In this document: positions 1-64,000 of the stretch, piece after piece
Layout of the letters: the number at the start of each line of letters is the position of its first letter
Position numbering within the stretch: position 1 is the first letter of the stretch
IMG/VR virus record: IMGVR_UViG_3300005973_000002
Reading direction: 5' to 3' (one strand)
Length of the DNA: 64,000 bases
Source of the DNA: a virus
Taxonomy: Duplodnaviria > Caudoviricetes
The notes under the pieces: generated by a model
The model's database searches: none
What the model was told of the DNA's origin: nothing
Seen by the model: only the letters and a program-made list of their open reading frames with translations
Program-made: the position numbers and the translations under genes

Positions 1-459
1 AGATATAGAGAACAGGCCGCAACACTTAAATTGCAAAATTTTCATACGCTTCCTCATACCGGAGACAAGCAAAGTATTTCAAAGTTTTTAAACACATTAA
101 ATGCCTATGCTCACGGACGTTCAGATGGAGAAACTTTCTCATTGGCTATCAGCGAGGCAATGAGTTATGGATTGCCGATAATAAGCCACGCCGCTCCAGC
201 AATGGGCCACGTGGAGACAATAGGAGAAGCTGGAGTTGTGGTAGACAGTTTGGAAGCATATGTCAACACAATGAAAAAGCTTGTGCAGGATAAAGACTAT
301 TACAAAATTGTTTCAAACAAAGCTGCCGAACGTTTTCAAAACCATCTTTCTTTGAATGTTAATATTGCAAAGTTCATAACACTATATGAACATGTGTATC
401 AATCAAATCGCCTTATAAAGGCCGATGATGGCTGGTTGTCTGAATGGATAGAAAATTAA
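1..459 (+). CDS. GT-B (GT4-like) glycosyltransferase, C-terminal part, 5' end outside window
   Basis: Frame is open from base 1; the 'ETFSLAISEAMSYGLPII' motif matches the GT4 ExF-x7-E signature. Confidence 0.85.
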   Translation, partial: RYREQAATLKLQNFHTLPHTGDKQSISKFLNTLNAYAHGRSDGETFSLAISEAMSYGLPIISHAAPAMGHVETIGEAGVVVDSLEAYVNTMKKLVQDKDYYKIVSNKAAERFQNHLSLNVNIAKFITLYEHVYQSNRLIKADDGWLSEWIEN

Positions 460-460
460 A

Positions 461-1333
461 ATGATAAAACATCAAAACGTCACACCCTGTCGTAAAAGCA
501 TAATGGTGTTGGGGGGTTCTGGACAAATCGGTCGGCCTCTTTGTGACTTTTTGTATAGGCGAGGGTGTAAAGTATACAATGTTGATCTTGTTCTTGGCAA
601 AGACCATGATTTAAGAAACTCACAAAATATTGCATCGTATTGGATGTCTCAAGTAGATTTTGTTTATTTTTTAGCTTTCGACATTGGTGGTTCTAAATTT
701 CTCAAATTAAAACAAGATGACTGCACATTTTTAATGAATAATATGAAGATAATGACCAGTGTATTTGATATGCTTGAAACTCACAAAAAACCATTTGTTT
801 TTGCCTCTTCATCAATGGCTGAAATGCCTTGGTCTCCATACGGAAATCTCAAGAAAGTTGGGGAGCATTTTACAGAATCTCTGGGTGGTGTCTCAACACG
901 CTTTTGGAATATCTATGGACCAGAGCATGATGACATGAGAGCGCACGTCATTACTGATTTTATTAAAAAGGCAAAAAATACCGGCGTAATCAACATGTTG
1001 ACTAACGGTTCGGAAGTTAGGCAGTTTTTGCATGCTAAAGACTGCTCTGAAATTCTTTTGACACTTGCTGAACGATTTGATGAAGTTAAAAAATATAAAA
1101 AATTGGATGTTAGTAACGGAGTTTGGTCTTCTATTGGTCAAGTGGCAGAATTGGTTGCTGCTCACTACAAAGTAGATATTATAAAAGCTCCTCATGAGGA
1201 TACGGTACAAAACGACAGCAGGATTGAACCAAATTTGGACACATTGTGTAAATTTTGGAATCCAAAAAATTCAATTACATTAAAAGATGGCATTGTTGAC
1301 ATGATCAAATATTACGAGAAAAATGATGGCTGA
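461..1333 (+). CDS. NAD-dependent sugar epimerase/dehydratase (extended SDR)
   Basis: GGSGQIG Rossmann motif, YGNLK (YxxxK) and NIYGP motif. Confidence 0.85.
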   Translation: MIKHQNVTPCRKSIMVLGGSGQIGRPLCDFLYRRGCKVYNVDLVLGKDHDLRNSQNIASYWMSQVDFVYFLAFDIGGSKFLKLKQDDCTFLMNNMKIMTSVFDMLETHKKPFVFASSSMAEMPWSPYGNLKKVGEHFTESLGGVSTRFWNIYGPEHDDMRAHVITDFIKKAKNTGVINMLTNGSEVRQFLHAKDCSEILLTLAERFDEVKKYKKLDVSNGVWSSIGQVAELVAAHYKVDIIKAPHEDTVQNDSRIEPNLDTLCKFWNPKNSITLKDGIVDMIKYYEKNDG

Positions 1334-2264
1334 TTTGCTTGTTACGGGCGGCACCGGAATGGTCGGGCAAGCCATTCGCAAACTTCTCCCTAAAGACTTT
1401 GACGTTGCTCTTGTTGGTTCGAAAGATTACGATCTAACCAACCCAACAAAAGCTCGAAAAATGGTTAGAGAGCTAAAACCAAAAAAAATCATTCACCTAG
1501 CAGCAAAAGTTGGTGGTGTAAAAGCCAACACTGAGAAGGTCGCAGAATTCTTTAATGAGAACATTTTAATAAACACAAATGTGCTGATGGCTGCTGACAA
1601 ATATGATGTTCAACACGTTGTCTCAATGTTGAGCACTTGTGTGTATCCAGATGTCAAGTGGGTAACCTATCCGTTGACCGAAACACAGCTTCATAAAGGA
1701 CCACCGCACGATTCAAACTTTGGATACGCTTATGCAAAAAGAATGCTAGAAGTTCAATCAAGAGCTTATAGAAAGCAAAAGGGTAGAAACTACACAACAG
1801 CTATTCCAAACAACATCTACGGACCTCATGATAACTTCGATTTAGAAGATGGACATGTGGTTCCAGCGGTTATCCGTAAGATATATGAGGCCAAACTAAA
1901 AGGAACCAATGTAACTTTCTGGGGCGATGGCTCAGCTCTCCGTGAGTTTACCTTTTCAGAAGATATTGCTGCATGTCTCCTAAAAATGGTAGGTTGTCCT
2001 ACTGGTGAAATGTACGATAGTTCAATTCCATGCAATATTGGTATATCTGTTGAAACTTCAATCAAAGAATTGGTAGAAACCGTAACTGAAATTTTTGAAT
2101 TCAAAGGCAGAATAAACTGGGACACAACCAAACCCGCTGGGCAATATCGCAAACCAAGTAGTGCCGGCAGAATTAACCATGACTACAAGCCTCTAAGAGA
2201 AGGGCTGGAAATTACTTGTGAGTGGTTTGAAAAAACATATCCTGATGTACGTGGTGTTAAGTAA
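1323..2264 (+). CDS. fcl: GDP-L-fucose synthase (GDP-4-keto-6-deoxymannose epimerase/reductase)
   Basis: GGTGMVG, IIHLAAKVGG, LSTCVYP, YAYAKR, NIYGPHDNF and WGDGSALREF are typical Fcl/WcaG motifs. Confidence 0.93.
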   Translation: MMADLLVTGGTGMVGQAIRKLLPKDFDVALVGSKDYDLTNPTKARKMVRELKPKKIIHLAAKVGGVKANTEKVAEFFNENILINTNVLMAADKYDVQHVVSMLSTCVYPDVKWVTYPLTETQLHKGPPHDSNFGYAYAKRMLEVQSRAYRKQKGRNYTTAIPNNIYGPHDNFDLEDGHVVPAVIRKIYEAKLKGTNVTFWGDGSALREFTFSEDIAACLLKMVGCPTGEMYDSSIPCNIGISVETSIKELVETVTEIFEFKGRINWDTTKPAGQYRKPSSAGRINHDYKPLREGLEITCEWFEKTYPDVRGVK

Positions 2265-2291
2265 AACATTTAATTCAACTAGATAGAGACT

Positions 2292-3287
2292 GTGAACATG
2301 TACAAACCTTATGACAAACGCACTGCGCTTATTAGCGGAATAACGGGACAGGATGGTTCATATTTGGCTGAACTTCTATTAGACAAAGGCTACAAGAAGG
2401 TTGTTGGTCTAAGACGTAGAACTTCCACTTTCAACACTGAACGAGTAGAGCACTTCTATCATAATCCAAGATTTTGGATGGAGTGGGGCAACATGACCGA
2501 CAGCCATTCTTTATGGCGAGTGTTAACCAAGTGGAAACCAGATGAAGTTTACAATCTTGCAGCTCAGTCTCATGTGAGAGTTTCATTTGACGTTCCTGAA
2601 GAGACGCTTGACGTAGTTGCAATGGGAACAATGAAGCTCTTAAATGTTTGTAAAGAGATTGTTCCCGAGGCCAGAATTTATCAGGCTTCATCGTCTGAAA
2701 TGTATGGAGATAATCCTGAAACTCCTCAGAATGAGGAGACAAGAATGACTCCTGCGTCGCCATACGCTTGTGCAAAACTTTTTGCGCATAATCTTTGTCG
2801 CAACTATCGTGAAGGATATGGCATGCACATTTCTTGCGGAATTCTGTTCAATCACGAATCAGAACGCAGGGGGGAAACCTTTGTAACTAGAAAGATCACT
2901 CAAGCTGCCGCCAAAATCAAACTTGGCAAACAAGAAATTCTTGAGCTTGGTAATCTTGGTGCTAAAAGAGACTGGGGCCATGCTTCTGATTATGTATACG
3001 GAATGTGGCTAATGCTTCAACAGGACAAACCTGATGATTATGTCCTTGCTACAGGTGAAACACATACTGTTAAAGAATTTCTCGACGAAGTATTTGCTCA
3101 TGCCGGTCTTGACGTTGACAAACACGTTAGAATTAACCCGAAATATTTCCGCCCACACGAGGTTCCTCTTCTTTTGGGTGATCCAACTAAAGCAAAGACA
3201 AAGCTGGGTTGGGAGCCTAAAATCAAATTCAAAGAACTTGCTAAATTGATGTACGAGGCCGATCTTGAAAAAGAAATAGGTTTATAA
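2292..3287 (+). CDS. gmd: GDP-mannose 4,6-dehydratase
   Basis: GITGQDGSYLA, NLAAQSHVRVSF, QASSSEMYG, SPYACAK, GILFNHES and ETFVTRKIT motifs. Confidence 0.97.
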   Translation: MNMYKPYDKRTALISGITGQDGSYLAELLLDKGYKKVVGLRRRTSTFNTERVEHFYHNPRFWMEWGNMTDSHSLWRVLTKWKPDEVYNLAAQSHVRVSFDVPEETLDVVAMGTMKLLNVCKEIVPEARIYQASSSEMYGDNPETPQNEETRMTPASPYACAKLFAHNLCRNYREGYGMHISCGILFNHESERRGETFVTRKITQAAAKIKLGKQEILELGNLGAKRDWGHASDYVYGMWLMLQQDKPDDYVLATGETHTVKEFLDEVFAHAGLDVDKHVRINPKYFRPHEVPLLLGDPTKAKTKLGWEPKIKFKELAKLMYEADLEKEIGL

Positions 3288-3355
3288 CAAGTACGGATTG
3301 AACAAAAATAGCAATAACCAAGAGAATAGTAACCAGAAGGAAAGTCAAAGTATCC

Positions 3356-4933
3356 ATGACCGAATCACTACTAACTGTAGATAATGAACTTCTTGGCGAT
3401 GATCTTTTCATCAAGCCAAAGAAAAAGAAAAAGATCCTAATGTTGTCTGATCATCCGCTTGCGCCATCAGGCGTGGGTGTTCAGGCAAGATTCCTCATTG
3501 AGGGCTTAATCAACACGGGCAAATATAGTTTTCGTTGCCTTGGTGGTGCGATCAAGCACCAGGATTATAGAACAATAAAAGTAAACGATGATTTTATCAT
3601 AAAACCAGTAGATGGTTTTGGCACTCATGAGATGATTCGTAGTTTGCTTGTGACTGAAAAGCCAGATGCGCTTATTATTTTTACAGATCCAAGACAATTC
3701 ATTTGGTTATGGGAAATTGAAGATGAAATTCATCAAGTTTGTCCGATTACTTACTGGCACGTATGGGACAATGATCCATATCCTGCTTTCAACAGACCTT
3801 GGTATGAGTCAACAGATTTAATCAACTGCCTCTCTTACAAGACTTATGAATTGATCAAACCACATTTTCCTGAAAAGACTCATTACATCCCACATGCTTT
3901 TCCAAAGCATGTTTATTATGAGCTTCCAAAAGAACAGGTTGACAACCTTGCTTCTCAAAATTTTGGACCAAGAGCAAATTGGTTTAAAGCTCTTTGGGTA
4001 AACCGAAATGCAACTCGTAAATTACCAGCCGATGTTCTTAGTGCTTGGAAAGTTTTCTTAGACAAACTTGAGGCAAAACATGGTCATCGAAACGCTGTTT
4101 TGATCATGCATACAGACCCAGGTGACGCCGAGGGCCCAAATCTACTTGCCGTGGCAGAAATGCTAGGTCTTCAAAACAATGTTTGGTTTTCAACAGATAA
4201 GCTTGGTTTTGATAGAATGAATATTCTGCACAATCTTGTTGATACTGTAGTAAACGTTTCAAAAAATGAAGGATTCGGACTTTCTACTCTTATTTCTTTG
4301 CAAGTCGGCAAACCGATTATCGCCTTAAAAACCGGAGGAGAAACACGTAAAGTTGTTGATTATAGGGATGGAACTGAAATTGGAGTTGGGCTCGATCCGA
4401 TTAAACGTTGTCTCGTAGGTTCACAACTTGTCCCATATATCTATGAAGATTTTGCAGGAACAGAAGAGCTTGCAAATGCCTTCCTTACGGTTCATGATTA
4501 CACCCCTGAAGAGAAGGCCAAACTTAGAGAAAAGGCTTTGGACTACGTTGATTTTGAATACAATCATGAAGACATCGTAAGACGATGGGATGAGACATTA
4601 ACAAAATGTATCGAAAATTTTGAGTCTGGGAACACCAATAGGTGGAGCATCCAAAAAATTGAACCAGTTGTTCCTGGTCAGGGTGAAGAAGCTGTTGTTG
4701 ATAGAAATCCTAGCAGGCTCGAACAAGCAAAGCAAGCACAGATTGCAGCTGATGCAGTTAAAACTCAACAATTCATGCAAACATCATTAGGCAGTGCCGA
4801 AGCAGGTTCAACAAAGACTGTTTCGAAGGGCAGGAAGAAAGTTTCTACTACAAAATCAACCGCTAAGCCTAAAAACGACTCAGTAAAAACAACAACAAAA
4901 AAATCCAACAAAAAGAGGAAGAAAAGGAAGTAA
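3356..4933 (+). CDS. GT4-like glycosyltransferase with Lys/Thr-rich C-terminal tail
   Basis: SDHPLAPSGVG N-terminal motif, VNRNATRK, NEGFGLSTL; low-complexity basic tail. Confidence 0.85.
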   Translation: MTESLLTVDNELLGDDLFIKPKKKKKILMLSDHPLAPSGVGVQARFLIEGLINTGKYSFRCLGGAIKHQDYRTIKVNDDFIIKPVDGFGTHEMIRSLLVTEKPDALIIFTDPRQFIWLWEIEDEIHQVCPITYWHVWDNDPYPAFNRPWYESTDLINCLSYKTYELIKPHFPEKTHYIPHAFPKHVYYELPKEQVDNLASQNFGPRANWFKALWVNRNATRKLPADVLSAWKVFLDKLEAKHGHRNAVLIMHTDPGDAEGPNLLAVAEMLGLQNNVWFSTDKLGFDRMNILHNLVDTVVNVSKNEGFGLSTLISLQVGKPIIALKTGGETRKVVDYRDGTEIGVGLDPIKRCLVGSQLVPYIYEDFAGTEELANAFLTVHDYTPEEKAKLREKALDYVDFEYNHEDIVRRWDETLTKCIENFESGNTNRWSIQKIEPVVPGQGEEAVVDRNPSRLEQAKQAQIAADAVKTQQFMQTSLGSAEAGSTKTVSKGRKKVSTTKSTAKPKNDSVKTTTKKSNKKRKKRK

Positions 4934-4934
4934 T

Positions 4935-6233
4935 ATGACTGACGACAAAAGAAAAATTGAAAGCGCACAACTTCCTCCAATGGAAGGGTTGTTGTCGGGT
5001 CCAAGTGCACCCAAATTTAATCCAGGCACACAAACCAAAAAAGTTATTCTTAGGGCTCCTGTGCTTACACAATCGGGCTATGGTGTGCATTCTAGGCAGG
5101 TTGCTCGATGGTTGTTTGATCAAATGGACCAAAGGGATGACCTTGAAGTATTTGTTGAGCCGCTACAATGGGGTGTTACTCCTTGGGTTGTAAATACTGA
5201 TTCTTATGATGGACTTATTGGTAGATTGGTTCAGCACTCAACCCAATCAGATCATTATGATGTGTCACTACAACTTCAACTTCCCAACGAGTGGAATCCA
5301 TTTTTAGCTGATTACAACATCGGAATTACTGCTGCTGTTGAAACAGATAAGTGCAATCAGGAATGGGTAAAGCATGTAAACCAAATGGACATGGTTATTG
5401 TTCCATCAGAATTTGTAAAATCTGTAATCCACAATGCTGGTGTTGAGGTTACGACAAAAATAGTCGTGGTGCCAGAAGCATTTACAGACGCATGTTTGGA
5501 TGACGCACTTAATGTTTCTGAAAACGGAAGCTATGATACAGTGATAAATCTTTCGAACATAGAAACCGAATTTAATTTTCTGGTTTTTGGTCAATTTTGT
5601 GGCAACAATCCTGACAATGATCGAAAAAATTTAGCATACACGATTAAGTGGATGTCGGAAGTATTCGCCGAAAATCCCGATGTCGGAGTAATAGTAAAAA
5701 CAAATTTTGGTCGCAACACCAAGCTTGACAAACTAAACACAACAAATATTCTTGCAAAAGTCCTCCTTGAAACCAAAAAAGGCCCAGGGCCAAAGTTTTA
5801 CCTTCTTCACGGAAACATGTCAGATGAAGAAGTGGCAGGACTTTATCGTCATGATAAAGTAAAAGCTCTCGTTAGCCTCACAAGGGGTGAGGGCTTTGGC
5901 TTACCAATTCTTGAAGCAGCTGCTTGTGGACTTCCAGTTATTGTAACGAATTGGAGTGCACACACTGAATTTCTCGGACAAGGTAAGTATGTTAAGGTAG
6001 ATTACCGACTTAGACCAATCCACGAATCAAGGGTTGACAATAAGATTTTCTTCTCTGGTATGCAGTGGGCAAACCCTGACGAGTCGGATGCAAAAAGAAA
6101 ACTTCAGAAGTTTTACCGCAGTCCCGGCCTGCCCCAAAAATGGGCAAAGGAGCTTGCGACGAAGCTACAAAAAACGCATAGCTTTAAGGCCATCAGCGAT
6201 AGATACTCGGAAGTTCTAAAAGATATAATATAA
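4935..6233 (+). CDS. GT4-like glycosyltransferase
   Basis: TQSGYGVHSR, DRKN and GEGFGLPILEAAACGLPVI motifs. Confidence 0.9.
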   Translation: MTDDKRKIESAQLPPMEGLLSGPSAPKFNPGTQTKKVILRAPVLTQSGYGVHSRQVARWLFDQMDQRDDLEVFVEPLQWGVTPWVVNTDSYDGLIGRLVQHSTQSDHYDVSLQLQLPNEWNPFLADYNIGITAAVETDKCNQEWVKHVNQMDMVIVPSEFVKSVIHNAGVEVTTKIVVVPEAFTDACLDDALNVSENGSYDTVINLSNIETEFNFLVFGQFCGNNPDNDRKNLAYTIKWMSEVFAENPDVGVIVKTNFGRNTKLDKLNTTNILAKVLLETKKGPGPKFYLLHGNMSDEEVAGLYRHDKVKALVSLTRGEGFGLPILEAAACGLPVIVTNWSAHTEFLGQGKYVKVDYRLRPIHESRVDNKIFFSGMQWANPDESDAKRKLQKFYRSPGLPQKWAKELATKLQKTHSFKAISDRYSEVLKDII

Positions 6234-6682
6234 TGTTGACTTGGGTTCTTACTGGCATCGTTGCATTGCTTGCAGTAACACTGGGCTTCAGTGTTTATTA
6301 CTTAATAAAATTTTCAAGAATTATCATGGTTTTTGAAGACGATATAAGTGATACTGTTTCTGCATTAAATGAAGTCGATGACACTATCAATGGAGTATTG
6401 CAAATGCAAATATTTTATGATAGTCCCGAGGTAAGAAAAGAGGTTGACAAAATTTTGGAAGAAGTTCGAATTTGCAGAGTTAAAATTTTTGGAATGATTG
6501 AACGGTTTACAGCTCGAAGTAAACAGCAATATTATTTTATCAATGATAACACTGAAATTCCCACTAGAGATGAACGAATAATTCCGAGACTTCCTGGACA
6601 GCCGCCGGATACACCAAATCCGCTACAAATGTTACAAAATGAAGGTATAGTTCTGGATGTCCAACACCAAAGAAAAGAATGA
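6233..6682 (+). CDS. Hypothetical protein with N-terminal transmembrane helix
   Basis: Hydrophobic residues ~1-25; start overlaps the upstream stop (TAATG). Confidence 0.7.
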   Translation: MLTWVLTGIVALLAVTLGFSVYYLIKFSRIIMVFEDDISDTVSALNEVDDTINGVLQMQIFYDSPEVRKEVDKILEEVRICRVKIFGMIERFTARSKQQYYFINDNTEIPTRDERIIPRLPGQPPDTPNPLQMLQNEGIVLDVQHQRKE

Positions 6683-7460
6683 TGCGTCCAAAGCAAGTGC
6701 AGCTATTGGTCGCAAGACTTTAAAAAACAAACCAAAAAAAAGAAGGAAAATTTCCCGTAGAAAACCAGGCTCGAAGCCAACCAAGAAGTATTTTACGTCA
6801 GACACGCAAGATGCTATCGTAAGATATCAAAATTCAGCAGTTCAAGCTGAAAAAGATGTAATTTATGTTAAGGAAATTTTACCTGCTTTTGATGCACTGG
6901 TAGAAAATCTAATAAACGTCTACGGATTCAAGGTAATGCATGAATCCAAGCAGGACTTGAAGATAGAATGTCTTGAATTTCTTTATACAGCAGTTCACAA
7001 ATTTGATCCCACTAAGGGTTCAAAGGCTTTCTCATATTTCAATGTTGTTGCCAAAAATTGGCTAACGATCAAATCCAAGCAGAATGCCAAAAAACTAAAG
7101 CAATACATTTCTTTAGATTACAAAGAAGGCATCTCACAAACAGACTTGGATGCTATCGAACGTCAAAACATTATTCCTGGTTTTGACGAGGTGATGACAC
7201 AAGAGGAAATGAATAAATTCCTGCGTGATATAGTAGGAGAACTTGAAAAGCGAACGAGAACAGACAACGAAAAAGCAACGATTGAAGCAATTAAAATCAT
7301 CATTGATCGGCTTGATGATATTGATCTCCTTTCAAAAAGAGCGGTTCTCCTCTACATTAGAGAAATCACGGGATTGTCAAGTAAGCAACTGTCAATCGTA
7401 CTTTCGTCTCTTAAAAAACACTACAGGGAATTGCGAAAAACAGAGGAATTTTCATACTGA
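6657..7460 (+). CDS. Phage sigma-70-like transcription factor (gp55-like region 2)
   Basis: 'DLKIECLEFLYTAVHKFDPTKGSKAFSYFNVVAKN' resembles the sigma region 2.2-2.3 pattern (DL..E......a..kFDp.kg.kf.sY); helical C-terminus. Confidence 0.7.
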   Translation: MSNTKEKNDASKASAAIGRKTLKNKPKKRRKISRRKPGSKPTKKYFTSDTQDAIVRYQNSAVQAEKDVIYVKEILPAFDALVENLINVYGFKVMHESKQDLKIECLEFLYTAVHKFDPTKGSKAFSYFNVVAKNWLTIKSKQNAKKLKQYISLDYKEGISQTDLDAIERQNIIPGFDEVMTQEEMNKFLRDIVGELEKRTRTDNEKATIEAIKIIIDRLDDIDLLSKRAVLLYIREITGLSSKQLSIVLSSLKKHYRELRKTEEFSY

Positions 7461-7504
7461 AATTTCTAAAACGTATCAGTTGTTTGGCAATGTCATAAGC
7501 CTTA

Positions 7505-8491
7505 TTAAGGAAGTAGAGGATTATCATACTTGAACATGAAGTAGGCATCATCATCGCCGTCTTCATCTTCTATCTCTTCTTTGTCGAATGATTGCTCAAT
7601 ATCAATACTATCCCATTCATCAACCGGAATCCAATTAGTTCCGTCCCAAACATCGATATAATCAGCGTCAATTCCATCAGGAATAATGTATGCACCTGCG
7701 ACTGCGTCTTTAGAACCCAACTCGTCGTCAAATAAATCGTCTTCCAGGAATGCAGCTGGGTCGATTTTTAAGACCACAGGCACCAATCCATCTTCAAGAG
7801 GATTGTCACTATTATGCTCTGCAAATTGTTCTGCTCTGTTGAACCAAAAACTAACACCATCATCTTCTGTCAGAAAGACACCTTTCTTAGAATGAGCATC
7901 ATAACCACCAGCACCGATAGACCTAGCCATCCCCGGCCTCAATCCAGCCTCTGAGATGCCGCCTAAGCGGTTGAAGTAAGTTACATGATACAGAGGGTCG
8001 TTAATTTCCGAACCGTCTATAACCTCTTTTACAATATTATTAAAGCGTCGCTTTTTGATGGGTTGATTTCTGAAATACTCTATAATATCTTTTTCTGATG
8101 GTAGATCACGCCTACCCAACGCCACGCCTAACCAACCAATCATAGGAACGTCTCTATTTGGGAGACCTAAACCTGAACCTCGTGCATCGTTACATGGATA
8201 ACAAGACCAGGCGAGGTTCCACCTATCAAATTTGGGGCCTCCAAGAGAGCGTAGAATGATGTGTTCGACACCAACTAAAGTTTTTTCTCCACAAAAGGCA
8301 CAGCTTTTACCAACTCTTTCTTTTTTAAGTCGGCCAACTCTCCAACCTGTAGGTCTGTTCTGTTTTGATTTCAGATTTTTTAACCACTCTATGTAATCAG
8401 CAGCGTGTTTAACATCGGCCCCATCCAAACTTTCTGCAAGTTGTTGGAACTCTTCATCAACAAGCAATTCAATCAATGTTTTGATGGACAT
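7505..8491 (-). CDS. Two-domain protein: HNH nuclease plus ADP-ribosyltransferase-like domain, acidic leader
   Basis: CAFC..EHII..GG..NL..SCYPCN is an HNH motif; LYHVT...GLRP...GVFLT is an ART-fold H-x-T/F-L-T pattern. Confidence 0.7.
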   Translation of the reverse strand: MSIKTLIELLVDEEFQQLAESLDGADVKHAADYIEWLKNLKSKQNRPTGWRVGRLKKERVGKSCAFCGEKTLVGVEHIILRSLGGPKFDRWNLAWSCYPCNDARGSGLGLPNRDVPMIGWLGVALGRRDLPSEKDIIEYFRNQPIKKRRFNNIVKEVIDGSEINDPLYHVTYFNRLGGISEAGLRPGMARSIGAGGYDAHSKKGVFLTEDDGVSFWFNRAEQFAEHNSDNPLEDGLVPVVLKIDPAAFLEDDLFDDELGSKDAVAGAYIIPDGIDADYIDVWDGTNWIPVDEWDSIDIEQSFDKEEIEDEDGDDDAYFMFKYDNPLLP

Positions 8492-8498
8492 AATTGAT

Positions 8499-8507
8499 TA
8501 TAAATAG
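8499..8507 (-). promoter_or_regulatory. Putative phage late promoter CTATTTATA (representative copy)
   Basis: The same or similar motif lies before the starts at 30373, 32389, 35944, 38873, 40360, 45806, 61858 and others. Confidence 0.6.
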
Positions 8508-8550
8508 ATCATTCATACTTTCATTGAAACCCACCAGCGGTTTTTCGTAC

Positions 8551-9501
8551 TCAAGAAAACACAAGTGTAAATAACTGTACGAATGTATCGACTCCCATAT
8601 CATCATTGTAAATCTTCCCAACAAAGAATACATGTTTTGACACACCTTCACTGGTTGTAAACAAACCAAAGTCAATTACATCAAGTTTCTGTAATTCATT
8701 TTGAGCACTTTCAAAGAATTGACCAACAATGTTGCTTTGGCGAGAAGTTTCAGTAAATAAGAATTCTTGGGCATAGCCCATATCTTCAAATTGCCGAATT
8801 TCACGTTCTACATCTTCAAATGTAAGAATTGGTTCTTGATTCAGGTTTATAAATTCCCCCAAAGGTTCGGCTTCTGTGGTGCCAAGCCTTGGCTTATTAA
8901 CTGGTGGAAGAAATTGGTAATTTGGAATGTGACTTAACCGTTTGTCCTGAAAAAAACCTTCAACATTATTAAGATTGGCAGTAGAAATAGAAGCTGTAGA
9001 AAATGGTCTAGTTTCTGTTATGGAAAATGTAGCTTCTTTTGGTCCAACTATAAATTGACGCTCCCTAAAATCGATTGGGTCTGGGCTTCTTAAAATGTAG
9101 AGTTTTTTAAAATTGTCAATTGAACTGTCGAGAAGTCGTTCAGAAAGACTGGCATACTTGGAACCAGTAACTACAACTGTTTCATTTTCGGATGAGGAAG
9201 ACAAAATTTGTCCGCCACGAATGATGTATCGATCCGATCCAGAGATTGGAAATCCGGTCAGCCTTCCAGAATCATCTGCTTCGAGCGTAATTGTATCCTG
9301 AGGAAGATTAGTTGCCTCAAGTTGAATTCTGTAGGTGTCATCAAGACCTCCACTAACAATCGTATCCTGATTATAGAACATGCCCGAGTCGGTAAAAGAA
9401 TAAAATTCTGCAATCAGACGACCTTGTGCAATTTGTTTACGGCCTTCCGTTGTTAGAAACGTGTCGAAGATTCTATTTTTTGAATTTAATATACCGGCGA
9501 T
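8551..9501 (-). CDS. Virion structural protein (tail/baseplate region); ORF extended upstream to an ATC codon
   Basis: Frame is open upstream of the ATG at 9381: (I/M)AGILNSKNRIFDTFLTTEGRKQIAQG. An AGGAGG Shine-Dalgarno lies 8 nt before the ATC at 9501. Confidence 0.65.
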   Translation of the reverse strand: MAGILNSKNRIFDTFLTTEGRKQIAQGRLIAEFYSFTDSGMFYNQDTIVSGGLDDTYRIQLEATNLPQDTITLEADDSGRLTGFPISGSDRYIIRGGQILSSSSENETVVVTGSKYASLSERLLDSSIDNFKKLYILRSPDPIDFRERQFIVGPKEATFSITETRPFSTASISTANLNNVEGFFQDKRLSHIPNYQFLPPVNKPRLGTTEAEPLGEFINLNQEPILTFEDVEREIRQFEDMGYAQEFLFTETSRQSNIVGQFFESAQNELQKLDVIDFGLFTTSEGVSKHVFFVGKIYNDDMGVDTFVQLFTLVFS

Positions 9502-9545
9502 GACCCTACCCTCCTTTGGGGAACTTATTAACTTTTATCTCAATT

Positions 9546-10805
9546 TTATCTCAAATCTGAAAACGGTTTCCCGCTTCTGTAATGAATGTCGTATATTCCT
9601 GAATCATCTGGGTTGTAAGATGGATTACTTGCAGTTAAGTAATCAATGTACCGATTATAAGAAGTTGTTCCGCTTACAAATTGTATTTCTATGGGATAGA
9701 ACACGCTTACATTACTATTGTTTTGATTTAAAATTGCGGAAATTGGCCTTTGTTCGAGAATGTCACGAAGTTGTCCAAATCTATCACTTCTAAATACAAC
9801 ATTAAATCTTTGCGGTAACGAATTGATGAGACCATATTTGAAACCTCTAACTATTGGTCCATAAAGTACAGCAGGAGGATTTAAAAAAAGATCAGTTTCG
9901 TCATAAAGTCCACTAGTGCTAATGTCACGATATGAAGGCAGGTTTCCCCCTAGGTGAACAAACGGACCAGTTCTGTTGTCCTCACTAGGCGCAGCAGATG
10001 CAAGGTTGCCTACTATTCTTAAACCGTCTCCCGTTCCAAACCATGCTTTTTGCAACAACTCCGAAGAAAGTCCAACACTTTCCCATTTTTTTATATCGGA
10101 ATCGCCTCTGGGCAAGGCAGCGGTCGGATGAACTGGTAAGCTGGCTACAAAATGTTTTCGATGAGAATCATTGCTGCCATACATGATAAAAGAAATAGTA
10201 TTAGAGCTAGATGGAACGGTCAACGTCCCCCCGCCAGAATCGCTAACAATTGTTAACGAGTTTATTAAAACATTGCCAGGATTGAAGATACGTGGTTTAA
10301 ATCTCAAACCTCTTTTTGATTGGAATGGAAATTCCACATGCCACCGTGATGTTGTTGTGTGACCTGGGATATTCTCCATTTTAATAAGATGCGTAGCTGC
10401 ACCAGGAACAACCCTTGGGTCTGATACTGATGGAATATTAAACTCGGCCGAACCACTTACACCATTCTCAAAAAGAGTAAATTCTCCACCGTTGTATTCT
10501 TTGTATATGTCCAAAACACCAGGAGCACATGAATCAAGATACGTTTCGTCAGATGTGCCTATGGTAACAATACGAACACTTTTTTTATTATAATTGCCTG
10601 AAACAAATCCCAACCATGTGTCGTAGAGCCACTTTTTTTCAAAAAATTGACTGGTCAAACCTGTTGAAGCTTCAGCTACAACTGCTCGACTACGTTTAAA
10701 TGTGGCAGCATCTTCAGACAAGATATTACCATTGACAGTTTGGCTTGAATAAGAACCACTGTAAGTCGGTCTAGTTTCGGTACGGTATTGATCAAAGATT
10801 GTCAT
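9546..10805 (-). CDS. Putative virion structural protein
   Basis: 419-aa S/T/G/N-rich ORF, translationally coupled (TAATG) within the baseplate operon. Confidence 0.6.
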   Translation of the reverse strand: MTIFDQYRTETRPTYSGSYSSQTVNGNILSEDAATFKRSRAVVAEASTGLTSQFFEKKWLYDTWLGFVSGNYNKKSVRIVTIGTSDETYLDSCAPGVLDIYKEYNGGEFTLFENGVSGSAEFNIPSVSDPRVVPGAATHLIKMENIPGHTTTSRWHVEFPFQSKRGLRFKPRIFNPGNVLINSLTIVSDSGGGTLTVPSSSNTISFIMYGSNDSHRKHFVASLPVHPTAALPRGDSDIKKWESVGLSSELLQKAWFGTGDGLRIVGNLASAAPSEDNRTGPFVHLGGNLPSYRDISTSGLYDETDLFLNPPAVLYGPIVRGFKYGLINSLPQRFNVVFRSDRFGQLRDILEQRPISAILNQNNSNVSVFYPIEIQFVSGTTSYNRYIDYLTASNPSYNPDDSGIYDIHYRSGKPFSDLR

Positions 10806-12721
10806 TACTCAATCACCTCGTGTACAGACTCAGACGTCAATAGTTGATTAAGCGTATCATGCTCTTCTCTGTCTTGCCTAAGAGGTGAACCATAAATAGT
10901 GATTTTAGCATCGCCTGGTAAAAAGTTAATTTCACTCAAGACCGCACCTGGCAATGCTGTTTCCCCATTTACAAAATCTGTAATTGGTTGCTGCCAGCCA
11001 ATCACTAATTGATCCGAAGGCAATAGAAGGTATGGATTGATGTGTAGAAAATTATCAGGCGTTGGTTCAACGATAGTAGTGGATGTAGATAAATCCTCGT
11101 TTATTGCTGTTGCTTGAAGTGACGCTATCTCAGATGAACGAGAGCGACCCGTAGGAAATAAAAGGCCAAGCCCATTTCGATTGCCATTCTTATAATTCAC
11201 ATATGGACCTCCGTAGTTTATAATTGCAATACCCTCTCTGTATGTTCCTGGTCCAGCTTGAAATCGCATGAGAAACCTAGATAAGTCTACCCCACTTATA
11301 GGGTCAATAACTGGAGAGTCAAATATTGAATCTTTATTCGGTGATCCGGCCAGCAATTCTAATTTAACTCTACCAGCCCAAGAAAGTGAGCTTAGATCAT
11401 TCTCAGCATTCTCATTTGACTCAAAAACAAAATCTCTTGTCATAAGTGACTTGGGGTTGTCCTCACGGAATGTTGATACATTACCAAAGTAATATGTGCC
11501 AGGGTATCGTTGAGAACTGGTGGATATATTAGCAGCGAAGCTACTAATGCCGCCCCAGGTGATAATATCTCTGTTTGTAGAAACTGTTTGCGCTGTTCCA
11601 TTGGCAGATAAAGTTACGACCGTTGGCACTTCTGTCACCAGTGTCCCGTCATCTCTCCCGAGTATTTGGTATGAATCAACATACCTATATTTCGCAAATG
11701 ATCTTTGGTTTAAAATAAAGAAATTGTTAATTGCAGCTGGTATCACAGATTGTGTTATGTGCGTAACTCCAAGAGAAGCTGTTGTCATCGTATTTGAAAA
11801 TACTGTATACGCAGCACTCAGCTCAACAACTATTTTTTCAACCAGAAAAGGTTCGGAAATATAACTTGACAAGCTCAATGTTTGTGAAGATGTTGCATGG
11901 TACTTCCCGTGGAATGGAAACCCAAATGTATTTGTTGGTCGCCCTGCGTTGTTCATAAAAGCAAAGGCTCCACTAACTGATGCACTTGTAATAAGATTGT
12001 TTGAAGCAACTATTCCCGGAGTAAAACCATACATGATATGATTTCCGAACGGAACCGGTGGAGCAATATTTGCTGCTCCTTGACTTACAAATCCGGTAGG
12101 TGTACCTGTTCCAATTCCCTGCCAGGTTTTATTAACGAAATTGTAATAAAGCATTTCATAACTCAACCCATCTGTTGCTGTGGAAGGACGAGTTGCATTG
12201 CCCCAATCTGCACCACTTACAAATAATGCTGCACCACAAGTAGAATCTACGCTTATGTCTATTTCTAATTTTGTTTTTGACCACAAAGGTTGTTTTAATT
12301 CATCACCAAAAACAAGCGGGTTAGAACCAGTTGCGTAAAAAGAATTATTGTCTGATTTCCCGTCAACAGCAGGATTGTCATAGTCTCTAAAAGGAGTCAG
12401 ACCTTGGCCAGGTGTAAAATGTGCAATCTGATCTCCCACACCCTTTCTAAGAGAGCCGGTTGTGGTGATATCTGTTAATTGTTCAGAGGGATATTTGATA
12501 AATTGACTACCCGAATTTATACCAATTCCAAGTTCTAAGTTGGAGTAACGAAGAAAGTTTATTGCATTGGTGTCATTCCATAGGACATCATAATTTCCAG
12601 TTCTGTTGTCAGAAGAGATCCTTACTTGTGATGGAAAGCTGCCCGTGGTTGCATCTTCTTGTTGAAGTTGCAACTTTGGTGGCAAACCTTTTATTCTAGT
12701 TTTTTTATTTATTCTTGCCAT
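10805..12721 (-). CDS. Putative virion structural (tail/baseplate) protein
   Basis: 638-aa beta-rich S/T/N-rich ORF with TAATG overlaps on both sides. Confidence 0.6.
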   Translation of the reverse strand: MARINKKTRIKGLPPKLQLQQEDATTGSFPSQVRISSDNRTGNYDVLWNDTNAINFLRYSNLELGIGINSGSQFIKYPSEQLTDITTTGSLRKGVGDQIAHFTPGQGLTPFRDYDNPAVDGKSDNNSFYATGSNPLVFGDELKQPLWSKTKLEIDISVDSTCGAALFVSGADWGNATRPSTATDGLSYEMLYYNFVNKTWQGIGTGTPTGFVSQGAANIAPPVPFGNHIMYGFTPGIVASNNLITSASVSGAFAFMNNAGRPTNTFGFPFHGKYHATSSQTLSLSSYISEPFLVEKIVVELSAAYTVFSNTMTTASLGVTHITQSVIPAAINNFFILNQRSFAKYRYVDSYQILGRDDGTLVTEVPTVVTLSANGTAQTVSTNRDIITWGGISSFAANISTSSQRYPGTYYFGNVSTFREDNPKSLMTRDFVFESNENAENDLSSLSWAGRVKLELLAGSPNKDSIFDSPVIDPISGVDLSRFLMRFQAGPGTYREGIAIINYGGPYVNYKNGNRNGLGLLFPTGRSRSSEIASLQATAINEDLSTSTTIVEPTPDNFLHINPYLLLPSDQLVIGWQQPITDFVNGETALPGAVLSEINFLPGDAKITIYGSPLRQDREEHDTLNQLLTSESVHEVIE

Positions 12722-13581
12722 TAGGCTCCTCTGAACAATCCTCTATAGGCGATGGAATCTGTGCCATAAATTGCCGCTTCGGGACCATAAACATCCCCAC
12801 CAGCGGTGGCTGATTTCTTACTAAACGTTTCTCTTATATCTTCACTTAAATCAAAATCCAATCTTTTTACTGCGTCAAGCATATCTTGATTATCGATTTG
12901 CAGTCTTTCTATTATCCTCTCATCTCTAGTATCATCAAATGGATCAATGTTTCTAATAATAACCGGGGTAAAACCTTCAATAATAACTGAGCCAAAATAC
13001 TCTTGACCTTCATCCAAAAAGAATCGTGGATCTGACGGTGCATTATAGTCAATAAATTGTTCTACAACATTGTTTCCGCCAAGTAAATCATCAAAACCAT
13101 TACCATCTTCCAAAGAACCCTTAACGCTACGTGGGTAGAAAGGCCCTTCGTTTGTGTTTTTACGCATTGGTATGGTGAAGGGTTCGATTATTGCTTCTTC
13201 TTCTTGTTGGGGACCATTGTTAAAAACTATTGGTAGTGGATAATTCGGATCTTCAATATACCAAACTGGATTAAATTCTGGCTGTTCTTCAAAAATACCT
13301 GAGTTTTCAAATTGTGTAAAACTTCTTGCTTGTCCAATGGTTATAACACGTATTTGATGGTCAAGACGTCCGCCCCAAATTTTTGGTTGGATTGACTGAT
13401 ATAAGTGCCTTGGCATTCGCAAGGAAACACCTTGACGAAACCTGTCAATGACAGTGGTGTCATATCCCTGCGTAGCGCCAAACTCCTGTACGGCCTGTTG
13501 GATACGTGGTCCATCAGTATCATTAAATGGTGTAAACTCACCAATTGGTAGGTTGTCATTCTCTGTAATAGTAGCAATCAT
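12721..13581 (-). CDS. Putative virion structural protein
   Basis: 286-aa acidic ORF coupled to the downstream gene; lies in the structural operon. Confidence 0.55.
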   Translation of the reverse strand: MIATITENDNLPIGEFTPFNDTDGPRIQQAVQEFGATQGYDTTVIDRFRQGVSLRMPRHLYQSIQPKIWGGRLDHQIRVITIGQARSFTQFENSGIFEEQPEFNPVWYIEDPNYPLPIVFNNGPQQEEEAIIEPFTIPMRKNTNEGPFYPRSVKGSLEDGNGFDDLLGGNNVVEQFIDYNAPSDPRFFLDEGQEYFGSVIIEGFTPVIIRNIDPFDDTRDERIIERLQIDNQDMLDAVKRLDFDLSEDIRETFSKKSATAGGDVYGPEAAIYGTDSIAYRGLFRGA

Positions 13582-13593
13582 TTACACCTCAAT

Positions 13594-14651
13594 TTATTCT
13601 ACTAACACCCAACTTTTATGATGTCGTCTTTTGCCTTGAAATACCTTGATAAGTAGGCTTCTTTCTAAATTGTGTTTTCTGCAAAATTTAGAAAGGTTTG
13701 TTATCGGTCCATAAACATTCCCATTTGGATCTTTGATTTTTATATCATAGGTTTTTTGTCTAGACTCTATAAGAGAGTTTGCAACGTGTTTTGGCATTCG
13801 CCTTCCTGTGTTTGCTTTGATAAGTGCTTTTTTTGTTTTTGACAACATTCGTTTGCCGAAATTGGGATTTTTAGTTCCGATCTTTTGGTTTCTTAACTTT
13901 TTCAGTGTCTCCTTTGAGTGCTTTTTCCCCATGTTCGCTTTAGAAATTTTTTCTTTTGTTTCATTACTCATGGGTATTTTTTCAACACCGCAATATTCTT
14001 TATTTTCTTCTAACACCCATCCCTTGTGATGTATTCGTTTACCCTGAATTACCTCAGACAAGTGTTTGTTGCATAAATTATGTTTAGCTGCAAACTTGGC
14101 TAGATTTTCTATCTTAGTAAATTTTTTTCCTTTTGGAGAAAGTAATGATGTGTAATATACTTTAGCAGCAGAATTAATTGGTTTCACATCTAACAATCTC
14201 TTAACCAGAGCTTCTTTTCTTGTAGGATTGTTTTTGTAGAATTTTTTAGGCGCTTGAGAAATTTTTTGTTTATGTACCTTGGAAAAACCATCCCGGTCCT
14301 TTGACCAACATGTTCTTTTACTAGATTTCGGCTTTTCTGAAAATTAAAGCAATTATCCCAATTTCCTAAACCAACCTGCTCTTTGAGCAATTCCTCTTCT
14401 CGGATTGTTCTCGCTAGGCGATCACCTTCAATTACTTCAACAACTTCAAACAAAAAAGCATCTTCGCCATGTTTATTGAAACTAGCTTGAAGATGTTTGT
14501 TCTGATGTTTTTGCTTCCTCAAGGAAGAGGCATGCTGCGAAGCACGCACTTGAAAACATTTAGCAGAACCAATATAAATTTTGTTGTTTTTGATGTTGGT
14601 AATCCGATAAATTCCACCTTTTTTAGAATTTCCTTTATAATCTTTTTTCAT
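13594..14651 (-). pseudogene. GIY-YIG homing endonuclease with NUMOD3-like and repeated DNA-binding modules, split by a -1 frameshift near 14332-14340
   Basis: GGIYRITN..KIYIGSAK..R..H..L N-terminal domain. After FNFQK the -1 frame reads KPKSSKRTCWSK...LLDVKP and is continuous with ORF 13594..14196. Confidence 0.85.
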
Positions 14652-14702
14652 ACATAACTCTCAATCAAAGTTAGTACAAATCAAAGGATACGTTTTGGGC
14701 AT

Positions 14703-17700
14703 TCAGTATTTGGCAAATTCGCCGGTGATCAGTCTAAGCAGAATTGTGTCTTTCAGGGCATGTCTTGTGTTGTCTCCAAGATAGATATCCGAAAATTGAT
14801 ATTCTACTTTGCCTCGTTCCAACATATGCGATTCGACAACGAAGTTTGTCCCAAGAAAACGAGTTTTTCTTGGAACAAGTTGTTCAACAAATGTACCAAT
14901 GTTGGTATCAAACCATTTATAGAATTCAAAGAACAATTTCAAGTTCATCTTGTTGACCAACTTATTAAAGTACACCTCTCTAAGAGATTCAAGATCGGGA
15001 TAATCAGGAGAGAATAACAATTCTGGAGAGCCAATGGCATCGTTTAATTCGTCAAGTGACGCAAAAATTGTAACAATATCCTGGTCCAAGGCATCAACAA
15101 CTGAGTAGTCAATAGTAAATCTATTGTTGTCAGTCGGTGTTTCAGAGGGCGGTGTTTCATAAACAGGAGCTACTTCGGCCCATGGAGTTTCTTGTACAAG
15201 ATCAAAGTTTTGAAAACTTCGAACACGTACTTTTTCAGTAGTAGCTGCTTGATCAAATTTTGGTGAAAGATAACTAAAAAAGAACCTTTCTGGAACGATA
15301 ACGGATGAGTTAGCTGGAAAACCAGAACCAGTCAAAGTAAAGTCATTTTGCGTAAAATCAGTAAAGTAAATACGTCCCGCAGAATCGGACTGGGTAACAA
15401 TTTGGTCTGTTGAAACATCCAAACGCAAACGCTCCCAAGAGCCGGTGTTCGTTGTGTTGAAATTAAAGTTTGTTTTGGGATCGTCAACACCAACCGAGCG
15501 ATAGTTTCTAACATGTTCCTTCCACTCGTTGTCTCGCAATCCTCTCGACCAGAACCGTACTTGTGATACCTTACCGACAAAATTGGTAACTTTTGCCGTG
15601 CTGCCCACTCCAGTTGAATCTAAATCTGTCGAATTCAAAAAAGTGTCTGAAAAATTTCCCAGACTTTGAGAACCCCAAACAAGAAAAGAGCCAGAGATGT
15701 TTACGGAGCCAGTAGTGTTCTGCCATAAGCTGGTACTTGTGTCGCCATTATAGTCGTTATAGTATGCTGAAGTTACATATGATTCAAGGATTTCTCCGAA
15801 ACCTTGTCTGGCCACTCGTAAGAAATAAGACGAAGAAACCACAGAACCCACTTGATCATTTCTGTTTCTGCCAAATGAAACATACCACTGTCTACCATCG
15901 AAAATATCTGCTCCGGTGATAGACAGTGCAAGCGGATCAACACTCGCAGAAGTATTTTGTCGAACATACAGCGTAGTGTGGCCTCCTCTTACGGTCACAA
16001 GATTTGTTATAACGCTCTCCGCTGGCGATAAAGTTCCAGAAGTATGAATACGTATTAAACTTTGTGAAGTAAATCCAAAATCTCTTACGGGCATTCTATA
16101 AGTGCCCTCGTAAGTCCATGAACCTGAAGTTAAAAGCCTGTCGTCAAACGTCGGAGTGGAGCTACCAGGTTCAGGGAACCCTGGCTCTGTCCTACTGCTC
16201 GCAGTAAGGAAAGGGCTGGTTACAAAGCCACCTGAAACAAAGTCCAACATCGTGGAAAATTCATTTCTCTTGTCTCTTGCAAACGTAAGAGGGAGACGTG
16301 AAGGTCCACCGTATTCTCTGATTCTAAAATTGTTGTCAGGATCAATTCCCACAGAACGAATGAAAGATTTTATTGAATGAAGGGTTCCTTTGGAACGAAT
16401 AACATCTTGAAGATTGATCAAGATTCTTCGCCAAATCTGATTTCGAATTTCAAGCAAAGAAAGGTCGTTGGTACTAATGTCACTCTGTATGTTCTCAGCC
16501 TCAATAAACTGTTCAAGCGAACTTCCATCAAACAGTGGAGGAAGTTCGATACCTTGATTTCTTGCTAGGGATAGTAGAAATTGGTCAGGAACAGTATCAG
16601 TATTGTCATAATCTACATGATTCAAAGTGCTTAATGTTTGTATGTAGAGCTTCATCTCATCGAAGAATTTTGCCCAAGTGTACAGTAGTAACAATAGTGT
16701 TTGAGTAGCTCCAAGACGAACCGAACGTGGGTCATCTCCACTTTGTAGAGCATCTACAATAGCTCCAGTTTCCGTTTCGAGTCCTTCCTCCGATTGACCT
16801 TCGAGGAAATAATGCACTGGAATAAGTTTAGTAATGAGATTGGGATTGTCATTGTCATACAATGAAGCCGAAAGTAAGAGTCTATCTCTAAATGCAGCAA
16901 GATTTTCTTGTGAAGGAAACAAGATAGGTGAGTCAGCTATTTTTTCATATATGACAGGACTTGGTCCAGCAATAGAAGATGTCGGTACTTCACGAACTCC
17001 AAGAACCAATGAGTTGGTATTAAGTCGACCATGCAAAGAATTGGAAGAGTGATCTAAAACGATAGGCGAATTGCTGCCAGATGGTTCATTAAATTTAAAG
17101 TAAAGTACCAGGTCATCCGAAGCAAAAACAGCCTTCTCCTTAAAAAGATTTCTTTCGTTTTCAGTTCTTACAGAATGCCAAATTCTCAACTCATCTATTG
17201 CGCCAGAAAATGTAGTTTCAGGTGTAAACAGAACTGACGGACCGAAAGAAGATGTAATAGCACTTCCAGAACCAATTAACATATCTGCTGTCTGCGAAGC
17301 TATCGGACCAAATTCAATAGCTTGTGAAGAACTTGCAAAAAATCTTTGATTAACAAACCCGAATATTTTATTAACGCTTTGATTGCGGTTCCACACCCAA
17401 GCAACATGATTCCATTTTCCCTTTTCAACCTCTAGTGTTACTTGGTCGGCGTTTGTTCCAGAGAGTACGTGAAAACTCAAAGAACCAGTTGTTGTTGAAG
17501 CAGAACCAGAAAGAGAAACATAGAATCCTTGTTGACTCAACGAAGCATTTGGGTTTACATGTTTGTCTATAATGGCTGAAGCTGAATTTTCTTGGCCTGG
17601 TAGATAAATCCACATTTCTAATGTCATTGGGTCAATGTCTGGATTGATTAAAGTTTGACCCGTTCGATTTGTCGATACAGTTGGGAAGGCTGCACCGGCA

Positions 17701-18170
17701 ATATCTTTGACAGTTATAAATGTACCAGGATCATCAGGTTCCCCATTTGAGCCCGAAAAGAACAAATAACCAACATTTTTAGGAAAGTTGTCGTATGCCC
17801 ATTTCTCAAATCCAGTTAGGCTGGCAAAGAAGTTTTCAAATTCTTCTTTAGTTCCATCAAAAGGAAACTCGTTGAAAACTTTCTCAAATGCTACATTAGT
17901 TTTAACCTGAGCAGAATTAAAAAAAGTATGATTAACAAAGTTAGACCAATCAACATTTAGCTGTTGTGTATTGCGTAAACCAGTACCTTCAATTGTGTAT
18001 TTGAAACTTGATGTGTTATTGACACTGCTATCACTTAACTCATTACTACTTCTGCTGAAATTTACCGAATTGTTAGAAGGCCCATTCCTAAGTCCACGTA
18101 CAACTGTAGGCGTAAACAGACCTGGCCTGTTCAAATTTAAGTTTCGGGTATTGTTTCTCTGGTCTATCAT
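14703..18170 (-). CDS. Large baseplate/tail protein with LamG/concanavalin-like domains
   Basis: MTLEMWIY..WNHVAWVWN..FSGAIDELRIW LamG-type motifs; 'IRSKGTLHSIKSFIRSVGI' resembles the tail protein I/gp7 wedge motif. Confidence 0.7.
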   Translation of the reverse strand: MIDQRNNTRNLNLNRPGLFTPTVVRGLRNGPSNNSVNFSRSSNELSDSSVNNTSSFKYTIEGTGLRNTQQLNVDWSNFVNHTFFNSAQVKTNVAFEKVFNEFPFDGTKEEFENFFASLTGFEKWAYDNFPKNVGYLFFSGSNGEPDDPGTFITVKDIAGAAFPTVSTNRTGQTLINPDIDPMTLEMWIYLPGQENSASAIIDKHVNPNASLSQQGFYVSLSGSASTTTGSLSFHVLSGTNADQVTLEVEKGKWNHVAWVWNRNQSVNKIFGFVNQRFFASSSQAIEFGPIASQTADMLIGSGSAITSSFGPSVLFTPETTFSGAIDELRIWHSVRTENERNLFKEKAVFASDDLVLYFKFNEPSGSNSPIVLDHSSNSLHGRLNTNSLVLGVREVPTSSIAGPSPVIYEKIADSPILFPSQENLAAFRDRLLLSASLYDNDNPNLITKLIPVHYFLEGQSEEGLETETGAIVDALQSGDDPRSVRLGATQTLLLLLYTWAKFFDEMKLYIQTLSTLNHVDYDNTDTVPDQFLLSLARNQGIELPPLFDGSSLEQFIEAENIQSDISTNDLSLLEIRNQIWRRILINLQDVIRSKGTLHSIKSFIRSVGIDPDNNFRIREYGGPSRLPLTFARDKRNEFSTMLDFVSGGFVTSPFLTASSRTEPGFPEPGSSTPTFDDRLLTSGSWTYEGTYRMPVRDFGFTSQSLIRIHTSGTLSPAESVITNLVTVRGGHTTLYVRQNTSASVDPLALSITGADIFDGRQWYVSFGRNRNDQVGSVVSSSYFLRVARQGFGEILESYVTSAYYNDYNGDTSTSLWQNTTGSVNISGSFLVWGSQSLGNFSDTFLNSTDLDSTGVGSTAKVTNFVGKVSQVRFWSRGLRDNEWKEHVRNYRSVGVDDPKTNFNFNTTNTGSWERLRLDVSTDQIVTQSDSAGRIYFTDFTQNDFTLTGSGFPANSSVIVPERFFFSYLSPKFDQAATTEKVRVRSFQNFDLVQETPWAEVAPVYETPPSETPTDNNRFTIDYSVVDALDQDIVTIFASLDELNDAIGSPELLFSPDYPDLESLREVYFNKLVNKMNLKLFFEFYKWFDTNIGTFVEQLVPRKTRFLGTNFVVESHMLERGKVEYQFSDIYLGDNTRHALKDTILLRLITGEFAKY

Positions 18171-19741
18171 TATGGAATAACTTTAAATTTAAATCCCCTG
18201 TCGGTAATGGAAAGGTCACGTCCGATATCCGTCACGCACAATAACTCAAATTCATAAACTTCATTAACCGGCAGGTCTTTAAAGTAAAAGTCAAAATACA
18301 TACCATCCTTGTCAGTTGACATTCTAGTTGACGGACTCCAGGGAATAACAACTTCTTTTGTAAAGGCTTTGACTACTCGCCACCTCATATCAGGAACAAC
18401 AACAGAATCTAATTCAAGAGGAACTTTGAACCCTGGCAATTCTTGGTTGTAATCAGCAGCAAATACTCTGATTCTATCAATTTCTTGAGAATTATATTGG
18501 TCTTTCAGGTTTGTCATATTAACAACCAAATTTATATCCATAGCATTTTGTTGTTGGCCCTGAATTCTATTAAACGTTACACCATTTTTGGCGTATTGAA
18601 CAGTTTGGTCCAAACTTCTCCAAAGAACATCAAAATAAACTTGATTTGAGTTAGAAACAAAAGAACGAAGACCTTGGTCTTCAACAAGAGAAAGATGAAA
18701 TGGAGCAAAGTATATGCCGGTTTGCGGCAAACTACCAAAACTGAACTGGCTGCCTGAAAATGAACGTGACACATAAACCAGGCTTCTTGTAAGATAGTTG
18801 ATGCTCGCACTATGCGATGGACTCCAACTTGAAGTTGTAAACTTTACACTCTTGGAAGCAATTAGAGTCATTAATAAACTGTCTGATCCAGTTATAGCAA
18901 CGCTGCCAGAAAAAAAGTTTCGGTTTTGCCCACGAACAGGGTTATAAACATACAAACTTGATGAAACATCAAAAAATGGCCGTCCTCCTGGGTCGTTGAT
19001 ATAATCACTATATTCCACAACCAGTTCTGGTTTGAGGTTCTTATTAAATGCATGACGACTGCCAAAACGTTTAACAAACCTTGTTTTGGTGTCCTCTTCC
19101 TCTGGTGCCGTAAACGAAAGTCTAAATCCATTATTTGGTATAATGCCAGCAAGGCTTGCAGAAACAAGATGTGTCACATCAACTCTTAGGTTCTCGTCAC
19201 CTCGATTAAATTTCTGCGAAGAACCAAGGTATTGTAAGCCTGAGCCGATGTTCCCAGAGACAATAACATCAACATCTTCTCCAAGAGAACCGGTAGCTCC
19301 TGCACCAGGCTGACTCCAAGTTACAACTGGAGAAAGAGAAGCAGTGATCCAATTGGCAGCATCCAAATCTCTAAATGCTACAACGTCAATGCCCCGACCT
19401 TCATCAAAAGATTTTGATAATGGCAGTAACTCAACAGTGAAATTTGATGGTGTAGTTTGCCCACCATATACATCTTTTAAGACAACAGTTGCTCCGAAAC
19501 TTGCACTCGCAAAATCCAGAATACTACCTGTTAGTGCTCGAAGCTCAGAGTAGTCAAATTCAACCAGCAACCTTGTTAGTTCGGTAATCGAACCAGTAAC
19601 GTTAGCAATAGTGGTTTCATTATAAAGCTTAAAAAGATCAAGCGTGCCTGCTTGCCCAACATTTGAACCAGTTGTTCGACTGCCCGCAATGAATTTGTTT
19701 GTGATATAGGTATCTTTTGATGCTGAAAGTATTCTATACAT
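18170..19741 (-). CDS. Putative virion structural protein (beta-sandwich, DNRLRE-like)
   Basis: 523-aa ORF in the baseplate operon; ..RLLVEFD.. and ..PELVVEY.. pattern. Confidence 0.55.
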   Translation of the reverse strand: MYRILSASKDTYITNKFIAGSRTTGSNVGQAGTLDLFKLYNETTIANVTGSITELTRLLVEFDYSELRALTGSILDFASASFGATVVLKDVYGGQTTPSNFTVELLPLSKSFDEGRGIDVVAFRDLDAANWITASLSPVVTWSQPGAGATGSLGEDVDVIVSGNIGSGLQYLGSSQKFNRGDENLRVDVTHLVSASLAGIIPNNGFRLSFTAPEEEDTKTRFVKRFGSRHAFNKNLKPELVVEYSDYINDPGGRPFFDVSSSLYVYNPVRGQNRNFFSGSVAITGSDSLLMTLIASKSVKFTTSSWSPSHSASINYLTRSLVYVSRSFSGSQFSFGSLPQTGIYFAPFHLSLVEDQGLRSFVSNSNQVYFDVLWRSLDQTVQYAKNGVTFNRIQGQQQNAMDINLVVNMTNLKDQYNSQEIDRIRVFAADYNQELPGFKVPLELDSVVVPDMRWRVVKAFTKEVVIPWSPSTRMSTDKDGMYFDFYFKDLPVNEVYEFELLCVTDIGRDLSITDRGFKFKVIP

Positions 19742-20449
19742 TAGTTCATATCCTTGAGATAGACCCAGTGAAAACCACCTGCTGTTTTTCTCTTACCTTG
19801 ACAAGTATAAGTAATGTTTGAAGCAAATATTTGTGTTTCTTTTGAAGCTGCCAAAGCTGACGGATATGTCTTTATTATTTTTTTGTTTTCCCCAAGTTGA
19901 ACAACTGGAATTCCATTTGTCATTTTTTGTTTTTTCTAGCTAATTTTATTCTTTTGATTGTGTCTGTTTTATGTCCTCCATAACTTGGATTATTAGTACC
20001 AGACATAAGTTTTGACAATTTTTTCTTCCGGTTTGGATTTTTATCCCAATATTGCTGCAGCGACTTTTTTACCTTGGCTTTTGTTTTTTGAGGATTTTTT
20101 GACCAACAACTTCGTTCCTTTTGCGAAGTTTTTTCTTGAAATTGAAAGTATTTTACCATTTATCTTCTTTGATAAGATTGACAATATATTTTTGTTCAGT
20201 CTTAAGCCGTTCCCCTTTATCACCATCAACAACTTCCAATATTTCAAACAGAAAATTATCTGATCCCCACTTTTTCCAACTAGCTAACAAATGTTTGTTA
20301 GCATGTTTTTCTACATTTAATCTGCTTTGATGTTGCGTTGCTCATTTTTTAAAGCATTTAGCACTTCCAATATAAATTTTCCCATTTTTCAAATTTCGAT
20401 TTTGGTAAACTCCACCTTTGTTTGATTTCCCTCTAAATTCTTTCTTCAT
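19741..20449 (-). pseudogene. Degenerate GIY-YIG homing endonuclease with NUMOD3/NUMOD1-type modules
   Basis: ATG at 20449 with SD gives MKKEFRGKSNKGGVYQ..KIYIGSAKCFKK*. In-frame TGA at 20342-44, TAA at 20153-55, and -1 shifts at A6 runs 20129-34 and 19923-28. Paralog of 13594..14651. Confidence 0.85.
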
Positions 20450-20504
20450 GATTTATCTCCGTTGTTGCAGAGATAAGCATGTCTGAGGTCTCCAGTGTCC
20501 CTGT

Positions 20505-22355
20505 CTATACCACCGTTCCAACAATATCAAAATTTTTGTAACGAAGTTCAAAAATTGAACCAGGTGGTCCAATGATGATTCCTCTGTCTGTGTTGGCACT
20601 TACATCAAATTGCACATCAGAATATTCTCTTGGGTTTGAATCTCCGACAGTGCCTGTAATATTTTTAATGTCAATGGAATTGACTGTCAAAACTCCTAAA
20701 TTGTTGAAAATAATGTTTTGAACTTCGGCAGTTACTATTGGTTGATCAATTTCAAAGTTCTTGATGTTGAAAAATTCTTTCAATTTGTTAATAACATTTT
20801 GAAGAACCTGGCTTGAATTGAACGACGGATTTACAACAATAGAAAACTCAATTTGAAAATTAATTACCTGTGCATCAAGAATGTCAATAGCGTCTGATAC
20901 AAGACGATATTCATTTAAGAATCTTTGTAGATTTAGCTTCAAGCTATCGGGAGAAGCAATCAATCGACTATTGGCATCTCTTGAGATAATAAACAACCGT
21001 GTCGCAAGTGGGTTATTTGGATCAGGTTGAATTGAAGCTCTGAATACACGACCAAAATTACTTGGCATGGTGTAAACACGTGCTAACAAATCTTCTTTTG
21101 TTACGATGCGACCCTGTGACGCCTTCACTGCGGGCACTCTTAATTTCAGTTCATCGATTGTAGGAGCATCCTCCCCGCCAGATGCGGGCGAAGAATTTTG
21201 AGCATCAATACTCTGTCTGACAAATTGTGAAACGCTTGGTGGTGGATTTTCTGGGAAACTTATTACGATTGAATTAAAGCCTCTAATTTGCCTTTCCCCA
21301 ATGTTGTGCGACAAACCTCCACCATAGCGATACTCGATTGTTAATGTTGTATTTGGAGCAATTACGCCAAGCGTGGTGGTTTTTAGCAAATTGCCTGGGT
21401 TGATTGTGAATCTTGAAAACGTTTTCTTTCCATAAAGTGGAACTGCAAATTCTGACGGATCTGGAATGATGTCATCATCGGTTGTTTGAGCGTTACCACC
21501 TCCAAATGTAAGTGTTGTTAATCTTGATTCCAAAGCAGTAGTCGTAGTAAAGCGATATGGAGCGGGAATCGGAACAAGATTTTCCGCAACTATGTCAGAA
21601 TCATCTGAACCGTTCTCAATCGCTCGAAAAACAGTATCTTGTGTAAGATGTTCTACTTCGTAATATTGGTTACCCAATGAATCACGAACCGAAATAATCT
21701 CGGTAACGTTTTCTTGCGTAAGAACAAAACGACGAAACGGAGTAAATGCCCCCACAGAGAAAGAATCCACTTGTCGAAATCCTGAAATGCAAACACCAGC
21801 AAGAGAAAGAATAAAGGTGGTAGGATTATTGTTTGAATCTCTGTTGCCGACTCTGACGGTTGCAACAAGATTGTTTGAGTTGTCTCTCTCTCTGAAATCC
21901 AAATCTTCAGTTAGTTCAAACTGTGTGCCATTTTGAGCACGAACAACAGTTCCCTGATGAATGATTGGCAAAGACTCAGGATCAGGAACAGCCGGTATTC
22001 CTGATGCGGGTACTTCTACTAAAAAATTTACAGTCACTACAGCTGGAGAAGCTCCTACAATAGGAACACCAGCATTTCTGATTATCTTTTCTATGTTAAC
22101 GTTTTCTACTGCCGTATCAATTGAAAGCTCATGAAACTGGTGATCCAAATAGAACGATTGAACATCACCTGTATATGCAGCAAAGTCAAGGAGCAAACCT
22201 CCCAGGCTTGCTTCTGAGAAATCTCTAATGACATCAGGGAAGTGTGTACGTGCGTAATTAAGCAAATCAGCTTTTAGAGAATTAAAATCTTTGTTAAGAT
22301 AGCGACGCTCCCTTACCTGCTTTAATATTTTATCTTTACTATTAACTGGTGTCAC
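20505..22355 (-). CDS. gp6: Baseplate wedge protein (T4 gp6 / baseplate J-like)
   Basis: YLNKDFNSLKADL..FP..DFSE.S.GG.LLD..AY.GD..SFY.D.QF.E; YRYGGG; GGEDAPTIDELK; QGRIVTKED motifs. Confidence 0.9.
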   Translation of the reverse strand: MTPVNSKDKILKQVRERRYLNKDFNSLKADLLNYARTHFPDVIRDFSEASLGGLLLDFAAYTGDVQSFYLDHQFHELSIDTAVENVNIEKIIRNAGVPIVGASPAVVTVNFLVEVPASGIPAVPDPESLPIIHQGTVVRAQNGTQFELTEDLDFRERDNSNNLVATVRVGNRDSNNNPTTFILSLAGVCISGFRQVDSFSVGAFTPFRRFVLTQENVTEIISVRDSLGNQYYEVEHLTQDTVFRAIENGSDDSDIVAENLVPIPAPYRFTTTTALESRLTTLTFGGGNAQTTDDDIIPDPSEFAVPLYGKKTFSRFTINPGNLLKTTTLGVIAPNTTLTIEYRYGGGLSHNIGERQIRGFNSIVISFPENPPPSVSQFVRQSIDAQNSSPASGGEDAPTIDELKLRVPAVKASQGRIVTKEDLLARVYTMPSNFGRVFRASIQPDPNNPLATRLFIISRDANSRLIASPDSLKLNLQRFLNEYRLVSDAIDILDAQVINFQIEFSIVVNPSFNSSQVLQNVINKLKEFFNIKNFEIDQPIVTAEVQNIIFNNLGVLTVNSIDIKNITGTVGDSNPREYSDVQFDVSANTDRGIIIGPPGSIFELRYKNFDIVGTVV

Positions 22356-22365
22356 TTGTTTCTCC

Positions 22366-22839
22366 TTAGATGATGAACAGTTCTAGCTCCAGCGCTTCTT
22401 CTATGATGTTTAGTTGCGTCACTGAGTAAATAAGGAAAATTCTAATTTTTCCTGTAAATTGATTATCGTCAAAATCTGCCCTTGAATCAAAAGCAACTGG
22501 TTGGACAAATGGCATCCATCTTGTAATTGCCGTGTTAATTCGAACCATCGCCTCTGTGTCGAAATCATCTTTGTTTGAATATTCTGTTAATAATGGTCGA
22601 AGGTTTGCTCCAAATTGTGTTAAGGCAATTCTCTCACCCCAATTTGTTAAAAGAAGATTTCTAAGGTTGTCTTTAATCTGATCCCTTAGTTCGGTATTCA
22701 TTTCGAATAAGGTTTTGCCACCGACCAACTGAAGCGGGGTCTTAATTCCAATTGGTATAGTGGAACGATTTCTTGTGAGAACGTTCGTTCTTTGTTGCTG
22801 GGCAATAACACCCACTCCTTTGAAACTTCGTCTTGCCAT
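22366..22839 (-). CDS. gp25: Baseplate wedge protein (gp25/GPW family)
   Basis: QIKDNLRNLLLTNWGERI...FGANL...AITRWMPFV pattern. Confidence 0.9.
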   Translation of the reverse strand: MARRSFKGVGVIAQQQRTNVLTRNRSTIPIGIKTPLQLVGGKTLFEMNTELRDQIKDNLRNLLLTNWGERIALTQFGANLRPLLTEYSNKDDFDTEAMVRINTAITRWMPFVQPVAFDSRADFDDNQFTGKIRIFLIYSVTQLNIIEEALELELFII

Positions 22840-22864
22840 TTTGAATAAGTATTGCTAAGTAAAA

Positions 22865-23176
22865 TTACGACGTTGATGTTCCTGTCGGTCCTGCGGAACC
22901 AAATGCCTGCAATCTTGATTCCAAGTTTTCAACCCGGCCTTGTAAATCTTCTATTTGCTGCAACAGCGCTCTAATAACAGTGTTTACAATAGCACGTGAT
23001 CTTAATTCGGCTTCGATGCCGACGGCTGCTTCGGTCAACACCTCAGGGTTAATTCTTTGAATTCCACCCCGTCGAGCAATTTCTTCTTGAATTCTTTGTG
23101 TAATTTGCTCTGTTGAATTTTCCCACTGCTGATCAAGCTCTTGAATGAGTCCATTTAATTTGTCTCTACTAACCAT
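22865..23176 (-). CDS. Hypothetical coiled-coil protein
   Basis: 103-aa ORF with heptad-like Q/E/L pattern. Confidence 0.6.
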   Translation of the reverse strand: MVSRDKLNGLIQELDQQWENSTEQITQRIQEEIARRGGIQRINPEVLTEAAVGIEAELRSRAIVNTVIRALLQQIEDLQGRVENLESRLQAFGSAGPTGTSTS

Positions 23177-23335
23177 ATTGTTTTCCTATGTAATGTTATC
23201 ATCAGTATTGAAATAAAACATGCCTTATCTACAAATTGTCTTTTTACATTGACTCTATGAATTTCTAGTGTCCAAATCTTTGTTTAGGCATGTTGTCATT
23301 CTCTGCAAATACAAACGAGGGTCATGTTTTATCAA

Positions 23336-25123
23336 CTATTCCCCAAATATTTTTTCTGACTTGGCTGCCTCTACAAAATCATTAGTGTCTGATGTGCCTT
23401 GCTCAACTGCTTGTGTGGCCTGTTGTTCCAATCTGGTAATCTGAGCCCTGAGAGGGCTAATTGATGTATTGGATATAGTAGTTGCAGAACCAATTGCCTG
23501 TAATGACGCAATCGGAGAGTACGGTATAGCAGTTGCTGAAGCAAATGCTATTTCTACACTTTGAACAACATTTGAAAGTGTTGACAGAAATTCATTATGT
23601 TGCAGCTGAAGCTTGTCTCTGAGTTCTTCAATTTCATCTTGTAATCGATCTACTGTATCTCTAAATTTAGACCAACGAATGTACGGTTCTCCACCTGGCG
23701 TAGGGTCTGAACCAGCACCGGCTAAATCGGCCAATCCACGACCCAATATAATTTTGGGACCATCAACATGAACACCATCTTTTGAAATGAAGAGATGGCA
23801 CAAATCTGTTTCTGATTCGCCTTCACGAACAATTAAGACAGTGCCCTCAATTCCATTATCTTCATCTTTTCTGGCTATCAATCTAATATGATCAGCCTTG
23901 TTTATAATGTAACTTTTATTTGCAGTTTGCTGAGCATCTTCGCTTGGTTGGATAATCTCATTCTTGCTATCCCCTGCTGGAAGGGAATTTTCCGTATATT
24001 CGATTTGGGTGAGGCCAAAATTGACATCGGCATTAGATTGCATTGTCACATATATTCTTGCTGCATCACGCATGTAATCTGGATCACCTTCAATCGGGTT
24101 ATCGCTTAATCGAGATACCCCACCCTGATTAAGGTACGGCGTTTTATAGGTTTCTCTCGTGCCTCTTTCGTTTTGATTTACGAATGGTGCAGTGTTCCCA
24201 TCAAAAACTTCATTAGGGTCCTGAGTGTCTTCAGGCAAGTAACGCCCTCGACCAGTGACAATGTCAATTGTTCCAGCTTGACCCTTGGCATCAGGCTCAT
24301 TGTCCAACAAAGCTCCAAGCGGCCCTCCTCTTCTATCTTCTCCAAGACAAATAAGTGTGTTATTTGAGCCTTGCAGCACAAACTCTTGAGGCCGCTTTCG
24401 CCAACGTGGAACTGGTTCTGGCGTTACAACCCTGCCGTTATCAGGGAACGAGAAATCTCTGATGCCGTCGATAGCATTTGAATATGCAGTGGCTTGCTGA
24501 ATTATTATTTCAAATGGACGTTCTTGAGCTGAGCCAGATGGTGGGATGGTAAATGTATCTTGCGTATTTCCTCCATTGGGAAATCCAGGTAAAGGCTGAT
24601 CTGAACGACGTCGGTCTCTTTGGTCTGTAGTAAAATTTCTAGGATTGTTGAACGGCTGATACCGACGATCATGGTGAGTGTAATTTACATCCTCAACTGT
24701 TCTCTCCATGCTTGCCCTTGTCAACCAATAACCAACCTGTTGACCGCCACCAGCAAAATCATTATAGACTACCTGCACTGTTTCCCCTGGTTGAACAGGC
24801 AGCATGAAATGAGAAGAGAAAAAGGGAAATAAAATTGTGTTTGTTCGTGGGATTGTACCTTGTGAATCGCTCGACAATTTTGCAATTATTGCATTTACCG
24901 GCATAACGTCGGCAAATCTTGGATTGTTAACCGTTCTTCTTATTCTGGTTAATTGATCATCCGAGAGCAAATTTGGGTCCATGATTACGTCAATCACAAC
25001 TGCTCTTTGCATTGTCGGGGTTTGCCCGAACTTTCTTGAACGAGCAATGTCCTCGCCTATCTGGTTGCTGGTTCCAGCACCAGTTAGCCGTCTCGATATT
25101 AAGCCGCCACCTGTTCTAGTCAT
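23336..25123 (-). CDS. Baseplate hub/central spike protein (gp5/VgrG-like OB-fold N-terminus)
   Basis: PVQPGETVQVVY..GYWL OB-fold motif; 'EFVLQGSNNTLICLG' beta-helix start; located next to gp25. Confidence 0.7.
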   Translation of the reverse strand: MTRTGGGLISRRLTGAGTSNQIGEDIARSRKFGQTPTMQRAVVIDVIMDPNLLSDDQLTRIRRTVNNPRFADVMPVNAIIAKLSSDSQGTIPRTNTILFPFFSSHFMLPVQPGETVQVVYNDFAGGGQQVGYWLTRASMERTVEDVNYTHHDRRYQPFNNPRNFTTDQRDRRRSDQPLPGFPNGGNTQDTFTIPPSGSAQERPFEIIIQQATAYSNAIDGIRDFSFPDNGRVVTPEPVPRWRKRPQEFVLQGSNNTLICLGEDRRGGPLGALLDNEPDAKGQAGTIDIVTGRGRYLPEDTQDPNEVFDGNTAPFVNQNERGTRETYKTPYLNQGGVSRLSDNPIEGDPDYMRDAARIYVTMQSNADVNFGLTQIEYTENSLPAGDSKNEIIQPSEDAQQTANKSYIINKADHIRLIARKDEDNGIEGTVLIVREGESETDLCHLFISKDGVHVDGPKIILGRGLADLAGAGSDPTPGGEPYIRWSKFRDTVDRLQDEIEELRDKLQLQHNEFLSTLSNVVQSVEIAFASATAIPYSPIASLQAIGSATTISNTSISPLRAQITRLEQQATQAVEQGTSDTNDFVEAAKSEKIFGE

Positions 25124-25162
25124 AACAGTATGTATATTTTACATAAGAATTCGAGATTTGGA

Positions 25163-25756
25163 CTATGAGAGAACTTCAAAAACTACGCTTTTAATCAAGT
25201 TCTTAATCTCATTAAGTTTTGCAGACAAGTTGTTGACGATTTCATCCTCATTCCAAAGTTCCCTAAGCCCATCTACATCTTTGGTTTCTAACCAAAGCTC
25301 ATGTGCAGCCAAGTATTTTTTATTGTCTTGTCCAGGAACCCAAGGTTTGAAGTCTTCGGGCATTCTTGTCCAATCGCCCCAATCGTTAAATGCGGGATGC
25401 AATGGGATTTCAAGCTTGCCGACCTCTTCATTGAATGGTATGGAATCGTTGAGCATTTTTTTAGCTACACTGGGTGTGATTACCTCCAATACTTTGACAG
25501 GTAATGAATTGACATGCCACATAACTTCCTCAGGAAAAGCATTGTCTGGTAATAACTTAGTTTCAAATACAACAACAGCACTTCTGGATTTGGCTCGGCC
25601 CAAATTTGACATTTGGACATTGGGTACAAAAGCACCACCTTCAATAACTGCAAACACGGCTCCTTTTGGCCCATAACTGCTTTGCCACAATTGACCAGAA
25701 CCAGAAATAGCCTTTGCCCCCTCTAAGTCTGTAAAATGTAGATACTTTCGCCCCAT
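25163..25756 (-). CDS. ADP-ribosyltransferase-like protein (HYD-type signature)
   Basis: YLHFTDLEGAKAISGSGQL..GAVFAV resembles the H-x-T..g...I..sg.L ART pattern. Confidence 0.55.
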   Translation of the reverse strand: MGRKYLHFTDLEGAKAISGSGQLWQSSYGPKGAVFAVIEGGAFVPNVQMSNLGRAKSRSAVVVFETKLLPDNAFPEEVMWHVNSLPVKVLEVITPSVAKKMLNDSIPFNEEVGKLEIPLHPAFNDWGDWTRMPEDFKPWVPGQDNKKYLAAHELWLETKDVDGLRELWNEDEIVNNLSAKLNEIKNLIKSVVFEVLS

Positions 25757-25792
25757 AACTGCCTTTATGTATTCTTTAGGATAATTACTCTC

Positions 25793-26302
25793 ATGTCAAC
25801 AAATAAAAAAACAGATGAAGATTTGCTAGACGATTTTGAGTCTATGCTGTCAGATAAAATGGCAGAAGAAGACAAACCATATCAATATACGGAACAATCT
25901 TTTGACCCACAAGTGCCAGAAACAAGTTTTAAGCCAACACCAACTAAAGAACTTGATAAAAAAATCAACAAACAACTAAAAGACTTTAGTTCATTGCTTG
26001 ATTCTTTATCTTCACTTGAAGATAAAAAGAAGGCACTATGGAAACAGATTTATGAAAATTCTGTTACGGATCGCAAAAACGCATATATTTTGTTTGGTGA
26101 TCTCTATAAAGATGTTCACAACAATCCAAATGAGCATGCCATTCATGGCCCAACCTTAGCCAAGTATCTTGAACGAATGGAAAAATCAAATCAACAGCTT
26201 ATTAAACTTGCTGAAATGATTGATGATGTAGTTGAAGAAGAAGAAGATTTGCTTACTGATGAAGATTCTATTTACGACAGGATTCAAAAGGGACAAAGGT
26301 GA
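25793..26302 (+). CDS. Hypothetical acidic helical protein
   Basis: 169-aa ORF preceded by an ATAATTA motif; coiled-coil-like. Confidence 0.7.
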   Translation: MSTNKKTDEDLLDDFESMLSDKMAEEDKPYQYTEQSFDPQVPETSFKPTPTKELDKKINKQLKDFSSLLDSLSSLEDKKKALWKQIYENSVTDRKNAYILFGDLYKDVHNNPNEHAIHGPTLAKYLERMEKSNQQLIKLAEMIDDVVEEEEDLLTDEDSIYDRIQKGQR

Positions 26303-28386
26303 TGGCGTTTTTTCTGAAAAAATTGATTAAAGAAGAAGTAAGAAAAACTTTGCGATTGCTCACTGAGGGTATCGTCCACATTGACAAACTCAAGCCAGAA
26401 GAGCTTTTAGAGTTTCTTAGAGGGTGGAATTTAGATAAGGCCAGGTTCCATGTGTCAGAAAAAATGGATGGCAATTACATGGCTTTGGGGGTGGACAATG
26501 GTCAGTTTTACTTGAGAAGCAAAAGTAAAACATTTGAGTCTGCCGATGATGTCCCAAATATATTCTTCATGAACGACTTTAGGAAATACTTCAATCTGCT
26601 TCAGTCCATTCCTTGGAATGAAATTTTTGTTAAGATGGCTACAAAGTGGAATTTTGATTTTGACGGAACGTTTGAAATCGAGGGTGAGGCCATTCCATCG
26701 TTCGACCACAACATTGTTATTTATGATGAGGCAAAAATTGGGGATGGTATCTTTCTTATTTTTAATACAAAATCTACTATGGGCAAAGAAAAAAGTGGAA
26801 GAGTTCACAATCCAGAAATGTGGCTTGACCTTGCGCAAGAGGTTAACAAATACAGCTCAGTTAAATTCTTTTCTGTACCACAGGTAAGTTTAGACGACCT
26901 GGAATTTGATAACGATCTTATCGTAAATTTAGAAGCTCTTATTCAAGAACACGGTAACTTTTTAAAAAAGCCAGCCAGAACACAAGCTGCCAAGGAACTC
27001 AAAGCCAAACTGTTGGCGACAATAGCAGAGCTTGGAAAACAAGCCAAGAGGCAAGCTCTACAAGTACCAGTATCAAGCAAATTTGGCCCGGAAGTAGAGG
27101 GCGTTGTTATTTCTGGACCAGGGGGGAAATTAGTAAAAATTGTTGACACAGAAAAGTTCACTGCCAGAAAAGAAAGAAACTGGCATTTCATTAATCAACT
27201 AATTTCGGCCGAGCGTGATTTCAAAAAAAGGATAAAAGAAAACCCACAAGATTTGGAACTACATCTGCTTGAATGGCAAGAAGAAGTAGAGGACATCCAA
27301 AAAGACTTTGATAAAAATGGGCACAAATACATAACGATCCGAAAGAAATTTGAAGATACGCAAAATGGAATTGACTTTGCATTGGGCATGATAAAAGCGA
27401 TGAAAGATCGCCTTGATGCTGGGCAAACTTCTGAGGAGGTTATTGCTGCCTTCAACAATCGTCAAGTTGTTCCCGAAAATGCGAAATCGCTTTCTGAATC
27501 AGTTTTTATTACCGAAGCTGAACTCAATGAAGGTGGAAATGTTTTTGATGAGATGAATTCTGTAGTGCCAAAATCACTTCTTGAACCAAGTATTGAAAGA
27601 GCGATGGTATTAGCCAATTTGGATGGAATTAAATTTGAAATAGTTGGCAACAAAACTAAACCATTCTTCAATGACATTGACGTTGCTATTGATGCAACGG
27701 ATTTGCTGAATTACCTTGGTCTTCCTGAAGGTACTCAAGAATTTTGGGATGAGCTGAATACTCATCTGGCAAGATCTAACGTTGAAAAATATTCAATCAT
27801 CAAGGGCCTAAAGCAGTTTCATATTTTGGTTCCACTTATTGACAGTTCCGGTGAACAGGTTAGAGCTTTCTTACCAGATGGTGAAAGCAGAAGTGACGAA
27901 CCTGCGTTAATTCAAATTGATGTGTTTGTTGGAAACTTGCAGTGGATGAAAGATATCAATTCTGGTGCGCCAGAATCAAGCAAATACAAGGCATCGTATA
28001 GGAATATGTTACTTGCGTCAATAGCTTCAGTAGTTCAATGGAGCATAGAAGGCGATTCAGACAATGAGTATTTTCGTTATGTGATGAATTTCAGGGACGG
28101 ACTAAAGCGACAGAAGATCAAAGTAATTTCACCAAGTGGCAGAAGAAAAAAACCTAAAAAGGAAAAGCTATCGGACCAAGTAGTAACTTCAAACCCTGAT
28201 GATCTTGCCAAAATTCTTTTCGGCAAAGGTGTCAAATGGTCTGACATGAATTCATTTGAAGAATTATACAATCTTCTTACAAGTAAAAAATTTCGCTTTG
28301 AAAAATTTTTACCTGAAATCATCAAGGAATTTAGAACCTCGCTAGAAAAACAAGGCATGGAAGTTCCTAAACAAGTTTCTGAATGA
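26299..28386 (+). CDS. Fusion: RNA/DNA-ligase-like adenylation domain plus Pol-beta-type nucleotidyltransferase
   Basis: Ligase motifs I (SEKMDG), III (EIEGE), IIIa (FLIF), IV (EGVVI) and V (LVKIV). Second half has GGNVF..G..K..NDIDVAID..QIDVFVG (DxD plus third Asp). Confidence 0.7.
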   Translation: MMAFFLKKLIKEEVRKTLRLLTEGIVHIDKLKPEELLEFLRGWNLDKARFHVSEKMDGNYMALGVDNGQFYLRSKSKTFESADDVPNIFFMNDFRKYFNLLQSIPWNEIFVKMATKWNFDFDGTFEIEGEAIPSFDHNIVIYDEAKIGDGIFLIFNTKSTMGKEKSGRVHNPEMWLDLAQEVNKYSSVKFFSVPQVSLDDLEFDNDLIVNLEALIQEHGNFLKKPARTQAAKELKAKLLATIAELGKQAKRQALQVPVSSKFGPEVEGVVISGPGGKLVKIVDTEKFTARKERNWHFINQLISAERDFKKRIKENPQDLELHLLEWQEEVEDIQKDFDKNGHKYITIRKKFEDTQNGIDFALGMIKAMKDRLDAGQTSEEVIAAFNNRQVVPENAKSLSESVFITEAELNEGGNVFDEMNSVVPKSLLEPSIERAMVLANLDGIKFEIVGNKTKPFFNDIDVAIDATDLLNYLGLPEGTQEFWDELNTHLARSNVEKYSIIKGLKQFHILVPLIDSSGEQVRAFLPDGESRSDEPALIQIDVFVGNLQWMKDINSGAPESSKYKASYRNMLLASIASVVQWSIEGDSDNEYFRYVMNFRDGLKRQKIKVISPSGRRKKPKKEKLSDQVVTSNPDDLAKILFGKGVKWSDMNSFEELYNLLTSKKFRFEKFLPEIIKEFRTSLEKQGMEVPKQVSE

Positions 28387-29199
28387 TTAACGACGATAAA
28401 ACTGGTTGAAAACATCCTGCGTTAAGCCGTAATCAACCAAAACAGGAACTTCTCTGCCATTTCTATTGACCGCACCCCAAGAACTTATACGCATAATATC
28501 ACCAGAAGGCATTCCAAAATCTGCCATCATGGTGACAACATCGCTGAACAATTCTGATTCTTCAATTTCTTCATAGTTGTCAGGAACAGGCATTTTCCAT
28601 CCACGTTGACCTGTTCGATCAATCATGTAATTGTTAAGAGTGGCCATCCAACCATCAAACTTGTGACCAGTGAGCCGCTCCCAATCAGACTTTTTTAATT
28701 TTTTAGCTCGTTCCATTTCAATGTAAAGATAGTTGTCAGCATCATAGTCCTTGACTTCTGCAATTACATTGTAGCCAATGTGCGACACATCTACTTCGAT
28801 TTCGTTTTGCGCCTGTCCCTTTTTGTTGTTTGCAATCTTGACCACCGTGTTTGGATCTACGGCGAAAACAACACGTGCCGAGCCCCCACCAAGTTTGCCA
28901 AGATGCTCACGGGCATAAGCTACTCTTTTACGAAAGCTTGGCAGCGACTTAAATTCTTCAGTGTCAAATCCTTGAGGATAGTCTGCCTCATCAAGCCAAC
29001 CTTCATACAAAGGCTGTTCATGAAGTTCTTCAAGAGCTTCAGCAACCAAATGGCCTATCATTTCCCGTAAATCGTTTTCTGAAATGCTTTTTTCGCCTTC
29101 CTGTTCTTCATTGTCAAACAATAACAATTTTTCTTTGCCGCCAACTTTTACAGTTTTTTTATTGGCTGACTTTTGTTCTTTGGTGTGCCCATCAATCAT
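28387..29199 (-). CDS. Protein kinase-like protein
   Basis: LGGGSARVVF Gly loop, VVKIA lysine, QNEIE helix-C Glu, GDI..SWG catalytic region and LVDYG (DFG equivalent). Confidence 0.8.
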   Translation of the reverse strand: MIDGHTKEQKSANKKTVKVGGKEKLLLFDNEEQEGEKSISENDLREMIGHLVAEALEELHEQPLYEGWLDEADYPQGFDTEEFKSLPSFRKRVAYAREHLGKLGGGSARVVFAVDPNTVVKIANNKKGQAQNEIEVDVSHIGYNVIAEVKDYDADNYLYIEMERAKKLKKSDWERLTGHKFDGWMATLNNYMIDRTGQRGWKMPVPDNYEEIEESELFSDVVTMMADFGMPSGDIMRISSWGAVNRNGREVPVLVDYGLTQDVFNQFYRR

Positions 29200-29438
29200 A
29201 GCTCATCCTTTTCGTACGCTCTAAGAGCGTACGCTTTATGTTCCATTTCTTCAACAGTTTTTTTTAAATTTTCAATGAATCTCATTGCCATGGTAAAGTC
29301 TTTGTCTTGAAGCTTTTCTCTTATATAACCAAACAATTCTTCAACATCCTCTATTTCAGACGTGACTCCAGGTGCGCCAAGTTGTTCTTCGATAGTTTCT
29401 CGTATTATGTTCCGAAGTTCTGATTTTTTGATTTTCAT
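29196..29438 (-). CDS. Small acidic protein with MKIKKSELRNIIRE leader (putative head internal protein)
   Basis: ATG at 29438 overlaps the upstream TGA (ATGA); leader motif shared with several genes. Confidence 0.7.
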   Translation of the reverse strand: MKIKKSELRNIIRETIEEQLGAPGVTSEIEDVEELFGYIREKLQDKDFTMAMRFIENLKKTVEEMEHKAYALRAYEKDEL

Positions 29439-29845
29439 CTGAACGCCCTTTTGTTTTTCCATTCTCTTGCAGAATCATTGTCAAATATTCTCAAGACAAG
29501 ATTTACATATGCTCTTGGATCTTTACCACAACTATTCGCTTGTTCTTCTATGGCCGTTAGCAGTTTATGTGTTGCTGGATATGCACTGTAGGGTTCGAGA
29601 AGTGGCCTCATTGTATATACGACTTCATCAGCGTAATATCCATATGGATGTATATGCTGTTCGCCGAACATAGATTCGATTTCGTCAATCGTAACTTTGG
29701 CTATATGTTCCCACATTCCCGGAGCTGAATCTTCAACTTCTGGCTCAACAATAGCCTCATCCATTTCAATTTCACTCATGGTCTCAGCAGCGAGTGCTTT
29801 GACCAATTGCTCCATCGTATAGCCCATTGGGTCCGAACCGTACAT
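29435..29845 (-). CDS. Hypothetical acidic protein
   Basis: 136-aa ORF coupled to its neighbours. Confidence 0.65.
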   Translation of the reverse strand: MYGSDPMGYTMEQLVKALAAETMSEIEMDEAIVEPEVEDSAPGMWEHIAKVTIDEIESMFGEQHIHPYGYYADEVVYTMRPLLEPYSAYPATHKLLTAIEEQANSCGKDPRAYVNLVLRIFDNDSAREWKNKRAFR

Positions 29846-29857
29846 GAAGTTAATTAT

Positions 29858-30373
29858 TCAAACGTTTTCATTATGATACTGAATCTCAAATCTATATGGT
29901 GGGCGCAAAACAAGTTCTTGGTACACTTCTTCCAATTTTTTGTTAGGCCATTGGTTCTGAATCATGTTTACTTGCTTAGCGATTCGCCTATAAAGATCGT
30001 TTATTTCGAATGGTTCGGGTTGCTTTATCAATTCTTTGACTTCAATAGCTTCATGCAAACCAATTAATCTACCGAATAAAATCTTGCATAGTTTATTAGC
30101 TTTTCTAATAGAAAAGAAGGAGCCATAATGATAGCGATAAGCATCGGCAATTTCGTTTGTTTGTCTGGTGAACAGAATATTTTGAAGTTGTACCGGACCG
30201 CCCTCTTGCATGCGTTTGATGACTGCATTCACTTCATAATCAGACGGTTCTCTCAAGAATAATCTAAGCCAAACGTGATTAATGTCTTCTATTTTGTTGT
30301 CCTTCATATATTCGTAAGCTTCTTCAACTTCAAGCTCAACGAGGAATGGATCGGGATTTGCAAACAATGACAT
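29858..30373 (-). CDS. Hypothetical protein
   Basis: Likely start MSLF at 30373, directly after a CTATTTATA motif. Confidence 0.65.
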   Translation of the reverse strand: MSLFANPDPFLVELEVEEAYEYMKDNKIEDINHVWLRLFLREPSDYEVNAVIKRMQEGGPVQLQNILFTRQTNEIADAYRYHYGSFFSIRKANKLCKILFGRLIGLHEAIEVKELIKQPEPFEINDLYRRIAKQVNMIQNQWPNKKLEEVYQELVLRPPYRFEIQYHNENV

Positions 30374-30594
30374 TTCGAGTATAAATAGCATTGACTAATC
30401 AAACTTGGTTCCAATAAACTTGAACGATAGCACACGTTGCATTAACTTGTTTGAGTTATAATATGGAAATGTAAACTCCGCAGAGACAAATTTGGTATTC
30501 TAAAAAGTTTATATTTTTGTCATTTATTTACCTTTGTTGGAATAAGCACATTAGAATTAATTTTTCGGATTTAGTTTATTCTAGACTTGCGTTA

Positions 30595-30603
30595 TGGTAT
30601 AAT
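30595..30603 (+). promoter_or_regulatory. Host-sigma70 extended -10 promoter (TGnTATAAT)
   Basis: TGGTATAAT lies 5 nt before the ATG at 30609. Confidence 0.5.
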
Positions 30604-30608
30604 GATTT

Positions 30609-30896
30609 ATGGCTTGGAATCACGAAGAGACTACCCTTGATGGTACCAAGATTTTCAAACCTGGCGAACTCGTTCAGGTTGATCTTACAAAACACATGCT
30701 CATTGATGCAGAAAAGCCGGTAATAAATCCAGACAAGTGGATTAAAACCGACTTTTATGTTTCTGAATATGGGCCTACGCCCATTGTAATGATACTGGAT
30801 CTCAACAACCTAGAGAATTATTACCAGATTGCCATCGGAGAAAAAAAGTTCTGGTATCCTCTCAAGTATATCACTGAAGTGCCTACTGAAAGATGA
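30609..30896 (+). CDS. Small beta-barrel (SH3/KOW-like) protein
   Basis: FKPGELVQV...VMIL...YYQIAIGEKKFWYPLKYITEV pattern. Confidence 0.55.
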   Translation: MAWNHEETTLDGTKIFKPGELVQVDLTKHMLIDAEKPVINPDKWIKTDFYVSEYGPTPIVMILDLNNLENYYQIAIGEKKFWYPLKYITEVPTER

Positions 30897-31598
30897 TTAG
30901 CGAGGACGGCCCCTACCAATGCCCATGCCTCGGGCACCAAGGCCACCAATATCCTTGCCCATCTGCACAAGACGTTGTCCTGGGCCCATCATAAACGATT
31001 TTTGCGCCTTTTCAATGTCAGCTGCCTCACGGCCTGCGGAATAAACTCCAGAGCCACGTGGTACCGCCTGAAAGAGCTTGTCAGCAGCATCATTCAATGA
31101 TTGCGAAAGGCTTTGGAGGGTGTAAGCGGCAGCCGCAAATGGTTTGCTTAGCTCTTCTTTTGTTGCCGAATCAACTTCGGCAACTTTCTGAAGCTCATAA
31201 AGATCATAAAGTTGATCAATGTAGCTATTGAGTGCTTGTTCCACTGCTCTTACATCGGTAAGTTTTGTTGCAGCAAGATTTTTTCTTGCTTTTTCAACAC
31301 CTTTTGCCATCTGCATTACGGCCCTGGTGTCTCTTTGTTGCGCTTTAGCCTGCGCTTTTTCGCCTTTTTCCTTACCCATTCTTTCCAAGTCTTGAACGCC
31401 TAGTTTTTTAAACGGACCGAAAAATTCAAGCAGTTGTTTCTTGCTGTTGATTTTCTTGTGCTCTTTAAGAAATGGTGTATTGTATAAGCAAACTAAAGCA
31501 TAGTGCGCAGCCTGTTTCTGTTCTAGTGCAATGGAGGTCGATTCTCTTTTGACAGACTCGCTGACAAGCTTACGAAGTTGTGATTTTTTGATCTTCAT
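30897..31598 (-). CDS. Helical protein with MKIKKSQLRKLVSE leader (putative head internal protein)
   Basis: Leader motif; LLE site before a K/Q/A-rich coiled coil. Confidence 0.7.
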   Translation of the reverse strand: MKIKKSQLRKLVSESVKRESTSIALEQKQAAHYALVCLYNTPFLKEHKKINSKKQLLEFFGPFKKLGVQDLERMGKEKGEKAQAKAQQRDTRAVMQMAKGVEKARKNLAATKLTDVRAVEQALNSYIDQLYDLYELQKVAEVDSATKEELSKPFAAAAYTLQSLSQSLNDAADKLFQAVPRGSGVYSAGREAADIEKAQKSFMMGPGQRLVQMGKDIGGLGARGMGIGRGRPR

Positions 31599-31660
31599 TT
31601 TGTTCTCCGGAGTTAGCTGTAATTAGCTTTATTCCAACATTATTCTTATTAAGATTTGAT

Positions 31661-32389
31661 TTATCGCCCTCTTTGGCGTTCATATTCCTTAAAAGTTTCA
31701 ACAAAAACTCTATTGAGTTCAATAAGCTTTTGCGAAATTTGATTCAAGATCTTACCAAGAGCCTTTAGTTCATTTAGGAAGACAGAAACTGAAGTAACGT
31801 TTCTAGCATTTTTAAGCATTTGCTCTCCTTCGATTGCAATGCTTTTTACTTCACTGGCAGTAATCAAAATATTTCGAGCGAGATTTCTTCTTCCTACTGG
31901 CGTATCAGGATTCAAGTTCATTTCTGCCATTGGTATCTTTTTGAGTCCTGTCAATATAAGAACTTCCGTATAGCTTTTTTGCACTTTTGGCAATTCTTTT
32001 TGTTGAAGACCTTCAAGATTTTCATAAATTTGGATGAGCTTTGTTTTGAAGTTTTGTCGTGTATCGGCAGTCATAGCCTGATTGGCCAATCTCATTATAA
32101 TATTGAGTCGAGCAACTATATCACCGTAATCTTGGTATACCCTGTCCAGAATATTTTCTCTGCCTTCTTGCGTGCCAATGTCTGTTGTTTCAGATGTTGA
32201 TTGTTGCTTGAACTTTTGTCGAAGACGTCTTTTCCTTTCAGCAGGAGTTTCAGGTTTGGCCGGCACATCTCCCACAAAAGCTGGGTCGGTAGGTTGAGTT
32301 TGTGGAATAGACCGAGGTTCTGCTTCAGTAAGCACTTCAAGCAGAACACCTTTGATCATCTTTCTAAGTTCGACTTTGTTCAATTTCAT
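31661..32389 (-). CDS. Helical protein with MKLNKVELRKMIKGVLLEVLTE leader (putative head internal protein)
   Basis: Leader motif plus LLE/LTE sites. Confidence 0.7.
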   Translation of the reverse strand: MKLNKVELRKMIKGVLLEVLTEAEPRSIPQTQPTDPAFVGDVPAKPETPAERKRRLRQKFKQQSTSETTDIGTQEGRENILDRVYQDYGDIVARLNIIMRLANQAMTADTRQNFKTKLIQIYENLEGLQQKELPKVQKSYTEVLILTGLKKIPMAEMNLNPDTPVGRRNLARNILITASEVKSIAIEGEQMLKNARNVTSVSVFLNELKALGKILNQISQKLIELNRVFVETFKEYERQRGR

Positions 32390-32468
32390 AAGTTTACTAG
32401 TAGTCTACATAAATAGCATTGTCAATATAGTGTTCAATACACATTTACTACAAAGTTTATTATTCTCC

Positions 32469-32493
32469 AAAAGAGGACCAAGGGTCCTCTTTT
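32469..32493. terminator. Hairpin AAAAGAGGACC-AAG-GGTCCTCTTTT
   Basis: 11-bp perfect stem with A/T tails in a divergent intergenic region. Confidence 0.45.
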
Positions 32494-32506
32494 GCTAATT
32501 AAATTC

Positions 32507-32848
32507 ATGATTATTGAAATAACAATTGGTTTTCTTTTATTTGTGGTTGGCTACCTTGTTGGTCGAGTCGATCTAATTCACAGGACTATAAAAGACAAGC
32601 ACGAAACCATGCAGGCGGTTGCAGGGCCAATAAAAGTAGAAAAAACCAATAAAAGAAACGTGATTGACGACGATACACCGACGATCGAACCTCCCAAGAT
32701 CTCTATAGACGAAAGTAAGTTCGTAACAACTATTAATACAGATTCTTTTCAAAAAGACTTCGAAGATTTGGGAGAAAGAACAGTATCAGAAGATAATATC
32801 AGTTCGTCGGTTTCAAAACTTAGTCAATTGAAAAGAAACAAGGAGTAA
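32507..32848 (+). CDS. Membrane-anchored protein upstream of the actin-like gene
   Basis: ATG at 32507; IIEITIGFLLFVVGYLVG transmembrane segment. Confidence 0.7.
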   Translation: MIIEITIGFLLFVVGYLVGRVDLIHRTIKDKHETMQAVAGPIKVEKTNKRNVIDDDTPTIEPPKISIDESKFVTTINTDSFQKDFEDLGERTVSEDNISSSVSKLSQLKRNKE

Positions 32849-32853
32849 AAAAT

Positions 32854-33858
32854 ATGAGCAAGGGTTTAGATGTTGGTACATCATTTGTAATTCTTTCCTC
32901 TCATGGAAAAGATGGTACTGTTGAATACAGTGAAATTCGTGATGCGTTTTACGTGATAAAACCATCAACTCCAATCGCCACCAAAATGATTGAAAAAGGT
33001 TTGAAAGGCAAAACATTCGTAAAAGACGCAGACGGTTCATTTGTTCTTCTTGGACAGGATGCTATTGAGAAAGCGGTCGAGAGAAATGATAGCGCAAAAA
33101 GGCCAATGTATCGTGGTGTCGTTTCTGCCAAAGAGAAGGATGCTCGACGAGTTCTTTCGTTCCTTCTTAAAGAAGTGGTAGGGAAAGCCAAGAAAAAGGG
33201 AGAGAAGCTTGTTTTTTGTGTGCCAGCACAGCCTGTAGACCAAGCAGATGATGAATTTGATGTTGGTTATCATGAAGACGTTGTGACAAAAATCTTATCC
33301 GAGCAAGGTTATGATTGTCGTGCTATTAATGAAGCAGAAGCTCTCTGTTATTCCGAGCTTGAAAATGATGATTATACTGGTGTTGCTCTTTCTTGGGGCG
33401 CAGGAATGGTGAATTGCTGCGTAATGTTGAATGGCGAACCAGTGCTTACCTTCTCAACAACCCGTTCTGGTGACTGGATTGATCGTATGGCAGCAGTTGC
33501 AACCGGAGAGCCAGATTCTATCGTGCAGGCCGAAAAAGAAAACGGCGAGTTTACTATTGGTCAAGCTAACGAAAATCAGGTTCTTGAGGCTGTAGCTGCA
33601 AGCTACGTTCGTTTGATTGATTACACTACAAAACAGTTAGCTGCACATTTGTCAGTTTCTTCAGCACTTCCAAAGTTCAAAGACCCACTTCCAGTTGTTG
33701 TGGCTGGTGGCACTTCAAAAGCAAAGGGATTTGTCGACATGCTTGAGAAGAAACTTAAAGAAAACAATTTCCCTGTTGAGCTAAAAGAGGTTCGCCATGC
33801 AGAAGATCCTCTTCGTGCAGTATCTCGTGGATGTTTAATTGCTAGTGAATTGTTTTAG
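32854..33858 (+). CDS. Actin-fold ATPase (MreB/MamK/ParM/FtsA superfamily)
   Basis: Phosphate-1 GLDVGTS, connect-1 NEAEAL, phosphate-2 SWGAG and adenosine VAGGTS motifs in the expected order. Confidence 0.85.
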   Translation: MSKGLDVGTSFVILSSHGKDGTVEYSEIRDAFYVIKPSTPIATKMIEKGLKGKTFVKDADGSFVLLGQDAIEKAVERNDSAKRPMYRGVVSAKEKDARRVLSFLLKEVVGKAKKKGEKLVFCVPAQPVDQADDEFDVGYHEDVVTKILSEQGYDCRAINEAEALCYSELENDDYTGVALSWGAGMVNCCVMLNGEPVLTFSTTRSGDWIDRMAAVATGEPDSIVQAEKENGEFTIGQANENQVLEAVAASYVRLIDYTTKQLAAHLSVSSALPKFKDPLPVVVAGGTSKAKGFVDMLEKKLKENNFPVELKEVRHAEDPLRAVSRGCLIASELF

Positions 33859-34005
33859 TTCACCTGGGCTTAAACCCAGGGACGCAAAAAACAACCAAAA
33901 ACAGCCAAAAAATCTAAATCATATTGGAAAAAAGGGATTTAGATGTTAATAACAGTTGCGAATTAACACGTCGAATGTTTTATCCAGTGGATCATATTTA
34001 ATTGT

Positions 34006-34731
34006 ATGGGTAAAAAATCTTGGACAGTAGACTGGTCTAAAGTTGACTGGTCTAAAAACAATGCTGAAATAGCAAGAGAATTAAATGTTGACACTTCAAG
34101 TGTTTGGTCGAAACGAAAAAATTTAGGACTTGCTTCATCGACTAAGAAAATAAATTCAGGTATTGAAAACTTGCCTAATGGAGCAGCCATAAATTGGGAT
34201 AAAACTAAAAGATTTAAAGATGGGAACTCAATTAGGCGAATTTTCTGTCTGAGGTGTGGTATTTGCAAACAATGGAGAATGGTTAGGACAGTAAATATAG
34301 GAAAAATCAGACAAGGAAAAATGTCAATCTGTTTGTTATGTTCGAAAATTATAAGGAGCGGTCAAAGTAAAACAGGTATGGTAGGAAAACACTATAACAG
34401 TTCTGGGTACATTGTATGTCTACTTGACTTCTTTTCAGAAAAAGAACAAAAAATTCTTAAACCAATGTCAGTAACACATAATGGAAAAAGAAATCCTGAA
34501 ATACTTGAACATAGAGCTATTATGGCACTAAGCCTCAAAAGACCTCTTTTATCAAATGAGGTTGTTCATCATATCAATGGAGTTAAAGATGATAATAGGA
34601 TAGAAAATCTTGAGCTTCTCAATAGAAATGAACATTCTGGTGAACACAGAAAACTCCTCCTGGAGTTAAGAAAATTAAAAATTGAAAACAAAAAACTCAA
34701 AGAAAAGCTTGTTGCAGCAGAAATTTTTTAG
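34006..34731 (+). mobile_element. Free-standing HNH homing endonuclease
   Basis: EHRAIM..EVVHHINGVKDDNRIENLEL..EH motif; N-terminal HTH-like segment; AT-rich. Confidence 0.85.
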
Positions 34732-34786
34732 AAGGGTGGGTTGAGGGAGCCTTTGAAACTCAGCCACTAAAAGAGGACAAACCTGC

Positions 34787-34821
34787 AAAAAAAAGGCTGC
34801 CCATGAACAACATGGGCAGCC
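34787..34821 (-). terminator. Rho-independent terminator
   Basis: 11-bp stem GGCTGCCCATG/CATGGGCAGCC followed by T8 on the minus strand. Confidence 0.8.
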
Positions 34822-34845
34822 AAAAGGGATTTGCACGCTAATCTA

Positions 34846-35661
34846 TCAAAAGATGTACATCGTGTCATATTCCTTTTCAAAATCGTCATATGCCTTTTCA
34901 AGCACATCTTTTGGAATGTCGAAATTGTTACTTGCAAAGTTTAGTGCGTCTTCGTAATCATTCCCTCTTCGATTAACGCTTGTCCAAAAATATTGCGCAG
35001 CGTATTGCAAATCCGACTTGCTCCATTGCTTATCCTCGGCCTGTGTGGCATCTTCTGACTTAATGAAGTCGCTTTTTCTCTTAATGAAGTCGCTTTTTCT
35101 GCCAATATCTGTATCTCTAAATACCGGTTCCCCCCAATGGGTACGTTCCTCTTCTTCTTCCCACGTAGAACCATAAAGATCGCCTAGTTGATCCTCATCA
35201 TACTCTGGATCAGTCTCGTAACCTGGTTCTCTGATGGTAAGCCCTTCATCTTCTGGATCAAAATCATCTAAAGAAAACTCTTCATCTTGAACCGAACCAA
35301 TCATTGTTGGAGGTTGCTGATAATCTACGCCGAGTTCATAATCTTCACCTGGCTTAGGCTGCCAAAGTGTTTCAATGTCTTCTAACGCATCTTTTGCAAA
35401 CTGTGCTTCGCCAATGTTTTTTCGGTCGCTTTCTTCGGCACCAGTAAGCTTTTTGTAAGCAGTTGAAAGCTGGCCCTCAATTTCCTTTGCCATCTCTTGA
35501 TCTTCATCCAAGCCTTTTTCGATGGCAGTTTGAAGTGCTTCCATAGCATTTCTTACATAATGCTTAGCATCCTTAAGGCGGTCTTCGCCTGGATTAGGCT
35601 CGGTCTTTTCTTGTAACACTCCGGCCAATCTCATCCAACGTTCTTTAAGAATTTTTGTCAT
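34846..35661 (-). CDS. Acidic protein with KILKERWMRLAG leader (putative head internal protein)
   Basis: ATG at 35661 with GAGGG SD; RWxxLAG motif followed by LQE. Confidence 0.7.
   Translation of the reverse strand: MTKILKERWMRLAGVLQEKTEPNPGEDRLKDAKHYVRNAMEALQTAIEKGLDEDQEMAKEIEGQLSTAYKKLTGAEESDRKNIGEAQFAKDALEDIETLWQPKPGEDYELGVDYQQPPTMIGSVQDEEFSLDDFDPEDEGLTIREPGYETDPEYDEDQLGDLYGSTWEEEEERTHWGEPVFRDTDIGRKSDFIKRKSDFIKSEDATQAEDKQWSKSDLQYAAQYFWTSVNRRGNDYEDALNFASNNFDIPKDVLEKAYDDFEKEYDTMYIF
35059..35100. repeat. Perfect 21-bp tandem duplication (encodes RKSDFIK twice)
   Basis: CTTAATGAAGTCGCTTTTTCT occurs twice in tandem, in frame. Confidence 0.95.
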
Positions 35662-35695
35662 TTTTTTTCCCTCGAACCAATCTGGTAAATCCATA

Positions 35696-35944
35696 CTATG
35701 GATACGGCGGCCCACTTTTATCGGCCTTGCGATTATCGCATTTCTTGGTTAAGTAGTTTATTGTCGATGATAATTCAAATGGTTTTGGTGGGCAAACAAA
35801 AGGAAATAAAGCATGCAAAATCAAAAAAATAGCAGAAATAAAAAAATGAAAAGAAACACCGAGGGCAAATTTAGCGTGCTGCCAATAAGTTTCTCCCTGT
35901 TCTCCTGGATGTTCGGTGAAAAGTTTTGAAAGTTTCTGAAGCAT
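35696..35944 (-). CDS. Small membrane protein, DUF6356-like
   Basis: LFTEHP..QGETYWQH..FA......HALFPF pattern. Confidence 0.7.
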   Translation of the reverse strand: MLQKLSKLFTEHPGEQGETYWQHAKFALGVSFHFFISAIFLILHALFPFVCPPKPFELSSTINYLTKKCDNRKADKSGPPYP

Positions 35945-35956
35945 GCATTTAAATAG

Positions 35957-35979
35957 AAAAAGGCGGCCATTCGGCCGCC
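35957..35979 (-). terminator. Rho-independent terminator
   Basis: GGCGGCC stem with a 4-nt loop, followed by a T run on the minus strand. Confidence 0.7.
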
Positions 35980-35983
35980 GTGT

Positions 35984-36646
35984 CTATTTGTTGAATATGG
36001 ACAACGGTTTCACAATTTCCTCAGGCTTGGCAGTGTCATATAAATGCATTACAAGATCATAATCAAATGTATCAAACATTACCAAATCTGAGCTGAATTG
36101 TCCATTGTCTTCTTTAAACATATTAGTCGGTATAGTAAGCTTGTTTTTATTGTCTAAAACATGTAAAACATGTTTAACGGTATAAAAAACGATGTTTTTA
36201 TGACAAGACTTTTCAAAATTTTCTGCTGCTTTTACCGTTGTGTGCTTGCGAATTTGTATGAACTCATCTGTAATCATGATAGTTTCTGGAACAAGAAATC
36301 TTTTGGTTTTCCCAATTTCAGAAATCTCTTTCGTGGGACCCAAAACAATATTTGCTTCCATTTCTTCTGAACTGGCACACGTTAAGTTACCAACGCCAAA
36401 ATCGTTTTCTTCGTAGTTGTCAATACCCTCTGGAGATGTAAGCAAAGTACCTGGAACGAATTTAGAAACTTTTGGTTTTATATGAACTACTTCTTCTAAA
36501 GTTACTTCCCCTCTAAATGCATGTTGATTCAAATTTGGATCGGTTCGTTTGCTGCCAATTTTTTCTAAATTAGAGGCAACTTCATCAAGTGAACGATTAA
36601 AGTATCTATCAATCTGTTTAAAAAAGGTTTGTTTCGTATCTTGCAC
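35984..36646 (-). CDS. Hypothetical protein
   Basis: 220-aa ORF, GTG start, own terminator. Confidence 0.65.
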   Translation of the reverse strand: MQDTKQTFFKQIDRYFNRSLDEVASNLEKIGSKRTDPNLNQHAFRGEVTLEEVVHIKPKVSKFVPGTLLTSPEGIDNYEENDFGVGNLTCASSEEMEANIVLGPTKEISEIGKTKRFLVPETIMITDEFIQIRKHTTVKAAENFEKSCHKNIVFYTVKHVLHVLDNKNKLTIPTNMFKEDNGQFSSDLVMFDTFDYDLVMHLYDTAKPEEIVKPLSIFNK

Positions 36647-36696
36647 GGCTTGCCTTTGTTTGCTAATTACCGATTAGCATACGATGAGTTCTTGAT

Positions 36697-37394
36697 TTAG
36701 TCTATATTGCGCAGCCATGAATCGTCGTCTTCTTCAAAATCTTCCGACAAAGAATCAATCATAGCTTCGATCTCTTCAACAGACTTGTCTTCCAGACTAC
36801 GCCGAGGACGAATTCCGTAAACATCCTTGTATACATCCCTATAAGTCTCAATTGCCAAATATTTTGCTAAATCTTCACCGGTTCTTACGTCATATTGTTC
36901 CCAATGAGAAGGATCGACAACTAGTTTAAATGGTCCTTTTGACTGCTTGTTAAGAAGCTCGGCATATTCCGATGCAGTCTCCGGATACTTGCTTTCCCCA
37001 AGGCACCTTCTGCATGTATGGCTTTTAAAAATTTCTTACGATGTTTGGCGTCTTGGAAGGGCTGTAAAGCCGAAACTTTTTTATATGGCCCATCTACCGA
37101 ATCATTAGTTCCAAAGTAAGCAGCGACGTCCTGGGCCGCTTCAGGTGATGTTCTTTCAGCTATCGAAGATGTTGATTCTCCTAGTACGGAAGAGAGATAT
37201 CGTTTAATGTTATGAGTAAGATCATCGAAGACTTCTGGGGCATCTACTGGATCAAGCTCAAGGTCTTTGATTAGGCCAGCCACATGTTTATTAACAACAC
37301 TTGCAACATGGTCATGTTTGGCCATGTGATAAGACGATTCTTTAACAATACCAGCAAGCCGCTGCCATCTCTCTTTTATTATTTTATTTGACAT
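36697..37394 (-). pseudogene. RWxxLAG-leader protein continuing by -1 frameshift into a start-less C-terminal domain (..YRDVYKDVYGIRPR..)
   Basis: MSNKIIKERWQRLAG start at 37394. The -1 frame is open from about 37035 to a TAA at 36697, reads LGESKYPE...HWEQYDVRTGEDLAKYL, and has no early start codon of its own. Confidence 0.65.
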
Positions 37395-37842
37395 CTTTTT
37401 CGAGGCCGTGCTCATCATCCTGATCATCGCCAGCTTCATCTTGAAGATAGTGTGCTACAACGTCCATCATTTCTGCTGCGAGAGTAAGCTTGCTTTGCAC
37501 CCAAGCTTCAAGTTGCGCATCTTCTGGAAGCTTTAAAAGCAATTCTTTGGAATATTTGCGGATTTTTTCAAGTTGACCTCTGGCCATAGAACCCTCGTGG
37601 TCTTCATCAGGCTCAACTTCAATTTTATCAGGATCCAATTCTGGAGCCATCTCTTCTAAAATTCCCTCAAAATTGTATTCCGGTTGTTTAGGACGATTGC
37701 CGAATGGATTACCCATTGGTGCTGGACTTGCCATTCCAAGATTCATAAAACCTTCATTAAGCCGTTCTCTTTCTTCTGTTCCTACAGAAGACTCCTTGAG
37801 TCCAGCGAGCTGTTGCCATCTGTTTTTGTTTATTTTATTCAT
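37384..37842 (-). CDS. RWxxLAG-leader protein with HEGSMARGQL..WVQSKLT..HYL domain (putative head internal protein)
   Basis: NRWQQLAGLKES leader; the C-terminal motif resembles ones I recall from T4-like phage virion proteins. Confidence 0.7.
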   Translation of the reverse strand: MNKINKNRWQQLAGLKESSVGTEERERLNEGFMNLGMASPAPMGNPFGNRPKQPEYNFEGILEEMAPELDPDKIEVEPDEDHEGSMARGQLEKIRKYSKELLLKLPEDAQLEAWVQSKLTLAAEMMDVVAHYLQDEAGDDQDDEHGLEKDVK

Positions 37843-37843
37843 A

Positions 37844-38056
37844 TCAACCTTCCGAATGCCAAGAACCTAATTCTTCTGCAAGCCATTCATCTTCATCAGC
37901 AGGATCCCAACCAGGCTCTTCTTCATCAGAGCGTTTTTTGTCTCTCTGCCACTCAGAAGATGAATCATCTGAATCCTGTATATCAATTTCCAAATCATCA
38001 GCTTCCTTGAGTAAGCCAGCCAATTTCATCCATCGCTCTTTTAAGATTTTGGCCAC
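37844..38056 (-). CDS. Very acidic 70-aa protein with KILKERWMKLAG leader
   Basis: Leader followed by LLKE, then a D/E-rich peptide. Confidence 0.75.
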   Translation of the reverse strand: MAKILKERWMKLAGLLKEADDLEIDIQDSDDSSSEWQRDKKRSDEEEPGWDPADEDEWLAEELGSWHSEG

Positions 38057-38099
38057 GATAATCCTATAAGCTTAACTAGCGGATACTGAATGGTTGTTC

Positions 38100-38491
38100 C
38101 TATTTTGAATTGCCTATTGTCATATGAAAACAAGCTTTTCCACTTGGAGGCATGTTCCACTTTGCCCATTTTGGTAATCCAAGTTCTTCTCTTGTTTTTT
38201 CAAGAAGGAAGAGTGGCAATTAAGCCACCAATAAGTTTCATCATACCAAATGTAGGGTTCATACTCAAAGCTAATCACTTTGTTCTCATACAAGCCCCAC
38301 TTTTTCATATTCAAAGGTCGTTCATTTCTAACAACTGTAATATGAGGTGCATAACGACCAGGCCGACACTTCTGAGACTTTGGAACGAAATTACGATAAT
38401 AACGAGCAATCTCCGTATCGACCAAAAGCGTTAGCTTATAATTGCTTTCGTCAATTATGAAATACTTGAGCACACCTTCAGAACTAAACAT
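38100..38491 (-). pseudogene. 2H phosphoesterase (two HxT motifs), split by a -1 frameshift at the A6 run 38195-38200
   Basis: APHITVV in frame 0; the -1 frame gives TREELGLP...CFHMTIGN followed by TAG at 38100. Confidence 0.75.
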
Positions 38492-38567
38492 TAAAAATAT
38501 TCCAGGAATTTTTAAAAGAAAAAGCCATACTATGAGTATGGCAAACATCAATTAGATTCAAAATGTC

Positions 38568-38873
38568 TTACTTGTCAGCTTTTGCTTTTTCTGCAAGGCT
38601 GTTAAGCCATGCAGTCAAGTTCTCATCAACAATAAAATTCCCGACTTCCTTACCTAACTCTTGTAACATTGCTACATCTGCTTCTTCAGACGGTTCAAGC
38701 CAATAGTGTAATGCGTACCAAGCTTGTACTGCTTCATCCATAGATTGAATAAAAGTATCGAGAAGCTCTTTTCCTTCTCCTCCTAAGTCTTGTTGTAGAA
38801 TATCGTTTCCGCCAACCTGTTCATTGATGGCTTCTCGGATCATTTCTCTAAGTTGTGACTTGGTTATTTTCAT
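38568..38873 (-). CDS. Acidic protein with MKITKSQLREMIREAINE leader
   Basis: ATG at 38873 with GGAG SD and an upstream CTATTTAAG motif; the longer ORF start at 39035 is unlikely. Confidence 0.75.
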   Translation of the reverse strand: MKITKSQLREMIREAINEQVGGNDILQQDLGGEGKELLDTFIQSMDEAVQAWYALHYWLEPSEEADVAMLQELGKEVGNFIVDENLTAWLNSLAEKAKADK

Positions 38874-38898
38874 TTCATACTCCGACAAGCTTAAATAG

Positions 38899-38927
38899 AA
38901 AAGACCTGGCTTTTGGCCAGGTCTTTT
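38899..38927. terminator. Bidirectional rho-independent terminator
   Basis: AAAAGACCTGGC-TTTTG-GCCAGGTCTTTT. Confidence 0.8.
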
Positions 38928-38946
38928 CTGGGTTGCAAAGCTGAAA

Positions 38947-39792
38947 TTAGTTATGTTCTTTACTGTGACATTTGGAACACAGGACAACGCCGGACACATT
39001 GTTTTGAATGTGGTAGTCAGCAACGGCTTCTGCAATTTGATCTTTGATATTAATCAAATTTTGATCATTTGCTGGTGCATTGCTGTTGTAATAATGATCC
39101 CATTTAAATTTTTTAGCAAATTTACGAATTATGGAAGACATTGTTTCTTTGTTGTGATGTATTTCCAAGCCAGGACCAGGTTTTTTACACATGACACATT
39201 GAAATTTTGCCGCTTTAAGCAAAGGATATTTCCAATTTGAATAAAGTTTAATACTACTACGACAATATTGATTTAGTGGGCTGATACCACCTTTCCATTG
39301 GCTATGGTTCTCTTTGTGAAGTGTCGGTATTGTTCCATCTAAACGTCCTTTGCGCATACGTTTTGAACGTTTTTCAATTTCAACTTTATTTGTTTTAATG
39401 GAGTTAGCCATTTTGGCTATGCGGTCGTCGGTTTCTTTTGATAAACCTTTGCCCCAATGTTCACTAGTTTCTTTTAGGTGAAATGGTTTCCAGCCTCCAC
39501 TTTCAATCATCTTTTTACGTGTTTTAGCGCTGTTTTGTTGGGCTTTGTTTGAAACAAAATTATTTTTTTCTGGTATGCGTGCTGCGTGTCCATGAATAAA
39601 TTCACGAAACCCACGAGTTATATCAAGAAATTTTACTTCCCCGCCACAACCACAAGCACACGTGGGCTCTCTGCCATTGTAATACAAGTCAACAATTAAA
39701 TCTTTTGACTTTTTCTTGTGCCCTTTTCTGTAATGGACAGACAAAGAAATAAGTTTTTCATATTGGTTTTTGCACAAAGGGCACTTAAACAC
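38947..39792 (-). mobile_element. Free-standing HNH homing endonuclease with Zn-finger-like N-terminus
   Basis: CPLC and CACGCG motifs; WKGG...FQCVMC..LEIHH..VLCSKCH. Confidence 0.8.
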
Positions 39793-39868
39793 AAAACTCT
39801 CCTTGAACTGTCTTCTAAGGAGAGTTTACCATGTTGTTTGATATTTGTGTACTGCGAACAAATATATT

Positions 39869-40360
39869 TTAAAACTGCAAAACTGCGTTATCGAAGCGAA
39901 TGGTCAATGAGATTTCTGCAAGGTCAGCAGTTGAATCATAGGAAACGTCGTTGAAGTTTGCTTCTGTAATGAATGCACCCTTGATGTCCCAAAGTTGAAC
40001 TACGGTACCAACTGGGTCAAGCATCTTGAGTTGGATGTCACGCTTGTAGAAATCAGCGTAACCACCACGGCCAGAAACAGATTCAAAGCAAAGACGCACC
40101 CACTCCATAACTTGCTGCGCACCAGCAGGTGCGATTGGATCGTGAAGAGTTACTGAAATTGTACTGAAGGTTGTCTTACCTGCGAGGTAACGAGTGTGGT
40201 TGATCCAGTTGACTGTAATTTCCTCTGTGGTGTATGTTGGTCTAGCTGCGGTTTTTACGATAAAGGAGTCAATGCCTTCAATAGCAAGCAAGAACCTACG
40301 TTTTGCAAGTGGTTCAAACTTAGTAGGAAGCATATCTGTTACTGTAAGTGTCTCTGCCAT
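39869..40360 (-). CDS. gp19: Tail tube protein (gp19-like)
   Basis: FEPLAKRRFLL..RYLAGK..ISVTLHDPI..QVMEW..YKRDIQLKMLDPVG..WDIKGAF pattern. Confidence 0.9.
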   Translation of the reverse strand: MAETLTVTDMLPTKFEPLAKRRFLLAIEGIDSFIVKTAARPTYTTEEITVNWINHTRYLAGKTTFSTISVTLHDPIAPAGAQQVMEWVRLCFESVSGRGGYADFYKRDIQLKMLDPVGTVVQLWDIKGAFITEANFNDVSYDSTADLAEISLTIRFDNAVLQF

Positions 40361-40475
40361 TGTTTATTCTCCGACTGTTCCTTTGCTTAAATAGTGGTTG
40401 CAACGGTTTTTTGAAGATTCGTATGAAATCCTGTAGATATAAATAGTCAAATAAAAAAGTTTATCATCGAACTCC

Positions 40476-40865
40476 ATGTCTTACTTTGTCCTAATTACGT
40501 TTATGCACGTTTTTTGTCATGGAAGAATTGGTGACGCACCAATTAAAATGCGTGTGCTTAGCACCGATGCCGAAAGAGCCTGCGGATATCAATTCGAAAA
40601 AGACATTCCAAAACCAGGCGAAGGCTTATTGTTTTTGTTTGATGAAGAATCTTCTCGCCATTTTCACATGAATAATGTAATGTTTGATTTAGATTTGCTT
40701 GGATTTGATAAAAATGGCCATTTGGTTTGTTTTATTCCCATGAAATCAGGAACACAAACACTTTACAAGACTCCCCCGGTCAAATATGTTGTAGAAACAT
40801 CAAGAGGCTGGTTAAATGGTTTGAAACCAGAAAGATGTGCTTTGAGAGTTAAAAAAGTAGTTTAA
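40476..40865 (+). CDS. DUF192 family protein
   Basis: ..ER..G.QF......EGLLFLF......FHM.NV.FDLD..F..K.YVVE pattern. Confidence 0.85.
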   Translation: MSYFVLITFMHVFCHGRIGDAPIKMRVLSTDAERACGYQFEKDIPKPGEGLLFLFDEESSRHFHMNNVMFDLDLLGFDKNGHLVCFIPMKSGTQTLYKTPPVKYVVETSRGWLNGLKPERCALRVKKVV

Positions 40866-40868
40866 TTA

Positions 40869-41714
40869 TCACAATTTTTTGCTATCCTTAACTCTTTGCT
40901 GAAGAAGATAAACATACGTCTCGTGAGTGTTGGCTGATGATGCAAGTTGATCATTCAAACCAAGCGTCATGGCATCCATTTCTTCCAAAGTTGCAAACAT
41001 TTCCTCAACAAATTTTATATAAGCTTTTTCAAGACGAAGTCCGGCTTTTGCGATATTGTGAGCACTGTCGCTTACCTTACAACCTGCTTCTTCCATTATT
41101 TCAACAGCGTTGCTTGTAATCATCAGAGGGCAAGCAAGCAATTCATCGTTGGTAACACCGACAGCTTTTTCTATGGCGCCATCAATCTCATCTTGGACTT
41201 CAGTATATATCCTTCCATAAAGGTCTTCATGGTCACCAGCGAATCCAGTGCCTTTGGTAAGATGATGAGCTGCGTGAAACCAAAGATGAATTGCTCTAAG
41301 ATAAGAAACGTATCCAGCGAGCCAGTTCTTGACATCATCGATTTCATCTCTGACATCATCTCTTTGTTGCTCCAAACTTGAGATAGGAGCAAGTCCAGAA
41401 ATTACTGGTTCAACTGGCGCATTCATATCTGCAACCATGTCAACTTGCTCATCTAATTCTTTATACGGGTTGTAGTCAAGATCAAAAGCATATGAATCAC
41501 TCTTTGGATCGTAGTCCGAACGCATCCAGGCTGGTGCCCGACGACCACCAATATATTCTTCATCATCAACAACAACAGTTCGAGGAAGTCTTGGTTCTGC
41601 TTTTGATTTTAGATCGGCCAATTCTTCTTCTTCGTCTTCACGGGAAGGCCAGCGATCTTCATATCCTTCAGTAAGAAGTCCTGCTAATTTTTTCCATCTT
41701 AGTTTATTGCTCAT
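40869..41714 (-). CDS. RWxxLAG-leader protein with C-terminal Dps/ferritin-like domain
   Basis: RWKKLAGLLTEG leader; HLWFHAAHHLTKGTGFAGDHEDLYGRIY..QDEIDGAIEK matches the Dps ferroxidase pattern. Confidence 0.75.
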   Translation of the reverse strand: MSNKLRWKKLAGLLTEGYEDRWPSREDEEEELADLKSKAEPRLPRTVVVDDEEYIGGRRAPAWMRSDYDPKSDSYAFDLDYNPYKELDEQVDMVADMNAPVEPVISGLAPISSLEQQRDDVRDEIDDVKNWLAGYVSYLRAIHLWFHAAHHLTKGTGFAGDHEDLYGRIYTEVQDEIDGAIEKAVGVTNDELLACPLMITSNAVEIMEEAGCKVSDSAHNIAKAGLRLEKAYIKFVEEMFATLEEMDAMTLGLNDQLASSANTHETYVYLLQQRVKDSKKL

Positions 41715-41720
41715 ACGTGC

Positions 41721-42974
41721 TCACCCTTCTAAGTAGTGCAAAAGCTTATCAATTGATAATGTTGACTCAATCTTAGGTTTCTTTTCCTTTTCCACTAATT
41801 CCATCACTTGATCGATAATGTTTTTCATGGCCAGCTTGCCAAGCTTAGCACCGCCTATTTCCATCATGCTTAGTTTTTCTTCAAGCCTATCTCTTCCTAC
41901 GCTACCCATCATTTTTAGAAACTTCAAGTATTTCTCTTCCATTCCTTCTCGGTTTTCAAACCTAGCTAAGGCTTTCACAAAATCTTGAAGATCTAAATTT
42001 GGGTCAGCCATGTGTATCTCTGGATCAAAGAAAGTTTCTTCTTCGTATCGATCTAAAACTCTACGTCGATTATAAACATCACGTTTTTTCAAATATTCCT
42101 TACGATCGTACTCAACCCATTGGTTACTTTCATGTTCGTAAATCCAGACCTTTGTAATTTGGGTTGGCTTTACAACTCCTATCAACAAACCTTGAGGCTC
42201 TGCGCCCGACGACAACATTGTGTGACTCATGTACGGACGAAATGAGTTAGGAAACTTTTCTTTAATCCAGTCGAATATTTCTTTACCTTTTTCCTTTTGC
42301 TGTTTACGGCCAATAAAACCACTGTAGTTAGTTCCATGGATGAACTTCGCTGGAACCTTTATTTCTATAATGGCACCACCACCAAAGTTCTTAGCAACTT
42401 CAAAATCTGGAGTAACAAACAAGCCCCTATGAACAGGCCCGCCATAATCTCTTGGTATGTCTTGGGTTGCATCAAATCCACTTAGCAAAAGAGGAAGTCT
42501 GAACTTAGGGGTCCCATGATATACCGTGATTACATCATTTGGTTCTGCTGATGCGATTTTTTCCACTTGTTCTGGAGATATGGCCTCAAGAAACATCAAA
42601 AGCTTATTGAGCTTAATGGATTCGTTTATATTATCAACCATTGACAGTACCTCAGGGTTAACTACGTAGATTTGTTGGTGGCCTCTTCGATAATCAGAAC
42701 GATCCCAAACCACATCAAAGCCTTTAGAACGAAATCTTTCATCCATCCCTTCAGCGTATCCCATAGTATCCATACTTGGAACGCCCCAAGAAAGTTCGCC
42801 AATATCAAGCCACCTAGCGTTAGGATCAATTCTAAATGCGTAAACATCGCCATGCAGCTTAGCCAAATTTTTGCTTGGTGTTAGATATATTGAACGCAAA
42901 GGTCCACTAATTCCCTTTTCCGTCCCATGATACCAGATGTTAACATTTGGTTTTATTAGATTCATTTGGTCCAA
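41721..42974 (-). CDS. Tandem ADP-ribosyltransferase-like domains
   Basis: WYHGT..IYLTP..AK.HG.VY and VYHGT..GLFVTPDFEVAKNFG.GAIIEI motifs. Confidence 0.7.
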   Translation of the reverse strand: MDQMNLIKPNVNIWYHGTEKGISGPLRSIYLTPSKNLAKLHGDVYAFRIDPNARWLDIGELSWGVPSMDTMGYAEGMDERFRSKGFDVVWDRSDYRRGHQQIYVVNPEVLSMVDNINESIKLNKLLMFLEAISPEQVEKIASAEPNDVITVYHGTPKFRLPLLLSGFDATQDIPRDYGGPVHRGLFVTPDFEVAKNFGGGAIIEIKVPAKFIHGTNYSGFIGRKQQKEKGKEIFDWIKEKFPNSFRPYMSHTMLSSGAEPQGLLIGVVKPTQITKVWIYEHESNQWVEYDRKEYLKKRDVYNRRRVLDRYEEETFFDPEIHMADPNLDLQDFVKALARFENREGMEEKYLKFLKMMGSVGRDRLEEKLSMMEIGGAKLGKLAMKNIIDQVMELVEKEKKPKIESTLSIDKLLHYLEG

Positions 42975-43013
42975 CTAGTTTTACCCGAATAATTAGCAAT
43001 CAGGAGCATAAAT

Positions 43014-43619
43014 GTGGCAAAACAAACACTGGAAGAAGAAATTAACAAGCTTGTCAAAGAAGAGATTGAAAAGAACAAGTATGGGCGTGTCTTGTCAGAG
43101 GGAATGCGATTTCATCTTGAAAATGGTATCAGTTTTTATGACAACATTTATCGTGTAAAGTCGAAAGCGTTCTTTTCCCTAATGAGGGAAATGAAAGAAC
43201 TTTACACCGAAGGCAAAATTCAACTCTCTGAACAAGAAAAAGAATTGATCGAACAAGGCGTTGGTGAGTTTGCCATCTACGAAAACAAAAAAGTTCCTCT
43301 CGGCATTCCGATGATCGAAGGAAGCGAAATGCTTGATGAGGCCGAGTATCAAGGAAAAGATGTTGAACTTGGCAAACCAAAGCGTGGTGGATCCAAAAAG
43401 TTTTATGTTTATCAAAAATGCGGGGATAAAGTCAAGAAAATCTCCTTTGGTTCACCAGATATGAGTGTGAAAGTATCAGATCCTGAACGCCGAAAATCTT
43501 TTGCCGCTAGACACAATTGTGAGGATAAAAACGATCGTTGTACCGCAGGTTACTGGTCATGTAGAATTGGTCGTTATCCGTCATTGACAGGCGCATCTAA
43601 ATCGTATCGTTGGTGGTAA
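43014..43619 (+). CDS. Conserved phage protein (LDE-AEYQG..KKFYVY..KKISFG..DPERRKSFAARHNC..YWSC)
   Basis: Motif recalled from T4-like phages; acidic leader followed by an LDE site. Confidence 0.7.
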   Translation: MAKQTLEEEINKLVKEEIEKNKYGRVLSEGMRFHLENGISFYDNIYRVKSKAFFSLMREMKELYTEGKIQLSEQEKELIEQGVGEFAIYENKKVPLGIPMIEGSEMLDEAEYQGKDVELGKPKRGGSKKFYVYQKCGDKVKKISFGSPDMSVKVSDPERRKSFAARHNCEDKNDRCTAGYWSCRIGRYPSLTGASKSYRWW

Positions 43620-43888
43620 TGTTTCCGTTCAAAGAAAAGACGTTATCAACTAATGTTGTAATCCGTGAGTTCGACCCAAATGTCGATTCGGAAGAGTTGG
43701 TTTGGCACCGAGATAAAGAAGACCGAATTGTTGAAGTAATGCAAGCTGATGACTGGTGGTTCCAATACGACAATGAAATACCCAAGCTAATGGAAGGAAC
43801 ATTGTTTATTAAATCCAAGACATGGCACAGGGTTATTAAAGGTCCAAATTGCAAGAGACCACTGGTTTTTAGAATAGAAAAGAAATAG
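43619..43888 (+). CDS. Small cupin-like protein
   Basis: WHRDKEDR...WHRVIKG His pair; ATG overlaps the upstream stop (TAATG). Confidence 0.65.
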   Translation: MFPFKEKTLSTNVVIREFDPNVDSEELVWHRDKEDRIVEVMQADDWWFQYDNEIPKLMEGTLFIKSKTWHRVIKGPNCKRPLVFRIEKK

Positions 43889-43896
43889 TTATCTCC

Positions 43897-44721
43897 ATGG
43901 GAAACGTTGAACGACTATTAAAATGGCTCCTTGAAGCCGATTATGATGAGAGGGAAAGATTCGGCTTAGACTTCGTTCTAAATGAACCAAGTAGGAAAAA
44001 AATCCCTCATGAAAAAATGAATCTTCAAAAAAACGAAAGTTATCATAATATTCTTTCTGTACTGAAAAAAGCAACCAAAGATGAAATCGACTACTGGAGC
44101 AACTGGTATCAACATGCTCATCAACACGTAAGAGAATTAGCAGAAAGATATGAGCTGCCGTTGCCAGTTACCGCTGCCGTTGTTGCCGTTCTCAGTCCGA
44201 ACCTTGGCTGGAAAGTCAATCTCTTGGCCGCACAGAGGCTAATAGAAAACTGGTTGATGCTTGAAGGCGAACGTGATTTGGGGCCACTTGAAAAAGTTCC
44301 TGCATACAAATCGAACGTTTATAAAGCTTTGAAGATCCTCGACACCGGAGATGTTGGTCTTGTTGCAGGTCCAAAGGTTTCCGTGTTTTTTCATTCTTTG
44401 TTGAATCCCGACAGAGTCGAAAGAGAGTTGGTTCTTGATGGACATGCAATCAATGTGTGGAGAGGAATTAAAACACGTCTCCAAGATCTAAGACAACCAA
44501 CAAAGGCTGAAAGAGAAGCTATCATTCATGATTACAGAAAAGTAGCAGACCTAGTTGGATTGACTCCACAAGAACTTCAAGCTGTTACTTGGTTTATCTG
44601 GAAAGCCGTAAAGAATCCACCAAACATTCATGGCAAATATCCAACGAAGAAAAAGAAGATAAATAAAAAGAAACCAAAATCAGTAGTTGAAGGACTCCTA
44701 GAGTACCTGTTTGATCAGTAA
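43897..44721 (+). CDS. Putative HhH/DNA-glycosylase-like protein
   Basis: WY..AH.....AAVVAVLSP...W..N...GPKV..F..L.NP...DGHA...QAVTW motif series, which I recall from phage helical glycosylase-like proteins. Confidence 0.5.
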   Translation: MGNVERLLKWLLEADYDERERFGLDFVLNEPSRKKIPHEKMNLQKNESYHNILSVLKKATKDEIDYWSNWYQHAHQHVRELAERYELPLPVTAAVVAVLSPNLGWKVNLLAAQRLIENWLMLEGERDLGPLEKVPAYKSNVYKALKILDTGDVGLVAGPKVSVFFHSLLNPDRVERELVLDGHAINVWRGIKTRLQDLRQPTKAEREAIIHDYRKVADLVGLTPQELQAVTWFIWKAVKNPPNIHGKYPTKKKKINKKKPKSVVEGLLEYLFDQ

Positions 44722-44725
44722 TCAA

Positions 44726-45097
44726 TTAGCCAAACACTGCTGCGTTTCTAGCTTCTTTTTTTGAATCAAACGGGCCATGTACATTAGGTCCGCCCCATTC
44801 TGACTCAGTTGAATAATACCATCCTGATGGAACTACCAGGATTTCATCACCAATCTTTAACTTAAGATCTTTAGGTAAGCGACCAACGCTTATCTGAAGT
44901 TCGTCGTATCCTTCTGTATCGGTTTCCGTTTCAAGGTCATGAAGCGAGTACACGATTTTGTCTGCTGCCTTAGATGGCAAGGATGGTAATTTGCCATGTT
45001 CGTCAAGCCAGCTTTGATACGTTTCCCCGACCATTAGACCCTCTTCATATTCTTTTATAAGCCCAGCGAGTTTCTTAAGACGTCTTTCTGTTAACAT
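44726..45097 (-). CDS. Protein with RRLKKLAGLIKE leader
   Basis: Variant of the RWxxLAG leader; SD GGAG. Confidence 0.7.
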   Translation of the reverse strand: MLTERRLKKLAGLIKEYEEGLMVGETYQSWLDEHGKLPSLPSKAADKIVYSLHDLETETDTEGYDELQISVGRLPKDLKLKIGDEILVVPSGWYYSTESEWGGPNVHGPFDSKKEARNAAVFG

Positions 45098-45191
45098 TTC
45101 TACTCCAAGTAATCATCATACTTTTTTAGTATGAAGTTTTTGTATGCTCTCTTGAGCAATGTGACACAACAATTATTGAATTCAAGCTTCG

Positions 45192-45806
45192 TTATTCGTC
45201 CAAACACGCTTCAAGTTCGGCTTGTTCAAGGACCGACAAGAGAGATTCGAGATTCAACGCTTTGTGTTCAACAACTTGCTTTTTGTTGATTAGATATTTC
45301 ATGCGCTCATATGAATCTTTGGCTGCATCTAAAAGCTGCTCGTCAGTTGTCTCTTCCTTGAATCCACCAAGTCTAAAGCCGTAATCTCTAGCCCAAGCAC
45401 GAAGAAACTCAAGAAGTTGTTGTTTGTCCAACATGACACCCTGATAAGGAATCTTTTCATGCCAATGTCGGTAGATTGAAGCAAATTGCCTCATCATTTC
45501 TTCTTGCCCGCCACTTTGAAATTCATCCTCGAAGTCAGTTTCTTTCGGCTCGTCTTCTAACTCTGATAAGGCAGTTTCCAACTGTTCTTGCTTCATTGCA
45601 AACAACACATCAAGTTCTGTAGCATTGGGATCCCCCTCTTCATATGCCTTTTGAACTTTTCTATCCAACAATTCCACTTCTTTGGCGAGCTTTTTTATAA
45701 ATGGTGGATAAGCAACCTCATCTTTTGGTTCCGTTCCGTATTCGAGTGCCTCATGTTGAGCACTGGATTCAAGAAAGGTTAATAACGATTTTAGGTTACT
45801 GTTCAC
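45192..45806 (-). CDS. Acidic helical protein with LKSLLTFLE leader
   Basis: GTG at 45806 lies 3 nt after a CTATTTATA motif. Confidence 0.65.
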   Translation of the reverse strand: MNSNLKSLLTFLESSAQHEALEYGTEPKDEVAYPPFIKKLAKEVELLDRKVQKAYEEGDPNATELDVLFAMKQEQLETALSELEDEPKETDFEDEFQSGGQEEMMRQFASIYRHWHEKIPYQGVMLDKQQLLEFLRAWARDYGFRLGGFKEETTDEQLLDAAKDSYERMKYLINKKQVVEHKALNLESLLSVLEQAELEACLDE

Positions 45807-45834
45807 TAGTATAAATAGTGACTTTAACAACGAA

Positions 45835-45855
45835 AGCCTCGTCTTTGACGAGGCT
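45835..45855 (-). terminator. Hairpin/terminator after the GIY-YIG gene
   Basis: AGCCTCGTC-TTT-GACGAGGCT. Confidence 0.55.
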
Positions 45856-45877
45856 CTAAAATCTTGTTAGTAAAAAC

Positions 45878-46771
45878 TTAGACTATCCAACCAGAAGCAC
45901 TTTTACACTTACCACTCATCATTTTTGCAAAGCTTGAATATGAAATGCCACGCTCACGGCAATCAGCTTTGGCATTCTCACCAACCACAAACATCTCACC
46001 AGACACCTTGTTCTTCAAGACAACACCAGCATATTTACCACCCGCTATCTTGGCTCTATGTTCATCCGACAAAGGTTTTCTTTTTTCACCCTTGCGTTCC
46101 ACGTAAGTCGGTTCTTCCGTGCCAAGAAACCAACCGCCTGAAGATTTAGTCTTGCCTTTGAGCATTAAATGAAATGACTTATAAGAGAGATTTCTTTCTT
46201 GGCACCAAGACCTGACAGAACCTTCAATGGTAACAGTTTCACCAGTCTTTTTATTGGTGACGGTTACATCAGCAGAATGGTTATCCCAACGCTTTTGAGC
46301 GTTCTTGAGAGCTTCTTCTTTTTTCTTTGGTGTGTTCCACGTCTTTTTGTTTTTCTTGCTTACAATAGCACACACTTCTGGCGTTCGTGATGTTACTCGC
46401 CCGTCTGTTTCTGGGTTAAATGGACGAACATTTTTGCTACCTTCTCTACTTTCTGCTTTTGGACAAAGGTTGTAACATTCGTTTCCTCCATCAAAAAATT
46501 TATCAAGGTAAGCCTGTTCTTTAGCGAGTTGTTCTTCCCTGGCTCCATCTACTGTTTCTATTGCTTCAAATATAAATGCATCTTCGCCACATTTGTTATA
46601 ATCTCTTTGTAAAAACAAATTCGCATGCCTATTTCTGCGCAAATCGTCCCGATGAGAATAAGCTCGTTCTTTTAAACGAGAAGCGGATCCATAATAATAA
46701 CGTCCATTTTTTGTATTAGTAATTTTATAAATACCACGCTTATTTGCATATCCGTGTAAAAATATTTTCAT
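45878..46771 (-). mobile_element. Intact free-standing GIY-YIG homing endonuclease
   Basis: RGIYKITN..YYYGSA..R..H..L..N.H.N..LQ..YNK.G..F..E motif; C-terminal repeated DNA-binding modules. Confidence 0.88.
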
Positions 46772-46895
46772 TACTGCCTTCCACTCTATACTATAGAATA
46801 GGGCGCATAGGGCAGGATATATACCCCCATATCTAACACAGTAACAATATCAAAAATAGCGGGTGGGCCTTGAAAACACAAGGGAATTTTAAAAG

Positions 46896-46925
46896 AAAAA
46901 AGCGACCAACAAGTGGTCGCTTTTT
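46896..46925. terminator. Bidirectional terminator downstream of the capsid gene
   Basis: AAAAAAGCGACCA-ACAAG-TGGTCGCTTTTT. Confidence 0.85.
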
Positions 46926-46955
46926 CGTTTTTTTGCCGGCGAGGGCAGGAATAAT

Positions 46956-48878
46956 TTAAATTATACCCATGTCAAGAACAGTTACGGTTGCGTAGAAGTC
47001 ATTTCTGACCATCTTCTTACCGTATCGGGTCATGACGCCCTTACGTGGAGTAAAGTCTTCCTGAGCGTAGATAACTGGAGTAAGGATAAGTGGCACGTAT
47101 GGTGCGTAGATGAATCCTGACTCAAGGAAGGTGTTACCCTTCAATCCGATCAAGAGCTTGTTGCTTGGGAAATATGGGTCTTTGTAGACCGTGTAACGGT
47201 TGTTCAAAGTACCAACTGCCTCTGCTCCGATTACCATGTTGTCACGAACCTGACCGTCAGCATCTACTCTGTAGGAAGGCTTGTAGGCAACAAGGTGCTC
47301 AAGGATGGTGCAGACATCTGGGGAAGTAACAATGAAGTTACCGGAACCACGGAGTGTCTTACGGTGAATGGTGTTTGCTGCGTCCGTAACAGTCTCAAGG
47401 AGGGTCTGGTACCACTCTTGAATGTTTACGAATGCCATTGGGCCTGGAGAAAGCGTGCTGCTCTGGAGAGCCTCTGCGCCGGTGAACTTGTTGACAAGCT
47501 TACCTGGTGCTCGGGACCAGTAGAGGTTTGCTGCTCCTGCCTGGGTGAGAAGGTCGTTCAAGATTTCACGGTCAATGTCAAGCGTAATCATCTCGGAGAG
47601 AATGTTTGTAAGCTCAACTTCTACATCGATTGAGTAGAATGCTGTGAGATCCTGAGCCATTTCTGGCGACCAACGAGCCCTGAGCTTACGGGTTTGTGCC
47701 GTAACGCTGGTGGACTCAATGCGGATGTCAACCTCTGGGATACGTGGGCTTGCGTCGACTGCGAAGTCAGACTCGAAGCTTGGAATCGTAAGAGTTGAAC
47801 CGTCAGAGTTTACGCTGAGTGCGTCTGCGATAGCTGCCGAAGCAGTTACTGCATTACCGACAGCTCCATCAGGTGCTGGTGCGGTACCTGCATTTGCAAG
47901 ACGAACTACGTGAAGCACGTGTGAACCGTTAAGCGGATCTGGTGTGAAGATACCAGTTGCTGAGTTCCAGTTACCACGCTGGTTCATCTGACGAAGGTTA
48001 AGCACGCCTCGACCACCTTGATACTTCTCTCCCCACTCAACAGCAGAGTTGGTTGCTGCACCGAAACCGGTGAGTGCAATCTGGTTGAGGTTGTTGAGGT
48101 CAGCACCGTTGATCTTGTCGGTAAACTCAGATGCGCTGACAAACACGAAGCAGTAATCAAGTACGCCATCGGTAAGGTCGTTTTCAACACGAGTATCGTA
48201 CATGACGAAACGTGCGTTGAGACCTTCGAAGTCATCAGCGGTGTCTACTGTGCCACCTGGGGTCCAAATGGAGCCAGATGCCCAGTAACCAACAGAGTCG
48301 GTTGAACCAGAAAGGAAACGGCTCTGCTTGTGAACCTTGGAGTAACCATGACCTACAAGGTCATACTGTCCACCGGTTGCAAGAGAACCAGAACGTACGC
48401 CAACACCACGTGGGTTGTTGTATACGGAATCCTGGCTGGTGTAAGTTGATGGATCTACAACGCTAGTTGTTGCAAACTGGTTAGCTGCGGTTCCTGCGTC
48501 ACCACCAACCGAGCTGCCGTAAGTGTAATCGAGGTAGAAAAGAAGACCGGTTGGAAGGCTCATTGGCTGAACCGACACGATCTCGTTTGAAATCAAACCT
48601 GCGAAAACACGGCGAACGATTGGGAATGCAACGTTTGTGAAACCTGCAATCTTCCCGCTTGAGGTCAAAGAAGCACCACCAAGGGACAAAGCGTTGGTTT
48701 CCTTGAGAAGCTCAGCTGCCTGGTTCTCAAGAAGACGTGCCATGCCATCTCGGTTCATGCCTTTTAGGCCCTCAAGAAGACCAGTTGCTCCCCACTTCTT
48801 TACGAGTCGTGGTGAGTCTGCACCAAGCGAGCGACGGTGTACGCCTTCTGCGAGTTGCTCTAAAGTGAAAGTCTTCAT
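46956..48878 (-). CDS. gp23: Major capsid protein (T4 gp23 family) with large insertion
   Basis: AFPIVRRVF..IVSVQPM..PTGL.FYL; AQTRKLRARWSPEMAQDL..E..LDIDREIL; RKTLRG.GNF; GFIYAPYVPL; F.PRKGVMTRYG motifs. Confidence 0.97.
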   Translation of the reverse strand: MKTFTLEQLAEGVHRRSLGADSPRLVKKWGATGLLEGLKGMNRDGMARLLENQAAELLKETNALSLGGASLTSSGKIAGFTNVAFPIVRRVFAGLISNEIVSVQPMSLPTGLLFYLDYTYGSSVGGDAGTAANQFATTSVVDPSTYTSQDSVYNNPRGVGVRSGSLATGGQYDLVGHGYSKVHKQSRFLSGSTDSVGYWASGSIWTPGGTVDTADDFEGLNARFVMYDTRVENDLTDGVLDYCFVFVSASEFTDKINGADLNNLNQIALTGFGAATNSAVEWGEKYQGGRGVLNLRQMNQRGNWNSATGIFTPDPLNGSHVLHVVRLANAGTAPAPDGAVGNAVTASAAIADALSVNSDGSTLTIPSFESDFAVDASPRIPEVDIRIESTSVTAQTRKLRARWSPEMAQDLTAFYSIDVEVELTNILSEMITLDIDREILNDLLTQAGAANLYWSRAPGKLVNKFTGAEALQSSTLSPGPMAFVNIQEWYQTLLETVTDAANTIHRKTLRGSGNFIVTSPDVCTILEHLVAYKPSYRVDADGQVRDNMVIGAEAVGTLNNRYTVYKDPYFPSNKLLIGLKGNTFLESGFIYAPYVPLILTPVIYAQEDFTPRKGVMTRYGKKMVRNDFYATVTVLDMGII

Positions 48879-48933
48879 GGTATTCTCCTCAAATCTCCTG
48901 TTTCTAAGTATGTGTTAAAATATCTATTTTCCG

Positions 48934-51195
48934 TTAGTCAACCTTTTTGATCCCGGCAAGTACCTGCCAGCGATTTGCGGATTGGCCATTGGAATCATGA
49001 CCTGCCTGTGGCTGAGCGGCCTCAGTGAGGTTTGCGCTCCCTGGTTTGGTCACCTTAGAGGAAGAACCACCCAATTTGCGGGAAGCTGATGCATGCTCGT
49101 CGAGCCTGCGCTTAATTTTTGTGTAAATAGCCTTTGTCTCGGCTACGGATGCACCCTTGTCAAGGTGCTCGACAATTTGCTGTAGAGCCTTCTTGGTGAG
49201 TGCTTTTTCAGAGAGTGCTCTCTGAAGGAATTTGCTGTAGTAAACTGTCTTTGAAGTGAACAAGTTGGTCTCTGCGAGCTGTCTGTTCAATCCTTCAACC
49301 TGCTTGCCTCTTGCTTCAAGAAGCTTGACAGCCTTTGCGAGCTTCTTTTCAAGAAGTCTGTTCTTACGTGCGAGGTGTTTGAACTTACGGGATTCCATGT
49401 GCATTGCCTCTTCCATCTCATCTGCAAGAACCATGTCTTCTTCTGCGGATTCCATATCGTCTACGTCGCCACCAAGGTCAACATCCATTTCGTCATCCTC
49501 GTCATCAACGATTTCAACTTCCTCATCCTCAGCACCTACATTGAGATCAACGTCTACGTCAAGATCATCAACACCAAGTGCTGCCAACTCTTCTTCAACC
49601 TCTGGCGGAAGGTCTACCGAAAGAACAAGATCTGCGGCATCATCAACACCAAGGTCATCATCTTCCATCATATCCATTTCGTACATGCTTTCTTTCATTT
49701 TAAGATTGCTCTTATGTTTCCTGTCCTCAAGGTTCTCATGGGAACCGTCATCACCACCTTCTGGTTCGGCATCTTCCCATGACTCTGCTTCTTTGCCGTC
49801 GGAAGCTTCTCTAAGAGCATCAAGCTTACGTTTGATATTTTCCTTGCGGATTGCCCTTACTGCCTCTGCAAGTTCGGCGTCATCAACTTCAAACTCTGCG
49901 ACTGGTTCTTCGTTAGTGTCACCAAAGCCAGCTGCACCTTCTGCAACGTCATCATTTGCATCAGTGTTTGCGTCTGCGCTGTTCTCATTCATTGAACGAG
50001 TAACGGTTTGATCCTGATCTTCCTCATCAACAACAGGCTCGGCCTCATCCCAAGGACGATCGTGCACATCGCCACTAATTGCATCTGCATCAACAGAGCC
50101 AGCGGTTCCACCCTTCATCTCTTCGGCAAGCTTGCCCTCCTGAGCGACTTCAACGTCTTCGGGACCACCAAGATGTGGATCAACACCAGATACATCAGCT
50201 GCGTGACGTGAATATTCGTCATCAACTTTCAAACCGGACTCGCCAGTGTGAGCAGAATCCTTAGCGAGGTTTTCATCTTCCTCGAAAAGTTTTGCTGCAA
50301 ATTCTTTGAGACTTGTCATATCGGTACCTTTACCTTGTTCTTTCTTCAAGTAACTATTATCCAAACCTGCCTCTTTCAGCTTTAAGAATAAAAATTCTAA
50401 CTTGTTTTCGTTGAGACGAGCTTGTTTGTTAGTAATTAGGCCCCGATCTCGCATTCCATCCAAAGCTTCGACTAAATCAAAAAGTCTCTTTTTAAGAGAA
50501 CTTCTCGTGATGTCAGAAACTCGTCCTGAGAAATAAGCTCGATCAATCCGTTCAGAAATATTACTAAGGACCCTATTGTATTCTTTATAAGAAACCGCCT
50601 CTGTTGGAAGCGGTGCAACTTCCTCTTCTTCTTCAGTTGGCTCACCAGCAGCTGGTTGAACTGGTGCTGCTGGACCAGCAGTTTCTGGAGCTGGCACAGC
50701 AGCTGGCTCTGTCGGCTGAGTTGGCTGTGCACCTGCTGGAGCACCTGCTGCTTGGAGTGGTGCCTCTCCAGGCGTAATTGTAACCTGATCCGAGTCAGCG
50801 TCTACAAAAAGATCTTCGAAATCAACAACGATCTTTCCATCTTCATCTGGCATAGAAGCACCAACCAAATCCTCACCGCCAGGTGCAGGAACTGGGGCGT
50901 CCACTGTTTGATCGCCAAGCTCTCCTGCAACCGTTTGAGTCGGATCAGTTGTGCCGGCTGGAGCAGTGGTTGGTTGTGTACCACCCATACCCTGAGGGTC
51001 TGGTGGTAGTTGAGGCGAAACCTCCTCTTCATCTTCCTGTTCAAAGAAGAAGTCCGAGGAACCCATAGCTTCCTTCGCAATTACTTTTTTAATGTAAGGG
51101 GTGAGTTCTTCAATTAAGGCTTTCTTCGCATCGGCCTCTGCGATTTCCTTAAGCTTTTCAGCGTCCCTTACTGCTTCTGTAAAAAGATCTGTCAT
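48934..51195 (-). CDS. Prohead core scaffolding protein (gp22-like), very acidic
   Basis: Lies immediately upstream of the capsid gene; D/E-rich, C-terminal coiled coil, ends NRWQVLAGIKKVD. Confidence 0.8.
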   Translation of the reverse strand: MTDLFTEAVRDAEKLKEIAEADAKKALIEELTPYIKKVIAKEAMGSSDFFFEQEDEEEVSPQLPPDPQGMGGTQPTTAPAGTTDPTQTVAGELGDQTVDAPVPAPGGEDLVGASMPDEDGKIVVDFEDLFVDADSDQVTITPGEAPLQAAGAPAGAQPTQPTEPAAVPAPETAGPAAPVQPAAGEPTEEEEEVAPLPTEAVSYKEYNRVLSNISERIDRAYFSGRVSDITRSSLKKRLFDLVEALDGMRDRGLITNKQARLNENKLEFLFLKLKEAGLDNSYLKKEQGKGTDMTSLKEFAAKLFEEDENLAKDSAHTGESGLKVDDEYSRHAADVSGVDPHLGGPEDVEVAQEGKLAEEMKGGTAGSVDADAISGDVHDRPWDEAEPVVDEEDQDQTVTRSMNENSADANTDANDDVAEGAAGFGDTNEEPVAEFEVDDAELAEAVRAIRKENIKRKLDALREASDGKEAESWEDAEPEGGDDGSHENLEDRKHKSNLKMKESMYEMDMMEDDDLGVDDAADLVLSVDLPPEVEEELAALGVDDLDVDVDLNVGAEDEEVEIVDDEDDEMDVDLGGDVDDMESAEEDMVLADEMEEAMHMESRKFKHLARKNRLLEKKLAKAVKLLEARGKQVEGLNRQLAETNLFTSKTVYYSKFLQRALSEKALTKKALQQIVEHLDKGASVAETKAIYTKIKRRLDEHASASRKLGGSSSKVTKPGSANLTEAAQPQAGHDSNGQSANRWQVLAGIKKVD

Positions 51196-51213
51196 TCTAT
51201 TTCCTTAAGTGAA

Positions 51214-51744
51214 TTAGGCGCCACCACCAGAAGGAGTCGAGGTGCCAAGACCAAGAGAGCCAATGGTTTGACGACCAACGTTTTCTCTTGTGTCGGATGG
51301 AGAAGCTAATCCATCTCCACCAAAGGGCCCGCCGCCGCCTTGGGCAGCTTGAGTTACACCAACGCCTTCTGCTGGAATATCAGCTGGGTTTTGACCTTCG
51401 GCTGGAACTGCGATGTTTGGAGCATACGGCGAACCTGGTAGACCACCACCGCCAACCACAACCTCATCGAGATTTGGTGCAAGCTCATAATCTCTGCCAT
51501 AGTTTGTTGGGAGATCCCAGTAAGCAATTGCCTGAACATCGGTACCTCTTCCAGAATCGATCGGGTCTGAAGCATCAAGCGGACCAATCAAAACTGAATT
51601 AGCCTGTTCCTCCAATAGAGCATCGTTAATTTCATTACGGTAAATTGGAGAACCTGGGTGTGCAGTTTGTAGTGATTCGGTATCAGAAGAACCGTTTCCA
51701 CGGGTAGTGGATGGGACATCAACTTTGAATTGTTCGAATGGCAT
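51214..51744 (-). CDS. Gly/Pro-rich putative head protein
   Basis: 176-aa ORF in the head operon. Confidence 0.55.
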   Translation of the reverse strand: MPFEQFKVDVPSTTRGNGSSDTESLQTAHPGSPIYRNEINDALLEEQANSVLIGPLDASDPIDSGRGTDVQAIAYWDLPTNYGRDYELAPNLDEVVVGGGGLPGSPYAPNIAVPAEGQNPADIPAEGVGVTQAAQGGGGPFGGDGLASPSDTRENVGRQTIGSLGLGTSTPSGGGA

Positions 51745-51798
51745 TGCTTGTTTCCTTGCTTACTATCTGCTTACTAAATATTACGTCACTAAAAACTT

Positions 51799-52290
51799 TT
51801 ACTTATTCTCATACTTTCCGAATGCTAAAGCTGCCCAATGATTTTTTGGACGGTCGCCACTAAGAGCATTTAGTTGGGCCTGATCAATCTGTTCTACCTC
51901 TGGACTTGCTTGTTCGCCGAGATAAACACCACCTCCGCCGCCCATTTCTGTTCCAAGTTGCGATTGTAGGGTCGTCATTGCCGTGTCTGCAAAAATACTT
52001 TCCATCATTGCAGCTTGTTTTGGGTCACCTTGAGCGGTCTGCATAGCTGCAATACGAGAAAGTTCCCTAAGTCTTTCATTTGGTGTCATATGACCAACAG
52101 AAGAGAATGGTGGTTGCGCCGTGGTAGAATTTTTAGTAACCTGTCCTACAAAATCATTTGGAGCAACCCTAGCTGTTGCAGCAACTGGTTGAACATTTTC
52201 TTTGATTACATTGTCAAATGCACCTTCTGTTATTAATTCTCTGATGCACTCTTTTAAAATTTTCTTGAATTGTGTTCTATTAAGCTTCAT
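51799..52290 (-). CDS. Putative head assembly protein with MKLNRTQFKKILKECIRE leader and HWAALAF tail
   Basis: Carries both motif types; located in the head operon. Confidence 0.65.
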   Translation of the reverse strand: MKLNRTQFKKILKECIRELITEGAFDNVIKENVQPVAATARVAPNDFVGQVTKNSTTAQPPFSSVGHMTPNERLRELSRIAAMQTAQGDPKQAAMMESIFADTAMTTLQSQLGTEMGGGGGVYLGEQASPEVEQIDQAQLNALSGDRPKNHWAALAFGKYENK

Positions 52291-52362
52291 TTTACCTGTT
52301 CCCGTATAAAGGCTCTATAGGTAAATTATTCTGCTCATTTATTATGTCTTTGTTTTATTCTG

Positions 52363-52857
52363 TTAAAGTCGATAACCATATTTGTTACCAATGCCCTGCA
52401 ATACTTTCTGCCAAGTCTTTTCATCAATGAATTCAAGGACGTCTTCTAGCAATTCATAAGTTGAAAGGTTTGCTTCGGTTCTAAACCGATCAAGTATCAT
52501 TTGACGCTTTCGAACAGTGGAAGCCTCTTGTAATTGATTTCTAACGGCCCGCTTTACCATTTCTTTAAGCTGCGTTTTTGAAATACGTACAGGTTTTTTT
52601 GATTCATTTTTCGGAACGCAGTTAGGTACTTCTTTCCCGTTTTGGGTTTTCATACCGACCATTTCGTAACCATCCCAGCATGGATTATCTTCACCACTTT
52701 CTTGCAAGCCGGATTCCTTAACAGCACCCCAAGCTTTTTTTGCTGCGGTTTCTTTGCTGTCGCCCCCGTCACGTGCACTGTGATAAACTGCCGTCCACTG
52801 ACTGTAGTCGTCTTCTGGTAGATCTTGTACGCTTTTTGGATATTTACTCTTTGGCAT
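52363..52857 (-). CDS. ChaB-like domain plus PCWxGY..NCVP module plus internal leader-like motif
   Basis: LPE....W..VY.SA......AAKKAWGAVK (ChaB-like); NPCWDGYEMVGMK..GKEVPNCVP; RISKTQLKEMVKRAV. Confidence 0.7.
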   Translation of the reverse strand: MPKSKYPKSVQDLPEDDYSQWTAVYHSARDGGDSKETAAKKAWGAVKESGLQESGEDNPCWDGYEMVGMKTQNGKEVPNCVPKNESKKPVRISKTQLKEMVKRAVRNQLQEASTVRKRQMILDRFRTEANLSTYELLEDVLEFIDEKTWQKVLQGIGNKYGYRL

Positions 52858-52866
52858 TTTACTCTA

Positions 52867-53424
52867 TCAAATCCATTCAATTCCAAGGACTTCCATAATA
52901 CCAGAAGCCAAAGACCACGCAGTTTCTTCAATGCTCACATCCCCGTATCTGTCGTTCCATTCGTCAAGAACATTTTCAACCTCTTCGTATTGGTCATCAG
53001 AAAGTTCGTCTGGCTCTGGAGCGTTGATAAGGGCTTCTATGGTAGCTCTAAGACTGCCCGCAGATGCTGTACTTCCCGCTCCTGGATTATCAGATAGAGT
53101 CATGGCATATTCAAACGCAAGAGAGTCGGCACCCTGAAGTTTCATGTTGAAAGCTTTGCCATCCATTAAATCTTCAAAAACATCTTCCGATGGAAGATCA
53201 CCCCAAGTCATTGTTTTTTCATTGAGTTCACGATCTTCTTTTTTCATTGCCTGTGTAATTTTTTTTCGACGATATGCAAGATACGCATCAGAACTATCAA
53301 TATCACCATCGTTGTCGATGTCACGAATTTGACCGACCCCTACCTTTTTCCCCGTTTCAGTTTTCCCAACTGGGTCAAGTGCTTCCTTGACAGCTTCTTC
53401 AATTATTTGTTTTATAGTAGTCAT
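52867..53424 (-). CDS. Acidic protein with DIDNDGDIDSSD Ca-binding-like loop
   Basis: MTTIKQIIEEAVKEALDPVG leader; DxDxDG motif. Confidence 0.65.
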   Translation of the reverse strand: MTTIKQIIEEAVKEALDPVGKTETGKKVGVGQIRDIDNDGDIDSSDAYLAYRRKKITQAMKKEDRELNEKTMTWGDLPSEDVFEDLMDGKAFNMKLQGADSLAFEYAMTLSDNPGAGSTASAGSLRATIEALINAPEPDELSDDQYEEVENVLDEWNDRYGDVSIEETAWSLASGIMEVLGIEWI

Positions 53425-53425
53425 T

Positions 53426-54280
53426 TTAGCAAAGCCCTTCCTTTTCACTTTGAAGAATTAACTTTTCGAGCTTGGTAAGATATTCTTCTTCTTTAGCATC
53501 AACCATTTCTTCGTTGTCAACATCTCGATCAATATCTATGCGACTCTCTAATTCCATACCACGAGCCGATTGCTTCATTGCTTGTCGTTTTTTAACAACC
53601 TTGGCTTGTTTTGATCTTTCTCTTTCCTTTTCAAGATGCTTTTCAAGTTGAGATGGACTCATCCTCCTGTCAGCCCCTGTAGTAGATCGACTTTTTTCAC
53701 CAAGATCCATTTCTGTTAATTTTTTTCTAATGATCTTGCGGACCATTTCTTTTAGTTGCGCTTTCGTAACCTTCATTGCTGCATCCTCTTGCAATTTTTC
53801 CTGAAATTTCTTAATGAACCTTGCTACACTTTGTTTTGCCCCTAATCCAGCAACAAATTCTTTGGTAAGAATTTCTTTGCCGTTTTTCTTTATTGAAACT
53901 ACAAACTTGACATTATCAATTCCCATAACGCTCACAAATTCAGCTTTAACATCAGCTTTAAAATCGTTAGAAATTTCTACAGTGGCAAGTGCAGAGCCAC
54001 CATATGCATTATTTCCGAAAACTTTTTTCAGATGCTTGGAAAGCGACAGCATCTTATGATGCCTATCCCTTTTACGCTTGGAATCTCGACGTATTTGAGC
54101 AAGTTCATCAGAAAAGGTTTGGCCGTGCCTTCCCCTGTAGGCCGAAGCCTGTCTACGAGAAGCCTCACGGCCAGCTTCTATTCCCTTTTTGATTGTGGGA
54201 TAAAATACAGGAGATACCTCAGTCAATTCTTCTTTGACTAAGTCAGAAATGAATCCTTGTATTCTATCCCTATCATTCAC
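53426..54280 (-). CDS. Basic/acidic protein with N-terminal and internal leader-like motifs
   Basis: ISDLVKEELTE near the N-terminus; internal MKVTKAQLKEMVRKIIRKKLTE. Confidence 0.7.
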   Translation of the reverse strand: MNDRDRIQGFISDLVKEELTEVSPVFYPTIKKGIEAGREASRRQASAYRGRHGQTFSDELAQIRRDSKRKRDRHHKMLSLSKHLKKVFGNNAYGGSALATVEISNDFKADVKAEFVSVMGIDNVKFVVSIKKNGKEILTKEFVAGLGAKQSVARFIKKFQEKLQEDAAMKVTKAQLKEMVRKIIRKKLTEMDLGEKSRSTTGADRRMSPSQLEKHLEKERERSKQAKVVKKRQAMKQSARGMELESRIDIDRDVDNEEMVDAKEEEYLTKLEKLILQSEKEGLC

Positions 54281-54381
54281 TTACAGCTGCCCTTGCAGTT
54301 CCGGCACTGACAGCAGCCACAACAGCAGCAACAGTGCTCAGAGTTGAAAAGATTTATTAAACGGTGGAGTAGACCCTTCAT
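54277..54381 (-). CDS. 34-aa Cys-rich microprotein (metallothionein-like), not in the ORF track
   Basis: MKGLLHRLINLFNSEHCCCCCGCCQCRNCKGSCK; GAGAGGT SD upstream; its TGA overlaps the GTG of the next gene (GTGA). Confidence 0.7.
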   Translation of the reverse strand: MKGLLHRLINLFNSEHCCCCCGCCQCRNCKGSCK

Positions 54382-54413
54382 TATTTACCTCTCTTATGGG
54401 GAAATTTATTCAA

Positions 54414-57400
54414 TTATTGCGATGAAACGAAATTGCCTTGATTGGTAACGACGAAGTCGATGGACAAGAATTCCAAAGTTCTGGTTGGAACAAGGAAAAT
54501 CTTTCCACGAACCGTTCTGTTTTCAATGTCGGCTTGTGTAGTAGTTGTGGTGTCAATTCTTACAAGGAATCTCTCCACGCCTCTCTGGTCCTGCACCCTC
54601 TTCAAGATTGGGTTTACCAACTGAGAAAATCTTGCAAGCGTTTCGGCACGACCAGGTTCGAATACGAAGCGTCGAGCAACACGGCGAACATCTCTTCTAA
54701 GTTGAATGAGAAGTCTACGTACATTGACTCTCTCAAGTGCAGAATCACGAGCAAGTAGAGTACGCTGACCCCAGACTACAACACCATCCGATCCTGCAAA
54801 GGATACAAGTGGGTTAATCTTGACATCTTGAAGCGCATCCATGTTGTCACGGGACAATGGAAGCGTAGATTCTTCAGTTGTCTGTAGGGCGCCACGTGCA
54901 AAACCTGCTGGGGCAAACCATGGGAATCCGACTGCATCATTGAGACCGAATGCACCAAGAACAGCAACCGAAGGCGGAACCTGTCGAATAGTGTTGTTGA
55001 GTGTATCCCTCAAGATTACGTCTGGGAAGTAAGCTGCTCCGAAGGAAGTGTTCAAACCTCGATCACGGTGCTGATTTGCGGTAAATCTAACGCTCAAATC
55101 CTGTGAGGAAGCAGTAACGAGTTGATTTGTGGTGTCATACTCTGGAAGATCCATGATGTACATTGCATCAAATCTTTCCTCGATAAGCTGTAGAGCGTCA
55201 TCGGTGATCTGTGGATGTCTAATTCCTGGGATGGTAAGAAGTTGGATATCAGTTTCGGTGTCGTCGGCAATGATATCCAAAGCGGTATCATAAGCCTTTA
55301 CGGTAGGACCATTCGACACTCCCCTGTTTGTGTTGTCCATTTCTTCGATAATTGCGAGGTTGGTAAGATTGGCAGTGTCTTCATCAAAGATTCTAACACC
55401 ATCAAATCCGCCCTGGATAATTCCGCTGAACTTAGCAACCTGCCTTACAGATGAATCCGACAAATCGTCAGCTGTCAATGCTCTAACCGAACCAGAGGTA
55501 GCTACGTTTCCGGCTCTTACATAACTCCAACTTACAAGCTGGGTAGTGTCAGCAAGATTCGTGATCGGATCTCTTACGATCCTGATGTTCTCAAGAGAGA
55601 ATAGGTTGTTATTGAACCTATCCGCATCAAGAATACCGGTTTCTGCCGCATCTGCCACTCCTTCATTGTCGCTGACGACAACATTCAACCAATCAGTCTG
55701 ATGCTTAGGGAAGAACTTGGTGAAGTTGGCAATAGTTCTTTCTGGCTCGGTTGTTGAGTTTGGCTCTTCAACTGAAAGCTGACGAGTAAACTGAATACCC
55801 CAATAGAGGCCCTTGTCTACACGACGGCTGGTAACCGAACCAAGGTTAAGGCTTCTGCGGAACTGAACTGGCATCTGTACGACATTGTGAGCTGGATCAG
55901 AAGAGCCAGTAATAAGAACGCTGTCTGCAAGTGCTTCGCCTAATGGAGCCAATGGTGCAGTTCCCGAGGTTACCAAGTGTGGAATTCCTCTGAAACCAAG
56001 CGGAAGAGCCGAAGCATCCAACTCAACGTTTTCAACGTCTGGCGAGACTTCTACTCTGATAACCTTGGACTGGTTTGGATACTCGCCAGTAGTTTGAATC
56101 TTCTGGTTACCTTCGGCAGCATCAAAGTTGTAGAAGGTGTTGAGGTCACCAATCACTCTAGCAATGTAATTGTCGGAGCTTGGATTGAGTGAAAGCCCTC
56201 TCCAAGCCTCAGTTGCCTCACGTTTCTTATCGATGTCGTTGAAACGACGGATGAGAAGGTCGAAAGTTCCATAAGGGTTTACATCATTGATTGCCGGAAC
56301 AATGTTTTCAACAGACCATTTGACCTGATCGTTGCCCCAAGCACCGTCATCCAAAAGATGAATTCTGAAGAGATTTCTTGGCTTGCCGCCAAGCCTCTGT
56401 GAAACAATCCAAGGTGATTTTGGCGTAGTGTATCTATCTTCCCAGTTTTCATAACTTGGTACTACGGTTGAGCCGGAGTTTCGAGACAATGAACCAGTTG
56501 CCAAGAATGCGATTGGTTCAAATCCAGCTGCCAAACCTCCACCTACAACTTCATCAGTAGTGGTATCGACCACAGAAGAACCAGTAACGGTTGCAAGGTT
56601 TGGATGAACCGAGTAATCGGCATAAAGCAAGTAACCTGCCTTTTCAAGGTTGAAAGGATCGGTGTTAAGGGCACTGCCAAGGTAATTTGGTGCGTCAACA
56701 TCAAAAGATGCAGTAATGACATTGGGAAATAGAGGATCAGTTCCCTTGTGACCATTCAAGAACATCACAAATTCCTGTCTGCCGCCGGAGAGGTTGACGG
56801 AGCCTAGGAATGAACCGCTCTTATTTTCTTCTGTGGCAACAAGGTTTGACGCTGGAGCTGCTCCTGGAACCATTGTCGATGCAGAAAGTGACGAAGAAAG
56901 GGTGATGATAACACCGGAAGCAGCTAAAAGAACTGCCCTAACGATTGGCGTTCCCTCACCAGGGAGACCAGCGTCAGTAAGAAAACCCGAACCGTTTGCT
57001 TCTGACATAAAGGTGTTTAGGAAATACAAACGCCCTAGAGGTCCCCCTTCATTGGCGTACATGTTGTTATCCAATGCTCCACCAGCTTGTGGCTGTTCGT
57101 CACCAACAACAAAACCTGCACCCTGAACTTTACCCTGATTCTCTCCAGATTGTTCTCTTCTCTTGGCTTGACCAGCACCAAGAACCCTAAGGTAAGTTGC
57201 TGCTTGTCTATTACGAAGCCACTCGCCCACAGCAAGTGGTCCATTTGCCTTGTTGTCTTCTGGAAGTCCGAATACAACCGTAAAGTCCTGCGTTGTTGCA
57301 AAAGTTACAGGAACAAATGCAGGTCCCTTTACAGCAGTTCCGATCACACCAGCTGGGATTCCAACAGGTTGAATTGCTGTTGGGCCAGTAAGGTTGATAA

Positions 57401-57443
57401 CCCTGGCTGAAACTCCTGCACTTTTGAAATTAATTTGAGTCAT
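54414..57443 (-). CDS. gp18: Tail sheath protein, copy 2
   Basis: FKSAGV..RVI.L; GTAVKGPAFVP; PPSVAVLGA..PWFAPAGFARG; INPLVSF..VWGQRTL..RVNVRRL motifs. Confidence 0.95.
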   Translation of the reverse strand: MTQINFKSAGVSARVINLTGPTAIQPVGIPAGVIGTAVKGPAFVPVTFATTQDFTVVFGLPEDNKANGPLAVGEWLRNRQAATYLRVLGAGQAKRREQSGENQGKVQGAGFVVGDEQPQAGGALDNNMYANEGGPLGRLYFLNTFMSEANGSGFLTDAGLPGEGTPIVRAVLLAASGVIITLSSSLSASTMVPGAAPASNLVATEENKSGSFLGSVNLSGGRQEFVMFLNGHKGTDPLFPNVITASFDVDAPNYLGSALNTDPFNLEKAGYLLYADYSVHPNLATVTGSSVVDTTTDEVVGGGLAAGFEPIAFLATGSLSRNSGSTVVPSYENWEDRYTTPKSPWIVSQRLGGKPRNLFRIHLLDDGAWGNDQVKWSVENIVPAINDVNPYGTFDLLIRRFNDIDKKREATEAWRGLSLNPSSDNYIARVIGDLNTFYNFDAAEGNQKIQTTGEYPNQSKVIRVEVSPDVENVELDASALPLGFRGIPHLVTSGTAPLAPLGEALADSVLITGSSDPAHNVVQMPVQFRRSLNLGSVTSRRVDKGLYWGIQFTRQLSVEEPNSTTEPERTIANFTKFFPKHQTDWLNVVVSDNEGVADAAETGILDADRFNNNLFSLENIRIVRDPITNLADTTQLVSWSYVRAGNVATSGSVRALTADDLSDSSVRQVAKFSGIIQGGFDGVRIFDEDTANLTNLAIIEEMDNTNRGVSNGPTVKAYDTALDIIADDTETDIQLLTIPGIRHPQITDDALQLIEERFDAMYIMDLPEYDTTNQLVTASSQDLSVRFTANQHRDRGLNTSFGAAYFPDVILRDTLNNTIRQVPPSVAVLGAFGLNDAVGFPWFAPAGFARGALQTTEESTLPLSRDNMDALQDVKINPLVSFAGSDGVVVWGQRTLLARDSALERVNVRRLLIQLRRDVRRVARRFVFEPGRAETLARFSQLVNPILKRVQDQRGVERFLVRIDTTTTTQADIENRTVRGKIFLVPTRTLEFLSIDFVVTNQGNFVSSQ

Positions 57444-57454
57444 GAATTCTCTCC

Positions 57455-57470
57455 GATTAGTCGACTAATC
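57455..57470. repeat. Perfect 16-bp palindrome abutting the sheath-2 ribosome binding site
   Basis: GATTAGTCGACTAATC. Confidence 0.9.
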
Positions 57471-57499
57471 TTTCTATGTAACTATTTGCCTGGCTCATC

Positions 57500-60400
57500 T
57501 TATACGGCATCGAACGACACGCCGCTTCTAGTAATGATGAAGTCAATTGCAATGAACTCAACCGCCCTCGTTGGAACGAGCACAATTCGAGCATTGACTC
57601 TATTGTTCTCACGATCAAGGTTTGTATTGTTTCTGCCATCAACGATGACATCAAATCTCTCAATACCAGCACGAGCCGAAATGAGGTTAAGAACGCTGCG
57701 GAATCTCCTATCAAGTTCAGTGTAAATTTCCGGAGTAATCTGTTCGAAGATTGCTCGGTTGCCAATCTCGATTATCCTGCGCTTGAGTTCATTCAACATT
57801 CGAACAACATTGATACTGCCGAGCGCAGACTCGGCTTGTTCAAGCGTGTTTTGTGCGAAGATTACGAAACCAGATTCGCCAGGGAATTTGACGATTGGGT
57901 TAATGTGAATGTCAAAAAGACGTTCACGTTCTGGTTGCTTAATTCTTGTCTTTGTAAGCTGTACAAAATCAAGAGCTGCTCTGTTGAAGCCTGCTGGTGC
58001 GAACCAAGGATAAGCAACACGGTCATTGAATCCAAGTGCTGCAAGTGCTCCAACAGAAGCTGGAACGGTTACTCTGCGCCTGTTTACATCATCCTCAAGT
58101 ACGAAATCTGGGAAGTAAGCACCTGCAAACTCATTGTCAAGAGCACGCTGCTCAAAGTTATTTGCAGTCTGTTCGATGTCGATAAATCTTGAAGTTTGAT
58201 TGTCCCAAATTCTGTTACCATCAGAGTCATATGCTGGTAAATCCATGGCATAGAAAGCAAGACCAAAGTCACGAACTTCATCAGCAGCAAAGTCTGTGAC
58301 CAACGGATCACGCTGACCTGGAATAGTAAGCAGATTGATGTTAGATGCGATTGCATCAGTGATAATCTCTGAAGCTCTTCGATAAGCGAAAACAGTCTGG
58401 TTTGAAGTACCAAATCCGTTTACGTTCTCGTTAAGTCCAGGTGAAGTGAAAGTAGATGCTGCATTTCCAACCTCGCTTCCAGCAGTTTCTGTTGAAGTGG
58501 AACGGTCATTAAATGTAGCTGCATTCTTATCAAGAATGTTGACGCCATCGAAACCACCATATAGAATAGAGGTAAACTTTGCAAAGTTGGTGAACTTGTT
58601 GAAGTCGGCAGCAGACGTGCCCTTTTGGTAAAGGGTGGCAAATGTAATTCTATCCAGACCAGAAATTTCATCAGTTATCTTGTATTCGAACCCATCTGGC
58701 GTTCTGTTACGAAGATAAGCAGCTTCTTTCATGTGGATTGCGGCTGATGATGTAACATCATTGAGTGATGCATTTCCTAGCGCAACACGAGCAAGCGTAA
58801 ACTTATTGTTGTTGAAATCATCTTTAGCTGAACCTGTAACAAGTACATCAAGTTTTTCAATACCTGCAAACTTAGTGTAGCTGTTGACCAACTGGTTTGG
58901 AAGATTGACAATGTTTGGATTCAGTGCGTTGGTGTTTCTAGAAGTCTTGACCCCCCAAAAATAACGTGCATCAGTTAATTCGGTTGCTCCTGGAGCACCT
59001 TCGAAACCCGGATTGGTTGCTGCATTTCCTCTTGTTACCTTATAACGGTATGGAAGAGGAGGTACTATAGACCACGCAAGACGTGGATCAGTTGCACCCG
59101 ACAAAGCAAGTCTTGCTAGGGCCGCCGACCCAGCAGTATCAGAAAGAAGTGAGTTGGTGCTCAATGGAGCAGTTCCTCGGAAGCCGAATGGAACAGCATC
59201 TTCAGGAATCTTCTTTTGTGCTACCTGGTCAGAAACAAATACTCGAATGTATCGGCTTCTGTTTTCAAACTTGCCAGTGGTGAGAAGGCGACGATCTTCT
59301 TCAGCTTCAGCGTCAAAGTTGAAGCGAGCACGCTTATCTCCAATAACCTTAGCAATGTAGTTGTCCGAATCCGGATCAAGAGAAAGGTTGTTGAACTGCT
59401 CAAGAATCTGTGGTTCGGCATCTGTATCATCAAATGTTCTTACAACAAGTGTGAAAGTTCCGTGTTTATCACGAACATTTGAAGACTTGAGAAGATTGGT
59501 GATAGAAATCTTGAAACGCTGATTTGCGTATGCGCCATCATCAACAGCTTCAATGTAAAAGAGGTCATACTCAGTTTTGCCATATGGTTGCGAGATAAAC
59601 CAAGGTGTTTTTGGAGTTGTGAATCTGGTGTCAAAACGACCGAACGCCTCTAGGAATGGAAGAGAGGTGTTGCCAGAAGTAGAAGAAGTGTTAATGCTAC
59701 CGCTTGCAATAGCAACATCGCCGCTTCCAGTGCCAACATTTGCGAGTTCGGCATCGACTGCATAATCAGCATAGACCACATGTTTTTCGTCGCTGAACCT
59801 TTCTGGATCAGTATTCATCAGCTTGGCAAAGTAGTTATCAGAACTTGGATTCAGAGAAGCGGTTAGAATTCTAACGCCAGGGAATCCGTCGTCATTGCCA
59901 AACGACGCACCAGCCGATGAAGAAATAACAATTTTGAATTCTCTGCTTGCAGAGTTTACAGTTGCAACGTCATCAACAAAGCTGCTGTACTGCTCGTTGC
60001 TGTCATCTCCATTTAGAATTTGAATTCGAGTACCTGACGCAGCGAAAATAACACCACGAGTAAGGTAAACCTCGTCGTTCGAACCCGAGGTAAGAAGTGA
60101 ATTATTGTCAGAAAACATCGGCATTCCGAGTGCTTCTGAAGCAGTAACAACGTGGCGAGCGACGAGGAATTGAACAGCACCATTAGTAGTAGCTGGGTTA
60201 ACGGAACTGAGAGTTCCACTTAGACGGAATCCAGCATTTTTGACTGTTCCTTGCAAACGAGTTGTCTCGATATCACTTGACGTCTCATTGGCACCCGCAC
60301 CAAGAATTCTGATGAAGGTAAGTGCTGTCCTGTTTTCCAGGAATCTATCGACTGCGTATGGCGCAGCATATCTTGGATTTAGATCGCCGAAGCGAGTTCG

Positions 60401-60559
60401 GAAATCAGCAAATGATCCAACAGTGAATGGGACGAATGCCGGACCACGTTCGGCACCACCAATTACACCAGCTGGAACGCCTACTGGCTCCTGAATCTGG
60501 GCTGTTAGATCGATTTCTCTATCGAAGAAGCCTGGAAAGTTAAAAATTTGGCTAACCAT
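57500..60559 (-). CDS. gp18: Tail sheath protein, copy 1
   Basis: FNFPGFFDREIDL; AERGPAFVP; PWFAPAGFNR; INPIVKFP..SINVVRML motifs. Confidence 0.95.
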   Translation of the reverse strand: MVSQIFNFPGFFDREIDLTAQIQEPVGVPAGVIGGAERGPAFVPFTVGSFADFRTRFGDLNPRYAAPYAVDRFLENRTALTFIRILGAGANETSSDIETTRLQGTVKNAGFRLSGTLSSVNPATTNGAVQFLVARHVVTASEALGMPMFSDNNSLLTSGSNDEVYLTRGVIFAASGTRIQILNGDDSNEQYSSFVDDVATVNSASREFKIVISSSAGASFGNDDGFPGVRILTASLNPSSDNYFAKLMNTDPERFSDEKHVVYADYAVDAELANVGTGSGDVAIASGSINTSSTSGNTSLPFLEAFGRFDTRFTTPKTPWFISQPYGKTEYDLFYIEAVDDGAYANQRFKISITNLLKSSNVRDKHGTFTLVVRTFDDTDAEPQILEQFNNLSLDPDSDNYIAKVIGDKRARFNFDAEAEEDRRLLTTGKFENRSRYIRVFVSDQVAQKKIPEDAVPFGFRGTAPLSTNSLLSDTAGSAALARLALSGATDPRLAWSIVPPLPYRYKVTRGNAATNPGFEGAPGATELTDARYFWGVKTSRNTNALNPNIVNLPNQLVNSYTKFAGIEKLDVLVTGSAKDDFNNNKFTLARVALGNASLNDVTSSAAIHMKEAAYLRNRTPDGFEYKITDEISGLDRITFATLYQKGTSAADFNKFTNFAKFTSILYGGFDGVNILDKNAATFNDRSTSTETAGSEVGNAASTFTSPGLNENVNGFGTSNQTVFAYRRASEIITDAIASNINLLTIPGQRDPLVTDFAADEVRDFGLAFYAMDLPAYDSDGNRIWDNQTSRFIDIEQTANNFEQRALDNEFAGAYFPDFVLEDDVNRRRVTVPASVGALAALGFNDRVAYPWFAPAGFNRAALDFVQLTKTRIKQPERERLFDIHINPIVKFPGESGFVIFAQNTLEQAESALGSINVVRMLNELKRRIIEIGNRAIFEQITPEIYTELDRRFRSVLNLISARAGIERFDVIVDGRNNTNLDRENNRVNARIVLVPTRAVEFIAIDFIITRSGVSFDAV

Positions 60560-60640
60560 GTTCCGTTCCTTTTACCATTACCTGAGGCAATTTGTCAGTA
60601 TACTCCTAACTAATTAGACACCACCTGAGGAGAAATCTTC

Positions 60641-61858
60641 TTATTTGAGTGTCTTGATAAACTCTTCCAATGTTTCAACGTCGGATGCCCTGTAAACTGT
60701 CTCTCCCTTTTTTTCATTGGACTCTAAAATAGATACGTAACGACGCTTCCTCTTTCCTGTGATCGGGTCGATTATATCTTTTCGAACAGCGAATCTTTCA
60801 TTTGTTGTTGGAGTCTGTTTTGTTTGGGGATCCAGTTCAATGTCTGTCAATGTGAAATTTTCCGGATTGTCCTTGTTTTTTTGCGGTGGACGATTTAGAT
60901 GTTCCTTCTCCAACACTTCGGTAGAATATGAACTTACGTCGAAAACTACCGTTGGCGATGAAATCCATCTTCTCACTGGAACAGCATTAGTTGGATGCTG
61001 TGGTGCGAAAATATAACCTTTAACCTGAACATTGAAAGAGTACCTCAAAATTCTTTCATCTTCAGTGAAATCATCAATATTTTCTTGATTCGCAAACTGT
61101 TCTTGCGTGTAAGCAAGAAACCAGTAACCCTTGTCGGTTACCAACTTGTGTATTCTATCGTTTGGTAGAAACGATGAGATAAACGTTTCTATCATATAAT
61201 TCATGTGTTGGGTAAACGAAGTCCAAAAAGTTACTTCGTATGTTGCAGTAAAAAACTGTGGCTGTGGTACTGTGATAATTTCCCACATGTTATTCAAACT
61301 GGTTCTCTGTTCTAAAAGCCCGCCTTGCTGCACCGAAACGTCGTTTTTCAGTTCGCCTGTTTCTCTTTCGGTAGAATAAGAATTTTTTAAGTTTTTAAAC
61401 CCCAGCTTATTAATAAAGTTTTGGTAATCCCTGTCTCCCTTTTCAAGACGTCGCTTAATGACAAGATTGCCAGTAAACTGATTGATACCTCTGCCAGTAA
61501 TGTCCAGCGATGTTTGTTCAATAGATGTTCTTCGGATAGAAATGGCCGGAAGCATCAATTTGTCGTTTCTATCTCTTGGTGGACGCAATCGCTTTGCAAG
61601 CACAAATCGTTCACCAGTAGCGAAAATTACAAAAGGCTTTTTAATCTGGATATCTTTGTTTGCCGTCTCTACTAATCGAACAGTAAATCCAATATCTTTG
61701 TCAAAAAGTCTGAACAGAGTCATGTCCGCATCTTCAATTCCAACTGGCGGAATCAAAAACGTATCCGAGGTATCGTCACCCTCATATCCAGAATCTACAT
61801 GTGGTTCAGGATTCCTTGGATCTCTTGGGATATTCTGTCGAGTTTCATTGCCGGACAT
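60641..61858 (-). CDS. Putative tail terminator/completion protein (gp15-like)
   Basis: LPAISIRRTSIE..ATYEVTFWTSF..MN..IE pattern; lies upstream of the sheath genes; ATG at 61858 follows CTATTTACC. Confidence 0.6.
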   Translation of the reverse strand: MSGNETRQNIPRDPRNPEPHVDSGYEGDDTSDTFLIPPVGIEDADMTLFRLFDKDIGFTVRLVETANKDIQIKKPFVIFATGERFVLAKRLRPPRDRNDKLMLPAISIRRTSIEQTSLDITGRGINQFTGNLVIKRRLEKGDRDYQNFINKLGFKNLKNSYSTERETGELKNDVSVQQGGLLEQRTSLNNMWEIITVPQPQFFTATYEVTFWTSFTQHMNYMIETFISSFLPNDRIHKLVTDKGYWFLAYTQEQFANQENIDDFTEDERILRYSFNVQVKGYIFAPQHPTNAVPVRRWISSPTVVFDVSSYSTEVLEKEHLNRPPQKNKDNPENFTLTDIELDPQTKQTPTTNERFAVRKDIIDPITGKRKRRYVSILESNEKKGETVYRASDVETLEEFIKTLK

Positions 61859-61927
61859 ATGGGTAAATAGTAAGTAAACCCACGTCGAACGCATTTTAGA
61901 AATAATTGTTTAGACAATAGAGAATTG

Positions 61928-62637
61928 TCAGTAGTGTAGATCATGAACTAATGCCGTATAACCATAGTCAAGAAGCACTACACGTCCATCAGCGGTTTTG
62001 CCCCAATGATCTAAAAATGTTAAATCTTCTGGAAGCAAATCGTATTTTTTTGCCATTTTTAGAAAATTTCTCACCCACTTGTTTGTCTTAAGATATGAAA
62101 GAGCCTTGAGTAATACTTCTGCATAATGATCAGAATTTCTCCTTGATGCCCTAAACTCAAGTTCATCAGCAGCTTTTTTAAAATCCCCCCTAGCTTCATA
62201 CAAAAAAGTTTGTACGGCATACTGAAATGCTTCCCAGTCGATTCCACCAGTTAGTTTTTCAAAATCTTCATCGCTATTCAATGGTCTAACAAGTTGAGAT
62301 ACCAACCAGAAACCATCAGGATCATAATCAAAAATTTGCGACACGAATGGAGCTACACTGAGTCGGTTGCAACTTCAAGTTCTGCATGATTTTGGGCCAG
62401 TCCCCTACGAGGATTTAAAGGATCAGCTAATTTTAAGACATAGCGGTTGCTCAATAAGTAAACCCATCTAGAAGACCCGCTGCCTAGTTTTTCGGTGCCT
62501 GTTTTTTCTAGGTAATATGCCATTCCCTTAGGAGTTTCAAGTTCTTTAAACTCCGACCACTTGAAATTACTCCTAATTTCTAAAAGAGTTTGCGACACCA
62601 TGAAATGTATTTGTTCTTTAAGATTTGCAACTAACAT
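61928..62637 (-). pseudogene. Protein kinase-like paralog split by a 1-nt deletion near 62356-62360
   Basis: KLGSGSSRWVY..VLKLA..QNHAELEVATDS joins in the -1 frame to VAPFVSQIFDY..DHWGKTADGRVVLLDYG, aligning with the paralog STDPDVKPIV. Confidence 0.8.
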
Positions 62638-62661
62638 AACAATATATATGATTTTGTTTGT

Positions 62662-63459
62662 TCAGATCCACGTAACATCATAATGTTTTCTAGCTACATC
62701 TCTCGAATAACCATAATCCAACAAAACTACACGGCCATCGGCAGTTTTGCCCCAGTGGTCTAACACGATCATATCGGCAGCCATTGCACCCTTATCAGAA
62801 ATTAATTCAATAGCAGCTTGTACCATTGGGTGTTCGGGTAATTCAGTTTGATATTCAATAACTTTTTCAATAGCCTCAAGTTGGCTTTTGTAGTATTCAA
62901 TATTTGTTTTATCGGCCGTATCTTCAGAGTCAAGTCGATTGATCTCTTCGATATACCTCTGTCGCAATTTGCGATGTTTCTCAATGGTATTTTCAAGTTC
63001 GCCCTCAAAAACAAGTTTAAGAACCTGGCGAAAATCAGTGAACGAAAACCCAGTTAAATCTTTAAATTCATTTATATTTTTTATTGGTCGAACCAACTCC
63101 GAAACAATCCACGAGTAATCATCGGCCGCATCATAGACTTCGGCCACAATTGGTTTTACATCTGGATCGGTAGACAAATCTACTTCATATTTGTTTTGCG
63201 CCTTCCCTCTCTCAAAACTACGAGGAGAACGTGGAAGAGGTTGGGCTAGTTGGGCTAGTTTGAGCACAAACCTATTGCTTAACAAAAATACAAGACGTGA
63301 AGTTCCCTCCCCTAATACTTGAGTACCAGTGTTTATAAGGTACAAGGCCCTGTCAAAGTGATCATCTATCTTTTTAAATTCAGACCACTTGAAATTACTC
63401 CTAATTTCATGAAGTGTTTGAAAAACCATGAAGCGTATTTGTTCTTTCAGTCTCATCAT
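62662..63459 (-). CDS. Protein kinase-like paralog
   Basis: LGEGTSRLVF, VLKLA, QNKYE and DHWGKTADGRVVLLDYG motifs. Confidence 0.8.
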   Translation of the reverse strand: MMRLKEQIRFMVFQTLHEIRSNFKWSEFKKIDDHFDRALYLINTGTQVLGEGTSRLVFLLSNRFVLKLAQLAQPLPRSPRSFERGKAQNKYEVDLSTDPDVKPIVAEVYDAADDYSWIVSELVRPIKNINEFKDLTGFSFTDFRQVLKLVFEGELENTIEKHRKLRQRYIEEINRLDSEDTADKTNIEYYKSQLEAIEKVIEYQTELPEHPMVQAAIELISDKGAMAADMIVLDHWGKTADGRVVLLDYGYSRDVARKHYDVTWI

Positions 63460-64000
63460 GCAGCTCGGTAAAGGTCAACCAAGTCCTCTGTAAAGCCGTA
63501 GTCTAATAGAACTACACGACCATCAGCGGTTTTGCCCCAATGATCCACTTCAAGAATATCACCACGCATAACACCAGCTTGATTCATCAAAGCAAGAGCA
63601 CCTTGTACCACTGGTGAATTTAACATTTTTTGAAGGTTTGTTTTTCTTTGCTGAAGGTTTTGAACGTTCTTTGTAAACTTGTCAATACCCGCTTCATTAC
63701 CCTGCGATTGAGCATTTTTGAGACGACGAGACCACATTTGAATGCCCTGTTCGATCTCGCTAAATTCACTCTTGATATCTTCATGATTTTTCAGTATAGA
63801 AACAAACTGTTCCCAGGGAACCCCTGTGAGCTTCTGAAATTCTTCTGTGCTTGCAAGTGGTCGTGCAATTTCTGAAACGAGCCAATGGCCATCTTCGCCA
63901 GCGTCATGAATAGCGGTTACATAATTCTTGCTTGCCGTATTAGCAAAGACCTGAAGCTCGCCTTTGTTCTGCCCCATTCCCTTTTCTGCCGCTTGAGGAA
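63456..64000 (-). CDS. Protein kinase-like paralog, 5' end outside window
   Basis: Frame is open to the window edge (PQAAEKGMGQNKGE..); DHWGKTADGRVVLLDYG. Confidence 0.8.
   Translation of the reverse strand, partial: PQAAEKGMGQNKGELQVFANTASKNYVTAIHDAGEDGHWLVSEIARPLASTEEFQKLTGVPWEQFVSILKNHEDIKSEFSEIEQGIQMWSRRLKNAQSQGNEAGIDKFTKNVQNLQQRKTNLQKMLNSPVVQGALALMNQAGVMRGDILEVDHWGKTADGRVVLLDYGFTEDLVDLYRAA

Follow-up and report, generated by a model that had tools for sequence, protein, structure and literature searches.

Two reusable peptide tags in a far-T4-like phage match the ends of putative scaffold and head-core proteins and probably serve head loading

In phage P22 (gp8) and in the herpesvirus scaffold tail, the C-terminus of the scaffold is the part that binds the shell, and in engineered P22 fusions a foreign protein joined to it gets enclosed. 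In phage T4 the capsid-targeting sequence (CTS) reads M-K-T-Y-Q-E-F-I-A-E. The diverse internal proteins of T4 share only their capsid-targeting sequence, which is removed by gp21 (PMC3012670, PMC5694885). The giant phages phiKZ, 201phi2-1 and SPN3US have many head-internal proteins, show paralogue expansion and possess a gp21-related protease that cuts at x-x-E (PMC5694885). In encapsulins, a short terminal peptide sends cargo, classically ferritin-like, into an HK97-fold shell (PMC8086168).

Here we analyse a window of 64,000 nucleotides, which is part of a 461,030-bp contig of an uncultivated far-T4-like phage. The best explanation for its content is that it holds the virion-gene region of this phage, and we consider the reading as a whole probable. 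Two short reusable peptide tags (A and B, 16-24 aa) sit on about 15 unrelated proteins. The purpose of the tags is most likely head loading in the style of the T4 internal proteins.

The likeness to T4 (IPI-III, Alt; gp21) has several sides. Proteins with nothing else in common share a short N-terminal leader that ends in (L/I)-x-E, the capsid is of the gp23 type, the head genes follow the T4-type order, and the putative payload varies between relatives. Moreover, the CTS of T4 resembles a scaffold terminus, since gp22 begins M-L-K-E-Q-L-I-A-E. Unlike T4, this phage has two tag families, which are longer (16-24 aa versus ~10 aa) and are found on more genes, and one of them apparently derives from the C-terminus of the scaffold and also occurs in C-terminal and internal positions. 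Tags A and B show no sequence resemblance to the T4 CTS beyond the terminal x-E.

The other systems are more distant. With the phiKZ-type giants this huge phage shares many putative head-internal proteins and an expansion of paralogues. However, the propeptides there are mostly longer than 100 aa, there is no short shared tag, the motif is (A/S/G)-x-E and no scaffold homologue is known, whereas the phage described here belongs to the gp23 (far-T4) lineage. As in P22 and herpesviruses, the scaffold's C-terminus is the proposed loading element, but here the fusion is natural, a peptide of ~10 residues replaces a helix-turn-helix domain, the element is mostly N-terminal and paired with a protease site, and shell binding is putative. 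The encapsulin parallel is that a Dps/ferritin-like protein carries tag A here; no homology is claimed. Encapsulins involve no DNA, scaffold or protease, and their loading peptides sit at the C-terminus and differ in sequence from the tags.

A preliminary description of this DNA had proposed that about 20 accessory genes with unrelated bodies share leaders of three types. We built leader HMMs from the window copies and then iterated them over ~9,100 ORFs of the window and its relatives, with reversed sequences as decoys. The window-built HMM of tag A yields 7 matches at 23.6-31.1 bits (next best 4.7), that of tag B 7 matches at 27.7-33.9 bits (next best 9.0). After iteration strict tags score 13-31 bits, versus 7.5 bits for the top decoy. 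Two leader families are hence confirmed as real and lie far above chance. The third type, "C", is rejected as a shared leader: whole-length BLASTP homology among the tandem kinase-like genes identifies it as paralogy. The number of genes shrinks to 14 robust cases, one probable case (the RNA ligase gene) and two borderline ones (28387 with 6.6 bits and 43014 with 5.5 bits).

Tag A has the consensus R-W-x-x-L-A-G-(L/I/V) and opens six window genes. Tag B has the consensus M-K-(I/L)-x-K-x-x-L-(R/K)-x-(I/L/M)-(I/V), with the longer form M-K-L/I-T-K-x-Q-L-K-x-I/M-I/V-K-E...L-x-E-G. It opens six window genes, probably also the RNA ligase gene, and is internal in two others (Table 1). Across window and relatives, the initiator Met is the start of tag B in 112 of 152 unique matches. 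The amino acids of the tags are kept while the codons differ. With masked tags, BLASTP sorts 54 tagged ORFs into 30 clusters of mutually unrelated bodies. Both tags are present in the relatives, again on varied bodies. Profile searches confine them to the head and accessory block and its vicinity, with no tag A or B in the glycan island and the tail-fibre genes. Accessory N-termini other than the strict cases are not enriched in B-like scores (p = 0.40 and 0.66).

Table 1. Positions of tagged genes, head genes and re-examined genes in the window. Iterated B, tag B score after iteration.
Position	Strand	Product	Tag (leader end)	Score	Iterated B (bits)
26299..28386	+	RNA ligase plus nucleotidyltransferase-like, 695 aa	Probable B-like N-terminal helix (L-L-T-E-G)	12.9 bits	12.9
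28387..29199	-	Kinase-like	Borderline B-like segment, residues 44-62	6.6 bits	
29196..29438	-	80 aa	B	23.6-32.7 bits	23.6
30897..31598	-	233 aa, basic, Gly/Arg-rich tail	B	15.2-27.7 bits	15.2
31661..32389	-	242 aa, basic	B (V-L-T-E)	16.4-28.2 bits	16.4
34846..35661	-	271 aa, acidic	A (L-A-G-V-L-Q-E)	27.3 bits	
36921..37394	-	157 aa, basic	A (L-A-G-I-V-K-E)	30.4 bits	
37384..37842	-	152 aa, acidic	A (L-A-G-L-K-E)	27.5 bits	
37844..38056	-	70 aa, very acidic, GTG start	A (L-A-G-L-L-K-E)	31.1 bits	
38568..38873	-	~101 aa, acidic, ATG start; absent from the preliminary list	B	29.0-36.0 bits	30.4
40869..41714	-	Dps-like, 281 aa	A (L-A-G-L-L-T-E)	26.5 bits	
44726..45097	-	123 aa	A (L-A-G-L-I-K-E)	23.6 bits	
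46956..48878	-	Major capsid protein, gp23-like, 640 aa		phrog_138 major head protein, E 2.8e-72; PF07068 Gp23	
48934..51195	-	Scaffold-like, 753 aa, acidic, low-complexity, coiled-coil region; directly upstream of capsid gene			
48937..48975	-	C-terminus of scaffold-like protein	A motif N-R-W-Q-V-L-A-G-I-K-K-V-D, then stop codon	24.2 bits (A HMM)	
51799..52290	-	Conserved head-core protein, 163 aa	Archetypal B (L-I-T-E-G)	28.6-44.4 bits	28.6
52363..52857	-	ChaB-like domain, small body	Internal B, residues 93-115 (L-Q-E)	25.1-33.9 bits	25.1
52867..53424	-	185 aa, acidic, head module	B, degenerate form	13.9 bits (decoy maximum 7.5)	13.9
53426..54280	-	Head-module protein, 284 aa	Internal B, residues 170-192 (L-T-E)	22.8-28.5 bits	22.8
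61928..63977	-	Tandem kinase-like paralogues ("type C" of the preliminary description); one split (62353-62637 and 61928-62344)			

Both tags have a counterpart among the head genes. The scaffold-like protein, whose gene occupies the position of T4 gp22, closes with the tag A motif at its extreme C-terminus. This protein has no family match; its composition and N-terminus resemble the proteins encoded upstream of the capsid genes of phages immuto and Mel-JY01, and we infer that it is the scaffold. The motif forms the extreme C-terminus in 69 of 76 relatives, with near variants in the other 7, and is also found there in three cultured phages (Flavobacterium phage immuto, Microcystis phage Mel-JY01 and Rhodothermus phage RM378). 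The conserved head-core protein begins with tag B. In relatives, the genes for its orthologues with an N-terminus of identical type have the protease gene on one side and the scaffold gene on the other. At the level of sequence, then, the tags demonstrably exist, are specific in position, sit on unrelated bodies and match the ends of the putative scaffold and core proteins. The earlier idea of address tags that can be exchanged, here tied to head assembly, finds comparative support in these two termini, in single proteins of relatives that are encoded next to the capsid gene and bear both tags, and in the Dps-like bodies described below, which carry A, B or neither.

The preliminary description had also placed L/I/M-x-E sites after the leaders. 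These sites hold up in the form (L/I/V)-x-E, a motif that the T4 gp21-type head protease cleaves. The motif follows tag A immediately in all six window genes. Within the subclade, 15 of 20 N-terminal A tags have a Glu at most 3 residues after L-A-G-(I/L/V), and 5 of 20 have no adjacent Glu. C-terminal copies of tag A end without a cleavage motif. In B tags, (I/V)-x-E and L-x-E sites are nested within the tag, and a site falls within model positions 13-26 in 72% of the 152 B matches versus 12.8% of random windows. The capsid protein (29% identity to T4 gp23) retains an N-terminal propeptide that is putatively cleavable at an L-K-E60 site. L-x-E60 is invariant in 23 relatives, and its alignment onto T4 E65 is ambiguous. 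In a further difference from T4, no gene for a gp21-type protease (Peptidase_S77) was found in ~150 kb of the 461-kb genome (the window, ~50 kb past its end and 20 kb before its start), nor in the contigs of the three closest relatives (G006-G008); in this subclade the gene is missing from its usual place. Large relatives encode such a protease in 5 of 5 cases, as do G009 and G010.

The robustly tagged bodies are mostly small, highly charged and without a recognisable enzyme domain, and they tend to resemble core or internal proteins more than enzymes. Exceptions among the clearly tagged bodies are the Dps-fold protein and the ChaB-like domain. In the Dps-like protein a ~70-aa acidic insert follows the leader, and a second L-D-E stands just ahead of a conserved Q-V-D-M-V. 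Its four-helix bundle comprises residues 121-281. The predicted model has a pLDDT >90 for most of residues 131-280, and its best 50 matches in a PDB search are all Dps (TM by target 0.63-0.84); homologues are named DNA-binding ferritin-like protein (JGI). The earlier Dps call is thus confirmed for the predicted fold. H150, D161, H162, D178 and E182 are invariant across 36 homologues and are candidate ferroxidase-centre residues.

Among 120 Dps-like homologues, 25 carry tag A, 4 carry tag B, 69 have no extension and 22 have another long extension. One homologue is a GNAT-A-Dps fusion. In two relatives (L035, L039) a gene just downstream of the capsid gene encodes a single protein that begins with tag B and ends with tag A. 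In a third (L048) the homologous ParB-like body bears B N-terminally and A internally, with I-L-T-E after the A. Such architectures demonstrate, as far as sequences can, that the tags are exchangeable among homologous bodies.

The position of a tag varies as well. Two window genes have an internal tag B (52363-52857 and 53426-54280). Orthologues of the first body in G007 and G008 are ~80 aa long with an N-terminal B, and homologues of the second have tag B N-terminally, internally or twice. The ChaB match of the first is weak (E 7.9e-4, below the Pfam cut-off). The G006 homologue of 30897-31598 has tag B internally, at residue 171. Orthologues of 36921-37394 in G006 and G008 retain tag A. The body of 34846-35661, which has no Pfam or PHROG match, clusters as a paralogue of 37384-37842.

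To explain the tags, we propose capsid targeting in the style of T4, with one tag derived from the scaffold; binding, packaging and cleavage are what we infer, and we believe the odds favour the proposal. Tag A would be the part of the scaffold that grips the capsid shell or core, a peptide that may have moved to the N-terminus of at least 6 other proteins in the lineage. Tag B, the helix at the N-terminus of a conserved prohead-core protein, would have been copied to at least 7 further proteins, N-terminally or between domains. The tag would bind core or shell, and the prohead would enclose the tagged protein. A protease would then cut off the tag at (L/I/V)-x-E, a site of the same kind as capsid E60, and the freed body would stay in the head with the DNA, like the T4 internal proteins. 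Injection into the host would be the weakest step.

A more far-reaching reading is one that we hold only tentatively. The portable scaffold C-terminal peptide and the core N-terminal helix might form a modular cargo-loading code, usable N-terminally, internally or C-terminally, alone or together, that loads a T4-type capsid with folded cargo, which the head protease then frees. Candidate cargo would be the Dps-like cage, the ParB-like nuclease and the RNA ligase-transferase. If true, the code would be an encapsulin-like principle in a virus.

Alternatively, the tagged proteins may be assembly parts only, that is, extra scaffold or core paralogues that co-assemble by means of the tags, are degraded and expelled at maturation and deliver no payload. 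Most bodies are small and free of domains, with a strong acidic or basic character and a helical or disordered structure, four B-type genes lie within the head module, and the several nested cleavage motifs per B tag fit cutting into small pieces. However, some bodies are folded members of known families (the Dps fold, the ParB-like body of relatives, the probable RNA ligase-transferase), and the Dps body is untagged in many other phages and hence should have a function of its own. We regard assembly parts only as unlikely.

Even less probable is that the tags address another shared partner, either a chaperonin or, as a generic helix, oligomerisation or membrane contact. The N-terminus of T4 gp23 does target fusion proteins to GroEL (PMC3012670). 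The capsid propeptide contains loosely B-like and A-like stretches, and loosely similar N-terminal helices are common in the genome. Yet throughout a wide clade the scaffold has tag A as its extreme C-terminus, the head operon encodes the core protein to which tag B belongs, both tags are found on proteins whose genes adjoin that of the capsid, and a cleavage motif comes after tags at the N-terminus, whereas tags at the C-terminus lack one. An origin of the tags by chance, composition or simple paralogy, in a genome that is AT-rich and full of Lys/Glu/Ile/Leu helices, is very improbable as a general explanation. It does apply to a part of the data, namely type C and the loose leaders on ART, HNH, DUF7178 and kinase genes, which beat neither decoys nor background. 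For tags A and B it is refuted by decoy scores, body clusters and exact Met-start positions; the differing codons also speak against it.

An extension of the capsid-targeting proposal to the ART, HNH, kinase and glycosylase enzymes, the arsenal that the tags were first thought to address, is not supported. These genes have no significant tag: none exceeds the decoys at 7505 (HNH/ART), 25163, 41721 (ART-like), 43897 (DUF7178), 29435 and 61928-63977. The HNH match is weak, and the ART-like call for 41721 is a lead only. The genes at 61928-63977 have kinase-like features and fold leads, and 62662 is kinase-like. In the kinase-like protein 28387-29199 the borderline segment scores above all background tiles and below the decoy maximum; its G001 homologue has a B-like starting helix of just 4.5 bits.

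The RNA ligase gene probably carries tag B, judging by its N-terminal helix. The B scores of its orthologues are below threshold, and its RNA_ligase match is weak (E 5.5e-5, below cut-off). An L-N-E stands directly ahead of the start of its second domain (G-G-N-V-F). In one relative (L007) this second domain is encoded by a gene of its own, which begins after L-S-E.

The preliminary description of this DNA proposed that about 20 enzyme-like genes share head-targeting leaders followed by L/I/M-x-E, whose payload is packaged, cleaved and injected. Two strict leader families on unrelated bodies survive our analysis, but the wider gene set and a third leader, type C, do not. We call the two families tag A, R-W-x-x-L-A-G-(L/I/V), and tag B, M-K-(I/L)-x-K-x-x-L-(R/K)-x-(I/L/M)-(I/V). 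Tag profiles were built from the window copies, and every stop-to-stop frame of the window was scanned. The tag A profile yields seven matches of 23.6-31.1 bits, with the best remaining frame at 4.7 bits; for tag B, seven matches score 27.7-33.9 bits and the best remaining frame 9.0. For tag B, further profile iterations covered about 9,100 ORFs, drawn from the window and its relatives, with reversed sequences as decoys (maximum 7.5 bits). Nine window genes lie above these decoys, two of them with an internal tag. Six window genes start with tag A. The iterated A profile drifted to an antisense ORF within the capsid gene, and such matches were removed by hand.

Scanning the relatives with the leader HMMs, as had been proposed, showed that both tags recur in them, and we clustered the attached bodies. 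In the window and close relatives, BLASTP splits 54 tagged ORFs, their tags masked, into 30 clusters. Hence, the bodies under the tags are unrelated. The codons of the tags differ while the amino acids stay conserved, and the initiator methionine is the start of tag B in 112 of 152 unique B matches. Together, the profile scores against decoys, the differing codons, the unrelated bodies and the methionine starts establish the strict tags A and B as real.

Other proposed leaders fare worse. The loose amphipathic leaders on the genes starting at 7505 (HNH/ART), 25163 and 41721 (ART-like), 43897 (DUF7178) and 29435 do not exceed decoy scores or background. Without the strict cases, accessory N-termini do not outscore either internal segments or structural genes (p = 0.40 and 0.66). 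Borderline B scores were obtained for the kinase-like gene at 28387 (6.6 bits) and the gene at 43014 (5.5 bits). The RNA ligase gene reaches 12.9 bits in its window copy, but its orthologues fall below the B threshold, and its leader is therefore only probable. Type C reflects paralogy, since the tandem kinase-like genes are homologous over their whole length. There are three such tandem paralogues (61928-63977 of the window and 9258-10004 of L126, another sequence of our set). A split paralogue has its N-terminal half at 62353-62637 and its C-terminal half at 61928-62344.

Judged by sequence, tag A is the conserved C-terminal peptide of the scaffold-like protein. The gene of this protein lies immediately upstream of the capsid gene, where T4 has gp22, and encodes 753 aa of acidic composition with the C-terminus N-R-W-Q-V-L-A-G-I-K-K-V-D. 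The capsid-upstream protein of 69 of 76 relatives carries the tag A motif 1-7 residues from the stop, and the other seven have near variants. Corresponding proteins end in …R-W-Q-K-L-A-G-I-I-K (immuto), …R-M-K-K-L-A-G-I-V-K (Mel-JY01) and …R-I-K-R-L-A-G-L (RM378). It is because the same motif ends scaffold-position proteins in relatives and cultured phages that we equate tag A with this peptide. The motif is absent in gp22 of T4 and P-HM2. As an N-terminal tag, A is nearly limited to the subclade of the window and its relatives G006, G007 and G008; the relative G010 has a single instance.

Tag B is the N-terminus of a conserved protein of 140-210 aa, encoded between the protease and scaffold genes in relatives. 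By analogy, this would be a prohead-core protein in T4 terms. Three relatives (G001, G009 and G010) have a gp21-type protease gene immediately upstream of the core-protein gene. In the window (51799-54280), G007 and G008, a row of B-tagged genes occupies the usual place of the protease, which is missing there.

The tags are modular. Two relatives' sequences (L035 and L039) encode, immediately downstream of the capsid gene, a protein that begins with tag B and ends in tag A. A homologous ParB-like body in L048 (34% identity, E 9e-14) has an N-terminal B, then an internal A followed by I-L-T-E. We compared 120 homologues of the Dps-like body from databases: tag A is present in 25 and tag B in four, 69 are bare proteins of about 160 aa, another N-terminal extension occurs in 22, and there is one GNAT-A-Dps fusion. 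A third conserved extension on Dps-like homologues, roughly E-C-P-A-D-x-A-x-E-A-x-F-V-A-K-A, is neither tag A nor B; its bearers (P0169, P0187, P0208 and about 20 others) come from other metagenomic phages. Homologous bodies can have tag B at the N-terminus in one phage and internally, behind an added domain, in another. Such shifts were seen for the ChaB gene, the 284-aa gene and a homologue of the gene at 30897. Outside the window, the same genome holds one further B-tagged gene and two further A motifs, one of them within a DUF3008 protein. In the latter (L133 1934-3004, about 45 kb past the window end), L-L-T-E follows the internal tag A, and some Dps homologues combine an N-terminal domain similar to that of the DUF3008 protein with tag B and then the Dps body. 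The tail-fibre genes and the glycan island of this genome contain neither tag.

All six window A tags are immediately followed by (L/I/V)-x-E, and 15 of 20 N-terminal A tags in the subclade have a glutamate at most three residues past the motif. At C-terminal copies of tag A the sequence simply stops. Tag B contains nested sites (I-x-E13, V-x-E17 and L-x-E21), and 72% of B tags have such a site in model positions 13-26, compared with 12.8% of random windows. In the capsid protein, L-x-E60 is invariant and lies N-terminal of the conserved core. Dps-like relatives read …L-A-G-I-L-K-E and then Q-V-D-M-V; in the window copy, an insert of about 70 aa intervenes, and a second L-D-E lies directly before Q-V-D-M-V. 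The second domain of the RNA ligase protein starts with G-G-N-V-F, preceded by L-N-E, and in L007 this domain is a separate gene that starts right after L-S-E. T4 gp21 cuts after (L/I)-x-E and thereby removes targeting peptides (PMC5694885), a rule that the motif patterns of the window fit. Within the capsid propeptide (residues 1-40), the start (M-K-T-F-T-L-E-Q-L-A-E-G) loosely resembles tag B, and a further stretch (K-K-W-G-A-T-G-L-L-E-G) loosely resembles tag A; T4 gp23 (L086) reads T-K-A-E-L-L-N-K-W-K-P-L-L-E-G. None of these stretches scores significantly with the tag profiles.

The head protease gene is present in five of five large relatives examined. Across roughly 150 kb of the window phage's genome, it was not found by tblastn with the relatives' proteases, a family HMM (from 120 homologues, T4 and three further phages) or a catalytic-motif regex. 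None of the best 120 protease homologues lies on a contig of the same length as the one that contains the window.

A T4-style capsid-targeting system is the best-supported reading. Tags common to the scaffold and a core protein would bring their bearers into the prohead; the tagged proteins would then be freed by the head protease. Binding, packaging, cleavage and delivery are steps that we infer. The internal proteins of T4 are diverse, with only the targeting sequence in common (PMC3012670). Most tagged bodies here are small, strongly acidic or basic and without a family match, and by analogy are like T4 internal and core proteins. The tagged proteins may instead be parts used only in assembly and then degraded, a possible account of the small charged proteins that fits the Dps and ParB-like bodies less well. 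Three tagged bodies resemble known families (see table). In the model of the Dps-like protein, pLDDT is above 90 for most of residues 131-280 and the top 50 PDB matches are all Dps; the tag helix and linker have low confidence. Untagged genes provide leads only: ART-like at 41721 and kinase-like at 62662.

The capsid-targeting system of the window phage would work like the T4 targeting sequence, but tags A and B are not homologous to it in sequence. Unlike T4, the window phage has two tag families, one of which appears to derive from the scaffold C-terminus. Its lineage carries tags at N-terminal, internal and C-terminal positions, and the tagged set is expanded in one huge-phage subclade. Published work offers parallels in the scaffold-fusion loading of P22 and in the cargo peptides of encapsulins, ferritin-like cargo included.

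To our knowledge, of the natural routes for chosen proteins into a phage head, only the T4 capsid-targeting sequence is well studied; it is employed in phage engineering. A tag arising as a copy of the scaffold's own terminal peptide would be new, as would two tags combined or swapped on the same cargo and a tagged gene set growing in huge phages. With the tags as a sequence rule, head-internal proteins could be predicted in hundreds of uncultivated far-T4 phages; the tags would also provide a short natural peptide with a capsid or core partner that could be mapped.

Features of the window, with matches where found
Feature	Position	Strand	Remark
Glycan-synthesis island	start of window		
Entries listed beside the homing-endonuclease gene	14190-14651; 13594-14196		
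RNA ligase gene	26299-28386		weak RNA ligase match
Volactin (PF25216), actin-like	32854-33858	+	E 1.6e-64, full-length match; within accessory block
Dps-like gene	40869-41714		homologues named DNA-binding ferritin-like protein
GIY-YIG/HNH homing-endonuclease gene	45878-46771	-	directly downstream of capsid gene, cf. segD in T4
gp23-like major capsid protein	46956-48878	-	
ChaB gene	52363-52857		weak ChaB match N-terminal of internal tag
Two giant adjacent tail-sheath paralogues	54414-57443 and 57500-60559	-	1009 and 1019 aa; each roughly 1.5x T4 gp18 in size
gp15-like protein	window		weak match
gp19-like tube and baseplate-J protein	window		both slightly below Pfam cut-offs

The window is part of the 461,030-bp ENA contig ERZ27249357 k141_87304; exact protein matches place record coordinates at window coordinates plus 282,322. 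Its G+C content is 38-48%, and it contains no tRNA genes. Megablast of the window against known phages found no close relative at the DNA level. The capsid protein shares 42-48% identity with its counterparts in Flavobacterium phage immuto, Microcystis phage Mel-JY01 and an uncultured 484-kb phage, and 38% with the one in Rhodothermus phage RM378. Relatives number in the hundreds in IMG/VR; we retrieved 80 (capsid identity 54-93%) and examined six contigs in full. In two relatives (L004 and L006) the capsid matches are 700-850 nt longer, which suggests an insert within the capsid gene.

The heptamer C-T-A-T-T-T-A occurs 12 times in the window, 11 times on the minus strand (for example at 8507, 10899, 26268, 32416, 35956, 38898, 40394 and 40446). 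It lies mostly 6-90 nt 5' of gene starts, among them those of the tube, baseplate, RNA ligase and two B-tagged genes. Upstream regions contain it six times (0.41 expected), and we regard it as a candidate late promoter.

What the first reader, a model, noticed from the sequence alone, without database searches (positions are those of the whole stretch)
26299..63459. Second leader family MK(I/L)xKxxLxxxIxE, also used internally as a domain separator
N-terminal copies: 29438 MKIKKSELRNIIRE, 31598 MKIKKSQLRKLVSE, 32389 MKLNKVELRKMIKGVLLE, 38873 MKITKSQLREMIRE, 52290 MKLNRTQFKKILKE. Internal copies: RISKTQLKEMVKR (52363 gene), MKVTKAQLKEMVRK (53426 gene), ISENDLREMIGHLVAE (kinase 28387). Variants: FLKKLIKEEV (26299), LKEQIRFMV..LHE (62662), and a C-terminal LNEIKNLIKSVVFE in 25163. 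Inference: an amphipathic helix that co-assembles with the scaffold core. Internal copies suggest genes assembled by fusing leader-plus-domain cassettes into polyproteins.
Basis: partly seen in the sequence, partly recalled or inferred. Interest (0 to 1): 0.72.

Follow-up and report, generated by a model that had tools for sequence, protein, structure and literature searches.

The report
Shared head-targeting-like leader on phage proteins
Seven proteins of this uncultured giant T4-like phage carry the same roughly 22-residue helix, usually at the very start. Thousands of otherwise unrelated proteins of related phages carry it too, and it most likely works like phage T4's tag that loads proteins into the virus head, though nothing has been measured.

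Summary
The core observation is real. Five N-terminal and two internal copies of MK(I/L)xKxxLxxxIxE score 18-43 bits against a profile built only from other phages. No reversed or shuffled decoy reached 12 bits.

Of the listed variants, only the RNA-ligase-like N-terminus (26299) is a marginal half-copy. The copies at 28387, 62662 and 25163 are not supported.

The full motif has about 22 residues and contains up to three (I/L/V)xE triplets, ending in E-G. That is the cleavage pattern of T4-type prohead proteases.

- One bearer, p163 (51799-52290), is a conserved head-module gene. In relatives it follows the S77 protease gene in 40 of 45 loci and precedes the scaffold and the Gp23 capsid gene.
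- The leader occurs on at least 29 unrelated protein bodies in the clade.
- It matches 3127 protein clusters worldwide.
- It heads tandem arrays of up to 30 small genes in marine T4-like jumbo phages.
- No Pfam family or paper covers it.

Best reading (about 0.55): a functional analogue of the T4 capsid targeting sequence, not a sequence relative. Gene fusion at leader boundaries is shown; polyprotein cleavage is untested. This scan already noted the same leader on other DNA (e1-5388800).

The parts
29370..29438 (-). Leader copy at the N-terminus of an 80-aa acidic protein (gene 29196-29438)
   Evidence: 29.5 bits with the non-window profile. The ATG overlaps the upstream stop as ATGA.
31530..31598 (-). 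Leader copy at the N-terminus of a 233-aa basic protein (gene 30897-31598)
   Evidence: 17.8 bits. BLASTP shows it shares only the first 12 residues with its neighbour 31661-32389.
32321..32389 (-). Leader copy at the N-terminus of a 242-aa basic helical protein (gene 31661-32389)
   Evidence: 20.8 bits. Four homologues keep the leader, then a variable linker. The model shows helix 5-22 at low confidence.
38805..38873 (-). Leader copy at the N-terminus of a 101-aa acidic protein (gene 38568-38873)
   Evidence: 36.4 bits. A GGAG lies about 10 nt upstream of the ATG.
52222..52290 (-). Leader of p163, the conserved head-module protein (gene 51799-52290)
   Evidence: 42.6 bits. K9, K13, E14, C15, E18, E22 and G23 are invariant or nearly so in 35 orthologues. 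Helix 5-22 has pLDDT 91-95.
52522..52590 (-). Internal leader copy at residue 92 of the 164-aa ChaB-like fusion protein (gene 52363-52857)
   Evidence: 27.2 bits. The first codon is GTA, not a start. The part downstream is 52-55% identical to stand-alone leader-first genes in L001 and L002.
53708..53776 (-). Internal leader copy at residue 169 of the 284-aa protein (gene 53426-54280)
   Evidence: 28.2 bits. It begins with an ATG preceded by AGAGGA 7 nt upstream, so internal initiation is possible. The L001 homologue has two full copies.
26314..26373 (+). Marginal half-copy (model positions 8-21) at the N-terminus of the 695-aa RNA-ligase-like protein (gene 26299-28386)
   Evidence: 8.8 bits in the full scan and 13-14 bits as an isolated peptide. 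Weak Pfam RNA_ligase match.
51214..51744 (-). p176, a Gly-rich conserved protein between p163 and the scaffold; context only, no leader
   Evidence: Its position is conserved in relatives. No leader match.
48934..51195 (-). Acidic 753-aa scaffold-like (gp22-position) protein; the presumed docking partner of the leader
   Evidence: Conserved position directly upstream of the capsid gene. Conserved N- and C-terminal helices. Its C-terminal RWxxLAGI motif is echoed by p163's WAxLAF.
46956..48878 (-). Gp23-type major capsid protein with a conserved L-x-E at the T4 cleavage position
   Evidence: Pfam PF07068, E 2.5e-78. The N-terminal alignment with T4 gp23 places L-K-E at the site homologous to T4's L-T-E cleavage site.

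Best explanation
The motif is a portable leader of about 22 residues: M-K-[LI]-T-[KR]-[ST]-[QE]-L-[KR]-x-[ILM]-[IV]-[KR]-E-x-[LIV]-x-E-[IL]-[LI]-x-E-[GS]. It forms one helix, with a basic first half and up to three (I/L/V)-x-E triplets in the second half, and is followed by a flexible linker.

I propose that it works like the capsid targeting sequence (CTS) of phage T4 internal proteins. In this reading the helix docks the protein onto the scaffold core while the prohead is built. The phage's T4-type S77 prohead protease then cuts after one of the Glu residues (E14, E18 or E22). That cut releases the mature body inside the head, for later ejection, or lets core fragments leave.

p163, the conserved bearer between the protease and scaffold genes, would be a core component comparable to T4 gp67/gp68. 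The small variable bearers would be internal or ejected cargo. Internal copies arise when neighbouring leader-first genes fuse.

Shown here: the motif itself, its statistics, its portability, its helix, its genomic association and the gene fusions. Inferred: docking to the core, cleavage, packaging and ejection.
For: 1. The motif is non-random and selected at the protein level. Decoys give 0 hits at 12 bits or more against 88 real hits. Codons at conserved residues vary freely, for example six Leu codons at position 8.

2. It sits at the initiator Met in 64 of 88 clade hits. Among the best 150 database hits, 34 of the 36 single-copy proteins have it at residues 1-2.

3. It is attached to unrelated bodies. 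There are 29 BLAST clusters among 87 tails, and the adjacent genes 31598 and 32389 share only the first 12 residues.

4. Glu residues 14, 18 and 22 are conserved, each two positions after an aliphatic residue, and residue 23 is usually Gly or Ser. In the marine set, L-x-E ending at residue 22 occurs in 30% of leaders against 1.9% per position in the bodies. This matches gp21 specificity, which cuts C-terminal to Glu (PMC9026906).

5. The head machinery is of the T4 type. The window holds a Gp23 capsid protein and a scaffold-like protein. Relatives carry an S77 protease. The same 461,086-bp contig that holds the window's protein P0151 also holds an S77 protease, P0257. The capsid protein keeps L-x-E at the site homologous to the T4 gp23 cleavage.

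6. A leader-bearing gene starts within 2 kb downstream of the protease gene in 40 of 45 relatives. p163 also shares a C-terminal WAxLA motif with the scaffold.

7. p163 is modelled with helix 5-22 (pLDDT 91-95) and then 33-70 disordered.

8. Marine relatives carry tandem arrays of 10-13 small leader-first genes with unrelated bodies, 22-30 per genome. This resembles the polymorphic internal-protein loci of T-even phages (Repoila 1994, as cited in PMC12373910). All 10 such records that are at least 54% complete carry the S77 protease.
Against: - There are no proteomic, cleavage or packaging data for any bearer, and no cultured phage with the full leader was found.
- The leader has no detectable sequence similarity to the T4 CTS. 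The profile gives about 0 bits, and a profile search of the T4 genome finds nothing.
- Copies also occur internally, and at C-termini in Mel-JY01 and P-HM2. A purely N-terminal address would not need these.
- (I/L/V)-x-E could be conserved for helix or packing reasons rather than for cleavage.
- The hydrophobic moment is not above shuffles.
- In the window's own sub-lineage the protease gene is not next to p163.
- Twenty to thirty cargo species per genome would be a large load for one head.
Confidence: 0.55

Rival explanations
1. The helix is a common docking or oligomerisation handle for some other partner, not the prohead core. Candidates are a shared chaperone, a modifying enzyme, a host target, or a bundle formed among the bearers themselves. 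The Glu residues would then serve helix chemistry rather than cleavage.
For: The repeating doublets of aliphatic residues every four positions fit a packing helix. Internal, tandem and C-terminal copies exist. Most arrays lie far from the head genes. The bodies lean acidic, with median pI 5.06, unlike the basic T4 internal proteins.
Against: The one universally conserved bearer sits between the protease and scaffold genes and shares a C-terminal motif with the scaffold. The leader family tracks phages with an S77 protease and Gp23. No conserved partner gene was seen next to the arrays.
Confidence: 0.2
2. There is no address function. The motif is simply the best-conserved first helix of one old, fast-diverging paralogue family that expanded by tandem duplication.
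For: Tandem arrays are what duplication produces. BLAST at E 1e-3 can miss old homology among small helical bodies. Both folded bearers are all-helical.
Against: The bodies differ in length (43-417 residues after the leader start), charge (pI 4.1-9.9 in the window) and architecture. The same leader sits on a ChaB-like fusion, and a half-copy sits on an RNA-ligase-like enzyme. The sharp drop in conservation after residue 16-23 recurs in every family.
Confidence: 0.15
3. Sub-claim of the first reader: proteins with internal copies are true polyproteins, and the prohead protease cuts them apart at each leader.
For: Fusion and fission at leader boundaries is seen. Stand-alone 80-84-aa cassettes in L001 and L002 correspond to the C-terminal part of the window's 164-aa gene. 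Database proteins carry 2-3 copies, and the internal copies usually still begin with Met.
Against: There are no cleavage data. The internal copy at 53776 has its own Shine-Dalgarno-like AGAGGA, so internal initiation or plain tolerance of fusion explains it equally well. One database protein has two leaders only about 8 residues apart, which is not a domain joint.
Confidence: 0.2
4. The motif is an artefact of composition, or a nucleotide-level feature of translation starts (A-rich early codons).
For: The leader is rich in Lys and Glu, and its second codon is Lys.
Against: Shuffled and reversed controls give no hits. Codons are freely synonymous. Truly internal copies exist. Scaffold, capsid, sheath and protease orthologues give no match of 5 bits or more.
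Confidence: 0.02

Closest known systems
Capsid targeting sequence (CTS) of phage T4 internal proteins IPI, IPII, IPIII and Alt (Mullaney and Black 1996; reviewed in PMC9026906 and PMC3012670)
   Same: A short N-terminal peptide shared by otherwise unrelated proteins of a phage with a gp21-type protease, a gp22-type scaffold and a gp23 capsid. It starts with MK and ends in aliphatic-x-Glu, the protease's cleavage pattern.
   Different: It is 14-23 residues long rather than 10-19. The profile finds no sequence similarity to MKTYQEFIAE. It has up to three tandem (I/L/V)xE triplets and also occurs internally. One copy sits on a conserved head-module gene. Packaging and cleavage are not shown.
Polymorphic internal-protein loci of T-even phages (Repoila et al. 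1994, EMBO J, as cited in PMC12373910)
   Same: Runs of small, non-homologous, fast-changing genes that share only the N-terminal leader.
   Different: The scale is much larger: 22-30 genes per genome in marine relatives and 3127 protein clusters at E 1e-3 or better. The bodies lean acidic, whereas the classic internal proteins are basic. The functions are unknown.
N-terminal propeptides of head and ejection proteins of giant phages phiKZ, 201phi2-1 and SPN3US (PMC5694885)
   Same: Jumbo-phage head proteins with protease-removed propeptides that are inferred to target them to the prohead. Conserved N-termini occur on diverged paralogues.
   Different: Those propeptides are mostly over 100 residues long and are cut at (S/A/G)-x-E. 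They are not one shared short motif across dozens of unrelated proteins.
T4 prohead core proteins gp67 and gp68
   Same: Small proteins encoded beside the protease gene that assemble in the core with the scaffold. This is the likely role of p163.
   Different: In T4 these genes lie upstream of gene 21, whereas p163 lies downstream of the protease gene. No homology was detected or specifically tested.

Membership tests
T4-type capsid targeting sequence (functional class) | Short N-terminal peptide shared by otherwise unrelated proteins of one phage | tested here: met
   Five N-terminal copies in the window. 64 of 88 clade hits lie at the initiator codon, and the tails fall into 29 BLAST clusters.
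T4-type capsid targeting sequence (functional class) | Ends in the prohead protease cleavage pattern, aliphatic-x-Glu | tested here: met
   Among 79 unique leaders, E14 occurs in 61, E18 in 50 and E22 in 58, each two positions after I, L or V. Residue 23 is G or S in 51. Only the sequence pattern was tested.
T4-type capsid targeting sequence (functional class) | Phage builds heads with an S77 (gp21) protease, a gp22-like scaffold and a gp23 capsid protein | tested here: met
   Gp23 and a scaffold-like protein are in the window. S77 is present in relatives. The S77 protein P0257 lies on a 461,086-bp contig, the same length as the longest contig holding the window's P0151. The protease is not in the window itself.
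T4-type capsid targeting sequence (functional class) | Leader is removed by the protease and the protein is found inside the mature head | not testable with these tools
   No virion proteome exists for any bearer, and no cultured phage with the full leader was found.
T4 CTS (sequence family, MKTYQEFIAE) | Detectable sequence similarity to the T4 leader | tested here: not met
   The profile scores the T4 leader at about 0 bits. A profile search of the whole T4 genome finds nothing at E 1 or better.
Prohead core or scaffold-associated protein (for p163) | Conserved gene inside the protease-scaffold-capsid module | tested here: met
   The gene order protease, p163, p176, scaffold, capsid recurs across relatives. 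40 of 45 loci with a protease have a leader gene within 2 kb downstream.
Prohead core or scaffold-associated protein (for p163) | Physical association with the scaffold | tested here: inconclusive
   The only hint is a shared C-terminal [RK]WAxLA[GF] motif. No binding evidence was obtained.
Pfam PF25734 RelB_like_antitoxin | Score above the curated cut-off (27 bits) | tested here: not met
   Scores were 14.3 and 11.9 bits on the leader regions of p163 and the 164-aa protein. Ten strong multi-copy bearers gave no hit.
Amphipathic helix | Helical, with a hydrophobic moment above that of shuffled sequence | tested here: inconclusive
   The helix is predicted with confidence. The moment of 0.20-0.42 is not above shuffles, because aliphatic doublets every four residues give a broad hydrophobic stripe.

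The most novel reading that the evidence does not exclude
The leader is a universal head-loading address with a built-in protease site. It lets a very large clade of uncultured T4-like jumbo phages package dozens of unrelated, fast-evolving proteins per virion, as an injected effector arsenal far larger than T4's three internal proteins. Fused multi-leader genes would then be true polyproteins, cut apart inside the prohead by the S77 protease.
Probability: 0.3. Interest if true: 0.8.

Novelty: new variant of a known kind. Interest (0 to 1): 0.62.

Why it matters
If the reading holds, one short tag marks the packaged and probably injected proteins of a large, uncultured group of aquatic T4-like jumbo phages. 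More than 3000 protein clusters, with no Pfam family and no paper, would become a ready-made catalogue of candidate anti-defence and host-takeover proteins. The tag would also be a second natural protein-packaging handle beside the T4 CTS.

The reading also suggests that p163 is a new conserved prohead core component. Even if the targeting idea fails, a 22-residue module shared by thousands of unrelated phage proteins still needs an explanation.

Tried and rejected
- Complex prediction of the scaffold (alignment A2) with p163 (alignment A3) returned 'no answer', score 0.00. I use it neither for nor against binding.
- Searches for a known family covering the leader found only sub-threshold noise: Pfam on window bearers, Pfam on ten strong database bearers, PHROGs and the ESM Atlas.
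- A profile search of T4 and RM378 found no copies.
- tblastn of a 30-residue leader against 50,697 phage records gave one non-significant hit. No cultured phage with a virion proteome could therefore be used.
- Context look-ups of two multi-copy proteins gave contigs of only 1.4-2 kb.
- A search for an enriched upstream 7-mer, as a shared late promoter, found nothing convincing.
- The leader profile finds nothing in scaffold, capsid, p176, protease, sheath or p417 orthologues. The idea that the scaffold holds cryptic copies is rejected.
- The model of the 32389 family has mean pLDDT 61.5, too low for a fold search.
- A literature search for immuto phage virion data found none.


Full report
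**What the window is.** The window comes from an uncultured T4-related jumbo phage.
- It encodes a Gp23-type major capsid protein at 46956-48878 on the minus strand (Pfam PF07068, E 2.5e-78).
- It also holds two tail-sheath paralogues, a baseplate J-like protein and glycosyltransferases.
- A 753-aa acidic, partly coiled protein sits directly upstream of the capsid gene, in the position of T4 gp22.
- The nearest cultured relatives are distant. Flavobacterium phage immuto shares 45% capsid identity.
- No whole genome is held. The window's protein P0151 lies on a 461,086-bp contig.

**The observation.** All five N-terminal copies and two internal copies exist as described, all on the minus strand.
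- The five N-terminal copies start at ATG codons. The one at 29438 overlaps the upstream stop as ATGA.
- The internal copy in the 164-aa gene begins with GTA, so it is truly internal.
- The internal copy in the 284-aa gene begins with an ATG that has AGAGGA 7 nt upstream.

**Is it more than chance?**
- K and E make up only 6.7% and 7.3% of the window's proteins.
- A leave-one-out matrix without the initiator Met puts five of the seven copies above all 200 residue-shuffled proteomes, and two more (32389 and 53776) above all but 1-2.
- A profile built only from other phages' sequences scores the seven window copies 17.8-42.6 bits. Across the window plus 80 related loci (about 1.1 Mb, six frames) there are 88 hits at 12 bits or more, against 0 in reversed and 0 in shuffled decoys.
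- Codons at the conserved residues vary freely: six Leu codons at position 8, and both Lys and both Glu codons. Selection therefore acts on the peptide, not on the DNA or mRNA.
- The listed variants fare worse in the full profile scan: the RNA-ligase-like N-terminus (26299) matches only the second half of the motif at 8.8 bits, and the kinase-like 28387, 62662 and the C-terminus of 25163 all stay below 3.5 bits. Scored as isolated peptides they give 13-14, 6.6-8.8, about 0 and 3.6-5.8 bits.

**Anatomy of the motif.**
- It holds three Glu residues, at positions 14, 18 and 22. Each lies two positions after an aliphatic residue, and a Gly or Ser usually follows.
- AlphaFold2 with a 35-sequence alignment models p163 with helix 5-22 at pLDDT 91-95. 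The helix breaks at G23, and residues 33-70 are disordered.
- The 32389 family also shows helix 5-22 and then a linker, at low confidence.
- The hydrophobic moment is not above shuffles. The helix has a broad aliphatic stripe rather than a classic amphipathic face.

**Genomic setting in relatives.** Eighty IMG/VR loci were fetched with the capsid protein.
- They show a conserved module: S77 (gp21-type) protease, p163 with the leader, Gly-rich p176, scaffold, capsid.
- A leader-bearing gene starts within 2 kb downstream of the protease gene in 40 of 45 loci, at a median of 411 nt.
- In p163 orthologues the leader is the best-conserved part. K9, E14 and E18 are invariant, and K13, C15, E22 and G23 are at least 90% conserved.
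- p163 ends in [RK]WAxLAF, which echoes the scaffold's C-terminal RWAxLAGI. That fits a core protein touching the same partner.
- The capsid protein keeps L-x-E followed by small residues at the position homologous to the T4 gp23 cleavage site.
- In the window and its two closest relatives the protease gene is not in this module.
- An S77 protease, P0257, lies on a contig of the same 461,086-bp length and the same contig count as the window's own protein. The genome therefore very likely has one elsewhere, next to thioredoxin and Cpn60 genes.

**Portability.**
- The 87 bodies behind the leader fall into 29 BLAST clusters. The largest, with 44 members, is the p163 orthologues.
- The adjacent window genes 31598 and 32389 share only their first 12 residues.
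- The window's bearers range from pI 4.1 to 9.9 and from 80 to 284 residues.
- The C-terminal cassette of the 164-aa gene (leader plus about 70 residues) exists as separate 80-84-aa genes that begin with the leader in L001 and L002. L001 also has the fused form.
- The L001 homologue of the 284-aa gene has two full copies.
- Fusion and fission at leader boundaries are therefore real.

**Distribution beyond the clade.**
- The 32-position profile finds 3127 cluster representatives at E 1e-3 or better among 1.84 billion.
- Among the best 150, 34 of the 36 single-copy proteins carry the motif at residues 1-2. Many others have 2-3 copies, and the internal copies usually still begin with Met.
- The 80 loci read hold 281 copies, in tandem arrays of up to 12-13 small genes with unrelated bodies.
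- Three large marine records hold 30, 27 and 22 copies.
- Of 20 such records of 73 kb or more, 14 carry an S77 protease, including all 10 that are at least 54% complete. Twelve of the 20 carry a Gp23 match, mostly enlarged proteins of 596-670 aa.
- Flavobacterium phage immuto has shorter variants on three proteins. T4 and RM378 have none.
- No Pfam family covers the motif, and no paper in the library holds its strings.

**Mechanism.** The best-supported reading is a functional analogue of the T4 capsid targeting sequence.
- In T4, 10-19-residue N-terminal propeptides give unrelated internal proteins affinity for the core.
- The T4 internal proteins co-purify with gp22.
- gp21 removes the propeptides by cutting after Glu (PMC9026906, PMC3012670).
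- T-even internal-protein loci are polymorphic sets of genes that share only that leader (PMC12373910, citing Repoila 1994).

The present leader has the same logic and the same kind of head machinery, and one bearer sits inside the head module. It has no sequence similarity to the T4 leader, and nothing about packaging or cleavage has been measured. I put this reading at about 0.55. The rivals are:
- a docking helix for another partner (0.2);
- a single diverged paralogue family (0.15);
- a composition or translation artefact (0.02, refuted by the controls).

The polyprotein sub-claim is possible (about 0.2). Internal initiation or mere tolerance of fusion explains the data equally well.

**Relation to earlier notes of this scan.**
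- After I had found the marine arrays, a look-up showed that the scan had already reported the same MKITKRQLRRIIKEE leader on another genome, with the same reading (e1-5388800).
- Another agent reported a first, different leader family in this genome (e1-5318580). I did not test that one.

**Verdict.** The core observation is confirmed and the weaker listed copies are mostly rejected. This is a new variant of a known kind, namely a new, very widespread CTS-like leader family.

Noticed in passing
window 32854-33858 (+): A 334-aa protein matches Pfam Volactin (PF25216, an archaeal actin family) end to end at E 1.6e-64. It is an actin-like gene in a T4-like jumbo phage, directly beside the leader genes.
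   Followed up: no
window 48934-51195 and 51799-52290; loci L001-L079; L087, L089, L091: The scaffold and p163 both end in a conserved [RK]WAxLA[GF] motif. The scaffolds of immuto, Mel-JY01 and RM378 end in a similar KLAGI/RLAGL motif. This may be a shared capsid- or portal-binding tail.
   Followed up: partly
window 54414-57443 and 57500-60559 (-): Two tandem tail-sheath paralogues of about 1010 aa each. The pair recurs in relatives.
   Followed up: no
window 45878-46771 (-): A GIY-YIG endonuclease gene lies directly downstream of the capsid gene, in the same place as segD after gene 23 in T4. GIY-YIG genes recur at that spot in many relatives.
   Followed up: partly
One appears split into a 94-aa and a 138-aa ORF.
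   Followed up: no
L225 and L226 (contigs carrying P0257): In the window's sub-lineage the S77 prohead protease gene has left the head module. It sits beside thioredoxin, a cytidylyltransferase-like gene and a Cpn60 chaperonin gene.
   Followed up: partly
window 52363-52857 and 52867-53448 (-): The 164-aa and 193-aa proteins carry small modules: a Cys-containing CWDGY stretch and a DIDNDGDID, EF-hand-like stretch. The same modules occur together in longer phage proteins (phrog_22379, phrog_4359, phrog_38880).
   Followed up: no
window 52246-52248 (codon 15 of p163); alignment A3: A Cys at leader position 15 is conserved in at least 90% of the 35 aligned p163 orthologues. Other bearers have E or A there.
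   Followed up: no
records G009 and G021 (behind L105 and L137); L004, L006: Some relatives carry two tandem full-length Gp23 paralogues, or extra capsid-like fragments downstream of the capsid gene.
   Followed up: no
L225 5926-7077 (+): A 383-aa protein near the relocated protease starts with a helix of the LKVLIESLVEQ type. This may belong to the other ('first') leader family reported for this genome.
   Followed up: no

Follow-up and report, generated by a model that had tools for sequence, protein, structure and literature searches.

The window, by which we mean the whole 64,000-nucleotide stretch that was analysed, carries on its + strand an open frame of 695 residues that runs from a GTG at 26299 to a stop codon at 28386. 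We regard the ATG at 26302, which would give a protein of 694 residues, as the likelier start, because it overlaps the TGA of the upstream reading frame as TGATG and because the database copy of the protein (P0002) is itself 694 residues long. Residues are numbered throughout in the 695-residue, GTG-start version. The upstream frame (25793..26302, + strand) lies directly 5' of the fusion gene and encodes an acidic, helical protein of 169 residues. It is a conserved partner of that gene, with a homologue immediately before the fusion gene at 7 related loci. It is a member of a viral-only hypothetical family, and Pfam and PHROG searches with it gave no match. The T4 late promoter sequence TATAAATA is absent upstream of the fusion gene, and scans for sigma-70 promoters and terminators were uninformative.

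The protein has three parts, all encoded on the + strand. A basic amphipathic leader of 22 residues (MAFFLKKLIKEEVRKTLRLLTE; 26302..26367), ending in L-T-E and predicted to be a capsid-targeting propeptide, is followed by an RNA-ligase-type adenylyltransferase (residues 24-283; 26368..27147) that carries a folded bundle of helices (residues 284-393; 27148..27477). After a variable, low-confidence linker that ends in a conserved L-N-E (residues 394-411; 27478..27531) comes a nucleotidyltransferase (NTase) of the Pol-beta fold (27532..28386). The strings that mark these parts are LRLLTE23 followed by GIVH, K55-M-D-G, E-I-E-G129-E130-A, GIFLIFN, E267-G-V-V and L-V-K280-I-V-D in the N-terminal half, and ITEAELNE411, G412-GNVF and D459-I-D461-V at and after the linker. 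We do not attribute them to chance, since conservation of these residues across 21 full-length relatives is complete or almost complete. An earlier, sequence-only reading of this DNA had divided the protein into a ligase-type adenylyltransferase and a Pol-beta-fold NTase, and this division is upheld by the motifs and by both Foldseek and VIA comparisons of the predicted structures.

About 390 relatives are known to us, nearly all of them in uncultured huge phages; cultured carriers of the family include Agrobacterium phage Atu_ph07, with protein A0A2L0UZB9, and Sinorhizobium phage Phosso. The ligase and NTase halves occur fused in either order (in dozens of relatives) or as separate proteins, and this co-occurrence supports a functional partnership between them. 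Searched by tblastn against 50,697 phage records, the whole protein and P0161 found no match, and the ligase half alone found a single weak one, in phage Phosso (E 0.1). An hhalign comparison of A3 with P0080 re-found just the C-domain, and is thus uninformative on DUF6267.

The ligase half

Ligase motifs I, III, IIIa, IV and V had been read from the sequence in that order, and all five are present and conserved. Motif I is S-E-K55-M-D57-G58-N, in which K55, D57 and G58 are invariant in the 21 relatives and nearly so in a wider set of 33 members. Motifs III (G129-E130-A131), IIIa (F152..F155) and IV (E267-G268) follow in order and are invariant or nearly so in the 21 relatives. What the earlier reading did not register is that motif V contains only one lysine, K280: the position of the second lysine in K-x-K is held by an invariant Val282, with K286 and K250 conserved nearby. 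Given that the missing lysine is essential in studied ligases, the ligase activity of this protein could be altered.

At the level of sequence families, the window protein (P0001) scores 23.8 bits against Pfam RNA_ligase (PF09414), below the cut-off of 27, while its relative P0042 lies above the cut-off at 29.5 bits and the relatives P0006, P0009 and P0021 carry precomputed PF09414 labels. A profile of the ligase half compared with the PDB returned coiled-coil noise only. The predicted model of the N-terminal half (pLDDT 91.6) contains the adenylyltransferase fold, and its best Foldseek matches are T4 Rnl2, TbREL1, Rnl3, Rnl1 and NgrRnl, at E values of 3e-5 to 1e-3. By VIA the closest structure is NgrRnl (Z 11.3 over 190 residues, 3.9 A), followed by REL1 (10.7), Rnl2 (10.5) and Trl1-LIG (10.5), and DNA ligases score 1.5-3 Z units lower than RNA ligases.

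The segment after the adenylation domain had been described as a helical linker. This description holds only for residues from about 394 to 411; residues 284-393 form a folded bundle, with helices at 284-386 predicted at a pLDDT of about 97, that replaces the OB domain of DNA ligases, a domain absent from the ligase half. The bundle finds generic helical-bundle matches only, with Trl1-LIG alignments reaching into it, and its probable role is to bind the substrate. Naegleria Rnl5 (NgrRnl), T. brucei REL1, T4 Rnl2 and fungal Trl1-LIG share with the window protein the adenylyltransferase fold, motifs I, III, IIIa and IV and the lack of an OB domain, and an all-helical appended module is common to the window protein and Rnl2, Rnl1 and Trl1. 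The window protein differs from these RNA ligases in sequence (11-15% identity), in the single lysine of its motif V (K280-I-V282) and in a helical module without a specific match.

Our conclusion from motifs and model is that the N-terminal half is a ligase-type adenylyltransferase of the RNA-ligase branch, with predicted catalytic activity. It would carry out ATP-dependent ligation of the RNA-ligase type via lysyl-AMP at K55, and would seal breaks with 3'-OH and 5'-PO4 ends while gripping its substrate by the helical bundle rather than by an OB domain.

The NTase half and the question of substrate

The Pol-beta signature is present in the C-terminal half, which had been read as an NTase that begins at GGNVF, directly after ITEAELNE, and contains DIDV; the strings, the fold and the conserved catalytic aspartates all bear this out. 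V-G450-N precedes D459-I-D461-V, and the third carboxylate lies in I-Q-I-D541-V. G450, D459, D461 and D541 are invariant among relatives, the classic G-S appears in distant members, and K454, S555-G556, K564 and R568-N569 are further key residues. In the predicted model (pLDDT 94.8) a palm and thumb resembling those of a minimal family X polymerase (PolX) are joined to an extra C-terminal helical part.

Foldseek ranks Pol mu, beta and lambda highest for this model (E 3e-4), and its top 50 are all PolX. The ten best matches by VIA are likewise all PolX, with Z scores of 6.3-8.8, a middling range by the tool's own scale, and 149-190 residues aligned across model residues 1-255; for ASFV Pol X, 156 of 176 residues are aligned at 3.4 A. 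Among BFVD models, hypothetical proteins of jumbo phages come first and giant-virus PolX next. The 8-kDa lyase and HhH domains of cellular PolX are absent, and, like ASFV Pol X, the domain begins with its palm. With family X polymerases, ASFV Pol X included, the C-terminal half shares the palm plus thumb, the arrangement G-[SN]..K/R..D-x-D with a third Asp, and an F..P-[KR] at the start of the palm; it differs from them in its identity of 10-14%, in extra beta-hairpins and the C-terminal helical part, and in having a partner of the RNA-ligase rather than the DNA-ligase type.

In sequence searches this likeness is much fainter. A profile of the NTase family aligns to Pol beta palm motifs in the PDB at E 0.15 only, one of 45 family members reaches DNA_pol_B_palm, at just E 0.044, and a Pfam search of the window protein gave no match to DNA_pol_B_palm or thumb, so that by this sequence test it does not classify as PolX. 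A phmmer search of the PDB with the whole protein found nothing; PHROGs hold no family for the whole protein or for 45 relatives of the C-domain, and NCBIfam holds none. With respect to RlaP, the window protein was searched against PF10127 up to E 1 without a match, the A2 profile paired with T4 NrdC.11 in hhalign scored a probability of 0.5%, and no RlaP-named protein is among the best 50 BFVD matches; the PDB set compared contained no RlaP chain. A likeness to CCA-adding enzymes, which had been raised, does not stand, the nearest folds being family X DNA polymerases: alignment to a CCA-adding enzyme is limited to the palm (Z 4.1), and with the GG of GGNVF 46 residues ahead of the DxD, the spacing is not that of the class II GGxVRD motif.

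From the model we conclude that the C-terminal half is an NTase of the Pol-beta fold, closest to family X DNA polymerases, with predicted activity. It would be a minimal PolX-like enzyme with a two-metal centre of three aspartates (D459, D461 and D541), and would add one or a few nucleotides at a 3' end, restoring lost bases or filling a gap before sealing, as RlaP does.

Because the nearest folds are family X DNA polymerases, the earlier suggestion of nucleotide signals is weakened, and DNA repair has to be weighed as a reading. According to the former, the C-terminal half would make nucleotide second messengers or modify small molecules or proteins, in the manner of CD-NTases, MenT or ANT, and the ligase-like half would adenylylate a target other than nucleic acid. 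CD-NTases and MenT do occur among the weaker VIA matches (Z 4.4-6.0), and at least 11 relatives have HIGH-type cytidylyltransferase-like domains (PF01467; NMNAT-like) attached to one half or to both, which would hint at nucleotide or NAD metabolism. However, the CD-NTase and MenT matches span about 90 residues of shared palm, against 150-190 residues including the thumb for PolX, and the ligase half has the complete fold and motif set of polynucleotide ligases. We consider this explanation very improbable.

The likeness to PolX points to DNA as much as to RNA. The protein may thus be a module for the repair of DNA breaks or gaps, like bacterial LigD, which joins a phosphoesterase, a ligase and a polymerase, or the base-excision pair of Pol X and ligase that ASFV uses, carrying out gap filling or 3' addition on the phage genome and then nick sealing, possibly on DNA that has just been injected. 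All ten of the best structural matches of the C-terminal half are, in palm and thumb, family X DNA polymerases, including the minimal ASFV Pol X, and the place of giant-virus PolX directly after the phage hypotheticals in BFVD agrees with this, as does a cluster of archaeal look-alikes fused to a PD-(D/E)XK nuclease. Ligases of the Rnl2 and Rnl5 types seal nicks in duplexes, and the phage genome is the first nucleic acid that an injected protein would meet. The ligase half, however, speaks for RNA by its lack of an OB domain and its closer match to RNA ligases, and the C-terminal half lacks the lyase and the DNA-binding HhH domains found in cellular PolX. Furthermore, the relative P0014, whose extension has no homologue within the window, carries an additional 2H/CPD-like domain with two HxT motifs, typical of the healing of RNA 2',3'-cyclic phosphates. 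On balance we think this DNA-repair reading unlikely. RNA as the preferred substrate is what we infer, with support from the nearest ligases, which are nick-sealing and tRNA RNA ligases, from the missing OB domain, from the 2H/CPD-like domain of P0014 and from the pairing of RNA ligases with RlaP in jumbo phages.

Leader, L/I-x-E junctions and the phage head

In T4, gp21 cleaves after L/I-X-E, and a capsid-targeting sequence (CTS) of 10 residues suffices for targeting (PMC9026906). The earlier reading had noted that the leader ends in LLTE; the string is there, and 20 of the 21 relatives retain the [LI]xE at E23. The corresponding site in the linker, at E411, is kept in all 21, while the residues before it vary. 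These are the only conserved [LI]xE sites in the family and lie exactly at both domain boundaries, where each flanks a segment of low confidence (pLDDT below 50 at residues 16-22, and 34-65 in the linker). Both are putative protease sites. Across the superfamily, Glu is the last residue in 86 of 88 contexts upstream of the C-domain, and 85 read [LIVM]xE, position -2 being free; the same pattern is read by 45 of 46 internal junctions. Nine members lack the motif, and these start directly at M-[GS]G, with neither L nor E, which shows that L-x-E is not required for the fold.

Leaders of this kind are not confined to the fusion gene. The N-terminal leader type is common to 7 ORFs in the window (at least 6 besides the fusion gene), and 11 leaders of stand-alone members, such as MKSFKQFVKE and MVSFKQFLLE, mirror the MKTYQEFIAE of T4 IPII/III (the IPII/III and IPI leaders used for comparison were read from the T4 record). 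In the same phage [LI]xE is enriched in the scaffold (z 3.6), the capsid (z 3.0) and small ORFs of the head cluster (z 4.5-4.8), and no enrichment is seen in its tail proteins. The fusion gene keeps a conserved position adjoining the baseplate module, as the genes of the T4 Alt family likewise do (PMC5512222), and the phage has a gp23-type capsid gene. The window protein thus resembles T4 IPI-III and Alt in its short N-terminal leader ending in [LI]xE, in a gene that adjoins baseplate genes like alt and in the gp23-type capsid; it differs in having a ligase and a polymerase-like NTase as cargo, a proposed second, internal cut and a longer amphipathic leader. We know of no ligase or polymerase-like NTase among T4 head cargo.

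As to the protease, a gp21/S77 prohead protease gene was not found within the 64-kb window, and a tblastn search of the window with the immuto protease gave nothing. One candidate, the ORF at 51214-51744, was set aside because it resembles neither the immuto protease nor any PDB chain. A complete 210-kb relative with the fusion encodes a Peptidase_S77 (108.6 bits). The junctions were also compared with double-glycine bacteriocin leaders, in which a hydrophobic residue is needed at -4 from a cut after GG; here position -4 is variable and the junction of the ligase half has a single Gly, so this candidate was rejected.

There is a second explanation for these junctions, which is that the same two enzymes act as an intact, cytoplasmic bifunctional protein of the Rnl plus RlaP kind that is neither packaged nor cleaved, with L-x-E-G-G having a structural role and the N-terminal helix serving oligomerisation or regulation. 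An alternating conserved pattern can mark a strand or a cap, and L-x-E-G-G could cap the NTase domain structurally at its N-terminus. In three relatives (P0025-27) the leader is only 3 residues long, MTE, which is too short for targeting, and in many distant relatives of the ligase half the N-domain starts with EFGK or GFG instead. Both predicted mature fragments are acidic (pI 5.4-5.7; the leader has a pI of 10). To our knowledge, the small internal proteins of T4 are basic, and none of the known phage RNA-repair enzymes, such as T4 Rnl1, Rnl2, Pnk and NrdC.11, belongs to the virion. Weighing against a structural role are the nine members that begin at M-[GS]G, the placing of the motif within low-pLDDT segments, the same leader on unrelated ORFs of the window, the leaders of stand-alone members that copy the T4 CTS and the confinement of [LI]xE enrichment to head proteins. 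We therefore regard an intact cytoplasmic enzyme as rather unlikely. The comparison of sequences suggests real support for a polyprotein cut by the head protease, and the fusion protein is probably packaged in the head.

A proposed tagged break-repair precursor in huge phages

Since each enzyme is preceded by a tag that resembles the cut site of the T4 head protease, the protein probably serves as a kit for break repair that is carried in the capsid. The mechanism that we propose for this huge phage of the T4 superfamily is as follows. The amphipathic leader of 22 residues would bring a two-enzyme precursor into the scaffolding core of the prohead, where a prohead protease of the T4 type (gp21/S77) would cut after E23 and E411, both L/I-x-E. 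The capsid would then contain two separate enzymes, the ligase (about 44.5 kDa) and the NTase (about 32 kDa), and their injection along with the DNA would allow repair ahead of the translation of any phage gene. Against it stand the searches that found neither a prohead protease gene in the 64-kb window nor evidence of a late promoter. Taken from end to end, we give this scheme an even chance of being right. As a wider and more tentative proposal, huge T4-type phages may load sets of repair enzymes as tagged polyproteins (a sealer, a PolX-like adder and sometimes a 2H domain or HIGH-type NTase) that are cut at L/I-x-E and injected.

The pairing of RlaP, a Pol-beta NTase that adds 1-2 NMPs to damaged RNA, with an RNA ligase is established in jumbo phages, and by analogy RNA repair by the window protein fits this known partnership (PMC7824862, PMC12776372). 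RlaP (T4 NrdC.11, PfRlaP) with its Rnl-type or RtcB ligases is alike in coupling a Pol-beta NTase to an RNA ligase in jumbo phages, and in the proposed logic of placing 1-2 nucleotides onto a damaged 3' end before sealing. Genomic association with an RNA ligase, which serves as a criterion for RlaP, takes the form of a fusion in the window protein and dozens of relatives. RlaP differs in that it has no detectable sequence relationship to the C-terminal half, whose nearest folds are PolX, and in that it is usually a separate gene, whereas the NTase of the window protein forms a single chain with the ligase, with protease-site-like junctions. LigD is alike in uniting end healing (2H-like in P0014), nucleotide addition and sealing in a single polypeptide, and its polymerase adds ribonucleotides, which are preferred by its ligase. 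It differs in all modules: an AEP stands in place of the PolX-like enzyme, an OB-containing DNA ligase in place of the Rnl type and LigD-PE in place of 2H.

The theme of RNA ligase plus Pol-beta NTase in repair is therefore already known from RlaP, and the fusion is a variant of it. Both halves nevertheless belong to uncharacterized families confined to huge, mostly uncultured phages, with neither a Pfam nor a PHROG model for the NTase half, and we found no other description in the literature of a minimal-PolX-like fold in phage repair systems. If packaged, the two enzymes would be the first ligase and polymerase-type cargo known to us in a phage. Because cultured carriers such as Atu_ph07 and Phosso exist, head packaging as suggested by the compared leaders and L/I-x-E junctions is directly testable. 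Injection of the two enzymes would explain how the phage responds to translation-blocking defences, such as anticodon nucleases, before any phage protein has been made. If our proposal is correct, the phage could repair its own DNA on entry, or tRNAs that have been cut, ahead of translation, sidestepping defences that act by translation shutdown, and the conserved leaders could serve as portable capsid-targeting tags for this lineage.

A probable two-enzyme fusion protein

The open frame of the fusion gene runs on the forward strand from a GTG at 26299 to a stop at 28386 (695 residues, numbered here from the GTG). The start region reads ...AGG TGATGG..., in which the stop codon (TGA) of an upstream 169-aa ORF shares bases with an ATG at 26302. 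Given this overlap, and the 694-residue length of P0002, an identical database copy, the true start is probably 26302, translationally coupled to the upstream gene. Across 21 aligned full-length relatives (40–82% identity), residues K55, D57, G58, G129, E130, A131, E267, G268 and K280 of the N-terminal half are invariant, as are E411, G412, G413, G450, N451, K454, D459, D461 and D541 at the junction and in the C-terminal half. Every string quoted in the sequence-only reading is found in the protein and, since the motif residues are invariant, they are conserved features rather than chance, confirming that observation. Ligase motif V is present at K280, but with one lysine (K280-I-V282) instead of the K-x-K of studied ligases, and the segment described as a helical linker folds as a helical bundle (pLDDT ∼97), with only residues ∼394–411 being linker-like.

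Over residues 50–271 the N-terminal half scores 23.8 bits with Pfam RNA_ligase, short of the cut-off of 27; one relative, P0042, clears the cut-off at 29.5 bits. Foldseek matched the AlphaFold model of residues 1–405 (pLDDT 91.6) to T4 Rnl2, T. brucei REL1, Rnl3, T4 Rnl1 and Naegleria Rnl5 (E 3e-5 to 1e-3). By VIA structural alignment NgrRnl was best (Z 11.3; 190 residues, 3.9 Å), followed by REL1 (10.7), Rnl2 (10.5), Trl1-LIG (10.5, 224 residues) and Rnl1 (9.1), and then by DNA ligases at Z 8.0–9.2. The model has no OB domain; like Rnl1, Rnl2 and Trl1, it has a helical bundle after the adenylyltransferase domain. We take this half to be a sealing enzyme of the RNA-ligase type, with a small margin over DNA ligases and an atypical motif V.

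The C-terminal half belongs to no family in Pfam, PHROG or NCBIfam. Its model (residues 403–695) is very confident (pLDDT 94.8), and the top Foldseek matches in the PDB are solely family X polymerases (Pol mu, beta and lambda; E 3e-4 and up). An independent VIA search likewise returned PolX for all ten best entries, the first eight at Z 8.1–8.8 with 156–190 residues aligned over palm and thumb; minimal ASFV Pol X aligned over 156/176 residues at 3.4 Å. TUTases, poly(A) polymerases, CD-NTases, MenT and CCA-adding enzyme align over ∼90 palm residues only (Z ≤6.2). The nearest structures in the viral library BFVD are uncharacterised jumbo-phage proteins (best, Agrobacterium phage Atu_ph07, TM 0.65), then giant-virus PolX. 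Among PDB enzymes, a profile of 45 stand-alone relatives of this half matched Pol beta best, not significantly (E 0.15) but in the right register: GGNVF..VVPK aligns with Y-F-G-D-F-E-K-R-I-P-R of Pol beta, and GN..K...GDIDIA with its G-S-F-R-R-G....G-D-M-D-V-L. Because a Z near 8 is middling by the tool's own warning, we label this modelled half PolX-like and do not assign it as a PolX member. The interpretation given with the sequence-only reading is supported in part: the fold matches bear out its ligase-type and Pol-beta-type halves. That the protein combines two such enzymes is, in our judgement, very probable.

Candidate head-protease sites and leaders

The T4-type prohead protease gp21 cuts after the Glu of L/I-X-E, and a stretch of ten residues at the N-terminus of internal protein IPIII is enough for capsid targeting (PMC9026906); T4 propeptides are 10–20 residues long (PMC5694885). 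In the T4 record, the leaders (cut marked by a slash) are MKTYQEFIAE/A for IPII and IPIII and MKTFKEF...ITE/A for IPI. The window protein has 14 [LI]xE sites, and only E23 (20/21) and E411 (21/21) are kept in at least 60% of the family. These fall exactly at the leader/ligase and linker/NTase boundaries, and both adjoin low-confidence model segments.

Across the superfamily, 97 C-domain starts were compared. Nine begin directly at M-[GS]G; 42 follow N-terminal leaders, with Glu at –1 in 41 and [LIVM]xE in 40; and 45 of the 46 at internal junctions have [LIVM]xE. The residue at –2 varies freely. Leaders fall mainly into two length groups, 9–13 and 16–21 residues, and eleven stand-alone relatives carry leaders shaped like the T4 capsid-targeting sequence (CTS), such as MKSFKQFVKE/SG, MVSFKQFLLE/GG and MKRFKTFISE/GG. 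The conserved alternating L-x-E-G-G could instead be a structural feature and not a protease site. Also counting against the head-protease idea, distant ligase-half relatives start with EFGK or GFG in place of LxE, three relatives have an MTE-only leader, and both predicted mature fragments are acidic.

Sites of the gp21 type are also enriched in head proteins of the window: the scaffold-like protein (48934–51195, reverse strand; 753 aa, acidic, ending ...RWQVLAGIKKVD) has 20 [LI]xE against 10 expected (z 3.6), and the capsid protein and two small head-cluster ORFs score z 3.0 and z 4.5–4.8. There is no such enrichment in the sheaths, wedge or 595-aa baseplate-region protein (z ≤0.9), nor is [SAG]xE, the phiKZ/SPN3US type, enriched in this phage's proteins. 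The capsid protein itself starts with a T4-CTS-like MKTFTLEQLAE/G. Seven ORFs, including the fusion gene, start with an amphipathic leader of the type MK[IL]xKSxLRxxIxExI..., three of which end L-x-T-E/[GA]; the other six lie on the reverse strand at 29417, 31577, 32356, 38852, 52269 and 53415 (e.g. MKIKKSELRNIIRETIEE, MKLNKVELRKMIKGVLLEVLTE/A and MKLNRTQFKKILKECIRELITE/G). The search pattern has only two matches away from N-termini in the window. From sequence, this leader has the look of a transferable tag carried at the N-terminus by unrelated proteins. Against the head-protease idea, no prohead protease gene was found within the 64-kb window; a complete 210-kb relative, with a HIGH-NTase/ligase/NTase version and the junction RLTE/GG, also encodes Peptidase_S77 (108.6 bits). 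On these sequence patterns, we lean slightly towards the protein being head-packaged and cleaved at E23 and E411.

Relatives and gene neighbourhood

An exhaustive HMMER search found 391 relatives, 72 at E below 1e-30. The order seen here is one of several arrangements: the halves are reversed in P0025, occur alone (∼280 aa for the NTase, ∼360 aa for the ligase), and form part of polypeptides as long as 1,818 aa. As a third recurrent module, a HIGH-motif cytidylyltransferase/NMNAT-like domain (PF01467) is joined to one or both halves; speculatively, this domain could provide NAD+ for a Tpt1-type step or adenylylate 5'-phosphate ends. Relative P0014 is extended at its N-terminus by a segment that bears two H-x-T motifs and weakly matches the CPD domain of fungal tRNA ligase. 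In three giant relatives, P0130 (1802 aa), P0032 (1818 aa) and P0082 (1441 aa), up to three PolX-like copies occur, or are combined with HIGH-NTase and ligase modules, and [LI]xE precedes each module, a pattern suggesting that other huge phages make such cargo as polyproteins. The only sequenced phages with stand-alone NTase relatives are Lak megaphages, Sinorhizobium phage Phosso and Atu_ph07; Lak and Atu_ph07 have been assigned to the gp23-type 'group 2.2' jumbo phages (PMC7824862).

The window is part of a large T4-superfamily myovirus genome. It encodes a Gp23-type major capsid protein (46956–48878, reverse; 639–640 aa; PF07068, E 2e-78), whose Pfam/PHROG match begins only at residue ∼356–366, and a baseplate wedge. 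The nearest capsid proteins are those of a 484-kb uncultured phage, Flavobacterium phage immuto, Microcystis phage Mel-JY01, cyanomyoviruses and RM378. IMG/VR fragments with close homologues are 43–67 kb and rated 9–29% complete, implying genomes of several hundred kb. Two adjacent tail-sheath paralogues (54414–57443 and 57500–60559, reverse; ∼1,010 aa each, with the tail-sheath C-terminal domain) suggest that the sheath genes were duplicated and enlarged. Directly downstream of the capsid gene is a homing-endonuclease-like ORF (45878–46771, reverse; phrog_314, E 3e-26).

The fusion gene and its upstream partner adjoin the baseplate module in seven related loci, and T4 Alt-family genes likewise keep a position beside that module (PMC5512222), which bears on the head-packaging idea. 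A convergent 270-aa phrog_4301 gene (28387–29199, reverse) follows the fusion gene stop with zero gap; it is kept beside the fusion gene in four loci, and its product is enriched in [LI]xE (8 against 3.4 expected). A 334-aa actin-fold protein (32854–33858, forward) matches Pfam Volactin (PF25216, E 1.6e-64) and is 77–90% identical in four related loci; the family was named for an archaeal actin, which makes its occurrence in a phage unusual. The palindrome TAATTA lies exactly 5 nt ahead of the start codon in four genes (25781, 32495 and 40491, forward; 29857, reverse) in the context [AC]TAATTA-N5-ATG. One of these is the 169-aa ORF heading the fusion-gene operon. The element may serve this phage lineage as a promoter or initiation signal. 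The T4 late-promoter sequence TATAAATA is not used here.

Proposed role in end repair

In the mechanism we propose, the prohead core would take up the tagged precursor, and cleavage after E23 and E411 would yield a 44.5-kDa ligase and a 32-kDa PolX-like NTase for delivery with the phage DNA. At a broken 3' end, the NTase would restore one or a few nucleotides before the ligase sealed the break. A precedent is the Pol-beta-type NTase RlaP, whose distribution in jumbo phages parallels that of RNA ligases and of which T4 NrdC.11 is a member (PMC7824862, PMC12776372). PfRlaP extends damaged RNA 3' ends by one or two NMPs and is required to restore function of a tRNA short of a nucleotide (PMC12776372). 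Such an 'add, then seal' logic is therefore established. The C-terminal half is not detectably RlaP: the window protein has no PF10127 match, hhalign against T4 NrdC.11 gives a probability of 0.5%, and RlaP is absent from the BFVD top 50; the PDB copy searched contained no RlaP structure.

A serious rival is DNA gap repair, on LigD or ASFV-like logic, a reading kept alive by the PolX likeness of the C-terminal half. The nearest folds of the ligase, the 2H fusion in P0014 and the RlaP precedent favour RNA, with tRNA cleaved by anticodon nucleases of the host as the most plausible target; provided that this is a repair enzyme, we hold RNA to be somewhat the likelier substrate. Head packaging of the fusion protein is a potentially novel hypothesis, and one open to testing. 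Repair by a ligase with a Pol-beta NTase is of a known kind. We regard the C-terminal half as a second, PolX-like way of providing the NTase in that partnership, in this case a covalent one.

Follow-up and report, generated by a model that had tools for sequence, protein, structure and literature searches.

What does the C-terminal peptide of a phage head scaffold do at the start of six other genes? The question arises from the 64,000-nucleotide stretch of viral DNA analyzed here (the window), in which the initial annotation placed one short motif both at the end of the scaffold and at the beginnings of the open reading frames (ORFs) starting at 35661, 37394, 37842, 38056, 41714 and 45097. A six-frame scan of the window confirmed all of these places. 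The pattern [RK][WLFM]xxLAG[ILV] matched exactly seven times, always on the minus strand and always in a real ORF. The genes concerned and their motif-bearing ends are as follows.

48934..51195, minus strand: head scaffold at the gp22 position, assigned by position and composition (753 aa, pI 4.3, 25 [LIV]xE sites)
48949..48972, minus strand: C-terminal motif of the scaffold, RWQVLAGI (residues 742-749, 4 residues before the stop)
34846..35661, minus strand: tagged gene A (271 aa, acidic), with the leader MTKILKERWMRLAGVLQE at 35608..35661
36921..37394, minus strand: tagged gene B (157 aa, basic), with the leader MSNKIIKERWQRLAGIVKE at 37338..37394
37384..37842, minus strand: tagged gene C (152 aa, acidic), with the leader MNKINKNRWQQLAGLKE at 37792..37842
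37844..38056, minus strand: tagged gene D (70 aa, 40% Asp+Glu, GTG start), with the leader MAKILKERWMKLAGLLKE at 38003..38056
40869..41714, minus strand: tagged gene E (281 aa), with the leader MSNKLRWKKLAGLLTE at 41667..41714, a disordered linker and a Dps/ferritin-like bundle
44726..45097, minus strand: tagged gene F (123 aa), with the leader MLTERRLKKLAGLIKE at 45050..45097, an RL variant

The window lies on a contig of approximately 461 kb from an uncultured giant T4-like phage. The enrichment check that had been proposed for the motif was run window-wide and across relatives, so that the censuses covered the 64-kb window and its relatives. In the window, 7 matches to [RK][WL]xxLAG[ILV] were observed versus approximately 0.03 expected analytically. 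When the residues of the 73 predicted proteins of the window were shuffled, a mean of 0.023 motif matches was obtained; for RW..LAG, the mean was 0.007, compared to 6 observed. All seven copies fall within the approximately 14% of residues that were counted as terminal: six are N-terminal, 6 to 9 residues past the start Met of small genes, and one is the scaffold C terminus. The start codons chosen in the initial annotation are backed by ribosome-binding sites or stop/start overlaps, and the gene B ATG and the gene C stop codon overlap. Furthermore, synonymous codons vary between the motif copies at nearly every motif position. This rules out a DNA-level repeat or recombination junction, and we conclude that selection acts on the peptide.

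The scaffold gene is located directly upstream of a gp23-type capsid gene. In Flavobacterium phage immuto, the gene lying directly upstream of that for the capsid protein encodes a homologue of the N- and C-terminal regions of the scaffold. BLAST revealed no similarity of the scaffold to T4 gp22, so we assigned it by position and composition. Searches of Pfam and PHROGs yielded nothing informative for it, and a tblastn search with its last 68 residues returned no match. The protein ends in NRWQVLAGIKKVD, directly followed by the stop codon; the motif starts 12 residues from the C terminus, and an LTE site is present 20 aa upstream of it.

This tail is strongly conserved. The scaffold ends in the motif in 73 of 77 metagenomic relatives from IMG/VR (capsid identity, 54-93%). 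Among 61 distinct scaffold tails, 57 stop 2 to 5 residues after the motif Gly and 51 have [LIVM]xE upstream of the motif. Two cultured phages also have it, namely immuto (scaffold tail, SRWQKLAGIIK) and Microcystis phage Mel-JY01 (ERMKKLAGIVK), both ending at the stop codon, and variants were found at the scaffold tails of RM378 and of two phages of 484-595 kb. In the relatives, the motif is additionally present at the C termini of nonscaffold proteins, for which Pfam gave nothing, and once internally, before ILTE. The immuto genome contains no strict R-[W/F]-x-x-L-A-G beyond the scaffold motif, suggesting that the N-terminal use is restricted to the clade.

The six leaders are 16 to 19 aa long and follow the consensus M-x(3-6)-R-[WFL]-x-x-L-A-G-[IL]-x-x-E. 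The earlier claim that an x-x-E site follows each leader motif holds in a narrower form, with the leaders ending in VLQE, IVKE, LKE, LLKE, LLTE and LIKE, i.e., in [ILV]-x-E. These ends match the gp21 cleavage motif L/I-x-E and are therefore predicted cleavage sites. Outside the leader, the six genes have no mutual similarity, although genes A to D are adjacent and have the extended prefix (K)I(L/I)KERW in common. Searches of Pfam and PHROGs revealed nothing useful for genes A, B, D and F and a single marginal match, to an unnamed PHROG, for gene C. The protein atlas yielded nothing usable for gene A, and for gene F all TM-scores were below 0.5. The leader was also detected on homologues: on a weak homologue of gene A in the relatives L095 and L099, on gene C homologues in L016 and L096, and on the only close homologue of gene F in the homologue search (MLTEKRLRKLAGLLKE). 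A megablast search of the region against phage records yielded no match. The late-promoter-like sequence CTAATT is present approximately 20 to 60 nt upstream of the scaffold gene, one sheath gene and the gene E operon, but overall shows no enrichment. Acidic proteins make up five of the six tagged ones, in contrast to the T4 internal proteins, which are basic. Some may thus be scaffold auxiliaries destined for expulsion, and several, which are very acidic, may belong to the core as accessory proteins instead of being delivered as cargo.

Gene E is the tagged gene whose product has a recognizable fold. It matches PHROG 3636, and its homologues bear the name DNA-binding ferritin-like protein. 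In the AlphaFold model, the four-helix bundle (residues ~112-280) has a pLDDT of >90 and the leader is helical at residues 4-14. The top 50 matches of a Foldseek search against the PDB were all Dps proteins, with target-normalized TM-scores of up to 0.84. In line with this, the family alignment shows no variation at H150, D161, H162, D178 and E182, which are the probable ferroxidase-site residues. Among 120 members of the Dps family, 26 have an RWxxLAG leader, which ends in [ILV]-x-E in 25 of them; several have a MKITKTQLRKII-type leader and most are leaderless. The occurrence of Dps-like homologues with this leader, with another leader or with none demonstrates that the tag is portable. Together with the near-invariance of the scaffold tail, this bears out the central observation of the initial annotation, that the C-terminal scaffold motif doubles as an N-terminal leader on unrelated proteins.

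Two looser echoes of the motif had been suggested as well, in the products of the following genes.

46956..48878, minus strand: major capsid protein of the gp23 family (640 aa; Pfam Gp23, 2.5e-78; PHROG major head protein)
51799..52290, minus strand: small head-core protein (163 aa), with the N-terminal second-class leader MKLNRTQFKKILKECIRELITE and the C-terminal HWAALAF (51820..51840)

The capsid peptide KKWGATGLLEG corresponds to a conserved N-terminal element of gp23 (NKWKPLLEGEG in T4); its homology to the N terminus of T4 gp23 led us to discard it as a motif copy. The capsid propeptide is T4-like and ends in LLKE, with its L-x-E site aligned with that of T4 gp23. HWAALAF, on the other hand, proved to be a real conserved motif. 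Homologues of the small core protein, which are encoded between the protease and the scaffold in relatives, keep both termini in 24 of 26 cases, with ends of the [KRH]WAxLAF type. Similar C-terminal peptides are borne by the small core protein and the proteases of the clade. A protease of the Peptidase_S77 family (T4 gp21) adjoins the scaffold in 7 of 10 contigs of relatives. A tblastn search of the 64-kb window with the proteases of the relatives gave no match; judging from these relatives, the genome probably encodes a prohead protease.

How could a scaffold tail function as a leader? We consider it probable that RWxxLAG[IL] is a capsid-addressing propeptide, which copies the docking tail of the scaffold and is then cut by a gp21-family protease. 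On this view, the gp22-position scaffold would dock through this C-terminal peptide in a large clade of phages that are related to T4 and mostly giant. In the phage analyzed here and those closest to it, the peptide would have moved to the N terminus of unrelated proteins, one Dps/ferritin-like and five small and mostly acidic. As a leader, it would bring the protein to the scaffold-tail site in the assembling prohead. For this docking site we prefer the inner face or the N-arm of the capsid protein, the alternative being the core itself. The gp21-family prohead protease would then cut at the [ILV]-x-E directly after the motif, and the mature protein would be freed inside the head. At the C-terminal tags of the scaffold and other proteins, the [LIV]-x-E a few residues upstream would have the same releasing role. 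A complex prediction for the capsid protein and the last 50 residues of the scaffold scored 0.08, which is below the mark and weighs neither way.

Such a leader has a close counterpart in the T4 capsid-targeting sequence (CTS), a 10-aa sequence that is removed by gp21 at L/I-x-E (PMC9026906) and is located on the internal proteins IPI-III and Alt (Mullaney and Black, 1996, as cited in PMC9026906). Each is a short propeptide found at the N termini of unrelated proteins in a phage whose capsid is of the gp23 type, each ends in L/I-x-E and each is portable between proteins. The only sequence feature that they have in common is the pair of key hydrophobic residues at i and i+3 (Tyr4 and Phe7 in T4; Trp and Leu here). 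The CTS of T4 reads MKTYQEFIAE, whereas the leader described here reads M..(K)(E)RWxxLAG[IL]xxE and is longer. Moreover, it is nearly identical to the C terminus of its own scaffold, and its motif is also used C-terminally and internally. Two reviews (PMC9026906, PMC9958956) draw no link between the CTS and the scaffold terminus.

Copying of a scaffold terminus is known from the staphylococcal phage 80alpha, whose scaffolding protein (SP) has a C-terminal "helix-and-hook" RIIK motif in common with CpmB of SaPI1; this motif binds the N-arm of the capsid protein (PMC5644958). As in our case, a second protein copies the extreme C-terminal peptide of the scaffold, and in that system it takes the same procapsid site (PMC5644958). 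The peptides are also alike in that an amphipathic helix is succeeded, at the extreme end, by aliphatic residues and Lys. However, the SaPI1 copy is carried by a competing scaffold of the satellite and redirects capsid size, whereas the copies described here lie within one phage, are mostly N-terminal and precede a protease site. The conserved position at the extreme C terminus of the scaffold is consistent with a capsid-binding peptide of the 80alpha, P22 and herpesvirus type, the binding being a prediction in our case.

In herpesviruses, the assembly protein (UL26.5) and the protease (UL26) have a common C-terminal tail, which attaches to the major capsid protein and is removed by cleavage at the M-site. 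A cargo enzyme thereby enters the procapsid via the capsid-binding tail of the scaffold and is released at a tail-adjacent protease site, similar to the route proposed here. There, the tail is shared through nested in-frame genes, whereas here independent copies are present on separate genes. The initial annotation had instead compared the leaders to encapsulin cargo-loading peptides. Encapsulin cargo, including ferritin-like proteins, enters the HK97-fold shell by means of a short peptide at one terminus. Encapsulins are not known to use a scaffold, a portal or a maturation protease, nor to remove their loading peptides. Sheath, tube and baseplate genes mark the source of the window as a tailed phage, and a protease-type site adjoins each tag. 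There is no sequence relationship to encapsulin peptides, and we retain this comparison as an analogy only; closer analogues are the T4 CTS, the 80alpha/SaPI1 pair and the scaffold tails that herpesvirus proteins have in common.

The same targeting and proteolytic removal could also operate with the scaffold core as the receptor, if RWxxLAG helices bound the scaffold or one another and copolymerized. T4 internal proteins copurify with gp22 and enter the core before the shell forms, and the prevailing view is that the tagged T4 proteins attach to the core and not the shell (PMC9026906). Furthermore, the AlphaFold model shows the leader as a helix, and the similar peptides at the C termini of the small core protein and the clade proteases are what a common core-assembly interface predicts. 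However, the extreme C terminus of the scaffold contacts the capsid protein in the solved systems (80alpha, P22 and herpesviruses), and no complementary receptor element was identified in the scaffold. We regard the core as a possible but rather unlikely receptor.

Another way to explain the constant adjacency of motif and cleavage-type site is that the motif is chiefly an exosite recruiting the gp21-type protease to the adjacent [ILV]-x-E, with head targeting achieved by other means. The specificity determinants of T4 gp21 are otherwise very short (PMC9026906), which would fit such a role. Nevertheless, the scaffold has 25 [LIV]xE sites but one motif, the capsid protein is a substrate without the motif, and the C-terminal copies have no downstream site, making this explanation very improbable. 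We give hardly any credence to the idea that the tagged genes encode, rather than cargo, additional small proteins of the scaffold or core, which would derive from duplicated scaffold fragments and have inherited the peptide by common descent. Genes A to D would fit it by their adjacency, their common prefix and, gene B aside, their scaffold-like acidity, but the motif is at opposite termini in the scaffold and the leaders, gene E encodes a Dps-fold protein with leaderless homologues, and no similarity extends beyond the tag. A capsid-addressing propeptide copied from the scaffold tail is thus the reading we favor.

This propeptide may, as a more tentative and in our view doubtful generalization, be part of a peptide code for head-core localization in T4-related phages, copied from the termini of core proteins, with cargo carrying either end. 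The C-terminal type would be aromatic-x-x-L-A (W-x-x-L-A-G here, Y-A-K-V-A-S in T4 gp22 and [YF]-x-x-L-A in T4-type gp21), a pattern drawn from approximately 10 scaffolds and 4 T4-type proteases, with the protease tails of the clade compared only loosely. The N-terminal type would be MK-L-x-K-x-x-L-K-x-I-I-K-E, the N terminus of the small core protein. Each terminal peptide would dock at its own fixed receptor. If this is true, the T4 CTS also mimics a core-protein terminus, and the clade shows the rule plainly, mimic and original being nearly identical.

According to a 2023 review of the T4 head, protein localization to the scaffolding core "remains mysterious," and the core's structure is unresolved (PMC9958956). 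A cargo tag that is the same peptide as the invariant tail of the scaffold provides a concrete, testable hypothesis for the binding partner of the tag. The minimal 8-residue element R-W-x-x-L-A-G-I is defined and can be mutated or grafted, and the presence of the scaffold motif in two cultured phages opens their scaffolds to study. For phage engineering, the leader may serve as a second packaging tag, orthogonal to the T4 sequence. For the phages themselves, our reading predicts that a Dps-like DNA-protecting protein would be present in the heads of the giant phages of this clade.

A six-frame scan of the window with [RK][WLFM]xxLAG[ILV] gave seven matches, all in minus-strand genes. One of them, NRWQVLAGIKKVD, ends a 753-aa ORF directly upstream of the capsid gene, and the other six are N-terminal.

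46956..48878, minus strand: capsid gene, gp23 family (Pfam Gp23, 2.5e-78; PHROG major head protein)
48934..51195, minus strand: 753-aa ORF in the scaffold position, C-terminal copy
35661, 37394, 37842, 38056, 41714 and 45097, minus strand: starts of the six ORFs with N-terminal copies

These are the same seven copies that the initial annotation had placed at the scaffold end and at the front of six genes. With residues shuffled inside each of the 73 predicted proteins, a mean of 0.023 matches was obtained; for RW..LAG, 6 matches were observed versus a shuffled mean of 0.007. The six leaders are 16 to 19 aa long, with 6 to 9 residues from the start Met to the motif Arg, and end in VLQE, IVKE, LKE, LLKE, LLTE and LIKE, in line with the x-x-E site described earlier for each N-terminal copy. 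The start codons of the tagged genes are backed by ribosome-binding sites or stop/start overlaps. Furthermore, the Arg, Leu, Ala and Gly codons vary between copies, which argues for selection on the peptide and not on the DNA. An actin/ParM-like ATPase gene, judged by the appearance of its product (MSKGLDVGTSF...), adjoins the tagged-gene cluster (32854..33858, plus strand).

The source of the window is an uncultured giant phage, and its capsid gene is flanked by sheath, tube and baseplate genes. No near-identical sequence was found among phage records. Among named phages, those closest in their capsid protein are a 484-kb uncultured phage, Flavobacterium phage immuto, Microcystis phage Mel-JY01 and Rhodothermus phage RM378. 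One window protein is also recorded on a 461-kb contig, and CheckV estimates on fragments of relatives imply genomes of about 400 kb. The capsid gene is followed immediately by a GIY-YIG homing-endonuclease-like gene (45878..46771), as gene 23 is by segD in T4; other HNH/GIY-YIG genes were seen at 7505..8491, 13594..14651, 34006..34731 and 38947..39792.

We then compared 80 IMG/VR loci with 54 to 93% capsid identity, in 77 of which the gene just upstream of the capsid could be read. This gene ended in R-W-x-x-L-A-G-[IL] in 73 of the 77, and the remaining 4 had near variants, for example ERWQKLANIG and ERWQVLSGIKK. Of the 61 distinct tails that matched, 57 have the W, 59 the L and 58 an I/L following the Gly; the Gly lay 2 to 5 residues from the protein end in 57, and [LIVM]-x-E occurred within about 15 residues before the motif in 51 (typically LNEGYEAERW). 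Two cultured phages have the same tail (immuto, SRWQKLAGIIK; Mel-JY01, ERMKKLAGIVK), and related endings were found in RM378 (ERIKRLAGL) and two 484- to 595-kb phages (RMQKLADIS and LKTLAGRKAK). Both ends of the 753-aa protein have homology to the immuto gene that occupies the corresponding position. The protein showed no BLAST similarity to T4 gp22, so the name "scaffold" is assigned from its position, its acidity and the gene order of relatives (protease, small core proteins, scaffold-position gene, capsid).

Two looser echoes of the motif had also been proposed. The HWAALAF echo, in the protein encoded at 51799..52290, is a genuine relative of the scaffold tail, because [KRH]-W-A-x-L-A-F is kept a few residues before the C-terminal end in 24 of 26 homologues. 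This family occurs throughout the clade between protease and scaffold, and its N-terminus, MKLxKxxLKxIVKECLVEILxEG, is likewise found in 24/26. The capsid echo, KKWGATGLLEG, was ruled out: it aligns with NKWKPLLEGEG of T4 gp23 and is an ordinary gp23 N-terminus, and LLKE in the capsid propeptide aligns with the T4 maturation site FLTE. A second leader class, MK[IL]xK[ST][QE]L[RK]xxI[RK]E..., is present on at least seven window genes and matches the N-terminal sequence conserved in the 51799..52290 family. In some Dps homologues it replaces the RWxxLAG leader.

Window genes with the second-class leader
26299..28386
29196..29462
30897..31598
31661..32389
38568..39035 (internal Met)
51799..52290, minus strand, small core protein
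52867..53448

The tagged gene at 40869..41714 (minus strand) was modelled with a helical leader (residues 4 to 14), a disordered linker and a confident four-helix bundle (pLDDT above 90). The top 50 Foldseek PDB hits were all Dps proteins, and Dps also came first, though weakly, in a profile search against PDB sequences. Among the 120 listed homologues, M-x(3-8)-R-[WFL]-x-x-L-A-G-[IL] opens 26 and is directly followed by [ILV]-x-E in 25 of these; several others have a different leader, MKITKTQLRKIINE..., and most lack one and are 157 to 162 aa long. Three leader states on one Dps domain are what a modular address tag would predict. A second short element after the leader, MASPAP[LM]GNPFG, was seen in the tagged gene 37384..37842 (residues ~45-58) and in two Dps-family homologues of other phages (P0014, P0015). 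The Dps-like gene shares its operon with a 417-aa gene directly upstream (41721..42974, ending ...LLHYLEG), which gave no match in family searches.

Close relatives have extra N-terminal copies on other genes, and the 484-kb phage contains two. In more distant relatives, VERWQ[RK]LAG[IL]xK forms the C-terminal end of non-scaffold proteins whose N-terminus is the second-class leader. One relative's protein has an internal copy, RWGKLAGILTE, ahead of a DGHHRW-containing (ParB-like?) domain, suggesting a polyprotein-style junction. A Pfam search of these C-terminally or internally tagged proteins (loci L035:12014-12811, L039:7954-8931 and L048:16849-17874) gave no match. Reversed-pattern controls of the strict motif search gave 0 matches in ten IMG/VR records.

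T4 internal proteins are loaded via a 10-residue N-terminal capsid-targeting sequence, in which residues 4 and 7 are most important for targeting and which gp21 cuts off at L/I-x-E (PMC9026906). The simplest reading of our data is that RWxxLAG would be the docking tail of the scaffold, that proteins with a copy would be carried to its site in the prohead, and that the adjacent [ILV]-x-E would let the protease release them. In relatives, a Peptidase_S77 (gp21-family) gene lies beside the scaffold, ~2-4 kb upstream of the capsid gene (loci L081-L087). A search with these proteases did not find a prohead protease gene in the 64-kb window; presumably it lies elsewhere in the source genome. The window side matching its location in relatives (53426..60559) holds two sheath paralogues of ~1000 aa in tandem (54414..57443 and 57500..60559) and no protease, and the head module has therefore been rearranged.

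The receptor is most likely the inner face of the capsid protein, by analogy with phage 80alpha, whose scaffold and the satellite protein CpmB bind the capsid N-arm through a common C-terminal helix-and-hook (PMC5644958). A receptor inside the core, the usual assumption for T4, is a serious rival. Acidic proteins make up five of the six with a tag, and some of them may therefore serve as auxiliary components of the core and not as delivered effectors.

The tail may have counterparts beyond the clade. T4-like gp22 C-termini read Y-x-x-[VLA]-A-[SAK]-R, resembling W-x-x-L-A-G, and an aromatic-x-x-(x)-aliphatic-Ala-small-basic ending is common to gp22 of T4 (SVYAKVASRF), of Acinetobacter, Aeromonas and Vibrio T4-like phages, and of cyanophages. 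T4-type gp21 proteases end in [YF]-x-x-L-[AI] (XZ1, EFAKLAETLKTLL; T4, AYMALAEAMKKAL), likewise resembling W-x-x-L-A-G, and the clade's own proteases in ...NEILGIRKL. The loci compared were L108:118-927, L109:2949-3587, L118-L122 and L086/L087. From this likeness in a few sequences, W-x-x-L-A-G may, tentatively, represent one form of an ancient docking peptide of core proteins.

Capsid-targeting propeptides in T4-like phages are already known as a kind of system. The tag described here has a new sequence, is nearly identical to the invariant C-terminal end of the scaffold, can stand at either terminus and is carried by a putative Dps-like cargo; no description of this was found in the papers that we searched. 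A recent review called localisation to the T4 head core "mysterious" (PMC9958956).
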